Assembly: GCF_026210795.1 (NCBI RefSeq)
Contig: NC_089432.1
Coordinates: 4,216,001 to 4,280,000 of the forward strand
Direction: 5' to 3'
Source of the DNA: Rhizophagus irregularis
Taxonomy: Eukaryota
DNA length: 64,000 nt
In this document: piece by piece, positions 1-64,000 of the stretch
How the letters are laid out: each line of letters starts with the position of its first letter
Numbering within the stretch: position 1 is the first letter of the stretch
Program-made: the position numbers and the translations under genes
Notes under the pieces: model-generated
What the model was told of the DNA's origin: nothing
Seen by the model: the letters and a program-made list of their open reading frames with translations, nothing else
The model's database searches: none

Positions 1-1254
1 AAAAAATCGGCATTGAGAATTGCTCTTTTAGACTAATTCCGTAATCTGTGCTATATACTTTTCGAAAGAATTAAAACTTTAAAATCTGTAACAAAAGATA
101 AATTTTTAGATAATAATACGTGCATTACTAGCCAATAATGTAAAAGCGAACATTATTGAGCTTGATGGAGTATTTTCGTTATATTGTTATCACAAGTTAA
201 AATTTTTACTAGAATCTCCTGGTTCAAATGTAAATCTCAGGGGTAAGTCATTCCGAAGAATTCTTCGGAAATTTCTATCGGCAAAATATATGATTATGTG
301 TTGAAACTAAATAAAATTTATATCTCATTTATCAGATGTTTTTACATTTTCATTTTATTTATTCGCTATTCGCATTTATTAATTTTGTCATATTAAAATC
401 AAATTATGGACTTAAAATTTTTTTTTTCATTTAGAAGGATGATCAAACTTTCAGTATTATTAAAATAGTTGCGTTCCGACAGTTACAGCTATAATATCAT
501 GAATGCAAAAAATTGTTATCTAATTATCTAATGCAAAATTGCCATAGTTAAATTATTTATTAATACTTGTTCAATTCCAACTCCTATAAGTCAATTTTTT
601 TCCCTTACTTTGATTGTCTTATTCAATCCTACTATCAAATTGTAGCATCAATAATTAATAATTTTCTGATTTCTAGCAAGATTAACATCGTATCTGTGAA
701 TTATTAATCTTACCGTACATTTATATTATATCATTGTAATACTTTACTATATATTTCTAAACTTTTTTTGATTATTACAAAGAAAAAAAATCCCAATTAA
801 ATATGAAACAACTGTTAAGAAACGGTTAGTATATTTGATATTATTGTGATTGCACAAGAAAGTTGTTTCTGGAATCATGCGTTAAATCTTTTAAGAAAAA
901 TAATTCCGAATGCTATTTTAATAATATCTAGTAGATATTACGTTCAATAATTCAGCTATATAATGCTAATAATCACAAAATAAATGTTTGGATAATGACG
1001 TAACAAATGTAATAAAATTCTTAGATGATTCGTAAATTAAGACTTCCTATTAGATAAAAATAATCAATTAATATTGCCCTCGGATGATATTTATTGCTTA
1101 TTTTCTTAGAAGTTATAAAAAGAGAAAAGTTTTCGTTTAATAAATCCTTAATTGACAGATAAATCATTGGTTAAAACAACAAAATATAAAATAATTTTGT
1201 TGATCGATAGATTTTTGGAATATAATTTTGGCGATCTTATTTTTGCGTTTTTTA

Positions 1255-2805
1255 ACCTCCCATTACTTCTCATTATTCCAGACTTATCGTCTCCCATTAT
1301 TTTCTATTTTTTTCCATTATCTCTTTTTCTCTCCTGTTTACTTCCCATCATTTCTTTTGTCTCTCATCACTCCTTTTCGTCTCCCATCACTCCTCTTCAT
1401 CTTCCCATCACTTCTTTTCGTCTCCCATCACTCCTTTTCGCCCATCACTCCTCTTCATCACTTCTTTTCGTCTCCCATCACTCCTTTTCGCCCATCACTC
1501 CTCTTCATCTTCCCATCACTCCTTTTCATCTCCCATCACTCCTCTTCATTTTCCCATCAATCCTTTTCGTCTCCCATCACTTCTCTTCATCTCCCACCAT
1601 GTCCTATTTCTTCTTTTTGTTTCCTATCATTACTCCCTTTCATCTTCTATTACTTTCCATTACTCCATTGTTATTTCATTTTTTTATTAGCATCTTTCTC
1701 CTTGATCATTGTAATTTACTTATCTTTTTATTTATTGTTATTGTTTCTTTTATTTGTTTCACTTCATTAAAAATACAGTAACTTTTTTTCTTTAAAATCG
1801 TAAATGTGTGACTTAAATTTTAATATTTGCAAATAAAATCACATTAGATAAGATTATTTTGAATAAATATGTTTGCAAAAAATTTTTTTTTTTTAAAATA
1901 TCATTTGCGATAAAATTTGATCAAAAATTAGCTAAGTTAAAAAAATCAATATATTGTACATCATGGGACATATTTGAAAAAACCCAAGCGACAATCACCA
2001 GGCGACGTTTAGAAATTCCCTTAAATTTTTAAATTTTTACTATTTTTAACTATTTTAACTTATAATAAACCGAAATCTGCCATTTCTCTATACTTAATTT
2101 ACTCATTATAAATAGAAAACATCATTTGTTTATTCATTTTATTAATTTATTTATTTTAACGAAGCTTATTTATAAAAGAGAGATCAACAATTTGCATATT
2201 TATAAATCATTTTTTTTTTACAATAACTTTTTTTTTTTCTTTTCTTTATTAATATTGTGATAATTATATAAAACAACCTATCACAATTTAGACGCTATGC
2301 ATCTGCTAATAAAGTAACTAATCTAAAAATTTCAAAAATCAAACTAATAAAACCAAAATATTTTATAAATATACAAAAAGGTTAACTAAAAATTTCTATC
2401 AACTATACTAATGTTAGCCATCTTTTAATTTTAATTTAACCCTTTTTTAATTAAAATTTAAGCTAACACACTTTATTACAAATTTACAATCCTTACTTAC
2501 CTACTTACCATCCCTTCTTACTTTTTTTCTTTGACTTCCTACTTTTACCCCTTTTTTACTTTTTCCTCCCCCGTTACCTGTTTTTTCCCTTCTAATATTG
2601 TCTCACCATTTTCCGATTCACTGCTATCTTCGGTACCTTCACTACTAACTGTTCCCCTACTCAATTCCTCTTTATTGACTCGCTTTTGTCCAATTTTTTC
2701 GTCTACCACAATTTTCTCTTTTTTAATTTCAGGTGGTAAACGTGATTTACAATAACTTTCACTTAAAAGATCTTTTAAAAGCTCCCCCATGAAAATGACC
2801 TCTGT
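1255..2805. repeat. Dispersed repeat copy 1, containing a CT-rich ~19-bp minisatellite (CTCCCATCACTCCTTTTCGT-like, ~1340-1640)
   Basis: Matches 15574-17055 along the minisatellite and the downstream AT-rich flank. The overlapping ORFs 1152/1228 are low-complexity translations of the repeat. Confidence 0.8.
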
Positions 2806-2883
2806 TAAATATTAAGATTATCTTTCGCCGATCAGCCGGTTTCGAATGGGATAATCAATTTTTGCAAAAAATATTAATATTAC

Positions 2884-3559
2884 CTAGGGGATAGATAAAT
2901 AACGGGGGGGCCAACTCAAGTTAGTGGTCATGAGACCGAACTGAAGCCATATGTAAATTTATAAGAAATCATATTAAAATATAACGTACCCCATGTTTTT
3001 AAAGTGGAAGATCGGCCAATAATTTATTTTAATTTAATAAAAAATTTTTCTGCCATAACGGCAAAATCCCAAACTATGTAAATATGCAATTTTTTTCAAA
3101 ATATCGTTTCTATATCCTTTAAAAAATACGATCAAGCATTTAAAATACCTCTAAACCATAAAAAATTTTATCACACATTTGAAAATATTATAAAATAAAA
3201 GAAGAAAACCCTATTTTTGAATGTTTTAAATAAAAATATTTATAACTATATATTGGAAATTCCAAAGAAAAACAAGATAGAATCTAACTTTTTACTACTA
3301 AAGTAACAAAAACTTGTAAAAATTAATAAATAAATAACCAGTGGTCCAATTTAAGTAGAAACACTTCGCCTATATAAGGTTAACATGGATAAACTTAACT
3401 TTTGAAATCGGCTACGTTTCTTTAAACGTGTATCGAAAAAAATAAATTTTTGTACAATTTTAATATAGGATTTCTCTTGTGTAACCATTTTTATAAGACT
3501 TCAGTTCGGGTAGTTTTTGATGTCTGTGTAACCCTGAGTTGACCCCATCTATCCCCTAG
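2884..3559. mobile_element. Non-autonomous TIR DNA transposon (hAT-like termini)
   Basis: CTAGGGGATAGAT at 2884 and ATCTATCCCCTAG ending at 3559; the inverted match continues (GGGGYCAACTCA). Direct repeat ATATTAC on both flanks. Confidence 0.7.
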
Positions 3560-3734
3560 ATATTACCGTTATTCGGTAAAGTCAAATATATGTATCATAG
3601 CTTTAATGTTTGAAATAGAATTCTACACTAATAAATAATAATGCAATCAAAATGTTTAACAATATATTTGGCTTATCTATATTTTAGACACGAAGAAAAA
3701 TATTTCGTCAAATATTTAGTTTATCATACGTAAA

Positions 3735-4556
3735 TCATGGATTTGTAGACTCATTCACATCTTTCCCCCAAAATATTTCTGCATACAAACTTGAACCACC
3801 GTTTTTGTAAATGTCAATTAATCTAGTTATTGCCACTATAGTAAGAGCTGTTGTGACTTTTGTTTGCCAAAAATTATTACTTAATACTAAACCACTCCTG
3901 ACAGATTGAATTAAAATCGCACTAATAAGAAAAATAAGTATAACGAATTTTCTGATGTTCAACTGTATAATCCACCGTTGTTTGTTCCACAATTCGTTCC
4001 ACAATTCGTTCGATCGATTGTGCCAAATAGACAGAAAAAGGATCCATGCAGCCGCCAAGAATGATACTGCAATCCACCTCAATAAGTTACCAACGGCGCA
4101 AGTTTTGTAAAAATCCTTATTCATGCTAAATTCATTAGGGATATCAATTTGTTTAATAAAATTTGGATTAACAAAGAAAAGAAGCGCCGTGATAAATAAA
4201 ATAATACATTTGTGCCCCTTTATAAACCCCTTTTTTTCCTCATCTTTAACATTAAAAAAAATCGCACAAAATAAGAAGAAAATTGAATAGATAACTGTAA
4301 TGACCCCAAAGGCTTTGGTAAATTTATTTTCATATTTCCACCACATGAAGAAATAATAAATATTCATGGCATGAAGCGAACCAAAAATTATAATGTCGTC
4401 CAAAATATCAAGGTAGTTCTTTTTCTTGGTCTTTTTATTATTGCAACCGTCATTCTCATCCTTAGTTTTATCACTTATTCGTGTGGCTATAATGGTCACT
4501 ACGACACCTGTGAGGAAATCTCCCCAGAAATCATTATATGGATCGTAGTCTGTCAT
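3735..4556 (-). CDS. Hypothetical multi-pass membrane protein (273 aa)
   Basis: Intronless 273-aa ORF with about 7 hydrophobic segments; no family recognised. Confidence 0.6.
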   Translation of the reverse strand: MTDYDPYNDFWGDFLTGVVVTIIATRISDKTKDENDGCNNKKTKKKNYLDILDDIIIFGSLHAMNIYYFFMWWKYENKFTKAFGVITVIYSIFFLFCAIFFNVKDEEKKGFIKGHKCIILFITALLFFVNPNFIKQIDIPNEFSMNKDFYKTCAVGNLLRWIAVSFLAAAWILFLSIWHNRSNELWNELWNKQRWIIQLNIRKFVILIFLISAILIQSVRSGLVLSNNFWQTKVTTALTIVAITRLIDIYKNGGSSLYAEIFWGKDVNESTNP

Positions 4557-7500
4557 TGCAAATTTTTAGTAAACAATTGAGAAATATTTGCGAAAAATAT
4601 GAGAAATTATTTTATCAAAACGCCGACATGGGGACAGATGGTTATTTTAAAAATTGTGGGACCAATATTCGTGATTCCAAATTTAATTCGTAATTTCTAC
4701 TTAACCGAATTCGTTAATTAAATGAAAATTATGCTTCCAATCTTCCAAGTGCATACCTTATCACTGATCAAATTATGTCATGTATCTCCAAATTTATTCT
4801 AGAATAAAATCACTTCAGAACTCATTAATATTATTTTTATTTAACTATTTCCAAAAACAATGGTACAAAAATAATAAATATTCTAGCCTAGTGATTATCT
4901 TTAGTAATCCTCAATGAAGACTCTCTGGTGTGGAGCATGCTATGAACCAAATTTGTTCAGTAAACGAAAAAATTCACAATAAATATTCTAAACCCACATA
5001 TTAAAGAGACCTGCTAGTGATTGTTTTTAGTAAAGACAGTCTGCATGTTATCAAATCGAATCAGATTTTAAACTACCATCCCTATGAAAAAAGAATGTCT
5101 GGAATTTGTCACAAAATTGTTCGGAAATTGTCCAGTATACCTATAAAATGTCTGGAAAATGTCCGAAATTATGAAAAGATATGGTGTCCGGAATTATAAT
5201 ACTTTAGACTGCGCCATAAAATGTATTCGTTTTCATTTTTTTTTTGGAACATCATTTATTGGATATTGGATGAATATGAAAAAGATGATTATCTTTAATT
5301 TCTCTGACCCAACAATCAATAAGAGCTTCATATTGTGTGCTATATTTATACAACAATCTTACATACTACACATATGAAACAAAACAGGGCGGACATGCTT
5401 TTATCACCTGCCGATCATTTAAACTTGGCCGGATTTGGTTAAAAAAAAATTAAATATAAAAGTTGAAATAAGATAAATTTATAAATAAAATTTGAAGATA
5501 CATTAATATTTGAAATTTTCAATTGGAGCAAAATTAATTAATCTATTTATTATGTGATAAAATCGAATAATCGCACTAAAAAGATGAATATGCATGGCAG
5601 AAGTTTAAAAGTTTGCATAGATATTCTTCATATCATATATAATCTATGAAAGTAATAATATAATATTTGCGCTCATAATACAGGTTTTTTACTTGTGAAG
5701 AATTCAGCTAATTATAATATTTGCTTATTAAAAATTAAAAGTTTGTTACTTATGAAAGTTGGCCAGTAATGATTTGATTTACAAAAATCTATTTAATTAA
5801 AATTTAATATAAATAAGATTTTCAGTAAATTTTGGTAATATTCTGATATATGAAATTTTTCAATAAAGTAAAAAAAAAAAATATAACGGCACTAGTGATA
5901 AAATTGTGAATGATCGACAAATGATCGGCAAAATTGAATTGACCAATGAACATGTATAAACATAAAACTAAAACAATGTTTATATTAAAAATTAAAATAT
6001 TATGATATCATTTTATTGAGTAAACAACATTTAAAGACTAGTAGATGATTTGGAGTATTTGCCATGATGATTCATTGATTCAACATTAACATTTATCGAT
6101 TTACAAATATTTTGTTTTGGTAGGTGATTTTCACCGCACCAAGCATTAGCAAATATTAACGGGCAGAGTTTCATGAAATTTTTAATTCTGCCCAAAATTC
6201 TACCCTAATTCTGGTAAGGTGACAATCGCTGGCAGCGATGATATTTAGAAATACACATTTTATTTGGCTGTCGAAATTTTATTTTTCACAAATTTTAGAA
6301 CAAATTTTGATCCCAACGATGTAAAATTGCAAAGAATATAATATCACGATATTATTCAATTCTTTGGATAGTAGATTTTTTGGTGAAAAAGGTATTAGGA
6401 ATAATATATATTTCGGGGAATATATTAGATTTCTACAATGTTAGACATTTTCCTTGTATTATAAGTTATTTTTATTTTTTTAGTAGGTAAGGTAGTAGTA
6501 CTAAGTAGTAAGGAGGGTGTGTGTAGAGACGACTGGACGAACAAGATTGGCACGTATAGGATTTTAGTCTTAACTGGGTGGTAGCGATTATTTCCATTAT
6601 TGTAGTTGACTGCAATGTATTTTATAAACGTGATAATAGCAAATACCAGAAAATCGGAACAAATTTCAAATTTGTATTATAAAAAACCAGTATATTGGTA
6701 AGAAACTCGTAAAGTTATCATTTCACATGGTGAAAAATCATCATGAAAAATTATCATGAAACAATTGAAACATGATGATTTTTCACATAGTACTTCCAAA
6801 ATGGATGAGAAGATGCAAAGATCGGTTGTGATTTTTTGAAGTTAACGAAGAAATGAGCAAAATGTGGACTTTCAGAAAACTTAGAGAAATCATCAAAACA
6901 GATCAAAAAGAGGGTAAGGACGTAAAGGAAAGAGGAATGACAAAAAAACTCTCAATCAATTGATAATGTGTTAATGGTTAAGTTGAACAAATTAAAGAAT
7001 AGTTACTACCACTCATACTGTTTCGGGTACCAACTATTAGGGTGATTCTTTTTTCAGAGTATAGAGAACAAGATTCAATGTCAGAAAAGAAATCCATTCT
7101 GGATGCTAGTCACTTAACGTTGATCAAAATGTCAAGGACAGCATTTCACACACTGAGAATCAAGTTCATATTTCGATTCCAAAAGTACTACCTGACAAAG
7201 TATACTTCTGCTTTGAAGAAAGACTGTCAAGATCGAGGATGTAGTTCTGACAATCAAGAATTATGAGAAGAGTTAAAACACGCAGAGAATCAAGGATAGA
7301 AAATTTGGAAAATTAGAGATTCTTGAGGAAAACTTTTATTGATTCTTTGGGTTTTTGAAAATTTTCAAGAAAAAGAGTAAAGTTAAAATTATGATGATCT
7401 CAATGCCCAATTTCAAAAGACTTCAAATAAAGTCAAGTCTGGAACAAATAAATGAATAAGGAAAATGGACAAAATACACAGGATGATCAAAACTTCGTGA

Positions 7501-7893
7501 AAAAAAGTTAACCGGTGTATATATAATAAATTTTGATAATTCGACAACACAAAAAAAAAAATATTTTAAATTTCACAGAGAAATTGACAGAATTATAACA
7601 CTCCAAATATTTTTTTATAATAGGTGTTGCAGATGTTACTCATTCCGCCCTTGGTGAATGCGAAAGGGTGAGGAAAGAAAATCGATATTCGATAATGGCC
7701 AGAAATGGCGTCATTTAAATTTTAGGATTATCATCCATTTTTAGGAAATGCAAAATTAAAACAATTCTGTCCAGTATATATTAACTACATAACTACAAAT
7801 GTACAAATGTACATCATCGTGGCCTCCTACCTTAGAAAATAACGTCATTTCCAAATTCATTTTGAATTTCCCAAACTATTAAATAAAATAAGG

Positions 7894-8081
7894 ATACTAA
7901 TTTTCGCCCCAGGTTCTCATTGGGTCCGACGTGGAATTAGCTCGGATTCCATATAATGACGGCAGAAAACATGGGTCCGGATGATTACAAATGATTACAA
8001 ATCAAAAAAAATTCCAGTTGTTGATCAATCGGATCCGGTTCACCATCCAGAATCAATGGAAGTAGGGGCGAAAATTAGTAT
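7894..8081. mobile_element. MITE
   Basis: Perfect 17-bp TIR ATACTAATTTTCGCCCC / GGGGCGAAAATTAGTAT around ~150 bp of non-coding DNA. Confidence 0.65.
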
Positions 8082-8336
8082 AGCCATTAAATGGCTAAAA
8101 TAATACCAGTAATGAAAATTATCTCTGAAAACATTTAGTGAAAAGGGCATTCTTAAAATGTAAATAGGAGAATTATGAAGCGCCATTTCGCTTTATATCC
8201 GTAACACAAATTAGTCATGTGCCATAAATATAACGTTAGGCAGAATGCAATAATAAGTTGGAGTGTTGGACAATCCACAGAATTAGGATTCATTTCTTCT
8301 TTTCTTTTTTATTTAATTTATAAAAATAAATAAATA

Positions 8337-9745
8337 ATGGCTGATATTGTTACCAAAATTATCACAAAATTTACTTGATATTTTAAATGATGAAGAATAT
8401 TATGATATTACAGTTGAAGTTGGTAATGATCCATATATAAAAATATTTCGTGCCCATATTACATTATCGTTCTCCTTACTTGCGAAGAATTTTGTCAACC
8501 AATAAAAAAAAAATGATGGAACTTTAGTACATCTTAAATTACCAAATATTTTGCCTGAAATTTTTCAAATAATCTTAAGGTAAAATAAATGATAAATAAT
8601 TGACGCTTTTTTAACAAATAATAAATAATTTTTTTTTAAATTTTTTATTTATAAAATTTTATTTTTTAGTTATATATATGGTGGAAACATTTCTTTAAAT
8701 GAATATGATAATTCAGATATAATTCAAATCCTAATTGCCGCTAATGAACTTAGTCTTCAAGACTTAATCACTTATTTACAATCCTTTTTTAATTGAAAAT
8801 GAAACAAATTGGATAGAACAAAATTTTAATTTGGTATATCAAACAAGCTTCGAAAATGATTCTTTCTCCGAACTTCAAAATATTGTACTGATTTAATGAC
8901 GAAAGAACCAGTTAAGTTATTTAACTCATTGAATTTTTCCTCAATTCCAGAAAACTTTTGATCACAATAATTCAAATGATAATCTCAAATGAGTGAAATT
9001 CAAGTTTGGGAACATGTTCTTAAATGGGGACTTGCACAAAATCCAGAACTTCCTTCTGATATTACAAATTATTCAAAAGATGATTTTAACGCTTTAAAGA
9101 GTACTTTACAACAATTTATTCCATTTATTAAATTCTACAACTTAACATCCAAAGAATTTTTAGATGAAGTATTTCCTTATAGAGAAATTCTACCTGAAGA
9201 ATTATTTATAAATTTATTAAAAGACATTTCTAAGTCTTTTGGATCCTAATATCAAGCCAACTGATAATTCAAAACCTTGTATAACTAAGGAAGTTAAACT
9301 TAAAAGCAATTGATTCAAAAATTATTACATCTCAACATGCCAAATTGATCTCAAAATGGATTGATAGATTAGAAATTACTGACGAATCTGACGAATCTTC
9401 TCCATATGAATTTAAATTACTGTTTTGCGGATCTCTTAGGACCCAGAAATATATATAAAAGGGTCAGGTTTGAGTTTGCGTATTTTAAACTAAAAAAATC
9501 ATGAAAATCTTTCCTTTTTGAGATAATTTTTGATAATGCCAGTCAGAATTTTATTTCCTATTATAGTAACCGACTGACATTATCATAATTCCGGCCCTGA
9601 AAAAATGCGTACAGCTCATAGTAAAAAAAATTTTTCATCACCTGACCCCTATATATATATTTTTGGGTCCTGATCTCTTGATGGATTTTCACGTAATAAA
9701 TTTCACGAAATTTGTGACAACAAATCACGCACAGTAACACTTGTA
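8337..9745 (+). pseudogene. BTB/POZ-BACK-TLDc protein pseudogene
   Basis: Translates LLPKLSQNLLDILNDEEYYDITVEVGNDPYIKIFRAH (BTB), MSEIQVWEHVLKWG (BACK-like) and FKLLFCGS/DGF..KFHEICDN (TLDc). Intron at ~8580-8669; frameshifts, a MITE insertion and 3' truncation. Confidence 0.85.
9438..9671. mobile_element. MITE with 8-bp TSD inserted in the TLDc exon
   Basis: TIR AGGACCCA.AAA..TATATA...GGGTCAGGT at both ends; TSD GATCTCTT at 9430-9437 and 9672-9679. Confidence 0.85.
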
Positions 9746-10502
9746 AATAATTTGAAATTTATGATACTTTGAGGCGCAGTAAATTATAAATCAAAAAGGT
9801 GTAAGCTTAGAATAATTTAAATGAAATTGACGAAGAGATATTTCACCCAATCGATTATTTCTAGAAAACTGTTATGAGAAATTAATTAATTATTTCCAGA
9901 ATAATCATTATAAAGTGTTAATAACTAATTACAATATTTATGATTGATTGGCATAAGTTCGTATTATTAACGAAAATTTCTCCCAAATTTTAATGTATCA
10001 TTTCATAAAAATTGTAACAATAAAGAAACTACTATTTGATTAGTTGAAATATCAAATAGTTGGAAACATACTACTATTTTGTATTCAATTTTGCAAAAGG
10101 AAAATATATTCTGTTCTACCATAAAGATACAGTATTTTATACTAATATTGAAGGAGTGGGTTATACTGTTTGCTGCCATAATGACATGATAACAGATAAG
10201 TAATTACCTTAAAAATTTCTGTTATAACTTGTTTTTAACGTATATTCCCTTTTCAAATCTTCGTTAGTGAAATTTATTTAGAATTTTAAGTGATCAAATC
10301 AAGTAAAGTTTGTAGCAAAGATTTGACTTACGGTTGTGACAAAACTTTTTGGAATAATCATTAACAAAGTTAATAACAGCCTTTGACATTGAATATATCG
10401 ATAATAATGGATTATTATAGTTTAGGAGCATATATATATCGTAGTTGTTGATTTTATTAATCAGTTATTTGATCATGATTTTTAATGAAGAAATTTTACT
10501 TG

Positions 10503-10625
10503 CTTTAATAATATAATACAAAATGTATAATAAAAATAAATTTAATAATACAATACAAAATGTATAATAAAAATAAATTTAAATAATATAATACAAAATG
10601 TATGATAAAAATAAATTTAATAATA
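10503..10625. repeat. AT-rich tandem repeat (~37-40 bp x3)
   Basis: TTTAATAATATAATACAAAATGTATAATAAAAATAAA-like unit occurs three times. Confidence 0.7.
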
Positions 10626-10694
10626 TTACAACATAAAAAAATTAAATAAAAGAAAAAAGAATTTCAATCGTGTAATATGTCTAAATGACGTTAT

Positions 10695-12095
10695 TCATCT
10701 GATAAACAAACTTGTCATCAATAAAGAAAGATCCTCTTTTGCCAAACATGTCGAACACATGTCATAATCGCATTTATAACAACCTAAACGTTTTCCATAA
10801 TAATACTTTCCACATTCATCGCACATCCACATTCCTGATGTTTGTGTATAACGGAGAGGGTGACGACTTCGACAGGTACTCTCGGGCTTGCATTCTTCTC
10901 CAGACTTGCAATGGCTAGAGCAAGCGTCAAAATTGCAAAGTTCACAATGATATTGGGATACCTGTTCATACAATTTACAAAAAAAAAGGCAAGTCAATAT
11001 TTCAAAAAATAAACAGGAATATGAAAAACAAAATATATTAAAAAAGACTACCGTAGAATTACTATCTTTTCCACACACGTCACAATACCAACACCCTTCG
11101 TAATATTTCTTTTTCAAATCATGTCCTTCAAAACATTGAGGTGGTGGCGGACGTATTACACTATTCATGGAAGCAGATACGTCGATCAAGAGAGCATAAT
11201 CTATCGCCACTTGGCAGAGATTTCTGTGTCTTTGAACCTCGGCCCATGATGCGGAATAGTTACCAACTGAAATATTTCCGACCGAGAGAGATAGAGAAGT
11301 GGTGATTTCGTGAGCAATAGTCAAGAATACAAGTTCAAGAAGATAAAAATCTTTGACGGGAAAGTAAATAAAGTTGCCAATGCTAGCCATCTGATTCATT
11401 TTTAAAAATATTGAAGATTGATGCTCAATAACGATTTAAAAAATTATTTACTTTTCAATATCGAAACATGTCTTGTTTCAAAAGAAATATAACACCGACG
11501 TGAGAAAAACTCTTTTTAAATAAATTTAAATCTTGATCAAGAGAAAAAAAGCAAAGAATGACATACCTGTTCCATTTTCGTTGAATCTACACCGTCTCCA
11601 ACTCCAACTACAAACAGGAAATTATTTGATTTCTTTGTAAATAGACGTGATATTTCTTCAGCACATTTTTTTAAACCTCGACTGCTACGATTGTCATCAC
11701 CATCAGTCACGACAACCAAAATCCAGGGACGAGAACGATCACCATTACGTTGAAAAGTTTTTATGACATCAATCATACTGTCGTAAAGGCGAGTGCCACC
11801 ACTAACGACGTTGCTTAACCCGTTAAGTGAACGATAAAGTGATGCTTCATCTCTGGTGAAGGACTTGAATATAAATTGAAAGAATGTTGGTGTTAAAAGA
11901 TAAATGAATGAAAACAGTAAATAATTTGACATCAAAGAGGATCATTTTTACCTGTCTTACTACCATAGAGTCATTAAATGTTGCAATACATCCACGATCT
12001 AATCCATCACGGTGTAAATTCTTTACAAGCTCGTTGCTCGCCTTGATAGCACAGCTTATTTGCGTGTTTTGAGTGGTTGCTCTTACAAGTACCAT
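10695..12095 (-). CDS. vWA-domain protein with two C-terminal Cys/His-rich (C1/DC1/ZZ-like) zinc fingers; 4 exons (~12095-11952, 11863-11567, 11390-11052, 10961-10695)
   Basis: GT-AG introns join the ORFs in frame. vWA motifs DRGCIATFN, GGTRLYDSM, VVVTDGDDN, LFVVGVG and LLIDVSASM; fingers WYCDVC..YHCELCNFDAC and WMCDEC..CYKCDYDMC. Confidence 0.75.
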
Positions 12096-12513
12096 TTCTT
12101 TCGCAGGTGTTGTTATATTAGTTACGAGAGATTTTAGAAAATATTATGGTCTGAAATTTTGTAAAGCGATTATTTATTTATAAAAGCTTTTTGATTTATT
12201 AAGTATATTATTGCTGACCTTTTTCACGACAAGTGACGTTAGATATCGTTAAATAAAATAAGAACTTTATTAAATAAATTGCGTTGTTTGGTTTATTATT
12301 ACAGAAAAATATAAGACACGAATTTTGGGTTAACAAAATATAAAATTTATTGGGTTAAAAGGATTAATTAATGTGAGAACATCCCAAACTCCTTTAAACT
12401 TCTCTCAAAAGTTACTCTTTATATAACTAATTTAGGGGTACTTATTTTAGGGTTATTAACTTATAATGTTTCAGTGTTTCAACTGTTTCATTGTTTGTTA
12501 TCCTTTAATGTTA

Positions 12514-12699
12514 GCACGTCCGAAATGCGGGACAGGCTAAGCCGATCACGGTGACAAATGACGGTGACAAATAAGTTTTGGAAAATTCGTCCCCTCAGAT
12601 AATTAGTGATTTTGAACTCGTGCTTGCACGTGATCAGGTGACGCGTAAACATTACTCCTTCCTATTATAGTTGTGATCGGTCACACATTTCGGACGGGC
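12514..12699. mobile_element. Probable MITE
   Basis: Imperfect TIR GCACGTCCGAAATGCG / CACATTTCGGACGGGC. Confidence 0.5.
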
Positions 12700-15573
12700 C
12701 ATTATTATATGTTTATCAGTTTATCACCATGCGGGTCTTATTTTCATATTTCGTTTCATAATAAAATGATATTGTAATGCCGAAAATTACCTAGTGAATT
12801 TATTAATTGTGAGGCTTGTGAGGCGCAGTATTATATTTAGTTTAAGTGTAAAGTATTATAATTTTAAAGTGTTACAAATGACATAACTCCGGGAACATGA
12901 GTCCCGAGTGTAATAAATGACGTATTTAACTCCTAGAACAAGAGTATAAACTGTACCATATGTGATGTGTAGTATTACATAGTTATTTTTATTATTTTAT
13001 TTTTAGATTTTATTATTTGAGAAAATTAGTTTGAAGATCAATTTATAACAATTTTTGAATATTGAAATGAAATCAATTAAATTATATTTTCGACGGAAAA
13101 GTAATGTTAAAGAGTAATTATTATTAGCTGTTAGGGGTAAAATTTAATGTTTTCGAAAATGGAAAAGTTTTATTAGAAAGTGGTGGAAAATTATATATTG
13201 AAATATATGAATTTGAAAACAAAAACAGAAAATATTTTACTGATTTTAGAAATTTATAAAAAGGGGTGATGAATTCAGGATCTACAATTTGTTTAGTATT
13301 GCATTAGAACAAAGCATTATATATATATTTTTATATTATTATTAAATAAAGTATTATTTGACCTTACAATATACAGCTTAGTTATTTCAATACTGGGCCA
13401 CATGTTACGAAGTGAGTTGATATTATCATTTTTTATATTATGGTAAAATTATGACACTACAAAATCTCGCAATCTCTAATTATTATTTTTTTTTTAAAAA
13501 AAGAGGTAAAAAATCTCTAATTATAAATTTTGTGTTACAATAATTTTAAGGGGTTATAAAAATTAATCTAAAAAAATTAAACCTGATTTTGGTAAATCAT
13601 GACATTTATATTTCTATTTAATAATTAATTACATTACAGCCGGTAAGTTACAATATATATATTTATTTGTTTAACATTTTATATAGCTCAAGTAATTATA
13701 TCTTTTATATAATAACTAGATTGTAAGTGATATACTTAATTTACAGTAAATACTTTTGTATTATATCAATCTAACTAACTAATAATTAATAATACTACAG
13801 TGTGTAAGTCATATGTTATCAACATTTCTATTATTTACGTAAATTGAGCTAACAAAATTCTATTTACAAAATTATTGGGTAATTTCTTTTAGTTGGTAAT
13901 TATATTAATTATATTATTACAAATTTATATATTATTAACATAATTTAAACTAACCAAATTCTTTATTTGAAAATTTATTTTGTGAAGCAATATTTTACAA
14001 ATAATATAAACTTTAAAAATTATTTAATAATATAGTTTGTAAGTTATTTATTTAATTCTATTATTATTACAATATTTATATATAATATTTGCAATCACTA
14101 AATTCTTTATTTCAAAACCATTTAATAATACAGATTGTAAGTTTGTTTATTTAATTCAATTGTTACATATTTATGTAATATTTGCATATAATTAAAATAA
14201 AAATATTAATATTATTAAAAAAAATCAGGTTTGAAAAAAAAAATTAAAAATATTAATATTAAGTCAACCTTATGCTGCGGTCGATTGCATCATTCCAAAA
14301 GGATGGAAAAAAAATGTGATTAATAAGAAAAAACCAAAACTTTTTTTGATAAAATAACACTAAATTTTCTGTTTAATAGAATTTGCTTGGAGTTGAAAAA
14401 TGACAAATTCTTTAATTTCACATAAAAAATTGCAAAAAAAAAAAAAAAATACTTGAAACAAAATCAGAAATTGGAAAATTTTCATCTTAGTCAAAGAATG
14501 AAATTAGTGAATTTACTCATCAATCTAAAGAAGAAATTTTAAAGGTGACAAATTCTATAGGATCTTTAGTGGATATTTTTGACTTAATTCATTATTGTAA
14601 GTAAAAATTTCATTATAATACTGTATATAGCTGATATTATTTAAATCTCAACAATAACAATAATTGTTATTTTAATAGTATTTATCACAATTAAGAGAAG
14701 TTGGATATTTTTGACTACAGTATTACTATTGTTGGAATAGTAATAAGTAATATTTGTATTAGGTAATGATTAAAGTAAAATTTAATACAATAATTTTTAA
14801 ACAAACTTGTAATTTATATATATGGATATGAAATCTTTACGCATTTTATTTCTATGGTATGTTAATACTAAAGAGTACAACGTTTTTAATACCGTATATA
14901 TAGCATTATTAACGTTAATATTTATAATCCATAGGAATTATATTGTCTCAATACTTCTACATTCAGTAAAATTTTGCTTCAATGAGAAAATATATAGTGA
15001 TTTGTATTCATATGTATGAGAAATAAAAGAATGCATAATGAATAAAATAAAAAATTGTCACAAGATAGTGATCGATTATAAGGTGTCTATTGATAACTTG
15101 TAACTTAAAAGTTTACATGTACAATGTGTACATACAGAGGGATAAATTATGGTCCTATCATAATTTAGCTCCACATTGCCACATTTTTGGTGCTTAGCCT
15201 TATGTTTGTTCAATAATGTAATTGTGGCGCAAGTACGAAATTTTGCTTACTCTATATAATTTATGGATTATTTTTTATAAAAGATCAAAATTAGAAAAGA
15301 TAATTAATAAATAGTATTAAGAAAGTAGCTGAACTAAGATATTAAAGTATCTTTGTTCTTACTATATTTACTAACATGTTTCAATGTTTTATTCTTCCTT
15401 CATTAGATAAATCTCAACCAATTAATAAATACATAAAGTATTTCATTTCTTACAAACTTCATTTTTTTTTTTACTTCATGGTTTTATTTTTACTTGGTTT
15501 CCTATCATTACTATCTTTTACTACCCAACCTCCTATAATGATCATTTTTATTTTTTGTCTCTAATCATTTTTC

Positions 15574-17055
15574 ACCTCCTATTACTTCTCATTATTCCAT
15601 ACTTTTCGTCTCCCATTATTTTCTATCACATCTTTTCATTTTCCATTAACTCTTTTCTCTCCTGTTTGCTTCCCATCATTTCATTTTGTCTCTCATCGCT
15701 TCTTTTCATCTCCCATCACTCCTTCATCTTCCTATCACTTCTTTTTGTCTCCCATCACTCCTTTTCGTCTCCCATCACTCTTCTTCATCTTCTCATCATT
15801 TCTTTTCGTCTCTCATCACTCCTTTTCATCTTCTCATCACTCCTTTTTCGCTTCCCATCACTCCTTTTCGCCTCCCATCACTCCTCTTCATCTTCACATC
15901 ACTTCTTTTCGTCTCCCAGCCATCACTTCTTTTCGTCTCTCATCACTCCTTTTCATCTTCCAATCACTCCTTTTTCGCCTCCCATCACTCCTCTTCATCT
16001 TCTCATCACTCCTTTTCGTCTCCCATCACTCCTCTTCATCTTCTCATCACTCCTTTTCGTCTCTCATCACTCCTCTTCATCTTCCTATCGCTCCTTTTCG
16101 TCTCCCATCACTCCTCTTCATCTTCCTATCACTTTTTTTCTTTTCCTATCACTTCTTTTCGTTTCCCATCACTCCTCTTCATCTTCCCATTACACCTTTT
16201 CTTCTCCCATCATTTCTCTTCATCTTCCATTACTCCTCTTCATCTTCCCATTATTCCCTTCATCTTCCGTTTCGTCTCCCATCACTTCTTTTCTTCTCCC
16301 ATCGCTCCTTTTCATCTTCTATTACTTTCCACTACTCCATTGTTATTTCATTTTTTATTAGCATCTTCTTCTTGATCATTGTAATTTACTTATCTTTCTA
16401 TTTATTGCTATGTTTCTTTTATTTGTATCACTTCATTAAAATACAGTGATTTTTTCTTTAAAATCGTAAATGTGTGACTTAAATATTAATATTTGCAAAT
16501 AAAATTTCATTAGATAAGATTATTTTTAATAAATATGTTTGCAAAAAATTTTTTTTAAATTTAGCCGATCAAAAATTGGCTAAATTAAAAATTTACTCTA
16601 AGAGTAAATTTTACTGTATATTGGGGGTCTTCACAAAAAACGTGATTGAGATTGAGATTGAGATTTCATATAGAATTTTCAATCTTAATATGTTAGTAAG
16701 ATTGAAATTCTATACTAAATTTCAATCTCAATCTCAATCACGTTTTTTGTGAAGTCCCCCATTGTATTGTACATCATGTGACATATTTGAAAAAACCCCC
16801 TAGGCGACGTTTAGAAATTCACTTTTACCATTTCAACTTATAATAAACCGAAAACTGCCATTTCTCTATAATTAATTTACTCATTATAATTTATTCATTT
16901 TATTTAAGATAAAGCTAGATCTAAAAAATTTATTTATTTTAACGAAGCTTATTTATAAAGGAGAGATCAACAATTTGTATATTTATAAATACAATAACTT
17001 TTACTTAAAAGATCTTTTAAAAGCATGTCAAGCTCCCCCATGAAAAAAACCTCTT
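15574..17055. repeat. Dispersed repeat copy 2, with an expanded CT-rich minisatellite (~15680-16320)
   Basis: Homologous to 1255-2805, with a longer array. The three overlapping + ORFs are low-complexity artefacts. Confidence 0.8.
16623..16760. mobile_element. Fold-back MITE (PIF/Harbinger-Tourist-like)
   Basis: Almost fully palindromic: GGGGGTCTTCACAAAAAACGTGATTGAGATTGAG...CTCAATCTCAATCACGTTTTTTGTGAAGTCCCCC. 3-bp TSD ATT; absent from the paralogous site near 1950. Confidence 0.8.
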
Positions 17056-17366
17056 GTTGTATAAACACGAAAAAAAAAAAATTAGAAATTTCCGCATGTA
17101 TTTGATTATATCAACAACCTAAATAGGATTATAGCAATAAGGATATATTTAAAATATCCGAATATTCAACTTTAGTAACTTTAGTAAAATGTAAAATTTT
17201 CATTAATGAAATATATGAACTTGGGTCTGCTGCTACTGACAATTTTTATAACAGAGAAATATGTGATAAATTGAAGACTTCTTTATTATGTTAAATGTTA
17301 CAACAGGGTATTAGGTCACGATAATATTAAATATTTGATAGTTAATATTTGAAAAGATATAATATA

Positions 17367-17514
17367 CTAGGAAACGGGAACCCGGAGCGAAAAACTAAAA
17401 TTTGTGATTTCATTGGGTAAAGATCACGTGGCGGACAGAGAAATTCACGTGATCGATTTTTTTTCATAGTGCGTAGACATACTGTATATTGTCCTTCGCT
17501 TCGCTCCGGACAAT
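17367..17514 (-). mobile_element. Short non-autonomous Helitron-like element, copy 1
   Basis: ~150-bp repeat shared with 21450-21600. Ends in CTAG with a small hairpin just inside; hairpin ATTGTCC...GGACAAT at the other end; no TSD seen. Confidence 0.5.
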
Positions 17515-17592
17515 AAAATATATGACAAATAAAAAAATTTTTTTTTTTAGCTAAATAACATAATAATTTAATGAATAATAATAAAACAATTT

Positions 17593-19944
17593 TCAGAGCT
17601 TATATTCATTACGAAATCTAATTGCAGCTTCGTAACCATTATAAACAGCTAATTCAATATAATTCTTGGCTTTTTCTATATTTTTTTTACATCCAACACC
17701 ATTATAATACATATTTCCAATGTTGTACATTGCTACTTTAACACCATCTTCAGCAGCTTTTTCATAATATTTAAGAGCTTCGGAAACATCTTGTTCAACA
17801 CCATTGCCATAACACAAACAATCTTCATATCTTACTTTTACTTCAGGGAATTCATTTGCTTCATCATCAGCAACTTCCTTATATAATTCAGCAATAATTT
17901 TATCTTTATTTGGAGGGCTCGGAACCAACCCTCTCGAAATGTAAAGTGCTTTATAATATTTTGCTTTGATTTGATTACGGTTTGCTGTACCTCCTGTATT
18001 ACCAAGGTTTGCATAAGCTTCAAAACATTTATATGCAGTTTTTACATATCCAACTAGTTTACCATGTTTATCATATAACTTATGTTGTTTTGTTGCATCA
18101 GTGAGTGTCATATATTTAAATGATTCAAGATCTGGAAGGGCGTATGCATCAATGTTGTCTGCTCGTTTTGGACGAGACTTTTGCATGGAGTTGTTTCTGC
18201 TGTTTCCTCTTAGGTTTGGGCCACTAGAACTTGATGTAACTTGTGAATATTTCTTGAAGCAATTATTAAGAACTTCAAATATTTTCGAGATTTTTGGCCT
18301 AAAATCTGGATCATGATGAACGGCTAAAAAATATGTAAAAAAAAAGAAACCAATTAATTACAACAAATAAAATTGTAATTTAAAATATTTTCTTTTACAT
18401 ACCTTCAATTTCTAATTGTTTGAATTCCTCTGGCATTTGACTTTATTCAGAAAATGGTTCTCTGTACGTTTTATTACGCACCTCATCAGTTATATCTAAA
18501 ATATTATTATTATCCTGATATGGAACTCTTTCTTCAGCAATTTCCCAAAGTAAGATTCCAAAACTATAAACCTCACATCTTTGATCATATTCATAATTTG
18601 CCCTCTCTAACAATTCAGGTGCGCGATAACGAATTTGGTCTAAGTTTTGGTTTGGAAGATATATAACGGAACGAATTAATTTGAAATTTGCAAGTTTTGC
18701 TGTCTCATTAAGTGTAATTAATATGTTTTCAGCTCTAATATCTCGATGAAAAATCTAAAAAAAAAACAATTAAAAAAATTTCGTTAATTAAATAAAAGCT
18801 GGTTAGTAAATATATTTACCTCTACAGTTCTTAAAAAATTTAATCCACGAGCAATATCAAGGGATATACGTAATTTTAATTTAAGGTCGAAATCATTTTT
18901 ATTTTGATAAAATTCACGCAAGTTTCCATGTTCAGCCCATTCAGTTACCAAATACCATTGATTTCCATCAGAAATTATTCCATAGAATTTTATGATGTTT
19001 TGCCAATCATGAAGTTCTTTAAGAATTGTAACTTTATTTTGTACAATCATATAGTTTTCTCCCTCAGAGAAAGTTTTAAAAGCAAATACTTCACCTTTGT
19101 TTGTTGTTTTATGCCATTTATTTACACGTCTATAGTATTTACGTGTTTGCTCATTAATCATTATCATCACTTTCATAATCAGAAAATTTTAGTGGATGTA
19201 TCTGAAAGATATTATCAATTTTTGTTTGATTTTGAGAAGTTTCATTCATAAATTTTTCCATTGTATTATTCATTACATTAACTTTTACAACAGTTGAAAA
19301 AAACTTTTCACTTAAGTCTGCGAAGCAGTCGTTATCATTAATATCAGCCACCATTCCTAGTATATACTATAATTATTAAAATAATTTAAAATTAATTTTA
19401 TGTTCAATTAAAAGTATAATAAAACTCAATTTTTTTATAATCTTACTTTGATAAAATACCTTAAAGAGAAAAGTGTTGAGAAAATTTTTAAAGAATTATG
19501 TATGGAATTCGACAGTTGTATTAACTTATTGTCTTTTTCTATTAACGTTGAAATTGCTGATGAACTTGAACAATTAAAAACCGATCAAGATGATTTATTT
19601 AAAGTTTTCATTAGAGAGATTTCTGATATAAATTTTTTAATTTGCGTTATAATAGTAGATAATTCTTGTAAACGTATATAATTTATTTTATTAAAAAAAT
19701 CTTCTCTGTCTTTTCTTTTATCTCTAAGATCTCGTACGGCTAATTGTGCAACACGAACTCGATTTTTTAATATTTCACAAGTTCGTTTATTGTGTTCAGC
19801 AGCTTCTACTAATTCGATGATTTCGTTAAAAAAATTTCCAATTTCATTAATTAAAGGAAGAAATTTTGTAAGTGGAACAAACATGAAAGCACTATCTACT
19901 AAACTTTCAGTAAAACTATACTTTTTTGATCCATTATCTTCCAT
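17593..19944 (-). pseudogene. MLKL-N-terminal-like helical domain + TKL (pseudo)kinase + Sel1 repeats; disrupted
   Basis: N-terminus FLPLINEIGNFFNEIIELVEAAEHNKRTCEILKNRV; kinase motifs VFAFK, LVTEWAEHGNL, HRDIRAENIL, KLANFK, VYSFGILLWEI; Sel1 YGNGVEQDVSEALKYY. Lesions: inversion at 19450-19600, frameshift at ~19155, in-frame TAA at ~18454. Confidence 0.85.
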
Positions 19945-21449
19945 TTCTAATATTTATACTAATTTAATAAATAATTTAATCGAAAAAAAGAGATTTTTTA
20001 TTTCACAAAAACTACAAAACTCTAATTTATTTATTAATGTATATGCTGTGTTACCATTGTAAGGCATCACCTCGCGTGTTACGAATATTAATAGTGTTGG
20101 TTACACTGCATAAAGGGCGTGACATTTTATGCAAGTGACAAATAGAGATCAGGAATTTCTAAGTCGCTGAGATAAATATAAACAACGAGGCCGCCGCCAT
20201 CACGTGACCATGTGACAAAATCATCACCTGTACTACGCGAGGTGGTGTGGTAAATTTTACCCCATTGTAATCCAACTTTTTGTTGCTTTACTATCGAATT
20301 GTGTCGGGGTCACGTGATAGTAACAGTAAGTTTATCACGAAAATAAAGTGTATATGTTTAATTTTTAAAATATAAATTTATTCAAAATAAATAATAACTT
20401 AAAATAATGAAACAATACAAATAGATAAATACTAATTCATAAATCATAACAAAAAGATAAAATATTGCTGCCTCCACCGGCGATCTGAAATATTACCGAT
20501 AAAACTAATACTAAAAATTAATACTAAAATAAATCTCTTGAAGTCCCCCTTTCCTCAACGTTCACCCATTATATATATATTGTTCATATTTTCGGTATAA
20601 ATTATACTAGATATAAATTATACTTTGTATAAATTATATGAAATCTAAATTACACCAAGTATAAATTATACTGTTACGCCGCCGATCATTTAGATTACCT
20701 GCGAATTTCTTGATACACAATTATAATTATTTTTAAATAGTTTCGGTGTGGCGCAGTTCGGTCATCCTTCCTCGTAACAGTTGCGTTAGGAATCCAAATA
20801 CGATAATTTACAATGTATGGTTACAATAAAATATTTCTAATAATTTTGGATTCTATAATAGCACGTAAATGGGTATGTATACGTAATACGTTATCTTTTA
20901 TTAGATATTTTTCGTTACACTTATTACATTGAGATATCGATGTAAATGAATTCATGTTGCACAATTTGATGACCTTTATAAAATCAGGCCCAAGAAGGTC
21001 CTCACCAGCGCGGAAAAAAAGCCTGAAAAGTTTCGGACAAATTCCGGTAAAGCATAAAAATTCCGGATATTGGTTTTTTTAACCGGTATACATTGTCCGA
21101 AATTGAAAATTCTTTCCTGTTTTTTTTATAATCACAATAAATGATTATAATTTTGAACTGAACAAAGCAAACTATAAATTTTTAGGAAATCCGGATAGAT
21201 TTCCCACGCTCATCTGCATACATAGATAAATGCATATTATTTCTAAAATTGAGAACCAATCATAATTTTATATTCCATAAAAAAAAAACTAATTAACCCG
21301 ACAATTGCATCATTTTTCTTACACGACTATGTATGTACAGTAACTTTTTATGCCGGATGGCGCGATGAAATAGATAATCACGTAACTTTGAGAATATTAA
21401 ACGGATGTAGTAAGCGTTAAAATCAAATAATCTATTAGTTAAACAAAAA

Positions 21450-21600
21450 CTAGGAAACGGGAACCGTTGTAAGTCCAGCGAAAAACTAAAATTTGTGATT
21501 TCATTGGGTGACGATCACGTGGCGGACAGAGAAATTTACGTGATCGATTTTTTTTCATAGTGCGTAGACATATATTGTCCTTCGCTTCGTTCCGGACAAT
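21450..21600 (-). mobile_element. Short non-autonomous Helitron-like element, copy 2
   Basis: Near-identical to 17367-17514. Confidence 0.5.
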
Positions 21601-22950
21601 TATTCATAGACTATATTCTTTTAAATTTAAAGAACTAAAAGTAAGTATTAGAAATACGAAAAAACAATTTGCGTTAAAATCATTTTTTCTTGATACATCA
21701 CCGTAAAAGAATTGTTCGTGAGGTAATTCAATTTTTTTAATACATTATATTTATTTTAAAAATTTGAATTTTATTAGTTAAAAATTCGACGTGAGTCAGG
21801 TATTATCAAGTTATCTTAATAAATAAATATCATTAATATATTTTTTAAAAAATGATCACTCTCGATTCCACGCGACAATTATCAGCCTTTGTTATAATTA
21901 AGTTTCATCGTCTTACGTATTTTATTTTATCGCTATTAACAAAGAAAATATAACCATTTGAACACATAATAACTTCCATCATAACTTTGGAACAATATAA
22001 TCATCTTACTTTGGTTACCCATGCCCTAATCGCTCTTTCGCTTTCTTTGTTTGGAGAAGAGTATCTATAAAATTTTGACAGAAATTTTTTTTTCCAGACC
22101 AGTATCACGTGATCATTTAACTTTGGACGGATATTGTGCATTTTTACTACTTTTTTACTACTATCGAAATTCATTTTTTTTAATTTCCTTATCCAATGAC
22201 TTATAAATGAAAAGATGTGTTGTGTAAATTCTGCTGCCTAATATTTTCTCTAATGCGGAGTGAAGCTCACATTTCGCAACATCTCATTATATGGAATGTA
22301 TACGTTTTCATCAATCCAATTAATCCATACATTTGAATTACAGTAACTTTAGGTTCATTGTTAATAGACACTGAGTTACAGAAAAAAATTTTTATTGCGA
22401 AAGATTAATTTACTATTTACCATCCTTATATGATCATCCACGGGATATACCGTAGCACCTAGCTGTAAATATGGATTAATCATATGTTATTTATGATGAA
22501 TCATTTGATATGACATCATAAAAGATCACCAATCGGCAAATACTAAAAAAAAAGATGTACTTTTTTTGGTTTTTTTTTTTATATAACTCTTTTAAATTAT
22601 AATTTTAATTTTAATGAAAGAAAAAAATAATTTTCGATGACTTCATTTGTAAATATTATTAACGGTAAGTTTCGCAGGTTTTTTTTTTTTTTTGAGAAGT
22701 AAACTTTACATTAATAAATGCTATCATATATATTTTAGATATTTTAGACTTTCTTTTTTGGTATATATCACGATGCCAATACTGGAAAATTATATGCCTT
22801 GTAATAATAAGTGTTATAACATTATTTTTTTCAATTATATGGCTAATTAAAATTAATACAGCACATCATGATAATGTACGTAAAAAAAATATGAAATTTT
22901 AATTATTGCAATATTGTTTAATTACTAATAGTGTCTTATTTTTTTCTTAG

Positions 22951-23180
22951 AAATGTGATAATGCAATTGAAAATCATGATAATGTGAATGAAAGATTAAG
23001 TATTATAGGGGGGAATTTTAATGTTATAGATAAAAGAATTGATGTTTTATTTAAACGAATAACTGTTATTGAAAAAAGAACAGATATGATGGATAACAAT
23101 ATTGATCTCCTACACAAAAGAATGGACATTATTAAAAAGAGAATGGAAAGAGTTAATGAAAAAATTATTAATCTTATTGT
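22951..23180 (+). CDS. Probable exon of a small coiled-coil protein
   Basis: Heptad-periodic ORF (IDKRIDVLFKRITVIEKRTDMMDNNIDLLHKRMD) bounded by TTAG and GTAAGT; gene model incomplete. Confidence 0.4.
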
Positions 23181-25242
23181 AAGTATTAAAAGTTCTTTAT
23201 CTACTATGCATTATTTTATTTATGATTAAAAATATTTTTATAATAGAATTATAGCAATTGATAAATCCCCATTATTTGTTGTTTGGAATTTTATAAGCAT
23301 TCAAAGAATCTTAGATGATGCATTAATTGAGCTAATTTTGTACTTTCATGTAAACCTCTTAATCAACTATTATCTTATCCTTATTTTCCTGTAACTTCAA
23401 TTATATTATTTTGAAATTCTATACTTTCTTTAATTCTTCATGGTTGGTGACAACTTGTAATAATAATAGATTATACTAAAAGTCAATAATCAAATTAACA
23501 GTTAATGAAATTCAAAAAGCATCAATATTTGACAATCATAATTCAATACAATAATATAAATGTTTTTCATCAAAGTTTGTAATTTATAAGGTTCACGTTA
23601 TTGTCTTAAACATAATAATTTTTTTGTTCAATTATTTTAATTCGTATTTTGTTTTAATTTTTAGTTTAGGTTTTATTTTCATCAATGATTTGTTATATAT
23701 ATATATACAGTATATATTTTTAGTAAAATTATGGATTATAGATTTTACATAAATTTCATTTTCAATGATTTTAACAGACAAAAATTAAAATTAAAGTTAT
23801 AATTGATTAAAGTAACACAATTATATTTTAAAAAAATTTTAATTGTTCCGCGTTGCAAAATAGTATGACTACTATTCTACGATAAAAAAAAATTGAAATA
23901 CAATAATATTTAATAATGTTGTTTTTTCTGGTGACACGTCTTGTAATAGGAAATAAGGAACATATTACAAAAAGCGAACAACGAAGAATTTTACATATAT
24001 CCTCTCTATCTACATATACTATGTTATTATCTAGCATTATGGCACTATCTATGTCCACCACAATACATGAATGAAAAATTACAAAGAAATCACTAAACAG
24101 TTTGCGCCTAACTATCTAATAAATTTACTAAAACTAACGTGTTACTAAAATTAATTTTTGTATAAATTTTTTATGTAAATTATTTATCCTATCTAAATTA
24201 AAGAACTTACCGAAATCTTTTGATCCCCTTCTTTTTTATACTGATCTCGAAAATTATCCTGAAATTTATAGGAACGCTCTGTCATCTTGATTCTAAACTT
24301 GGATGCACGTCGGTGGCGGGTATTGAAGAAGTAACATATAAGTGTAACGTAAGATTTTACATATTACATGGGGTATGGGCTTATAATAAATGGATATTAC
24401 GTAATAAATGTCACTGCCCTAAGCAATCTTTTCCAAAAGCTCATTTGGCGTTTTAGCCAGTAATTCACATGCAGAAATTCTATGAAGAAGTGAAACAATA
24501 ATTGTTTATTAATAACAAAAATTTTTTAATATTTTTCAAAAAGAATCTTGAATCCAATCATTGGAACATGCTTTTAGCTTCTCAAATACTGGAGAATTCT
24601 GTTCTCTAATTCAAGTATAATATGACAAATGCAGTAATTCGAAAATTAAGCAATACTATCCGACTGCATCAGATTTGGCAATGAATGAATAATGAGTATT
24701 TATATTCATGTGATTAACATTATTGGGCATATGGCAAGTTGCAAACTAAATCTGGAGTATTGATTGGCTGATTGACTCCGCATGATTTGTTTATTTCGCA
24801 TGTGATAAAATGTGGAATATGTTTATCGAATTATCGCAGATATTCATCGGCAAATTTTTTAAAGCAAAATCTGCAAAATGTGATTTTATTACGTTATTTA
24901 TAACTTTTTTATATTATATTATTTTGAAACTTTAACTACGAATACATTTGCCATTATAAATCATATATATTTTTGAATAATAAATTTATTACGAAAAAAA
25001 AAAATTGAAGCAGAATTTTATTTATCATTATTATATTGGTGACAAATAAAGTCTGGGAAAAATTGAATCTATAAATAAAATCAATCTGAAAGCTATTATC
25101 ATTTAGTAATAATAAGTATAATATAATATTTAAATTTTATTAATTTTTAAACAGTTATACTAAAAAAAATACAGTTATGAACCTAAAAAAAAAAAATTTA
25201 AGTGGAATTTTTTTTATTGTCTTACTCCTTACCAAACTCATG

Positions 25243-26781
25243 ATATAGGCATATATGGGGGTTCTGGGACAGAATCCCCATATATGCCGGTGATCCCTTA
25301 TAGTCTCCCAGTTGTTTTCCTGATATACAAAAAAATCTGTAATCTTATTGAACCCCAATCCGCTCTTCATTATCAGAAAACATATCAAAATCTGATATTG
25401 AATTCAAGCTTAAAATCATGCTGGGCTCAAATTCTGTTAACATATCTCTCTTACCCAAATTTTTTGTTTTCAAGATAAAGGAGAATACCATCTTTGTTAA
25501 CGCGCTGGCCTTTTTTTAATCCCAAATAATATAACGAAAAAAGTATGCCATATTGCTTGCCCCTCAGGAGAACCCTGAACACCGAGGACTGAAGTGTCCG
25601 AGCATGTTCGGGGTTCGACCTGTCAAGCCTAATTTACATACCTTATTTTTATGTTATCCTAGAATTAATTCTAGAGCTGATTCATTAATGTAAACAAATC
25701 CAGGATAAGTCTAACCTCGTAGAGGTTAGATTTATCCTGTCCAGGTATCCAAATTCTTGATTAAAAAAGTATTGAGCATATTCTAGTATACCATTAATTT
25801 CTTGATATGCTGAAAACCATTCTAAAGACGATTCATTTTCACATACATAAGGACAAAAAAAGTCTAACCTATAAGTCTAACCTCAAAGTCTAACCTCAAG
25901 AAGTAATCAAATTAGTGAATCAAAAGCGTATTAACCAAGTTTTAGTATACCATTATTTTCTCGATATACAGGAAACAATTCCGAAGCCATTTCCATGTCA
26001 CAAAGCTAGGGTAAAAAAATATCCTCCCAATAGCATACAATATATAGGTAGCAAGAAAGAATAAGTATGAGCTGGCAAAGCCCTTTAGGGCGACGCCAGT
26101 GAATACGCATTCGACAGGAGGAACGATATAGCAGGAACATGAGCCAGCCCTTTAGGGCGAATGGGCAAATGTGGATGCTATATCGTTCCGACCATATCTA
26201 CCATATTTTAATGTATGCTAAATATATGAGGCAAATAGATCTCATTATTTCTGGCTCTAGCTCATAAACATATTAAAGACTCACCTTTAGGGCAGGCGGA
26301 ACATGTAAACAAGATATGTTCATGACTAAGTCTAACCTCTAAGTGTAAAAAAAAATATCCTCCCAATAGCATACAATATATAGGTAGCAAGAGAGAATAA
26401 GTATGAGCTGGCAAAGCCCTTCAGGGCGATGCCAGTGAATACGCATTCAACAGGAGGAACGATATAGCAGGAACATAAGCCAGCCCTTTAGGGTGAATGG
26501 GCGAATGTGGATGCTATATCGTTCTGACCATATCTACCATATTTTAATATATGCTATAAATAAGGCAAATAAGAATGCCAAGTCTAACCTCTAAGTCTAA
26601 CCTCTAAATCTCACATCTAAGTCTCACCTTTAGGGCAGGCAGAGCATTGTACACAAGATATGTTCACCATTAAGTCTCACCTCTGCAATGCGCATTCGGC
26701 AAGTCTAACCTCTTCACTATATTGATCGAACATCTGGGCCGTATCCCGAAGCATATTCACATGCCGGATCTGATATTTGCT
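25243..26781 (+). repeat. Left terminal inverted repeat
   Basis: Reverse complement of 52726-54264, same length, roughly 15 substitutions by eye. Contains an internal ~200-bp direct duplication and repeated AAGTCTAACCTC motifs. Confidence 0.95.
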
Positions 26782-26991
26782 AGCCCCTTCGTTCAAAGAA
26801 CTTCAGGGTGGGTAATTTCAAACCAGAATATACTAACTGATTTCGAAATCTCTCCTGCAGACCTTGGACAAAGGAGGCCATAAATTCGAAAATATATAAA
26901 AGTAATTAAACATTATGGGGTAATAGGATTAAATATTTTAAATTGAGAAAAAGTTTACACATATATTAGAGGTTAGACTTAACATAATATC

Positions 26992-29985
26992 ATAGTATGA
27001 AAAGATAAAAAGAATCATATTTGTGAATGTTGTGGCAAAACTCTTGCTACACCACAAAAGCTTCGTCAGCATTATTCAAGTACAAAAAATCAATGTAGTT
27101 TACCTTCTGAGAATAATATTAACCAAAGAAGGGTAAACACTCCTAAGGTAACTAGACCTATTCGACCAAAGTCACCTAGACCTTGTTCACCAAGCCCTGT
27201 CCCAGTTCCAGTAGTCCATACTAAAGGAAAGGATTGAAGAAAGGAGAAGGTAACCCCTACTCCAGTTCCCGAGCCAGAACCAGAAAAGGAGTTACCCAAA
27301 TCCAAAACTGTAATCACATCTTCCAAACCTGGTGAGGTTAAGCGACAAGATGCTCACGATAGAAATGCAAGAAAGTCTGGTGAGCATTTGAGAACATGGG
27401 GTGCAAGATTACGCCGAAGATGGACTGAAATAACTGGAGAAGAATGTGATTTGCCAAAAACTTTAAAAGAATGTCAGCGCCTACATAATGACCTATTACA
27501 AGCAGATGATGAGTCTTTTGAAAATGTTCATGCTTCAACTCCTTCAACCAAGCCAGAACAACATCCCACCCAACAGAACGAAGACCAAAGGGCAGAGGAT
27601 CCTGAAGCAGGACCAGGCCCAACAACCCAAGCTAATAGAAAAAAGGAAAGGAAGATAGTAATCCCTATTACGGCAGTAGACATCCACTTTGAAGAATGTC
27701 CTGTTGGTAGGGATCTAGAAAGACCACATCAAAACCAATCTTTAATGAGCAAATGGGTGGGTATAGTTCCTCATCCAGAAGAAAATCCAGCATATGCTTT
27801 TAATGTTCCAGTATTTGGTCATGAATATGCAGAGGCTCCATATATACCCCAACTTATATCAGCATCTCGACCAAAAATAAAAGAAGTTTATCAAACAGAG
27901 CTCCATAGAAAAGATCAAATAAAATCAGCTATAGTAGTAAAATGCTTGTATAAACTTACTAAAAAAGATAAAGAAGAAAGAGAAGATAATGATGATTTTG
28001 CTAATAGAGTCTATAAAGTAAAACATCATAGAGGTAAGATGCGACCAATTCTTTTAGAGGGGGATATAGATGAGCATATAACTCTAACTGTTAGGGAAAT
28101 AGATAAACAGGTTGAAGAAGCATTACTAAAGGGATCTGGATATACTCTCGAACGAATTGAAGAAATATCTATTGAGGCATATACCCTCCGTCGAGGCACA
28201 GGAGGATCTTACAAACCAACCCCCAAAAAATTAGCCAATACTAAGTCTACCATCAATCCAGATAATCAAGGTCTCATTGATCCAGAAACGAATAGGCCTT
28301 CTGAAAAATGTCTCCAAGGGGCTTTAGGTTGCTATTTCGCACATCAGGATAAGCCTGATACAGACCATCTTGAACGAATCTTCTGAGCTAAAAATCTAAA
28401 ACTATATCTAGAAAAGGTCAAGCTAGATGGTATTCCAATGCCTACTCCAATCTGTTCACGTATATTCGATAAGATTGAGGAGATGAATCCAGATATCTCC
28501 ATCAGTGTCTGGGAATGGAAAGAAGAAACAGCTACACCAAAGCCTGTAATTGCTAGTAAAAACTTTAAAAGACAACATAAAATTTGACTATTAGCTCTTA
28601 CAGATATAACCAAATCTGAGGATGACAAGTACGGGCAAAAGAACCACTTTCTCTGGATCAAGAATTCCAGTAGATTAATATATGGGGATAGTGCGCATAA
28701 AGAAAAGAAGCATCTATGTGATGGATGCACCCAAAGCTGGCCCTCCGAAAAAGCTCTAGAACATCATATAGAATGGTGTCCCGGAATACACGAAAATGCA
28801 CCCCAGAGAGTCACAATGTCAGTGAAAGGGGTAAATGATTTCGAGGAGTTCAAGAACTATGGCCGAATGATCAATGCCCCATGTGTTATTATAGCCGATT
28901 TCGAGGCCGACAATAAGAAGTGTGATGAAGCATATGGTGGAAGTATGCGAAAACTTGCCGAACAGAAGGCTAATAGTTTCTGCTACCTAGTCCACTGGAT
29001 CGATACCGGAGATGTATGGGGTCCGTTCCTATACAGGGGAGAAAATGCCACACAGGAATTTGTTCGAAGAATCGATCAGGAACTGGTCAAAATCAATGAG
29101 GTCCTAGTTATCAAGCATGAGCGAATTGAGACTAAGGAAGACAAGAAAAGATTTGCAGATGCTATTAGCTGTTGGATTTGCAAAGGTAAGTTCGATATAG
29201 ATACAGATGAAATCGAGCGCTTAGAAGTCAAAATAACCTATCTTAAAGAAAAACTAAAAAGCTTTAAAAAAGTGACAGCAGAATATAATGGTATCCAAAC
29301 AACCATAGAAAAAGCAACCAAGGCAATTGCCAGCGAAAAAGCTAAGGCTAATAAGGTCTGGGATCACTGCCATATCACAGGTAAGTTTCGTGGATCAGCC
29401 CATAGGGATTGCAATCTCAAACTCCAGATACAGGATTGGAAAACACCGATCCCAGTCATCTTTCATAACTTCCGAGGCTATGACTCTCACTTGGTCTGTG
29501 AATCTGTTGGACGTTCAGCTAATGCACAACATATCAGGGTTATAGCTGAAACATTTGAGCGGTATAAGTCTATGAAGGTGGGCCAGCTCAAGTATATTGA
29601 TAGCATGCAGTTCATGAATAGTAGCTTGGCCAGTCTTACAAAAAATTTGGGTGATAACCACCCGATAACAAGCCAATATTTCAAAAAATTAGGTTATACA
29701 GAGGAACAATTAGCATTAGTATATCGCAAAGGAGTTAATCCCTATGACTACATCGATTCGCATGATAGATTTAAGGAGACAGAACTTCCTCCTATTCATG
29801 AATTTCATAGTACTCTTAAAGGTAAGATCTCACAAGATGACTACCAACACGCCCAAAAAGTATGGAAGGAATTTAGATGTCAAAATTTAGGTGAGTACCA
29901 TGATCTCTATCTTAAGACCGACGTACTTAGTCTAGCAGATGTCTGGACAGAGTTTCGAAAAATGTCTATGGAATATTATGAACTT
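26992..29985 (+). pseudogene. polB: Protein-primed family B DNA polymerase, 5' part (N-terminal zinc finger/Pro-rich region, 3'-5' exonuclease with endonuclease VII-like insertion)
   Basis: One frame from 27001. Motifs: CECCGK..KLRQH..C, HFLWIKNSSRL, VIIADFEA (Exo I), CWIC..DHCHITGKFRGSAHRDCNL, FHNFRGYDSHL (Exo II), RKGVNPYDY, YLKTDVLSL (Exo III). In-frame TGA at 26998, 27235, 28384 and 28585; cut by the LTR element. Confidence 0.9.
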
Positions 29986-30620
29986 TGTAATAACTGAAAA
30001 TATAATAAATAAATGACGCAGTAAATCCTGTGGCGCAGTAGGTCACATGATATGGTTACACAAGAAGAAATGGTTGGGAATACAAAAGTCACGTGACAAG
30101 TCACATGGCGCAGTAAATGACGGATAAACATTTAGCCGATGGATAAATAATTAGCCAATAAAATTATATTTATAGTTTAGTTTAGTGTAACAAGAAAGTC
30201 ATATGATAATACATCTTTTATTTCTTATTATTCTTAGAATTTTGATAGAGAGAAAGAGTAGTAGATAGTAGAAATGATTTTCTTAAAATGTATAAATACA
30301 AGTGGATTTCGATAGGAAATTCGGTAGTTCAATTTTTTTTTTTTTTTGAAAAATAAAAATTATTTCGTCGTTTAATAAAAACTAACACATTCTTTTAACC
30401 TTTTTCTTACGATGAAAAAGAGGTGTCATTTTTAATGACCTAAAAATAATTTATAAATTTGGAGAAATTATCGCAAAATTAATTTTGAGTAAGAAATTAT
30501 GTTTTGTAATTTTTGTAACTAATCTTTATTTTAAAACCAAGCATAGAAACTATACGAACTCAACACGTCGGTGGCAACATACGATATTTTATTTTAATAT
30601 CCTATGGGCGGCGTGTCACA
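29986..30620 (+). repeat. 5' LTR
   Basis: TGTAATAAC...GTGTCACA; no difference from 38932-39566 seen by eye. Confidence 0.95.
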
Positions 30621-30730
30621 TTTTTAGTGCATGCTCACGAGAAAATAAAAGATTGTTGTCTTCATACAAAATCTAAATAAGAAATAAAAGAAAAGTATAT
30701 GAGAAAATGAAAGAAAAAATTTGTAAAATT

Positions 30731-30860
30731 GATAAGAAAGGAAAGATGATATGAGAAATCATCAAAGAAATATAAGAAAGGAAAGATGATATGAGAAATC
30801 ATCAAAGAAATATAAGAAAGGAAGGATGATATGTAAAATCATCAAAGAAATGATAAGATA
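30731..30860. repeat. 40-bp tandem repeat (~3 copies) in the retrotransposon 5' UTR
   Basis: ATAAGAAAGGAAAGATGATATGAGAAATCATCAAAGAAAT repeated. Confidence 0.8.
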
Positions 30861-32082
30861 AGGAAGACTTATCTGAAATATGAGAAAAATGTTACTATAT
30901 ATGAAAAAGGATATAGTAAAAGTAATATTATGAAAAAGGAATATTACAGAATATATGAGAAATGAAATATACGATATATTGAAAAAGTATATATCAAAAA
31001 GATGAATGAAATATTCAAGATAATAATGAAAAGATTTAAAAATTGAATGAAAATAAAAATTTATAATGAGAATGAATTTTGTGAATAATAAGAAGTTAAT
31101 AAATGATTGAAAAATTTGAAAAGTATTATAAGAAAAGAAGAGTTATTAGTGACAAACCCGTAAACTACTATACTTCTATAAAGAAGGTAAAGGCAAGCCC
31201 GGTACAGGTTACTAAATGAAAAAGGAAATTAAACGATATTGTAAATATAAGAAATATAGAAATGTTATTATTTAATATACGAAAAATAATTTTATTACAA
31301 TAAAAGAATGATATGAAAGATTGTAAAAGATAATAATGAATAATATGAAATAAAATGATATAATAAAAGAAATTGTGTAAGCATGTTGCGTAAACGAAAT
31401 AAAATGTTGTACAAATCACGTGAATAATGTAAATCACGTGATGAAGCGCAGTAAAAGAAATATATAGCTGCCCCTTGGGCAGAGGTGACTGATTAATAAA
31501 AATATAAATGAATAAGAATATAATAGAAGAAATAGTTGTGTCACCAGGGGCGTTATGTCAACAGAAATTTTAGTACGTTGATCGCTTAAAAATCCGTGGC
31601 TATCCAATTATAATAAGAAAATATTAATGAATTATAAAATGAAATGCGAGAAATAAAATAATATGAAATAGATTTGAAATAAATATTTTGGAAGTTAATA
31701 TAAGAAAAAGATTAAAAGTCATTAAAAGTTTAATGTTGTGTATGGAACTGGGAGGACCCAGTATAAATAAGCCTTTGTTGGTGATCATATTAGTCTGACA
31801 CTGGGTGGCCCCAGTTATAAATAATCCCTAGCCTTGATCACAGTTTATTTGCGCAAGATATAGAAAGTTTATAAATAAAATCGCGATTATAGATTATAAA
31901 TTATATTATAGAATGTATAAAGAAATTATAGAATCAAAGCTGGAACTTTGAAAATATTAAAATTTAGATTGTATTTTAAAAGAAGTAAAAGATAAATAGT
32001 AATTTAAATGATGATAAAAATTTTATAAAATATAAATAAAAGTGAAATTATGAAATGTTTAAATAAATAAAAAAAAAAAAAA

Positions 32083-35000
32083 ATGTCTGATATATATGAT
32101 GAGTTAGAAGAGATTAAGAATAGACATGAAATAGAGAAACATAATGAACTAAGAAAGGAATATCAAATAGACCCTTCATGTCTAAAATGTTATAGTACTG
32201 ATGAAATAGAGATAGGAGATTGGTTTAAAAGATTTTGGAAGATTTTTCAAAAAGTAATATTAGAAGCGATGAGTTATAACAGAAATACATATATGAAATT
32301 AATGGAGTACATAGTACTAACAAAAAAGGATGAGGAAGAAAGTTATCCATCTAGTAGAAAGAAAAGAAATAAAGAATTTGAGAAAATAAGAAAAGAAGGA
32401 GAAAAACTGTTAGATATAGTTGTAAGGTCAATTAGGTATAGGAATAAACCAGATTATAGAAAAATAGGAATTATATCGGTAATAAAAGTAATAGGTGAAC
32501 ATTACATATTGAGTGAAGATAATGAGTATATATTAGACGACCGAACAGAAGAAAATTTATTAGGAAATAAGGAATTGTTAACATATAGATATATTATAGA
32601 AGATAACGAATTAGATATAAGATTTGCAAAATTTGAAGAATGGTTAGAAAAAATAGAATCAGTAACTATTAAGAATAAAGGATATGGTACTATGAAAAAT
32701 TTTAAAGAAATATTACATTTAGAAGAAAATATTGCAGAAGAAGAAAATAGAGAGAAAATCAAGAAGTTTCAGAAAAGTATAACATATCAATGGTGGGATG
32801 GAAATAAATATCCAAAACCATGGATGAATGATGATTTAACAGATAAGATAATAGAGAAAATTGTAGAAACAAAAGGTTTTGTTGAAGAACAAAGTGACGT
32901 AGGAGAACTAGAAAGTTCAGATGATTTAGGAGAATCAAGTTCAAATGAAGGAGATGAACATATAGAAAGAATATACAGAAATTATTGGTTAGAGAATGGT
33001 TATGAAATTGATATTGAAGAAATAAGACGAATAATAAATTTTAAAGTAGAATATGAAATAATAAAAACTAAAGAATTTATGAGTTTTTACAAAACTATTG
33101 AAGAATTAGATGATAAAGGAATAGAAGAAGAATTAAGAATATGGCATTATATGTATACAATAGAATGTCCAACGTGTAATAAAATAATATTAAAGAAAGA
33201 AGCAATAGAAGCGGTAGAATACAACAAAGAATTTATAGAAAGAATATGTAAAAGTTGTTATGAAAAAGAATTAGAAAATGTAAAAGATGAGAATGAATTA
33301 GATGATGAAACAGAAATAGAGAAAAGACTAGAACAGTTAAAAAATCTAATCAAAGTTTTAGAAATTGAAGTTTCCGATGGAGAATTATTAAGATTAATGA
33401 GTATGGGATATAGAAATGTTGATATATTAAGTGCAGACTTTATAAGAAAATTTCAAGAATATAAAAATGAATCAGAAAAAGAAATAAAGAGAATATTAGA
33501 CGAATATTTAAAGAAATTTGAAATTGAAGAAAGTGAAGAAGAAGTTGAAGAAGAAAATGATGATACAGATAATTCGGAAAAGATTGGAGAAATATTAGAT
33601 CCAGAAGAATATGAGATTCGGGAAGAAAATACTGAAGATTTTAATAAAAATGAATTTGAGAATGAAAATGAAAATGTTATAAATACAGGAGGTTTTGGTT
33701 TGAATCAAAATTCAGATTCGAATAATTCATTGAATATTAAAGATTCTGATAACGAAAGTGAAATATCTGATTATAATTTACAAGATTTATTTCAAGAAAA
33801 TATATTATTAAATATGGCAACAGAAGCACAAATAAGAAGAATAGTAGAAAATGTTACAGGACTCGCACCTAATGCATTAGATAATGCATTAGGAGCAGGA
33901 CAAACTTTATTAGATAGAATTCAAACTGCAGGAATGGGAGGAATAGTAGGTATGCCAACTTTTAGTGGAAAAGAAGATGAAGATGTTAACGATTGGATTA
34001 GACAATTTGAAGTAGCATTTACAGTAAGTGGAAGAACAGAAGGAAATGTTGGAGGAGGTGTATGTAGTCAAAATAAAGCAAATGTAGCAATAACATGTTT
34101 AAGAGGAACCGCATTACAATGGTATAATGAAGAAAAAGAAAGAGTAGCAGCTAATTTAGTAAACTGGTGTGATCATAACGATGATAGAAATTTGAAAAAC
34201 AAATTAATTAATAGATTTACTAGAGAAGATGTTAAAAATAGAAAAATGATGGAATTGACAAGAATTAAACAAGAAAAAAATGAAAGTGTTGAAGAGTATA
34301 CTAGAAGATTTAGATCAATATTAAGAATTGCAACTAGAGGCCAAGCATTATATGATATGTATCAAGTAAATTATTATATTCAAGGGTTAGAACCTACATT
34401 AGGGTACCAAGTTAGAAGAAGTAGTCCAACGAATTTAAATGATGCAATTAATACAGCAAGAAGAGAAGAAGAAGCTAAAAATGAATTGATAATGAAAACA
34501 ACAGGTATAAATATAGAACAAATAAGACAGGAAAAGAATATAGAAGAAATTTTAAAAGAAGAAACAAATAAAAAAGAAGAGAATGAAATATATAAGAAAA
34601 TGCAAAAACCAGTTAATGAAAAAGATATTGATGAATTAAGTAAAGCGTTAGAACAGTTCAGAGCAGAAAAAATAGCTATGGAAGAAACGTTAAATGAAAT
34701 AAAAAATCAACAAAGAAGAAATATAAATAGAAATACAAATACAAGAAATGCAAGGATCATGAGATGCTATGAATGCAATGAAGTAGGTCACATAAGACCA
34801 GAATGTCCACAATTAAGACAAAGAAATAATTATAGAACGCAAAATAATTTTAATAGGAATAATAATGAAAGAAGAAATAATAATAATAATAATAGAAATA
34901 TAAATTTAATGGATCACGAAAGATATTATGATAATAATAGATATAATGATAATGAATATTATAATAATCACGAAATATATAATTATGAAAAAGAAATATT

Positions 35001-35418
35001 TCCAACTTTAAGAAGTGGTAGAAAATATGGAAGAGATTTAGATAATGACTATAATGAAATGGAAATTGAAGATGTCCCAATACCACCAAAAAGAGAATAT
35101 GATATGAAAATGGATATTGATGGTGAAAGAAAAGGAGGATTTTCTAATAAAGAAGATAGAGATAAAGCATATCAATCAAGAAGAAGACATAACCGATGTG
35201 AAAGATGTGGAGTAACAGGTCATTTTATAAGAGAATGTCCAAACCCAGGAATGAAAAGAGGAAATAAAAATATTAGAGTACGAGTTAATGTACCACCAGA
35301 AAAATATGTAATGGATATGTATAATGAAAAAGCGAATATAACATATGGACAAATTTACAATGAAAATCCAAAATTTAGAAAAATAGCTAGAAATTATAAT
35401 GAAGATGATAATGCATGA
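32083..35418 (+). CDS. gag: Gag with a long acidic N-terminal extension and two CCHC zinc knuckles
   Basis: MPTFSGKEDEDVNDWIRQFE; MHR-like IKQEKNESVEEYTRRF; knuckles CYECNEVGHIRPEC and CERCGVTGHFIREC. Confidence 0.92.
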   Translation: MSDIYDELEEIKNRHEIEKHNELRKEYQIDPSCLKCYSTDEIEIGDWFKRFWKIFQKVILEAMSYNRNTYMKLMEYIVLTKKDEEESYPSSRKKRNKEFEKIRKEGEKLLDIVVRSIRYRNKPDYRKIGIISVIKVIGEHYILSEDNEYILDDRTEENLLGNKELLTYRYIIEDNELDIRFAKFEEWLEKIESVTIKNKGYGTMKNFKEILHLEENIAEEENREKIKKFQKSITYQWWDGNKYPKPWMNDDLTDKIIEKIVETKGFVEEQSDVGELESSDDLGESSSNEGDEHIERIYRNYWLENGYEIDIEEIRRIINFKVEYEIIKTKEFMSFYKTIEELDDKGIEEELRIWHYMYTIECPTCNKIILKKEAIEAVEYNKEFIERICKSCYEKELENVKDENELDDETEIEKRLEQLKNLIKVLEIEVSDGELLRLMSMGYRNVDILSADFIRKFQEYKNESEKEIKRILDEYLKKFEIEESEEEVEEENDDTDNSEKIGEILDPEEYEIREENTEDFNKNEFENENENVINTGGFGLNQNSDSNNSLNIKDSDNESEISDYNLQDLFQENILLNMATEAQIRRIVENVTGLAPNALDNALGAGQTLLDRIQTAGMGGIVGMPTFSGKEDEDVNDWIRQFEVAFTVSGRTEGNVGGGVCSQNKANVAITCLRGTALQWYNEEKERVAANLVNWCDHNDDRNLKNKLINRFTREDVKNRKMMELTRIKQEKNESVEEYTRRFRSILRIATRGQALYDMYQVNYYIQGLEPTLGYQVRRSSPTNLNDAINTARREEEAKNELIMKTTGINIEQIRQEKNIEEILKEETNKKEENEIYKKMQKPVNEKDIDELSKALEQFRAEKIAMEETLNEIKNQQRRNINRNTNTRNARIMRCYECNEVGHIRPECPQLRQRNNYRTQNNFNRNNNERRNNNNNNRNINLMDHERYYDNNRYNDNEYYNNHEIYNYEKEIFPTLRSGRKYGRDLDNDYNEMEIEDVPIPPKREYDMKMDIDGERKGGFSNKEDRDKAYQSRRRHNRCERCGVTGHFIRECPNPGMKRGNKNIRVRVNVPPEKYVMDMYNEKANITYGQIYNENPKFRKIARNYNEDDNA

Positions 35419-35985
35419 CTACACTCGGACCAACAAATAAAAAGTGCAGATAATAAAAGTGAAACTAGAGCAATGAGAAGTGAAGTTATAATAAAAGGAA
35501 AATTAGTATCAATAATAATAGATTCAGGAGCATCAGTTAGTTTAATATCAGATAGATTAAGAAAAGAATTAAATATTCCAATAATAGAAAAGAGTGATAT
35601 TAGATTTATAATGGCTAATGGAACAAGAGTTGCATCAAAAGGAAAAATAGAAATAACAATAGAAATAAATGAAAATACAAAAATGAAAATAATTATGGAC
35701 GTAATTGAATCAGTAGAAAAAGAATTAATATTAGGAAATGATGTGTTAAGAGAAAAGAAAGGAATAATAGATTATAATGAAAAGATATTAATATTAAGAG
35801 AAGATGGAAAAGATATTGAAATACCAATAGAATATGAAAATAATGACGAAAATATTAATGACGATAATGATAGTGATGATAGTGAAGATGATGATAGTGA
35901 AAATGAATATGAAGAAACAAGTGAACGAGAAATATATTTAATAAATAATGAAGAAAAAGGACATATTATAGAGGAAAACTACTAG
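35419..35985 (+). CDS. Retroviral-type aspartic protease (in frame with gag, after TGA-CTA)
   Basis: IIIDSGASVSLIS and LILGND motifs; the frame is open from the gag stop. Confidence 0.9.
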   Translation, partial: LHSDQQIKSADNKSETRAMRSEVIIKGKLVSIIIDSGASVSLISDRLRKELNIPIIEKSDIRFIMANGTRVASKGKIEITIEINENTKMKIIMDVIESVEKELILGNDVLREKKGIIDYNEKILILREDGKDIEIPIEYENNDENINDDNDSDDSEDDDSENEYEETSEREIYLINNEEKGHIIEENY

Positions 35986-37445
35986 GTCTTGGCCATAATA
36001 ATGGAGAGACATTAAAGATGCACAAAGATTGGACAGACGAAATAAAATATAAAGATTTAGAGAAATTACAAGAGAAAGAATTAAAAGATTTAGTTAAAGA
36101 ATACGAAGATATTTGTATATATGGGGATAAGAAAATAAGTAAAACAAATATAATAGAATGTAATATAAGATTGAAAGATGAAACGCCAATAAATCAAAAA
36201 GCATATAGAGAAAGTACAGAAAATAGAGAAATAATAAAAAGAGAAATAGATAAAATGTTAAAAGAAGGAATAATACAAGAATCATGTAGTCCATGGTCGT
36301 CACCAGTGGTAATAGTAAATAAGAAGACAGGAGATAAAAGATTTTGTATAGATTTTAGAAAAATAAATCAAATGACTATAACAGACGCATACCCTTTGCC
36401 AAGGATAGATGACTTATTAGAAAAATTTAGAGTAGCAAAATGGTTTACAACAATTGATTTAGCAAGTGGATATTGGCAAATAGAGATGAAAGGAGAAGAT
36501 AAAGAAAAGACAGCATTTATTTGTAGTCAAGGACTATACGAATTTAATGTTATGCCGTTTGGATTAAAAAACGCACCGGCAATATTTCAAAGAACAATGA
36601 ATAAAATATTTAAAGAATACTTAGATAAATTTATGAACGTATATATAGATGATATTATAATATATTCGAAAAATTGGAACGAACATTTACAACATATAAA
36701 GATAGTATTAGAAGAATTAAGAAAAGCGGATATGATGTTAAAATTAAAGAAATGTGAATGGGCGAAAAAGAATGTAGAATATTTAGGACATATAGTAGGA
36801 ACAGATGGATTAAAACCAGATAATAAGAAAATAGAGAAGATTAAAAATTTAAAACCGCCAAAGAATATCAAACAAATAAGAGAAATAAATGGATTATGTT
36901 CATATTATAGAAAATTTGTGAAAGGATATTCAAAAATAGTAAAACCAATAATGGAATTAACGAGAAAGAATGTTCCTTTTGTATGGACAGATAAACAACA
37001 AAAAGCATTAGAAGAATTAAAAGAAAAATTAATAAATTATCCGATATTACAACATCCAAATTTTGAAAAAGAATTTATATTAATAACAGATGCATCAGGA
37101 GAAGGATTAGGAGCTATATTAGAACAATTAGATGAAAATAATAGAGAAATAGTTATTAGTTATGCAAGTAGAAGTTTAGTAAATGCAGAAAAGAGATATC
37201 CGATAACAGAATTAGAATGTTTAGCAGTATTTTGGGGAATAAAATATTTTCATAAATATTTATTTGGAAGAAAATTTAAAGTAATAACAGACCATGCAGC
37301 ATTAAAAGGATTTATAAGTACATCAAAAGTTCCTAAAGGAAGAAGAGGAAGATGGATGATGGAATTACAACAATATGATTTTGAGATAATACATAGACCA
37401 GGAAAAGAAAATAAGAATGCTGATGCGATGTCAAGGTTAATATGA
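35973..37445 (+). CDS. pol: Reverse transcriptase-RNase H (-1 frame relative to the protease)
   Basis: SPWSSPVV, RFCIDFRKIN, YPLPRIDDL, DLASGYWQ, YIDDII, LITDASG, ELECLAV, ADAMSR. Confidence 0.95.
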   Translation, partial: GKLLGLGHNNGETLKMHKDWTDEIKYKDLEKLQEKELKDLVKEYEDICIYGDKKISKTNIIECNIRLKDETPINQKAYRESTENREIIKREIDKMLKEGIIQESCSPWSSPVVIVNKKTGDKRFCIDFRKINQMTITDAYPLPRIDDLLEKFRVAKWFTTIDLASGYWQIEMKGEDKEKTAFICSQGLYEFNVMPFGLKNAPAIFQRTMNKIFKEYLDKFMNVYIDDIIIYSKNWNEHLQHIKIVLEELRKADMMLKLKKCEWAKKNVEYLGHIVGTDGLKPDNKKIEKIKNLKPPKNIKQIREINGLCSYYRKFVKGYSKIVKPIMELTRKNVPFVWTDKQQKALEELKEKLINYPILQHPNFEKEFILITDASGEGLGAILEQLDENNREIVISYASRSLVNAEKRYPITELECLAVFWGIKYFHKYLFGRKFKVITDHAALKGFISTSKVPKGRRGRWMMELQQYDFEIIHRPGKENKNADAMSRLI

Positions 37446-37643
37446 GAAAGATAAAAGTTTAGAAAATAATAAATAGTAATGAATAACGAGATAAATAAAA
37501 TTAAAAAATGGTTGAAAGAATAGGATTAGAAATATATATATTTATAATTCATACAAATATAAATTATCATTGCATATTATTTGAAGATAAAGAAATAAAA
37601 TTTATTTTACCATTTGAAAACGAAATAGAAAATTTATTAACAA

Positions 37644-38867
37644 ATGGATGAAAAAGAATATGATAAAATTGTAAAGAATATAGAAAAAGAAGAAAAATAC
37701 GTACAAGAAAATGGAGTTTTATATAAAATTAAAGATGAAAATAAATTTAGAGTAATAAGAAGATTTGAATTAGAAGGAATAATGTATATGATGCATGATC
37801 ATGAATTATCAGCACATTTTGGGATTCAAGCTACATATGAAAAAGTAAAGGAAAAATATTGGTGGAAGAATATGAAACGAGATGTAGAAAAATATGTAAA
37901 AAGTTGTGATAATTGTCAAAGAAGAAATAATCCACAAGGGTTACATGAATTACATCCAATAGAAGTAAAAGAACCTTTTCATATGATTGGAATAGATGTA
38001 ATAGGACCATTACCAAGAACAGAAGAAGGAAATAAATATATAGTAGTAGCAATAGATTTCTTTACGAAATGGCCAGAAGCAAAAGCAATAAAAGAAGCAA
38101 ATGCAAAAGAAATATCAAAATTCATTTATGAAGAAATAATTTGTCGACATGGATGTCCAAAGAAAATACTTACAGATAATGGATCGGAATTTAATAATCA
38201 ATTAACTAAAAATCTTACAGAAAAATTTAATGTTCAACATAAATTCTCGACTCCTTATCACCCTAAAACAAATGGATTAGTAGAACGATTTAATAAAACA
38301 TTAATAGAATCATTGGCGAAATTAGTAAAAGAAAAGTTAACGATATATAGAAATAGAGAATATGAAGATAAAAATTGGGATCAAAGAATAGCACCAATAT
38401 TGTTTGCATATAGAAGTAAAATACAGAAATCAAGTAAAATGACACCATTTTATTTAACTTATGGAAGAAGAGTAATATTACCGAATGATGAAGAAGTTAA
38501 AGGAATTACAATGATTAAAAGAATAGAACATATAATAGAAGAATTACCAATAAAAAGACATGAAGCAAAGAAGAATATTGAAAAAGCACAAGAACAACAA
38601 AAGAAATATCATGACAAAATTGGAAAACGAAAACAAAACTTTCAAATAGGAGATAAAGTATTATACTTTGATGCGGCGAAATACAAAACACATACAGGAA
38701 AACTAGAAGAAAAATGGAAGGGACCGTATTATATACATGAAGTAATAATAAATGGATCGTACAAAATTAAAGAATTAAATGGAAGAATTTTAAGAAGACC
38801 AGTAAATGGAGAATTATTAAAGGAATATTTTGATAGAGAAATATTTAAACCATATATAGTAATATAA
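37644..38867 (+). CDS. Gypsy integrase (HHCC, DDE, GPY/F) as a separate ORF
   Basis: HDHELSAH..CDNC, IGIDVIGP, LTDNGSEF, LVERFNKTL, KWKGPY; no chromodomain. Confidence 0.95.
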   Translation: MDEKEYDKIVKNIEKEEKYVQENGVLYKIKDENKFRVIRRFELEGIMYMMHDHELSAHFGIQATYEKVKEKYWWKNMKRDVEKYVKSCDNCQRRNNPQGLHELHPIEVKEPFHMIGIDVIGPLPRTEEGNKYIVVAIDFFTKWPEAKAIKEANAKEISKFIYEEIICRHGCPKKILTDNGSEFNNQLTKNLTEKFNVQHKFSTPYHPKTNGLVERFNKTLIESLAKLVKEKLTIYRNREYEDKNWDQRIAPILFAYRSKIQKSSKMTPFYLTYGRRVILPNDEEVKGITMIKRIEHIIEELPIKRHEAKKNIEKAQEQQKKYHDKIGKRKQNFQIGDKVLYFDAAKYKTHTGKLEEKWKGPYYIHEVIINGSYKIKELNGRILRRPVNGELLKEYFDREIFKPYIVI

Positions 38868-38931
38868 TAAGTTTGAGACCCGAATTCGATTCTTAATTTA
38901 TGGGACATAAATTTTTTAAGAGGAGGATAAA

Positions 38932-39566
38932 TGTAATAACTGAAAATATAATAAATAAATGACGCAGTAAATCCTGTGGCGCAGTAGGTCACATGATATG
39001 GTTACACAAGAAGAAATGGTTGGGAATACAAAAGTCACGTGACAAGTCACATGGCGCAGTAAATGACGGATAAACATTTAGCCGATGGATAAATAATTAG
39101 CCAATAAAATTATATTTATAGTTTAGTTTAGTGTAACAAGAAAGTCATATGATAATACATCTTTTATTTCTTATTATTCTTAGAATTTTGATAGAGAGAA
39201 AGAGTAGTAGATAGTAGAAATGATTTTCTTAAAATGTATAAATACAAGTGGATTTCGATAGGAAATTCGGTAGTTCAATTTTTTTTTTTTTTTGAAAAAT
39301 AAAAATTATTTCGTCGTTTAATAAAAACTAACACATTCTTTTAACCTTTTTCTTACGATGAAAAAGAGGTGTCATTTTTAATGACCTAAAAATAATTTAT
39401 AAATTTGGAGAAATTATCGCAAAATTAATTTTGAGTAAGAAATTATGTTTTGTAATTTTTGTAACTAATCTTTATTTTAAAACCAAGCATAGAAACTATA
39501 CGAACTCAACACGTCGGTGGCAACATACGATATTTTATTTTAATATCCTATGGGCGGCGTGTCACA
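38932..39566 (+). repeat. 3' LTR
   Basis: Copy of 29986-30620, preceded by a purine tract. Confidence 0.95.
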
Positions 39567-39570
39567 ACTT

Positions 39571-41301
39571 GATCCCAGTCACTATATTTCTGCCCCATCA
39601 CTATCCTGGGATGGAATGCTTAAGATGACAGGAGTTAGGATAGAACTTTTCACAGATATGGCCATGCATGATTTTACTGAAAAAGCTAAATGTGGTGGTA
39701 TATCTAAGACTTGTAAGCGATATTTTAAGGCTAATAATCCCAAGATGGGAGAAGCCTATGACCCATCCAAACCCACATCCTGGATCTCATATGTAGACGC
39801 AACAAATCTTTATGGACATTCTATGAGCCAATATTTGCCTATCGGAAATTATAAATGGGAAGCCAGCAGGGGATATTTACTCGAGAACCTGGCTATGCAA
39901 AAGAAACTCCTCGACATGGCTCTTAGGATCAAGCCAGATGCAAAACGAAGATGTTACTTAAATATTAACTCTCACTTCCCTCTAAAGACCCATGATTATT
40001 TAAGCGACCTGCCTCCAGCCGTGGAAAATGTCACTGTAGAAAAGGATTGGTTATGTCCATATAATGCTAAACTTGTAGAACAATTAGATGGTGGACGCTT
40101 CTCTGCCACAGAAAAATTAGTTCCCCATCTTGGACCACGAAAGAACTATGTTATCCATTACCAAGAGCTCCAATATTATGTAAAATTAGGTATGGTTGTA
40201 GATGAAGTTTCAGAGATACTCTTTTTCGACCAGACTAACTGGCTTGAACCATATATATCTTTTAATACTGAGAAACGTAATGAGGCTAAAAAAGTTGGAA
40301 ATACATTCCTGAGTGACTTTTTCAAACTTATGAATGTATCAGTATATGGCAAGACTATGGAGAATGTTCGCAAGTACCAAGATGTCAAGATTATGAAGAA
40401 TAATAACGAGCGAAATGAAAAAGCTTTCTTGAAAAAGATCCGCAAGCCCTCATTCAAATATGCTAGGCAACTTGGAAATACACTTATAGGAGCGCATATG
40501 GGAAAAGCCAGCGTGACTCTCAACAAGCCTATCATAGTTGGAGCATCTGTTTTGGGACTTAGCAAGCTTCACATGTACGAATTCTGGTATGGATATGTGA
40601 AGGAAAAATATGGGGATAAATCCCAGCTCGGCTATATGGATACAGACTCCTTTATATATCATGTTGAGACTGAAGATGTTTATAAAGATATGGATGAGCG
40701 ACTAGATCTCTTTAATCTTAATGGAGATCAAACAGTTGGCAAATTTAAAGATGAAACCCCTGGTAATGTAATCACAGAATCCTATCATATCTGAGCCAAA
40801 TCTTACCACTATGTATTGGCAGATAAGTCCACGAAGTCTAAGCACAAGGGGGTTAGCAAGAAGGGGATGAATGAGATGGCTACAGATACATACATGCCAT
40901 CTTTAGAGAGATCTCTGCTTAATGATCCGATAGATAAGTCCTCATTAACGGAACAAGAAGCTATGCGAACTGAGGCAGATCCCATGACTCTAGTATATCG
41001 GGACTGTCTCTTTGGCAAAGAAGTATTCTACGCCAAGAATGATGGCATTCGATCAAAGGACCATGTATTATCCCTGGTCGAATCAGAGAAAAAGGCCTTG
41101 TGTCCCATAGATACTAAGCGCTGGATATTATCAGACGGGATTAGCTCTTTGCCGTATGACCATTTCCGCATCAAGGTGTATAAGAATATGGTCAAAGATG
41201 GTATCCCCCATGAAGAGGCCGAAAAAAGAGCTATAAGGGCTAAGCTCCCAGAGAAATATCAAAATGAAAGTACGTCTCACATAGCCAGCTCCCAGCAATA
41301 A
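39571..41301 (+). pseudogene. polB: Protein-primed DNA polymerase B, 3' part (polymerase domain)
   Basis: Removing the LTR element restores YYELDPSHYISAPSLSWDGMLK. Motifs YVDATNLYGHSM, FKLMNVSVYGK, YMDTDSF, GKFKDE; TGA at 40792 in HI*AKSY. Confidence 0.92.
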
Positions 41302-41702
41302 GCTAGACTAGTGATGACTTCCGCATAGCACTTACATAATTATTTTATTTTTTTCTGGCGCAATAAATATTCAGTTATTTTTCCAGATTATAAAAATGCC
41401 TTCTAAAAAATATTACACAAATTCGGAAAAAGAAAAGATATACACTATTGTGAATATCAAAGAGTCTATTATAGCGCTGGAACGTGATGTAACTAAAATA
41501 CATCAAAATCTTAAAACAATTGCCCGAGAAATCTATTATCTATTATCTATATAATGCTATGGCACCCGAAGATTTCGAAAAAAATGTTAAGAAGTGATAT
41601 AGACGAAATGTACAACTCTATTTCTCATATTCATTCGGGAAAAGAAATACAATCCAGTGATAATTAATCAGTTATTTTTTTTTCAGGCCATAGATCGATA
41701 GT

Positions 41703-42305
41703 TCAAGGAAGTCTAATAGTCCGAAAAACTCTGGCTAGCCTACGAAATTCATCCGCAGTATTTGGTATATAGTCATAGGAACGGAAGACTCTGGCCAGTC
41801 TAAGAAATTCATCCCTTAGTTCGTAAAGCAAACAGATATCCTGGTAGTACCTGTTCAGTTCATGGTCATGTTTTAAATGATATTGTATATCACGTCTTGT
41901 AAAATAGCTTATAAATCGATTTTTATTATGAAGAAATTGCCTTCTTCTACTATAGTGAAAAGCATTTAAGAAAGCTTTATGGTGATATAACATAGAAAGA
42001 GAAATAGTCCTTGCACTTAACCGATAAAGAATATTACTCCATATATCACTAACCTTGCAATAGTTAACAAAGTTAGCTAGGCTAACATGATTATCATATA
42101 GGTGAAAAAGAATATTATCACGAATGCTGGGAATACTAATAAACTCGGCTTTTCTTTTTTTCCGAATAACATGCTTAGATACAACATTCCATTGATGATT
42201 TACTCTGGCACAACTCCTATAAAGATCTTTCCGACTGAGAAAGGCAAAGATAGCTTCAAGTAGCTCAGGTATTTCTAGGATATTATACATATTTTTTTGG
42301 TACAA
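41703..42305 (-). CDS. F-box-like protein (element cargo)
   Basis: N-terminal ILEIPELLEAIFAFLSRKDLYRSCARVNHQW fits the F-box consensus; a degenerate second copy follows. Confidence 0.7.
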   Translation of the reverse strand: MYQKNMYNILEIPELLEAIFAFLSRKDLYRSCARVNHQWNVVSKHVIRKKRKAEFISIPSIRDNILFHLYDNHVSLANFVNYCKVSDIWSNILYRLSARTISLSMLYHHKAFLNAFHYSRRRQFLHNKNRFISYFTRRDIQYHLKHDHELNRYYQDICLLYELRDEFLRLARVFRSYDYIPNTADEFRRLARVFRTIRLP

Positions 42306-42334
42306 TAATATACAGTTATAAAAATATTACTAAA

Positions 42335-43103
42335 ATGAGATCAGTCGATCGTGTAGTAGTTTTTGAAAAAATCAGAGCGCTAGAGGAAAGGCTGGATGTT
42401 ATAGATAATCGTTTAGATACATTGTTTTCCTCCTTCTATTGTTCATCCGAGTCCAGTTCATCCGAGTCAGATTATGAGCCATGCAAACCTACCGCCCCTG
42501 AAAAATCCGGTAATAAGAAGGTGAAACGTAAAAGATATCCACCCCGATCTGTTAACGTTAAATCAACAAAATATTGAATCGATCAGTCTATCTGGTAATG
42601 GCTAAGAAATCGAGGAATAATAGGCGCAAGACCGCAGGTAAGTTCACTACTAATCCCACGCAGTACTTACCATTATGCAATCCGGCCAAATATGATCACA
42701 CATATGATAGGGCAACTGGCTTTATCATTGTTAAGAATATAAGGCAAGATAGGGTAGTAGGCGTGTTTGATTATCCAGAACTGTGCGATTATCTGAGAGT
42801 CCGATCCGGTAATAATTAATAGTTATATTTTTTATACATAATTAGACTAATTTCCGCAGATAAGGAATGGAAAACGATAAAAAAGAGGAGTCAGAGACTC
42901 GAAGCGATCCTAAAAGGGCCAGCTATGCTTCCTCATCCAATATTTTACCTAGCGATCCGGAGGAGCTAACCAAAGTATTTGAGAAAAATTTGGAGGGACT
43001 AGAAAACCTTGTAAAATTGCTTAAAAGCGATGTGAATAAAATGATTGATATTTCCGATCCCAATTTCCCAAGCAGATCGATTAATGCTAGTCCGGAGAAA
43101 TGA
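42335..43103 (+). CDS. Cluster of three small, tightly packed hypothetical ORFs (42335-42577, 42574-42819, 42867-43103)
   Basis: Intronless 78-81 aa ORFs in virus-like packing; no family recognised. Confidence 0.45.
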
Positions 43104-43715
43104 TCATCATCTCGGAAGAATTGCTGAGCCATGCACTGCGCCTTCGGCCAAATTGTGCGACAAAATAAATGATCACACGGGCAGGTTTGTGCGACAGGGG
43201 AATTTCTCACATATCAAGCGAAAAGAAATTATATTAACTTCCTATTCATATTTTTTCCCCAAACAAACATGAGAAAAATGCGAAGGGAGGTCTAGTTGCA
43301 ACACAGGACCTATCGTAAAAGTAAATATTGACGGCAAAAGCATATGTTATGAAAGGCTGAGGACTTCGCAATTTCGAGATCGCAGGCGTAAGACCAAATA
43401 TGTCTCTCCGGTAGATCTACATGTGAAAAGGTAAGAGGATTCCGTTTACATGTGCTTTCAAAGAGCTCTTGGAATCATACGACAATGCTAATCACGCCTC
43501 ATACCTCCCTAACTTCGGCTTGGAGCTCTTTTTCCCAGCAAGATATAAAGCACGTAGAGGTATGTGGAAGTTCAGCCAACTTTCCGCAAAAAACTTTCCC
43601 GTAAAAATAACGCAAAAAATAAGGTATGTACAGTATATGCCAGAAGTTATGTACAGTATGTATGGGAGCGAGTTTTTTTTCTCACTATAGGGTTTGTTTT
43701 ATCAAATAAAGCAAG

Positions 43716-43964
43716 ATGTCTTCCAAATTCACTCAAGCTGACAAGATTAAAAAATATGAAACGGAAAGACTTATCAAGTATTTGCGGGAGGATTCCAAAT
43801 CAGAAGGCTTAGAACTTGACAATGACTTTTTTACAAAGCTTGAGGAGGAAAATATTACCGGTCATTTATTTCTCAAGTTAACCAGACAGGAATTTAGAGA
43901 ATTCGGAATGGGATTGAGACCAGCATTGGAGCTTGAGGACTACATTAAGAAGCTGTGTGAGTAA
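43716..43964 (+). CDS. Stand-alone SAM-like domain protein
   Basis: IKKYETERLIKYL...FFTKLEEENITGHLFLKLTRQEFREFGM..PALEL fits the SAM pattern. Confidence 0.7.
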   Translation: MSSKFTQADKIKKYETERLIKYLREDSKSEGLELDNDFFTKLEEENITGHLFLKLTRQEFREFGMGLRPALELEDYIKKLCE

Positions 43965-44685
43965 TTTAGCCGAAAGGCGCTTTGCATATCATTATATCTT
44001 AAATTTATTGAGCGTTGTTCTTATAACAGATGATCGAAAAGCAAGAGTAAATTTAGGAGATTTTCTCGTTAAAAAATAGAATTTTTTATGTATTGTAAGC
44101 CGGGATCCGGCAACGATTTATTTCATAAATAAAGTATTATTATTATTGTACTGTACATGAGAAATGGTCATGTGTAATGGTGCGGTCCAGGACTATAAAT
44201 CTAACATTTTTTATCCGAACCATTCTAGCCTACATAAAAAACGTAGCACTATATCAGGTGATAAGTGAGAAGAGTCTTCACAGTTGGTGGGGCGCAGTGA
44301 TTAGTCGATTGTTGCACCTATAATACCTATAATGCAATGTGGCTGATCACACGGCAGGGTAAAAATTTTTCCATAGATCCGTTTACTTGACGCGTGAACT
44401 TAGTAAATGATCGACGATCATGAAAATATTACTGTGAAAATCACGGGCGACCATTAGTAAACATGAGATAAAAGTAATTATTTTTTAATATTGACAAGGG
44501 GTTAATATGAACAATATGAACAGCATTCACCCGATACTAACGATTTGAATGAAATTAATTTCACAAGGTTTCATATTCAAAAAAAAATTTTCAATGAATT
44601 TTTTCTTATAAAAAGACAACGGATTAATGAATATTGCACATAAAATTTTTTAAGTTGAGAAAATATTACAATTACACAAAAAATT

Positions 44686-45150
44686 ATGAAACAAAGTTTG
44701 ACTTTTGCGGTCATTTTATTGGCCATGCTTTCCATGATCAATGCTTTTCCACTTCATAAAAGAAAAACTGAATTTTCAGATTGTGAAGGCCTACATCTCG
44801 ATGTAAAATCAATGACGCCTGATCCTATCCAAGCAGGAAAAAACGCAACCTTTACCATTTCCGGAGATTTTACCACACATCCGTTAACGTCAGAATTCAA
44901 GCAATATATTGCAATTGGTGAAGGTTTTGCTTATATAGCAACCTATGATCAAGATATTTGTAGTGACAGCAGTGTCAGCAGTAGTGACATACCCAAGTGT
45001 CCAGTTACCGATTATAATACAACGATGACGATTCAGGTGCCAGACTATTTAGACAGCAGTTACGTACTTTTAGTCTTTATTTGGGATGGGAATTATACGT
45101 CGAAGGGGCCGGAATGGTTGGCCTGTGCACGTGCCTTTGTTGGCCAATGA
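44686..45150 (+). CDS. Secreted ML-domain (MD-2/NPC2-like lipid-binding) protein
   Basis: Signal peptide MKQSLTFAVILLAMLSMINA, KR site, FSDC, MTPDPIQAGKNATFTISG, DIC..KCP, terminal LACA. Confidence 0.8.
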   Translation: MKQSLTFAVILLAMLSMINAFPLHKRKTEFSDCEGLHLDVKSMTPDPIQAGKNATFTISGDFTTHPLTSEFKQYIAIGEGFAYIATYDQDICSDSSVSSSDIPKCPVTDYNTTMTIQVPDYLDSSYVLLVFIWDGNYTSKGPEWLACARAFVGQ

Positions 45151-45789
45151 AATTGCTGACGGGTGTCCTATCGCCTCATATCAATTAAAATAGTTTTTTT
45201 TTTCTTGATGAATTAATCCTTTTTTAATAAGTCATTTTTTTTTGCTAAATTTGCCAAACTAATAATAATTACAAACCAATAAAGTAAACTAATTCTTTAA
45301 TTACTACGGTTGGTCTATGATTATGATTTGCGTGAGTGTCTTTGCAATTCAAAACTGTATGCATGTTAGAAATAACAACCAGTTTTTCATTTGTCTAAAA
45401 TATCTATACAATACATTATCCCAACAATAACTCCGTGATTTTGCCCAACCATTGATTTGGAGCGAGATAAGCAATGTGTTTATTGATCATGAGTATACAT
45501 ATAAACTATACTGTACCGGTGAAACGATATTGAGTATGATATGACTTACGTTGTATGTATGGTATTGGGCTATATTTTTTAAATTTATAAATCCTGTGTG
45601 ACCGCTCATCGAATAACTAAAACACACAATCTCCAGCATAATCCCGGCTCTATATGAATACACATAATCTAACTCCGCCTCAAATCTGTATAAATTTGAA
45701 ACGTGTTATTCACTAGTATAAGTTAATAAAGAATCGCTAAAACACTATAAAACTCTGAAATCGCTATAAACACTAATTTACTAATAAAT

Positions 45790-46572
45790 ATGCCAGGTGA
45801 TATGGTTAAGATCATATTAGATAAGATTTATAATAAAATTGTACCTAAACCTATCAATCTCCGCCCTGGGTATGATATGGAACATGTTTTTAACTATCGA
45901 CTTCAAACTGATAACTATCGATATGAAAAAGTGGTTGAAATAGAAAAACAATATGATTATTTATCTATTATTAGACCTCATGAAACTTCCCAGCAATGGG
46001 CTAATCGTGTAAGAGGTCCTCTGCAAGAACTACTTTCTAAGCGAGAATATAGTTTATATCATGTGTACTGCCTCTTCGCTTCCTTTGGGCAAGTAAAATC
46101 CACAACATACTATGTTAATGGTGATTTAAATAGTACCCCCTTTGAATATTGTAGACCTAATGTCCATAAAAGTCAGATGGCTATCTGCTTTAAATGCTGG
46201 AAATTGGTGAAGATTACCGAAGTAGAGCCTAGAAAGGAATATTATAGTGGCTGGGGGAGATGGGCCTATGAGGTTGAGTCCGAAGATTTGATGAAGAATC
46301 ATTGGAATTACTCTTGCTTCAAGGCTAATACTGCAACTATAACAAAAAATACTATGCTAAGTGCTTCAAATTTCGAGCCAGCTTATATTCCACCTTCCGG
46401 GCAAGAAATGATTTCACCAACTTCTTATCAATCATCGAATTGTAGAATTAATACAAGTGAAATATTTATCTCGTCTCTGTATGCTAAACAAAATAATTTA
46501 CTACCATCCATAAACCATCTTAATCAGCCAGTGTTAAAATTAGAAGATGGAACGGAAATCACAATTGTTTAG
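45790..46572 (+). CDS. Hypothetical element protein (260 aa)
   Basis: Intronless ORF with CFKC and HW..SC, a possible zinc site. Confidence 0.6.
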   Translation: MPGDMVKIILDKIYNKIVPKPINLRPGYDMEHVFNYRLQTDNYRYEKVVEIEKQYDYLSIIRPHETSQQWANRVRGPLQELLSKREYSLYHVYCLFASFGQVKSTTYYVNGDLNSTPFEYCRPNVHKSQMAICFKCWKLVKITEVEPRKEYYSGWGRWAYEVESEDLMKNHWNYSCFKANTATITKNTMLSASNFEPAYIPPSGQEMISPTSYQSSNCRINTSEIFISSLYAKQNNLLPSINHLNQPVLKLEDGTEITIV

Positions 46573-46776
46573 GAGGAATTTTCTGAGAATATTCTTAGTA
46601 TTTTTTCCCAGAATCTAGGCCTGGCTAATTTTTTGGCTAATTTTTTAGGCGGAAAGTTTTGCTGGAAACAAATGGAATACCTAAACTTCTGGGAAAATAT
46701 GGAATTTCTGGACTTCCTGGAATATTTTTTTTTTCCGGGAATTTTCCAAGACTATATACTTACCCTATTCAAACAT

Positions 46777-47630
46777 ATGGCCAGCCAACTACATTTCAAT
46801 GATCACTATAAGAGTTTGCTTGACCAATTACCCCCATCCATGAAAAAGGATGTATGGTTACGCCTTACAAACCGCAAAAATAAACCATTATCTGAGGAGC
46901 AGGTTAGGGGTATCCATCCAGACATTGAAGAGTTGCTTACTAGGGAGGTTAATAGATACCATAACAAAAAAAATCGCCAGAAGATTAAGATTGAATCCCA
47001 GAGGGATCCTCCACCTTATTTCGGCTAGATGGATTTGAGAAACAGTTAGAGGAACGTGAGCTTCATGTACAGCAACGGGAGAATAATATTAAGAAAACTA
47101 TTGAGGCCCAGGTTGCTGAGGAACGTAAACATCTAAAAGATGAATATGATGCTCTTAAGTCTCGTCTGGAGAGTGAATATAATAATTGTATGGTAGATAT
47201 GAAACAGAAAATATATTCATTCAAACATCAGCTAGAAGAGCAACAGAAATCCGGCTCAGATGACTTGGAGAGGCAATACAAATCTCGTATCTGTGCTTTG
47301 GATAAATCTAATGCTGTGAAAGATAAGGAGATTGGCAAGTTATCAGCATCCCTATCACGATCTAAAAATGAAATAAAGGATCTTAAACATGTCCTTTCTT
47401 CAGTTAAAAAAACTATCAAGACATTGGATGATATTATCTATTCTAAAGACCAAACAATTATTGCCTATTATGATGGAATCTGTTCTATCAATCCTGACTG
47501 TATAGATAATACTATAGAGCCAACTATCTTTTATGAAAAAGAAGCCAAAGTATTGTGGACTAGATGGCATGATGACGCTAAAGATGATCTAAACATCCGA
47601 AAAAAATATACTTTTCGAACTCGTGTCTAG
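46777..47630 (+). pseudogene. Coiled-coil hypothetical protein, frameshifted at ~46995
   Basis: MASQLHFNDHY...KIKIE continues in another frame as PEGSSTLFRLDGFEKQLEERE, which is in frame with ORF 47190-47630. Confidence 0.6.
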
Positions 47631-47866
47631 GCAAGGCTTAACCGAATGGGTACCATATTTTTTTCTAAATATGGGTTTGATAAACTTTGCATGGGCTTTA
47701 TATGAGAATTCTTGACTGCGCATGGGTCTGTCAAATTTTGCATGGGCTTTACATGGGATTTCTCAACTGCGCATGGATTTTTTCGTAAAAAATGTTGCCT
47801 AAGATTAGCAGGATATCTAAATTCCTTTCCACAATACATACAAGTTCGATCAGCTAGTTTTTTTTT
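47627..47866 (-). CDS. C2HC-type zinc-finger ORF, -1 frame extension of the protease
   Basis: KKLADRTCMYCGKEFRYPANLRQHFLRKNPC begins at A_AAA_AAC just before the protease stop; the first Cys lies upstream of the ATG. Confidence 0.65.
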   Translation of the reverse strand, partial: KKKLADRTCMYCGKEFRYPANLRQHFLRKNPCAVEKSHVKPMQNLTDPCAVKNSHIKPMQSLSNPYLEKNMVPIRLSLA

Positions 47867-48947
47867 ATAGGTTCTGGATCCTTCCCTACAGTAAAAACAT
47901 TACGCTGGGATTTATGAACTGATAAGGGGATAGTAATAGTCTTCCCATTTCGGCTTGCCTTAAATTCCCCCTTCACTAAGGGTTCCCATCCTGCACGATA
48001 CTGCCATTGTGTTCCAAGAATAAATAGGGATAGTTCTTTTCCACTATCATCATATTCTGTAGGGACGACAGAGAATTCATCCGGAATGGTGTCTCTATTT
48101 TCTCCATCCTCAATAGTTACAGGAACACTATCAACTGTACCAAGGGAATGGGACTTACTCGCAACTCCATTAAGCCTATGAATCTTTTTCTTATCTATTT
48201 TTAGACCCAAATGTTTTGCAACATTTTCTGAGACTATTGACGAGTCTGATCCACTATCAATCATTGCATAGGGTATAGTCACGCTCCCCACCTTACAGGA
48301 GATGGTTGCAACGTCGTCAGCATCCTTTATTTGTAAAAAATTTATCTCTAAGGGCTTGGGCCAATATATTTGGCTATTTTTTTTTTGAGCCGATGCATAA
48401 GCCTTAATAGCATGTTCTAGCCGGATGTTCTCTGGTAAAACATGACTAGTGGATGTAGTATTAATTTCCTTAATTTTAGTCGAATCAGCCATAACTATAT
48501 CTTCTTTTAGACTGGGGGCATTCAGGATAGATTCATTATTATCTGGAACTTGTAAAAGAGGCTTCTGCTCACTATTTACTGCCTGCAATAGAGGAAATAA
48601 GATGTCTTCGAATTTACTTGCAACGTTCCCCATGCTAATTCCCTTCTTTTAACTGTATCATTTGGCATAACAATATTCAAGCAATGGTCTTTTAATTTGG
48701 GGAATATCATATTAATAACTTTCGAAATTTCTATAAGAATCTCTCTAGGACAATAAGGGACTAATGATGATATTGAAGATTTTAAGGCTATTTGATACAT
48801 TAGGTCTGTAGCCATGATTATATTGCCTGATGCTTTGCTAGCATGAGATTTGGAAGTAGGGGACTTCTTGGTTGCTCCTTCTTTCGATTTGATGCTCTTT
48901 TTCATAGGTATTCCACTTCGCACCACTTTTTTTTTGTAGCATAACAA
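47854..48947 (-). CDS. Linker + retropepsin-like aspartic protease (frame break at ~48633)
   Basis: AMIDSGSDSSIVSENVAKHLGL and FILGTQW; upstream ORF 48576-48947 overlaps in the adjacent frame. Confidence 0.8.
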
Positions 48948-50953
48948 TTTCGAGGTTCGTCATCATTTTCATCAACATATTCAACATATTCATCATCATC
49001 TTCGATTTCCTCTTCTTTGGGATCCTCTTCCTCTTCCACTATGTATTCTTCGGAGTCTTCAGGATCTTCTACCTCATCTTGGTATACATAGTTAACTTTT
49101 TTAGTCCGCTTGCCTTTGGGGCAATTAACCTTTGTATGACCAGCCTTTCCACATGCTGAGCAATGCCGAGTTTGCTTTGCAGATGCTTTTGGCACTACCT
49201 TTCGAATAACTTTCTTTGTAGCATAAGCACTTCTGGATGTAAAAGGGCTTTTTCTAACATGGGCAGTTGTGCCTCCTAACCTCTTTTTAAGTTCTTCATA
49301 AATAAAATTTTCTAATGTAGCGTCATCTATTCCTATTCCTGTATAAGCTAAATCTCTTGCTAGCCGAATTTTAAAATCATCTTTTTGTGGTTGAGTAGTA
49401 AAGCTAACTGAGGTTGGTGCAGGAGCTTGTATTCTTTTGCCTGCACTTTCATGCCATATATTGCATAATTCTGTAAAAAATGCATTGACTGTAGGAGGAT
49501 TAGCAATTCTAACTCTCATTTCTAAATCGGAAGGCAATTGATTAAATAGATAAGGTAAGGCATCAGCATCTAGCATTGCTTGTACTAGCGGTTTGATTCG
49601 TTTTTCATAACTATCTGGAGTATCTGTCTCTAAAAACTTTTCATTAACAAGAGCAAATATAGCACTTCGGTTAGTCCCTACCATAACTTCTCTATATCTT
49701 TCACGCAACCAGTTTAGGAAGAGAGGTTCAGTAACAATAGCTGGATTACCTCCGGCATATGGATCATTAGCAGGAACAGGTGCAAATCTACCTGTCATCT
49801 TATTTATCATAACTTGACATCTTACACCAGCATTAAAACCAACAACAGCTAAGGGACGTGCCGTCTCATTTATATTTCTAAGCCTTTGATAATATACATC
49901 TGGTGGTTCCTGCCTATCATAACTGGGTAATTGTGCAAGTAAAGGTGATAATGTATGCATAACATCTTGAATAGTAGCCATGTTTCCGAGTGGGTTGTTT
50001 TGTAAATTCAAAATAATTTGTCGTGAATTTAATTCCCTAGCCTTCCATTTTTGGTATCTATTAAATACCCATGCCCGATTGAATTCTGCCAAGTCGGCCT
50101 TAGCTTTGCGCCTCCTAGCTAATATTTGGAGAACTGCCTTCTCTTGTACTAATATATTAATCTGATTCTGCTTTCTAAAGGCCATTCTTTGACCATTAGT
50201 TTGCCTTTCCTGAGCAATTTGATACCAACGACGACGTTCATTTGCCTCATTATTATATGCTATAGTTAATAATTGAGCTCTTCGAAGACATTCATTTCTA
50301 ACATTTGCCATATCATTAATAAAGTTATTTATCTGCCCATTAGCATTATTGAGCAAATTATGAGCAGTATTAAGCTGGCCTTGTAAGTTAATAGCATCTT
50401 GAGCATGCCTTTGCATATGTCTACGAACAGTTGTTAATGAGATCCATATCCCATTCAGTGTATTTCTTGGATCAAATGATGTATCTCCATTAATATATCT
50501 TTCAATCCGATCTAGAGCCGTACCAACATTCCTTAAGATATCTGGCAGTGCCATATTTTCTTGTTCTTCTTCTTCAGAAGGTTTATTACTGTTATTTTGA
50601 AAATGTGATATCTTGAGAATTTGGCTTTTGAGCTTTTCTACTGTATCTTCTAGCAGAATGATTCAGTTATCTTGAGCGACTAATGCCTCTTCCTTTAGCT
50701 CTAAATGATCCTGACATTTTTTGAGATTATATAAGGTGGAGTAGTATTCTGCTTTTAATCTATCTATCTCATTCTCTCGTGAGATAAGATTTTTTTCAAG
50801 ATATTTGATATATAGCTCACATCGCTCTAGATCATTTGTGAGCTTGCGAATCTTCTCCTTATTTCTAATGGTAATAGTTTCCTCTTTAGTCAACTTTATT
50901 CGCAATTCTAAATTGCTGTCTAGTAAATCGATATATGCCTGCTCAACTCCCAT
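48902..50953 (-). CDS. Gag-like protein (coiled-coil N-terminus, CA-like core, CCHC knuckle, acidic tail); one in-frame TGA at 50663-50665
   Basis: ORFs 50663-50953 and 48902-50554 are in frame, separated by 36 open codons. CSACGKAGHTKVNC knuckle; core aligns by eye with the neighbouring Gypsy Gag CA. Confidence 0.75.
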
Positions 50954-52073
50954 TGATTCCTATAATCCACATAAATACCTCTAGAAGAGACGAACTTGTA
51001 TCTACTACTTTGCAAAAAATTTACTACCAGCCTATCGGCTATCATAGAAATGCTAAAAAATTGCTTGAAGCTTCTCTAAAAGCTGGGTATGATTTTTCTC
51101 TAAATGAAATGTATGATTGGCTCGAAAGACAGGCTGTACACCAGATACATAAGCCTCGTCCCAGATATATTCCTCGAGCAAGTTTTTGCTCTATTACCAC
51201 CCCTAATAAAGTTCACCAGGCAGATGTTCTCTACATGCCTTATGATAAAGTAGGACGAGTCACCTATCTTTTTTGTCTTAATGTGGTTGACGTGGCTTCG
51301 AGATTTAAAGCTTCTGTCCCCATTGGTGCATATAGTGTTAAGGATAGAGAGGGCATCTTAACTTCTAAAACTATTGCTAGGGCTATTGAAAAAATCTATG
51401 ATGATCCTGAGTGTCCTCTAGTTTGGCCGGAAACATTTTTAACAGATAGGGGGCCAGAGTTCAGGGGTGATTGTGAGAAATTAATGAGAGAGCATGGTGT
51501 GAAAATTCAGAAGGCTAAATCTAAACGTACTATGGGTATTGTCGAGAGATATAATCGAACTTTGATTGATAAATTATTTCCTTCCCAGGACGCATCTGAT
51601 CTTTTGACTTTACACTTAAATAAGATATCCAGGGTTTGGTTAAAGAATTTGGCTATAGTTGTTGAATATATTAACAATTCTAATACAGATCAGCTTGGTA
51701 TTTCTCCTGTTGATGCAATAGAGAAAGAAGAGGTCTTTGCTAAGCCTTCTTATCCTCGGGATGGTTCTATAGGCTTTGATGAAGAGAAGCTTTCTGGTGA
51801 TATTCTTGTTCGATATTTACTATATCCTAGTGATTGGAGGGTGGGAGACGCCGTGCTGGTGATTTGAATTGGTCACCTCATATTTATCATATCTGTCAAT
51901 CTATGGTACAAAAAAATCAGCCGGTCTTATACTGGCTGGAAGAAGTCCCTTTTGGGCTAATTGATAATGATGATTATATTCTCAAACGTCCTGAAAGATC
52001 TTTTGTTCAAGAAGAATTGATGATTATTCCTTATGATACAGAATTGCCTCCCCAGTGGGTGCTCACGAATTAA
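50935..52073 (+). pseudogene. Polinton-type rve (DDE) integrase with a 1-bp frameshift at ~51834
   Basis: LQKIYY.P.GY, HQADVLYM (D), FLTDRGPEF (D), IVERYNRTL (E); the C-terminal NWSPHIYHI is in the shifted frame. Confidence 0.88.
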
Positions 52074-52443
52074 GGAAGTCTTCTGCTTCTTCATCAATTT
52101 TGGCTTCTATAACGAAATAATCCTTAGCTAATCTATAGTATAGCTTGTATAGTTCCATAATGGAATTAAGAATCTTTGGATCTTTTCCGTAATATGATTT
52201 GTAGTCATCCATAATTTGATGATATTTATCTTTATTAGGGAATATGGTTTGGGCTAGCTTTAGTACATATTCTTCAGGGTCTTCTGCTTGGCGTAATTTC
52301 TTAACTCTCTCTTTATAATTTTGCATGAATTTGCCATCCTTTGGCTTTCTATAATAGATTCCTGCCTTGACTACATTTATTAATGCCTGCTTTACTTCCT
52401 GGTATGTGGGCTTGGTTTTGGGTAATTGGATTTGTGTACTCAT
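52063..52443 (-). CDS. Hypothetical element protein (126 aa)
   Basis: Intronless helical ORF overlapping the integrase stop. Confidence 0.6.
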   Translation of the reverse strand: MSTQIQLPKTKPTYQEVKQALINVVKAGIYYRKPKDGKFMQNYKERVKKLRQAEDPEEYVLKLAQTIFPNKDKYHQIMDDYKSYYGKDPKILNSIMELYKLYYRLAKDYFVIEAKIDEEAEDFLNS

Positions 52444-52515
52444 TATGTAATTAGTATATGTATTACTATATTGTGTAAAGATTTATTCAATTAAAATTAT
52501 TTATACAACTATAAA

Positions 52516-52830
52516 ATGGGTGAAGGTGCTAAAGCAAAAGCAAAATTTATTTGTTATTATCTTCTTAATACTGGTGAAATTTGTGGCAGGCGTAGTACTA
52601 GACCTGAAGGTTGTCGATCACACTTTAAAGCTAAGTTGCGCCAGTCGTGCTCTGCTTGTGGTAGACCTACAAAGATAAATAAACCTACAGGGATTGATAA
52701 TGGCCTATGTAGCTATTGCAATAAGAGCAAATATCAGATCCGGCATGTGAATATGCTTCGGGATAAGGCCCAGATGTTCGATCAATATAGTGAAGAGGTT
52801 AGACTTGCCGAATGCGCATTGCAGAGGTGA
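52516..52830 (+). CDS. Small Cys/His zinc-binding protein whose 3' end lies in the right TIR
   Basis: C-x8-C-x9-C-x2-H followed by CSAC...CSYC. Confidence 0.6.
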   Translation: MGEGAKAKAKFICYYLLNTGEICGRRSTRPEGCRSHFKAKLRQSCSACGRPTKINKPTGIDNGLCSYCNKSKYQIRHVNMLRDKAQMFDQYSEEVRLAECALQR

Positions 52831-54264
52831 GACTTAATGGTGAACATATCTTGTGTACAATGCTCTGCCTGCCCTAAAGGTGAGACTTAGATGTGAGATT
52901 TAGAGGTTAGACTTAGAGGTTAGACTTGGCATTCTTATTTGCCTTATTTATAGCATATATTAAAATATGGTAGATATGGTCAGAACGATATAGCATCCAC
53001 ATTCGTCCATTCACCCTAAAGGGCTGGCTTATGTTCCTGCTATATCGTTCCTCCTGTTGAATGCGTATTCACTGGTGTCGCCCTGAAGGGCTTTGCCAGC
53101 TAATACTTATTCTCTCTTGCTACCTATATATTGTATGCTATTGGGAGGATATTTTTTTTTACACTTAGAGGTTAGACTTAGTCGTGAACATATCTTGTTT
53201 ACATGTTCCGCCTGCCCTAAAGGTGAGTCTTTAATATGTTTATGAGCTAGAGCCAGAAATAATGAGATCTATTTGGCTCATATATTTAGCATACATTAAA
53301 ATATGGTAGATATGGTCGGAACGATATAGCATCCACATTCGCCCATTCACCCTAAAGGGCTGGCTCATGTTCCTGCTATATCGTTCCTCCTGTCGAATGC
53401 GTATTCACTGGCGTCACCCTAAAGGGCTTTGCCAGCTCATACTTATTCTTTCTTGCTACCTATATATTGTATGCTATTGGGAGGATATTTTTTTACCCTA
53501 GCTTTGTGACATGGAAATGGCTTCGGAATTGTTTCCTGTATATCGAGAAAATAATGGTATACTAAAACTTGGTTAATACGCTTTTGATTCACTAATTTGA
53601 TTACTTCTTGAGGTTAGACTTTGAGGTTAGACTTATAGGTTAGACTTTTTTTGTCCTTATGTATGTGAAAATGAATCGTCTTTAGAATGGTTTTCAGCAT
53701 ATCAAGAAATTAATGGTATACTAGAATATGCTCAATACTTTTTTAATCAAGAATTTGGATACCTGAACAGGATAAATCTAACCTCTACGAGGTTAGACTT
53801 ATCTTGAATTTGTTTACATTAATGAATCAGCTCTAGAATTAATTCTAGGATAACATAAAAATAAGGTATGTAAATTAGGCTTGACAGGTCGAACCCCGAA
53901 CACGCTCGGACACTTCGGTCCTCGGTGTTCAGGGTTCTCCTGAGGGGCAAGCAATATGGCATACTTTTTTCGTTATATTATTTGGGATTAAAAAAAGGCC
54001 AGCGCGTTAACAAAGATGGTATTCTCCTTTATCTTGAAAACAAAAAATTTGGGTAAGAGAGATATGTTAACAGAATTTGAGCCCAGCATGATTTTAAGCT
54101 TGAATTCAATATCAGATTTTGATATGTTTTCTGATAATGAAGAGCGGATTGGGGTTCAATAAGATTACAGATTTTTTTGTATATCAGGAAAACAACTGGG
54201 AGACTATAAGGGATCACCGGCATATATGGGGATTCTGTCCCAGAACCCCCATATATGCCTATAT
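52726..54264 (-). repeat. Right terminal inverted repeat
   Basis: Reverse complement of 25243-26781; ends ...GCCTATAT followed by TSD TCATG. Confidence 0.95.
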
Positions 54265-54599
54265 TCATGTATTTTGCTTCATCATCTTCTGACAACTTTA
54301 TGTTGTGTAATTGAATAGTGTGCCTGGGCAATTACAAGTTAGTGAAGAAAAATTAAAAACACAAAAGGATTAGTATGGTGGCAAATCATATAAATCTATG
54401 AGAAAGTAGTATCATGCAAGAGAGTAAGGTGCATAGAGGTATCTTATACAATCACATGCTATAGTTACTTACTATAAAAACTATAATTAAATAAAAATAA
54501 ATCTATATCTATAAATGAATAAAATATTTTCACTAGAAACTCTAAATTCAAAAAAATAAATGAAATATATAATACTAACTATAATAATAAATAAATCTA

Positions 54600-57500
54600 C
54601 ACTGGTCGAAATCAAAACTTTCGACCGTTAAGAGCTTTCGGCATAATTTTTGCCGATTGGTCATGTGATTCGTCACATTTTTTGACCAATGGCAAAAATC
54701 GGTAAAATCAATCACAAATCAACTAATACTGATTGTTAAACGAAAACTCATTCAGTCTTTTGGTGAAAAATCAACTTATACCGATTGTTATACGAAAAAT
54801 TGCTCTTTTAAGATCATTCAGTAAAATTATACTGATTGGTCATATAAATCAACACAATTTTGCCAAATTTTCCAAACGGTAAAAATCAATAACTAATTGG
54901 CAATAATTTGGCAAATCAGTTGGTAAATGACTGAAAAAATCAGATGATCCAGATCAACATTTTACGGGTCTTTTTAAAATAAACTTTTTTAAACTTTTTA
55001 AACTTTTCACCTCTCTCTTTCATCCGTAAATGTACACATTGAATTCGGTAACTTTTTATTAAATCAAAAAAGTTTCGAAACTTTCTTTAAAAAAATGTTT
55101 TTTACATTAAAAAACGTTTCTTTTTTATACTTTTAGTGAAGAAAATCAGTTCCGGCGTGGATACCGATATTACAGGTAAAGTTTCGAAAAAAATTTTCGA
55201 AACTTTCTTTAATAAAATGTTTTTTAATAAACGTTTTTTTTATTTTTGTATAGGAAATCGGCTCCAGCGTGGACGCCGATATTCCAGGTAAGTTTCGAAA
55301 CAAATGTTTCGAAACTTCTTTAAAACGTTTTTTAATAAAAAAAAATGTTTTTTATTTTTATTTTTTTTATATAGAAATTCAGCTCCAGCGTGGACGCCGA
55401 TATTCCAGTTAAGTTTCGAAACTAAAGTTTCGAAACTTTAATAAACATTTTTTAATAAAAAAAAACGTTTTTTTTTTTATTTTTTTATATAGGAATTCGG
55501 CTCCAACGTGGACGCCGATATTCCAGTTAAGTTTCGAAACTAAAGTTTCGAAACTTTAATAAAACGTTTTTTAATAAAAAAAGCGCTTTTTTTTTTATTT
55601 TTATTTAGGAATTCGGTTCCGGCGTGGATACCGATATTCCAGGTAAGTTTCGAAATAAATGTTTCGAAACTTCTTTAAAAACGTTTTTTTTATATTAAAA
55701 AACGTTATTTTTTTATTTTATTGTATAGGAATTCGGCTCCAGCGTGGACGCCGATATTCCAGATAAGTTTCGAACTATTTTCGAAACTTCTTTAAAAAAA
55801 AACGTTTTTAACGTTTTTTTTTTATACTTAATTGTAGGGCTATCGGTTCCAGTGTGGATACCGAACCCCAAAGATAAGTTTTGAAAAATTTCGAAACTAT
55901 AATAAAAAACGTTAAAAATTAACATTTTTTTTTATTTTTTTGTAGGGATATCGGTTCCGGCGTGGATACCGAAATCCCAAAGGTAAGTTTCGAAACAAAG
56001 TTTCGAAACTTTAAAACGTTTTTTAATATTAAAAACTTTTTTTTTTTAACTTTTGTATAGGAATTTGGCTCCAGCGTAAACGCTGATATTCCAGTTAAGT
56101 TTCATTTTCGAAACTTCTTTGAAAAAAACGTTTTTTAACATTTTTTTTTTAATATTATTGTAGGGATACCGTAAAGTTTCGAATTTTCGAAACTTTTTGA
56201 CAAAAATTAATAAAAAACGTTTAATTTAACGTTTTTTTATTATTTTTATTAATTTTTTTGCAGGGAAATCGGCTCCAATTCAGATACCAGAATCCTGCAG
56301 GTAAAGTTTCGAATTTTCGAAACTTTACGAAACTTAATAAAAAAAACGTTTAAAGTAACGTTTTTATTATTATTTTTTATTATTTTTTTTTGCAGGGAAA
56401 TCGGCTCCGGCATGGATACCGATGTTCCAGATAAGTTTCGAAAAAAAATTCGAAACTTTATAAAAAAAAAACGTTTTTTAATATTAAAAATGTTTTTTTT
56501 TGTTTTTTTGTATAGGAAATCGGCTCCAACGTGGACGCCGATATTCCAGGTAAGTTTCAAAACTAAAGTTTCGAAACTTTTTTAATAAAACGTTTTTAAT
56601 GAAACGTTTTTTTATATTTAATTATAGGGATATCGGTTCCGGCGTGGATACCAAATCCCAAAGGCAAGTTTTGAAAAATTTCGAAACTTTAACAAAAAAA
56701 CGTTAATTTTAACATTTTTTTTTTATTTTTTTTGTAGGGATATCGGTTCCGGTGTGGATACCGAATCCCAAAGGTTAGTTTCGAAAAAAAAATTTGAAAC
56801 TATTTAAAAAAAATGTTTATTAACGTTTTTTTATTATATTTTTTTGTAGGGAATCGGTTCCAGCGTGGATACCGAATCCCAAAGATAAGTTTCGAATTTT
56901 TCGAAACTTTAATAAAAAAACGTTAATTTTTAACGTTTTTTATTATATTTTTTTGTAGGGAATCGGTTCCGGCGTGGATACCGAATCCCAAAAAGTAAGT
57001 TTCGATTTGAAACTTTCTTTTTTTTCATTTTATTATAGGGAAACGTTTCCGAGGTTGGAAATCGGATCCCAAAAGATAAGTTTCGAAGTTGTTTTTCGAA
57101 ACTTTAATAAAAAAACGTTTATTTTAACGTTTTTTTTATTGTTTTTGTAGGGAAACGGTTCCGAAGTTGGAACCGGATCCCAAAAAGAAAGTTTTCAAAA
57201 CTTTTCTTTTTTTTTTATTTATTTTATTCCCATAGGTTAGTTTCGAATAATTTTTTTCAAAACTATTAAACTATTAAAAAAAAACGTTAATTAACGTTTT
57301 TTTTATTGTTTCTTTAGTAGGGAATCGGCTATCGAATCCTATAGGTTAGTTTCGAAAAATTCTTTTTCAAAACTATTTAAAAAAACTTTTTTTTTAATGT
57401 TGTTTTTTATTCTATTATAGGGAATCGGCTCCAAGATGGATACCGAATCCCATAGGTCAGTTTCGAAATTTTTTTTTCGAAACTATTAAAAAAAACGTTA

Positions 57501-58232
57501 ATTAACGTTTTTTTATTATATTATAGGGAATCGGCTCCAAGATGGATACCGAATCCCAAAGATAAGTTTCGAAAATTTTCGAAACTTTAATAAAAAAACG
57601 TTAAATATTAACGTTTTTTTTATTTTTTTTTGTAGGGAATCAGTTCCGGCGTGGATACCGTTTCCCAGGTAAAGTTTCAAAATGGTTTTCAAAACTTAAA
57701 AAAAACGTTTTTTAACAATAAAAAACGTTTTTTTTTTATTTTTGTAGTAAAGTTTTTAAAAAAATTTTCGAAACTTATTTTTTTATTAAAGAATCGGTAT
57801 ACTAACCAATTCTTTATTTTTTATTTTAGATTTTCTTTGGATTTTTGTTGAATGGGTATTGTGGTGGATAGTGGGTAATGTGGCGGGTGCATGTAGTGAA
57901 TGGTGGACGATAGTAGATTAGATAGATAGATTTAATATGTAATTTTAATATATATATAAAGCAAATTAATAAAATTTAATTAATAAATTGTGCTAAATAT
58001 ACAAAATCGGTAATAATTAGGTTGATTTATATTAACAATCGTCAATTTGATTTTACCGATTTGTTACCAATTTTTACTGATCGATTTGTTGGCAAGTGGC
58101 AGGCGTTACGGTGCAAATCGCCTATAAAATTAGTTGCCGATTTTTTTGGTACTGATCGGCTAAGGTCAGACCAAATTTCGTCCAACATTCGGCAATTTAA
58201 AATTTTGCCGAAATGGACTATTCCGACCAGTG
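54600..58232. mobile_element. Non-autonomous CACTA/EnSpm-type (CACTG) transposon
   Basis: TIR CACTGGTCGAAAT / ATTCCGACCAGTG; 3-bp TSD CTA at 54597-54599 and 58233-58235; no transposase ORF. Confidence 0.8.
55060..57780. repeat. Tandem array of ~110-120-bp units (about 22), each with a GC hairpin core
   Basis: Core ATCGGYTCCRGCGTGGAYRCCGA repeated; linkers built from GTTTCGAAAC and AAAACGTTTT palindromes. Confidence 0.9.
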
Positions 58233-59871
58233 CTAACCAAATAAATGAATGAAATCTATAGTAAAATATATATATAAAAATAACTATTAAACACTTGCCA
58301 CATTGCTCATCACTAAAACAAACTATAGAACCTCAGTTTCTCTCAGGCTACAGCTGGTCATTAGCGAAATATAATTTCACCTAGCAAAAAGAGCCATGTA
58401 CACATGAATTCCTTTCTCTTGTAAGAACATAAAATGATACTTACCACAATGACAGAGTATTCAAACCAAAATTACAAGTTAACTGTGTAAATCAAAGGTG
58501 TTTCAGTTTCACCTCCTTATAATTTCATTTCTTTTAATAATGGTTATTACTTCAGGAACCCATACAACCGAACAGTCCCTCCGAAGTGTATGAGAGAGGA
58601 ACAGGAGGATGTATTAACACAGCAAAACAAAATAAAAACAAAAAAAGTTAAAATAAAATGAAAAAATTTTATTAAGGAAAGGAGTAAAATACTGCGAAAT
58701 AGAAATAAAAAAAATTAAATATGTTTGATTACTTCGCTAGAAATGACAAGAGGGAGGAGAAAGAATAGTAACGTGAGTTTTATAAATTTGTTAGTCAAAG
58801 TGCAAAAAATTATGTCATAACCAAACTAAGGCTTATAAATTTGTTAGTCAGAGTGAGAGATGACTCATGAGATTTAGCTGATCAACATGATCAACAGTCA
58901 CTTTCACGTGTCAGTGCGAGGTTACAAAAAAAATTAACGTCTGAGACGCGATTTGAATCTGTGGGAATTATTCGTTGATGTTTCTTAATGTTTTATTTTA
59001 ATAATATATTGTTTTTTACGTTTAAAAATGGTTGGTTTTTTATATATCTTTATCTTGATATTGTTGATCACCCGTTCATATAATACATAAAAATTTGTAT
59101 AAATAAATTATTTTCTAAAATATAGATAAGTAGTAAATTATAATGATTTTTTTGGTGGTTCCTCGTATGTGGTACAAGACTTCGTTAGTTAGTACGAGAT
59201 TCGAGTTAAATCAAATTTGTGTACGGTACAGTATTTGAGAATTGACTTAAATTAAAAAAATATCTAAATTGAAAGTTCGTTTGCGGAAATTATGTTTCAA
59301 CTAAGTTCGATTGCCTGAAGCATCAAAAAAAATAAAAATAAAATAAGATAGTAATGATTATAAATTTACACTTAAATTTCTATTTAATATTTTACACAAC
59401 GATTTATTTATAGAATAAAAATATTAATTATTATTTAATTCTATGATTATAATAATAAAGTGACAGATTTATATAAGGTTCATAAATTTATATTTATTTG
59501 ATTTATTTGGTTAAAAATAATCAAATTATTAAAAGGCAGTCTAATTTTAGCTATCATTTTTATAAAAAAAAATCCATTTCTATTTTTTCTCTGAAAACTT
59601 CATATTCTTCCATTCCAAATCTCAACTGATCTAAATTCTGTCCCATCATTTGGGTTGAATTTCGCCAAAATTAAGGGTTTAAAGTACCGCAAGTATCAAC
59701 CGTCTCATCCAATGTATTGATATAATGTATTTCTCTGTCACTATAAATTTCATGATTACGTCATTATATGAATGAAAATTACTGTGATACCATGATTGAA
59801 ATCGACTTTTGTTTGGTAAAATTTCAAAATAATAATTTTTACTATTTATTTTTTCTTTCAATACATTCAAA

Positions 59872-60350
59872 ATGCAAGATACTGAAAATGCAAACGAATG
59901 GATTAAATGGATTGAAGAAGTAGATTCTGATAAAAAATATTTTAAATTTTACGAATATAAACAATTTAATAATATTCAACATGTTGGTACCGGAAACTTT
60001 GGAAAAGTATTTCGTGCAAATTGGAAGGATTCAGAAAAAAAATTTACGTTAAAAATTTTTTTAATCTTAAAGAGGTTATTTGTGAGGTAATAAAATATAA
60101 AATACATTTTTTTTTTCATTTATGATTTTGTTCAATATACTTGTTTTTTATTTAGTTAAAAATTCAACAAGAAGTTGATTTTCATGATATTGCTACAGAG
60201 TAACAGAACCTGAGTCAGGTATTATCAAGTTACTTAATAAATATGATATTCTTTTAATCGCGAAATTGAATGATAAATATAATATGGCATACCAGTTATC
60301 TTGTTCCGTATCATGCTTACATAATGAAGAAATAGTGCATCGTTACTTGG
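59872..60350 (+). pseudogene. Truncated TKL kinase N-lobe, inverted paralogue of the downstream kinase gene
   Basis: MQDTENANEWIKWIEE...HVGTGNFGKVFRANWK; remnants of exons 2-3 with deletions. Confidence 0.8.
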
Positions 60351-60802
60351 TAATTCATTTAACATTATTTGATCATTAATAATAATGTATTTGTATTACT
60401 CATTTAAATATATTTATTTATTTATTTATCCTTTTTTTCAAAAATCATTTTATATCAAATCAAAAACTGATTAGTAATATTCTTTTTAGATTTATTTTTC
60501 ATTTATTTATTATCTTTTTTTACAAATAAGCTTTGTCCTATAATCTATTTTTAAAAATAGAAAAATGTAGCATTAAATTTCTACACTTTTAAATTTTTGA
60601 TGTTAAATGACATTCCAAATTAAAATGTAAGATTTTAAAACAGACACAAATTATGTTTAAAGTTTATAAGAATGTTTAAATAATATAGCAATTTATTTAT
60701 TTGTATTTTCTTTACAACTGTATAAATTTTTTTTTTAATTACTGTGAATAAATAATTTAAAGTTTTATAATTTAATAACTAAAGGAAAATTATCATAAAT
60801 TA

Positions 60803-63071
60803 CTATTGATTATTTTGAAGTATCTCTAGTTTATCTTGTGCATCCTGATCTCCTTGTTCAGCAGCTTTTTTATACCAATAAATTGCTTTATCTGTATCTT
60901 TTGCAATTCCATCTCCATCTTCATACATTAATGCAAGATTATATTGTGCTATATTATGTTCTAAATTTGCAGCATTTTGATACAATTCAAATGCTTTTTG
61001 TTTATCAATTATAGTTCCGATACCTTTATCATAACAATATCCCAACATCATTATTCCACTTAAATGCCCTACTTTAGCTGATTGCTTATATAGTTCAAAA
61101 GCTTTATTATGATCTTTTTTAACACCAAACCCATCTCCATAACAATTACCAAGATTATACGTTGCTATCACATTTCCATTATTTGCAGCTTTTTCATACC
61201 AATAAAAAGCCTTTTCCAAATCTTTTTTAATACCTATTCCATTTCTATAGCAATAACCAAGATTTAATTGACCATATGACAAATTTTTGTTAGCCACTTT
61301 TTCATAATATTCAATAGCTAATTTATTATTTTTCATAGTTCCATGTCCATAAAAATAACAATGTCCAATAAAATGTTGTGCCAATATGTTATTTTTTTCT
61401 AATTCATCAATAAATAAATTAAATGCTTTCTCTTTATTTTTATTTGCTATAATTCCATAATAATTAAAATATCCAAGAATAAAAATAGAATCTGAAGCAT
61501 TTTGATTATTTAATAACCAATTATAAAATTCTTGTGAATTTATATTATGATTATAAAAATATTCAATAACTTGCTTTTTTGATTTCTGTTCGATTCCTTT
61601 AATATTTAATTCAGTAATAAAATCATTCATTTCATCAGCTATCATGTTAAAATCTTTTTCCATTAAATGATTTTCTTGTTTGCTTAATATTGCCATAGGA
61701 TCAATTTCTTTTATATTTATTTTATCAAAATTTTGAGTAAGTTGAGATAAATCTTCTTGTAATTCTGAATTATTAGTACTTAAAGTCTCATTAAGTACCT
61801 GCTCATTTGACATTTGATGATTTTCTACTATTGCATCTGTTTTTGTAATTATGTCATTTAGCCAATCAACTACTTGATATATTGTTGGACGATTACCAGG
61901 CTCACCATCCCAACATTCTGTAAACCATATGTAATTAAAAATTAAGATAATATTAAATTTACAGAATTTTAAAATTTAAAATATAACTCACTGGTATAAA
62001 TTTTAACATACTCATCAGGAGTATCAGTAACAATAGTTTCTCTAAGACCTTGTGAAATTTCCAAAGCTAAACCAATATCATATTGTTTACCTTCAACATA
62101 AAAAGGAGGTTGTCCACTAGAAATCTCCCATAATAATACGCCTAAACTGTAAATATCACTTTTTTCATTTAATGAGTATACTTGTGTTGATTGGTTGTTA
62201 TTCCTCAGTCTACTAAAACTTTTTGGATCAACATAAGGAACCACTTCAAATAATTTAGATTGAAAATTGGATGATGCTCCAATTCTTTTAGATAATCCAA
62301 AATCTGCTAATTTGATTGTATCATCACGGACAAGTATATTACAGGAGCGCTATTTAAGAAACATGTATATTCAAATAAGTAATACAAATATATTCATATT
62401 AATGGTCAAATAATATTAAGTGAATTACCAGATCATTATGCAATATTCCTTCGTTATATAAGCATGATACAGCACAAGATAACTGGTATGCTATATTATA
62501 TTTGTCATTCCAAGTAAGCTTGTTAAAATTTTCCTTCAAATAATTTCTAAGGCTACCACCGTTGGCGTATTCCATTACTAACCAATAATCATTATGATTA
62601 TCTAACGAATAAAATACTTATTAAGTTTATTAAGTCCAATTCTTTGAATTTTGCGATTTACAATAATATTATATTTATTAAGATAACTTTAATAATACCT
62701 GACTCGAGTTTTGTTATTCCATAGCAACGAATAAAGTTATCATGAAAATTAACTTCATGTTGAATTTTTAACTAAATAATATTTTTTAAATTAGTATATT
62801 AGACAAAATCATAGACGAAAAAAATTATTTCATATTAAATTACCTCACGAACGATTTCTTTCACAGTGATTTTATTAAGACTAAAAAAAGATTTTAACGC
62901 AAATTGCTCTCCTGAATTTTTCCAATTTGCATGATATACGTTTCCAAATTCTCCAGTACCAATATGTTGAATATTATTAAATTGTTTGTATTCATATGAC
63001 TTAAAATGCTCTTTATCCACAACTTCTTCAATCAAATTAACCCATTCATTTGTATGTTCGGTATCTTGCAT
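60803..63071 (-). CDS. TKL protein kinase with C-terminal Sel1 repeats; 5 exons (~63071-62844, 62771-62699, 62601-62429, 62349-61992, 61917-60803)
   Basis: IGTGEFGNVY, FALK, LVMEYA, HNDLRSCNIL, KLADFG, SDIYSLGVLLWEISSG, CWDGEPGNRP, then about 6 Sel1 repeats; GT-AG introns. Confidence 0.9.
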
Positions 63072-64000
63072 TTTGATATTATTGGACGTTACTGAACGAA
63101 TTGAATAATGATAAGTTAACAGTAAAGTTAGAAAAAAATGAAAAGTAAAAATTATTAAAGTTTTATTTGTGTGCCTATTATATATATATTTTTTTTTCAA
63201 TGATAGTCGTACAAACGCACAGCGTGATTTAGTATTACCTGTTACAGCCAATCAACATGGTACCGCAGTTACCGCAGTAATTTCATTTACAAGTATAATG
63301 ACGTCATCATGAAATTAAACCAGTAATCTTGGATATTGTTATTAAAATGGAATAGAAACTGAAAAAAATGAAATTAGAGCATTTGAATTATATAAAGAAG
63401 CAAGTAGTAATTAAAAAAACTTTTCTCTTACCAAATTCTCAATATCTAAAATTATATGGAAAATACATCAAAGTATATCAAAAAAAATATTTTTTTTCTT
63501 TCGAAATTGACCATCATATTAATCATACTCGATCATGATGTGGTAAGATCAATGCAAAAATAAGGAATGAAAGAATTAATTTAAATAATAATAAAAAAAA
63601 ATGAGAAGAAAAAAAAATTTTTTGACTCACATTTTAACCTGTAGAATCATCATCAAACAATGTCTTCTCAATATTGTAATAAACCCATACAAGAACAAGA
63701 AATTTGTAAAAAGAATTATTAAAATTTGGAAGCCTTTGCAACTGCAATCTCAACAATCTCTGTGGCGGTGACATATGGAAGTAGTCAAAGTCTCATATTA
63801 GTATATTTTTATGTAATCTTGCTTAACCGTATAAAAATATCAGAATTTTATTTTAATAATATGGCAGTACGTTATACATATAAAAGTTGTAAAAAAAAAA
63901 GCGGTATAGCAGATGAGTTGTGATACCACAAATGAGTTGCGGCAATGAAGTGACAATATCAAATCAATATCGTAAATACATCTTTTTTTATCCCTGAAAT

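What the first reader, a model, noticed from the sequence alone, without database searches (positions are those of the whole stretch)
25243..54264. Polinton-like DNA element that seems to carry a retroviral Gag-protease module in place of the usual virion module
Seen: complete element (TIRs, TSD) with pPolB and rve integrase, and a minus-strand Gag-like/aspartic protease/zinc-finger block at 47627-50953. No ORF I can recognise as a DJR major capsid, penton, A32/FtsK ATPase (no Walker A seen) or adenain protease. No RT or LTR accompanies the Gag block, and it overlaps both neighbouring genes, so it looks integral rather than a nested retro-fragment. Known: canonical Polintons use DJR-MCP, ATPase and cysteine protease. 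Inference: a chimeric protein-primed DNA element that might package its genome in Gag-type particles. I cannot check whether this family is already described.
Basis: partly seen in the sequence, partly recalled or inferred. Interest (0 to 1): 0.93.

Follow-up and report, generated by a model that had tools for sequence, protein, structure and literature searches.

The report
Fungal Polinton with frameshifted retroviral capsid
A self-copying DNA jumping element of root-symbiotic fungi carries, instead of its relatives' usual virus coat, a conserved gene pair predicted to make a retrovirus-type capsid and protease, likely linked by ribosomal frameshifts and with no reverse transcriptase, so it likely moves its own DNA in a borrowed retrovirus-like shell; this copy is decayed and the gene set was probably drawn once in a 2021 figure.

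Summary
Observation largely confirmed. The element has 1,539-nt TIRs, a 5-bp TSD, pPolB, an rve integrase and a Gag-protease-C2H2 block. The Gag core is predicted to have the two-lobed retroviral/retrotransposon CA fold. The block is integral: INT lies head-to-head with Gag in 12 of 13 informative metagenome loci, three contigs carry pPolB+INT+Gag (one with uninterrupted frames), none of 44 loci has RT, and CA and protease are under purifying selection. An A-run at the Gag end (13 of 13 loci) and at the protease end (6 of 7) points to a gag(-1)pro(-1)ZnF double frameshift. Corrections: this copy is decayed, and a separate 9.6-kb Ty3/gypsy element with RT and LTRs sits inside pPolB. No jelly-roll capsid, adenain or ATPase was found here, but a diverged relative keeps an ATPase-like gene. 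Prior art: capsid-less Glomus Polintons (2014) and a Starrett 2021 figure legend naming Gag/retropepsin in a pPolB element. Particles and their cargo are untested. Verdict: new variant of a known kind; at least eight earlier scan reports cover other copies.

The parts
25238..25242 (+). left copy of 5-bp target-site duplication TCATG
25243..26781 (+). left terminal inverted repeat (1,539 nt), with a terminal hairpin at 25248-25288 and an internal 336-nt-spaced repeat
   Evidence: hairpin -18.8 kcal/mol, z -5.7, 0 of 200 shuffles
26997..29985 (+). pPolB, 5' part (N-terminal C2H2, EndoVII, exonuclease); 3 in-frame TGA stops, start codon one base out of frame
   Evidence: 59% to intact L011 pPolB
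29986..39566 (+). nested, unrelated Ty3/gypsy LTR retrotransposon (LTRs 29986-30620 and 38932-39566, identical; gag, PR, RT/RNase H, H2C2-INT; TSD ACTT); not part of the Polinton's own gene set
39567..41301 (+). pPolB, 3' part (polymerase motifs A-C); 1 in-frame TGA
   Evidence: 72% to L011
41703..42290 (-). F-box protein, variable cargo (also in L008)
43716..43964 (+). SAM-like small ORF inside a high-copy repeat (~43290-44100), likely host-derived cargo
   Evidence: weak, E 0.019; depth
44686..45150 (+). ML-domain (lipid-binding) protein with a hydrophobic N-terminus, cargo
45790..46572 (+). 260-aa hypothetical protein, Glomeromycota family, in a subset of elements; model is alpha/beta, not jelly-roll
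46777..47630 (+). coiled-coil protein, one ORF in L003/L008, split here
47627..47866 (-). C2H2 zinc-finger ORF in the -1 frame after the protease; no start codon ahead of the finger; A-run slip site at 47857-47866
47854..48935 (-). linker + retropepsin (D-S-G here, D-T-G in most relatives) in the -1 frame of Gag; A-run slip site 48926-48935; one frameshift near 48630 in this copy
48902..50953 (-). Gag-like protein, 683 aa: N-terminal coiled coil, two-lobed CA (49981-49424), CX2CX4HX4C knuckle, acidic tail; one TGA at codon 97
50935..52073 (+). rve integrase without H2C2 zinc domain, DDE intact, C-terminal frameshift in this copy
52063..52443 (-). 126-aa hypothetical protein, tail-to-tail with INT, conserved in L004 and L013
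52516..52830 (+). Cys/His-rich small ORF running into the right TIR
52726..54264 (-). right terminal inverted repeat
54265..54269 (+). right copy of TSD TCATG

Best explanation
This is a decayed copy of a Glomeromycota Polinton lineage in which a Gag-protease cassette, predicted to fold as a retrotransposon/retroviral capsid, stands where relatives have jelly-roll capsid genes, and active copies likely copy their DNA with the protein-primed polymerase, enclose it in a protease-matured Gag shell and reinsert it with the integrase. Shown: the anatomy, the conserved INT-Gag-Pro-ZnF order with pPolB nearby, absence of RT, purifying selection, conserved A-run sites with the next gene in the -1 frame. 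Predicted: the CA fold. Inferred: -1 frameshifting gives much Gag, less Gag-Pro and little Gag-Pro-ZnF, as in retroviruses with two frameshifts (recalled); the knuckle and perhaps the C2H2 finger select the cargo; the shell co-assembles on the nucleic acid, which would explain why many lineages lost the packaging ATPase; the shell carries the element between nuclei of the coenocytic mycelium or between fusing hyphae. Untested: particles, DNA versus RNA cargo.
For: CA model pLDDT 87.5; the top 34 of 48,161 PDB representatives are all retroviral/retrotransposon CA folds (PEG10 CTD Z 10.9, rmsd 2.4, 82 aligned; Copia capsid Z 9.7, rmsd 8.0, 154 aligned), Foldseek rows are HIV CA (E 6e-3) and Gag/caulimovirid coats; Atlas best hits Retrotrans_gag 0.93-0.95. 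INT head-to-head with Gag in 12 of 13 loci with >=300 nt upstream, 10 distinct clusters; protease downstream in 9 of 11; pPolB on the same contig in L009, L011, L013; L011 has uninterrupted pPolB (1,413 codons), Gag, Pro and ZnF frames in 8.5 kb; pPolB and Gag-Pro accession numbers 3-6 apart on contigs of equal length in a R. irregularis assembly, three cases. No RT in 44 of 44 loci or in 144 new Gag relatives. pN<pS in 78 of 78 CA pairs and 15 of 15 protease pairs, catalytic Asp kept. A-AAA-AA run in the last 13 codons of 13 of 13 Gag ends and 6 of 7 Pro ends versus 7 of 58 other ORFs; -1 frame open for >=100 codons or to the contig end in 10 of 13.
Against: No particle, transcript or protein evidence. 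Gag shells normally assemble on RNA in the cytoplasm, Polintons are thought to replicate in the nucleus (recalled). This copy (19.4 kb net) is twice the compact form, large for a Ty3-type shell. In 3 of 13 loci (L014, L021, L031) the -1 frame is closed, and no conserved stimulatory structure was found behind the slip site. Pfam gave no Retrotrans_gag hit for any of 34 members and the PDB sequence search none; the fold call rests on a model. A diverged lineage keeps an ATPase-like gene (L021), which fits pumping into a preformed shell rather than co-assembly. INT and CA trees are poorly resolved and disagree (L001 with L019 vs with L009), so modules have been swapped.
Confidence: 0.5

Rival explanations
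1. Gag-Pro builds shells, but they carry the element's RNA or its INT/pPolB proteins (Arc/PEG10-like delivery or a replication compartment), while the DNA moves only inside the nucleus as a capsid-less self-synthesising transposon.
For: CCHC knuckle and CA fold are RNA-packaging parts; best fold matches include PEG10, Arc, PNMA2; ATPase absent in this lineage; Krupovic 2014 treats MCP-less Polintons as the transposon state.
Against: No RT, LTR or primer site to use packaged RNA; Gag stands in place of the missing virion module in compact copies; an ATPase-like gene persists beside INT and Gag in L021.
Confidence: 0.28
2. The cassette is long-kept cargo acting as a restriction factor against LTR retrotransposons or as a benefit to the host, and forms no shell for the element.
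For: Endogenised CA restriction factors exist and match the fold (Drt2, Z 8.8); the element carries other host-like cargo (F-box, ML, SAM); gypsy elements do attack it (nested copy).
Against: Cargo genes vary between copies while Gag-Pro-ZnF with INT is fixed; an active-site protease and two slip sites are kept, more than a CA decoy needs.
Confidence: 0.13
3. The elements are non-autonomous for virions and borrow an undetected jelly-roll capsid from a helper Polinton-like virus; Gag is an accessory core or fibre-like protein.
For: ATPase in L021 and P_Gi1.2; long coiled coil on Gag; remote retroviral-capsid likeness has been reported for accessory 'Cah' proteins of a few adintoviruses.
Against: No MCP in three published Glomus Polintons; no room for one between INT and pPolB in L009 or L011; the whole Gag-NC-PR layout is present.
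Confidence: 0.06
4. The block is a remnant of a retrotransposon that jumped into this copy.
For: A gypsy element did insert in this same copy; 3 short Gag fragments lack INT or protease neighbours (L028, L043, L044).
Against: Same order in 10 distinct lineages down to about 32% Gag identity, no RT/LTR, same GC and CpG depletion as pPolB and INT (0.37-0.40, o/e about 0.5) unlike the nested gypsy (0.25, 0.81).
Confidence: 0.02

Closest known systems
Polinton-1_GI / P_Gi1.1 and P_Gi1.2 of Glomus (Rhizophagus) intraradices (PMC4028283 Table S1 rows)
   Same: Same host group, 11-12 kb Polintons scored as lacking MCP, penton and cysteine protease; ATPase absent in P_Gi1.1/Polinton-1_GI, present in P_Gi1.2, matching the two states seen here (window vs L021).
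   Different: The rows and passages I read do not mention Gag or retropepsin; sequences not compared, so identity of family is inferred; this copy is 19.4 kb with cargo and a nested gypsy.
Starrett et al. 2021 Fig. 5 element (PMC8502044, section 3.4 read) and NCBI taxon 2707321 'Rhizophagus glomeromycete fungus MELD virus'
   Same: [quoted passage not shown]
   Different: The figure is not held, so which genome bears the label is inferred; the section's text does not discuss it: no synteny, selection, frameshift or fold analysis.
Animal Polintons/Mavericks (adintoviruses)
   Same: TIRs, TSD, pPolB with EndoVII (about 40% to animal Polinton-like pPolBs), rve INT.
   Different: No jelly-roll MCP, penton or adenain found; 5-bp TSD and AT-start versus 6-bp and AG (recalled).
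Ty3/gypsy (Metaviridae), retroviruses, caulimovirids
   Same: CA fold, CCHC knuckle, retropepsin, likely -1 frameshifting; caulimovirids show that a Gag-type coat can hold dsDNA (recalled; fold rows).
   Different: No RT/RNase H, no LTRs; the frame after the protease holds a short C2H2 ORF where pol would be; INT is a separate, opposite-strand gene 20% identical to the nested gypsy INT.
Bidnaviridae
   Same: pPolB replicon that replaced the jelly-roll double capsid by an unrelated capsid (PMC11161782 passage).
   Different: Parvovirus-type capsid, ssDNA, demonstrated virions, no integrase.

Membership tests
Polinton/Maverick (Polintoviricetes) | long TIRs and TSD | tested here: met
   (TSD 5 bp rather than the recalled 6 bp)
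Polinton/Maverick (Polintoviricetes) | protein-primed PolB | tested here: met
   TP and vOTU domains not modelled
Polinton/Maverick (Polintoviricetes) | rve integrase as separate gene | tested here: met
   Polinton-type C-terminus is recalled, no Polinton INT was in the tree
Polinton/Maverick (Polintoviricetes) | double jelly-roll MCP and penton | tested here: inconclusive
   no Pfam hit in ORFs or six frames; largest hypothetical models as alpha/beta, best Z 3.3; other small ORFs not folded; no positive control; compact L011/L009 leave no room between pPolB and INT
Polinton/Maverick (Polintoviricetes) | A32/FtsK packaging ATPase | tested here: not met
   no Walker A in the net element, no tblastn match to the L021 ATPase-like ORF; present in relative L021
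Polinton/Maverick (Polintoviricetes) | adenain-like cysteine maturation protease | tested here: inconclusive
   no Pfam hit; a retropepsin is present instead
Ty3/gypsy or retroviral element (the 47.6-51 kb block) | two-lobed CA fold | tested here: met
   predicted model
Ty3/gypsy or retroviral element (the 47.6-51 kb block) | CCHC knuckle and retropepsin | tested here: met
Ty3/gypsy or retroviral element (the 47.6-51 kb block) | reverse transcriptase/RNase H after the protease | tested here: not met
   0 of 44 loci; only the nested gypsy RT in the window; 0 of 144 proteins
Ty3/gypsy or retroviral element (the 47.6-51 kb block) | flanking LTRs | tested here: not met
   no direct repeat around the block among the 20 largest families; it abuts coding genes on both sides
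Virus (any) | particles that hold the genome | not testable with these tools
   needs EM and particle sequencing
Rhizophagus MELD virus / Polinton-1_GI | sequence identity to the deposited elements | not testable with these tools
   records not held; only names and table rows seen

The most novel reading that the evidence does not exclude
A pPolB-replicated, integrating DNA virus lineage of mycorrhizal fungi that swapped its jelly-roll virion for a retroelement Gag shell, kept retroviral-style double -1 frameshifting with a zinc finger in place of pol, and packages linear DNA with no reverse-transcription step: a working chimera between the jelly-roll and reverse-transcribing virus worlds, with ATPase-keeping and ATPase-free stages both alive.
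Probability: 0.4. Interest if true: 0.9.

Novelty: new variant of a known kind. Interest (0 to 1): 0.62.

Why it matters
Gag-type shells are known with reverse transcription or as domesticated RNA carriers; a DNA-polymerase replicon using one would be a capsid swap across two virus realms, like bidnaviruses but with a retroelement donor. It would explain why Glomus Polintons were scored capsid-less yet are among the recently expanded elements of R. irregularis (PMC8647823 passages), and would give a route for DNA and cargo genes (ML, F-box) to move between nuclei of these fungi. Naturally intact relatives (L011) make the test direct.

Tried and rejected
No whole genome held, so copies in this genome were not counted. 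IMG/VR scans with Gag, its alignment and pPolB gave no locus. Pfam and PDB sequence searches did not recognise the CA. The 260-aa ORF gave no Atlas hit and no fold match above Z 3.3 at pLDDT 65: not a jelly roll by secondary structure, otherwise open. Stop-restart (ATGA overlap at the Gag stop) was considered for protease expression: the ATG is in the window, L001/L008, L002, L003 but not L005, L011, L013, L015, L040, while the A-run is in all, so frameshifting is preferred; poly-A is also indel-prone, a caveat. No RNA holder is listed; two runs guessed as RNA cover the ML gene and pieces of gag/pro, not used as evidence. An empty-site allele could not be tested (ends 29 kb apart); in run X5 two contigs leave the TIR at 25243, at least one into a flank unlike this site's, a weak sign of another insertion. 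INT and CA trees are too unresolved for co-evolution or donor claims. Literature searches found no paper analysing the Gag cassette; the Starrett supplement is held cut and returned nothing even for 'capsid', so its Table S1 and the figure may say more; subscription papers and Repbase were not searchable.

Full report
Ends and size. The window holds inverted repeats of 1,539 nt at 25243-26781 and 52726-54264 with 15 mismatches, flanked on both sides by TCATG. Contigs from three public runs start exactly at 25243. The first 46 nt contain a strong hairpin. Homologues of the genes come from Rhizophagus, Glomus, Diversispora, Paraglomus, Entrophospora, Cetraspora, Scutellospora and Gigaspora, so the host is very likely a Glomeromycota fungus.

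A 9,581-nt Ty3/gypsy element with identical 635-nt LTRs, a 4-bp TSD and its own gag, protease, RT/RNase H and H2C2-integrase lies inside pPolB at 29986-39566; its GC is 0.25 against 0.37-0.40 for the core genes. Its Gag matches the block's Gag only at the knuckle and its protease at 28%, so it is not the source. The net element is 19,437 bp. It is decayed: four TGA stops in pPolB, one in Gag, frameshifts in protease and INT. CpG o/e is about 0.5 in the core genes and above 1 in the flanks, which fits methylation-driven decay (inference).

The Gag-like protein. The 683-codon frame has a coiled coil, a 186-aa core, a CX2CX4HX4C knuckle and an acidic tail. Pfam did not recognise the core in any of 34 members and a PDB profile search found nothing. 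An AlphaFold model from 23 sequences (pLDDT 87.5, pTM 0.57) is all-helical and two-lobed; against 48,161 representatives the first 34 rows are retroviral or retrotransposon capsid folds (PEG10 CTD Z 10.9, Copia Z 9.7, dArc Z 8.6-9.4, RSV CA Z 8.0); Foldseek lists HIV CA (E 6e-3, TM about 0.35) and Gag/caulimovirid coats; the ESM Atlas gives Retrotrans_gag clusters at 0.93-0.95. The family is discrete: 275 representatives at E<=0.001 (best 150 seen); of 144 new ones 11 carry the protease, 2 carry pPolB pieces, none RT.

Is the block integral? A metagenome scan gave 44 loci in 23 DNA clusters. Of 13 with at least 300 nt before the Gag start, 12 (10 clusters) have the integrase head-to-head; the exception is a short fragment. 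Of 11 with at least 500 nt after Gag, 9 have the protease; the two exceptions are truncated Gag pieces. L009, L011 and L013 carry pPolB, INT and Gag on one contig, with pPolB on either side. L011 has uninterrupted frames for pPolB (1,413 codons), Gag (697), Pro (316) and ZnF (101) in 8.5 kb. In a public R. irregularis assembly pPolB and Gag-Pro proteins have accession numbers 3 to 6 apart on contigs of the same length in three cases. No locus matches RT. pN<pS in 78 of 78 CA pairs (13 sequences) and 15 of 15 protease pairs (6 sequences); the catalytic Asp is kept. The genes between pPolB and ZnF in this copy (F-box, SAM-like, ML, 260-aa ORF, coiled coil) are variable: absent in L011, partly present in L003, L008, L013.

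Expression. Gag ends just after A-AAA-AAA-AAG, and the linker-protease frame is -1; the protease ends at A-AAA-AAA-AAC and the C2H2 frame is again -1. The A-run lies in the last 13 codons of 13 of 13 Gag ends and 6 of 7 protease ends, against 7 of 58 other ORFs (the 13 fall into 10 clusters). The -1 frame is open for 100 codons or to the contig end in 10 of 13 and closed in L014, L021, L031. An overlapping ATG exists in some lineages only. A double -1 frameshift, as in some retroviruses (recalled), with a zinc finger where pol would be, is the likely reading; it is untested.

Missing virion genes. No capsid, penton, ATPase or adenain family was hit in 25 ORFs or in six-frame scans of 41200-47700 and 51800-54264 (no positive control). 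The largest hypothetical models as alpha/beta without a fold match; smaller ones were not folded. No Walker A lies in the net element. A diverged relative, L021 (Gag 32%), has an ORF with Walker A and B-like motifs next to INT (FtsK E 0.06) that has no match in the window. I looked for it after earlier scan notes mentioned an ATPase.

Mechanism. Most likely (0.5) active copies replicate by protein priming, are enclosed in a protease-matured Gag shell and integrate by INT. Rivals: shells carrying RNA or proteins (0.28), restriction-type cargo (0.13), helper jelly-roll capsid (0.06), nested fragment (0.02). That the cassette is integral and selected is far surer (about 0.95) than what it packages.

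Prior art. PMC4028283 (passages and three supplement rows) lists P_Gi1.1/Polinton-1_GI and P_Gi1.2 without MCP, penton or protease. PMC8502044 (section 3.4 whole, other passages) has a Fig. 5 legend naming retroviral Matrix/Capsid/NC/Pro among elements with adintovirus-like PolB, with no discussion in that section; the figure is not held and the supplement is cut; its preprint has the same legend (passages). NCBI holds a taxon 'Rhizophagus glomeromycete fungus MELD virus'; that it is the labelled genome is inferred. Passages of PMC11161782, PMC11071296, PMC8647823 and PMC5751038 give context and no analysis of this cassette. Nine searches found none. Seventeen findings of this scan hold the words Polinton and Gag, eight seen, on other copies in the same genome; they are unchecked notes and not counted as support.

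Verdict. Real, integral, and strange, but a variant of a catalogued element whose gene set was probably drawn before. New here: the conserved double slip site, selection on CA and protease, an intact natural relative, and the nested gypsy in this copy. Interest 0.62.

Noticed in passing
window:29986-39566: Very young Ty3/gypsy element (LTRs identical over 635 nt) with an unusually long 1,115-codon gag frame bearing a ~580-aa acidic N-terminal extension; gag and protease are in one frame separated by a single stop, RT and INT in other frames.
   Followed up: partly
window:44686-45150: ML-domain gene inside the element; in two runs guessed to be RNA its contigs are far deeper than neighbouring pieces, a weak hint that this cargo gene is expressed.
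   Followed up: partly
window:25248-25288 and mirror at 54219-54259: 19-pair hairpin at each terminus; candidate replication origin or packaging signal; conservation not testable, no TIR match in the loci.
   Followed up: partly
L021:3-458 (-) and 538-1731 (-): Diverged Gag lineage with an ATPase-like ORF beside INT; its INT C-terminus runs into a zinc-finger/nuclease-like tail (DUF4379 weak hit).
   Followed up: partly
P0100, P0101 (Rhizophagus clarus): Proteins that share the 60-aa pre-CA segment of this Gag (77-78%); P0100 continues into a canonical Retrotrans_gag domain; possible link to the donor retrotransposon family or chimeric gene models.
   Followed up: no
window:43290-44100: High-copy repeat of about 800 nt with a SAM-like small ORF inside the cargo region.
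   Followed up: no
window:55066-57783: Array of about 110-120-nt AT-rich repeats with a conserved GC core just right of the element.
   Followed up: no
window:1247-1636 and 15566-16269: Two arrays of a 20/21-nt pyrimidine-rich repeat 14 kb apart.
   Followed up: no
window:59859-63084: Degenerate inverted repeats (80-95%) around about 2 kb with Sel1-like 108-nt periodic repeats; possibly another old TIR element.
   Followed up: no
window:25110-25242 and 54300-54335: The insertion site is itself a repeat; a contig of run X7 leaves at 25178 into sequence resembling the right flank, like a paralogous empty site.
   Followed up: partly
L013:5881-6138: Small ORF between protease and pPolB with a weak Crinkler N-terminal (ubiquitin-like) hit, another kind of cargo.
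   Followed up: no
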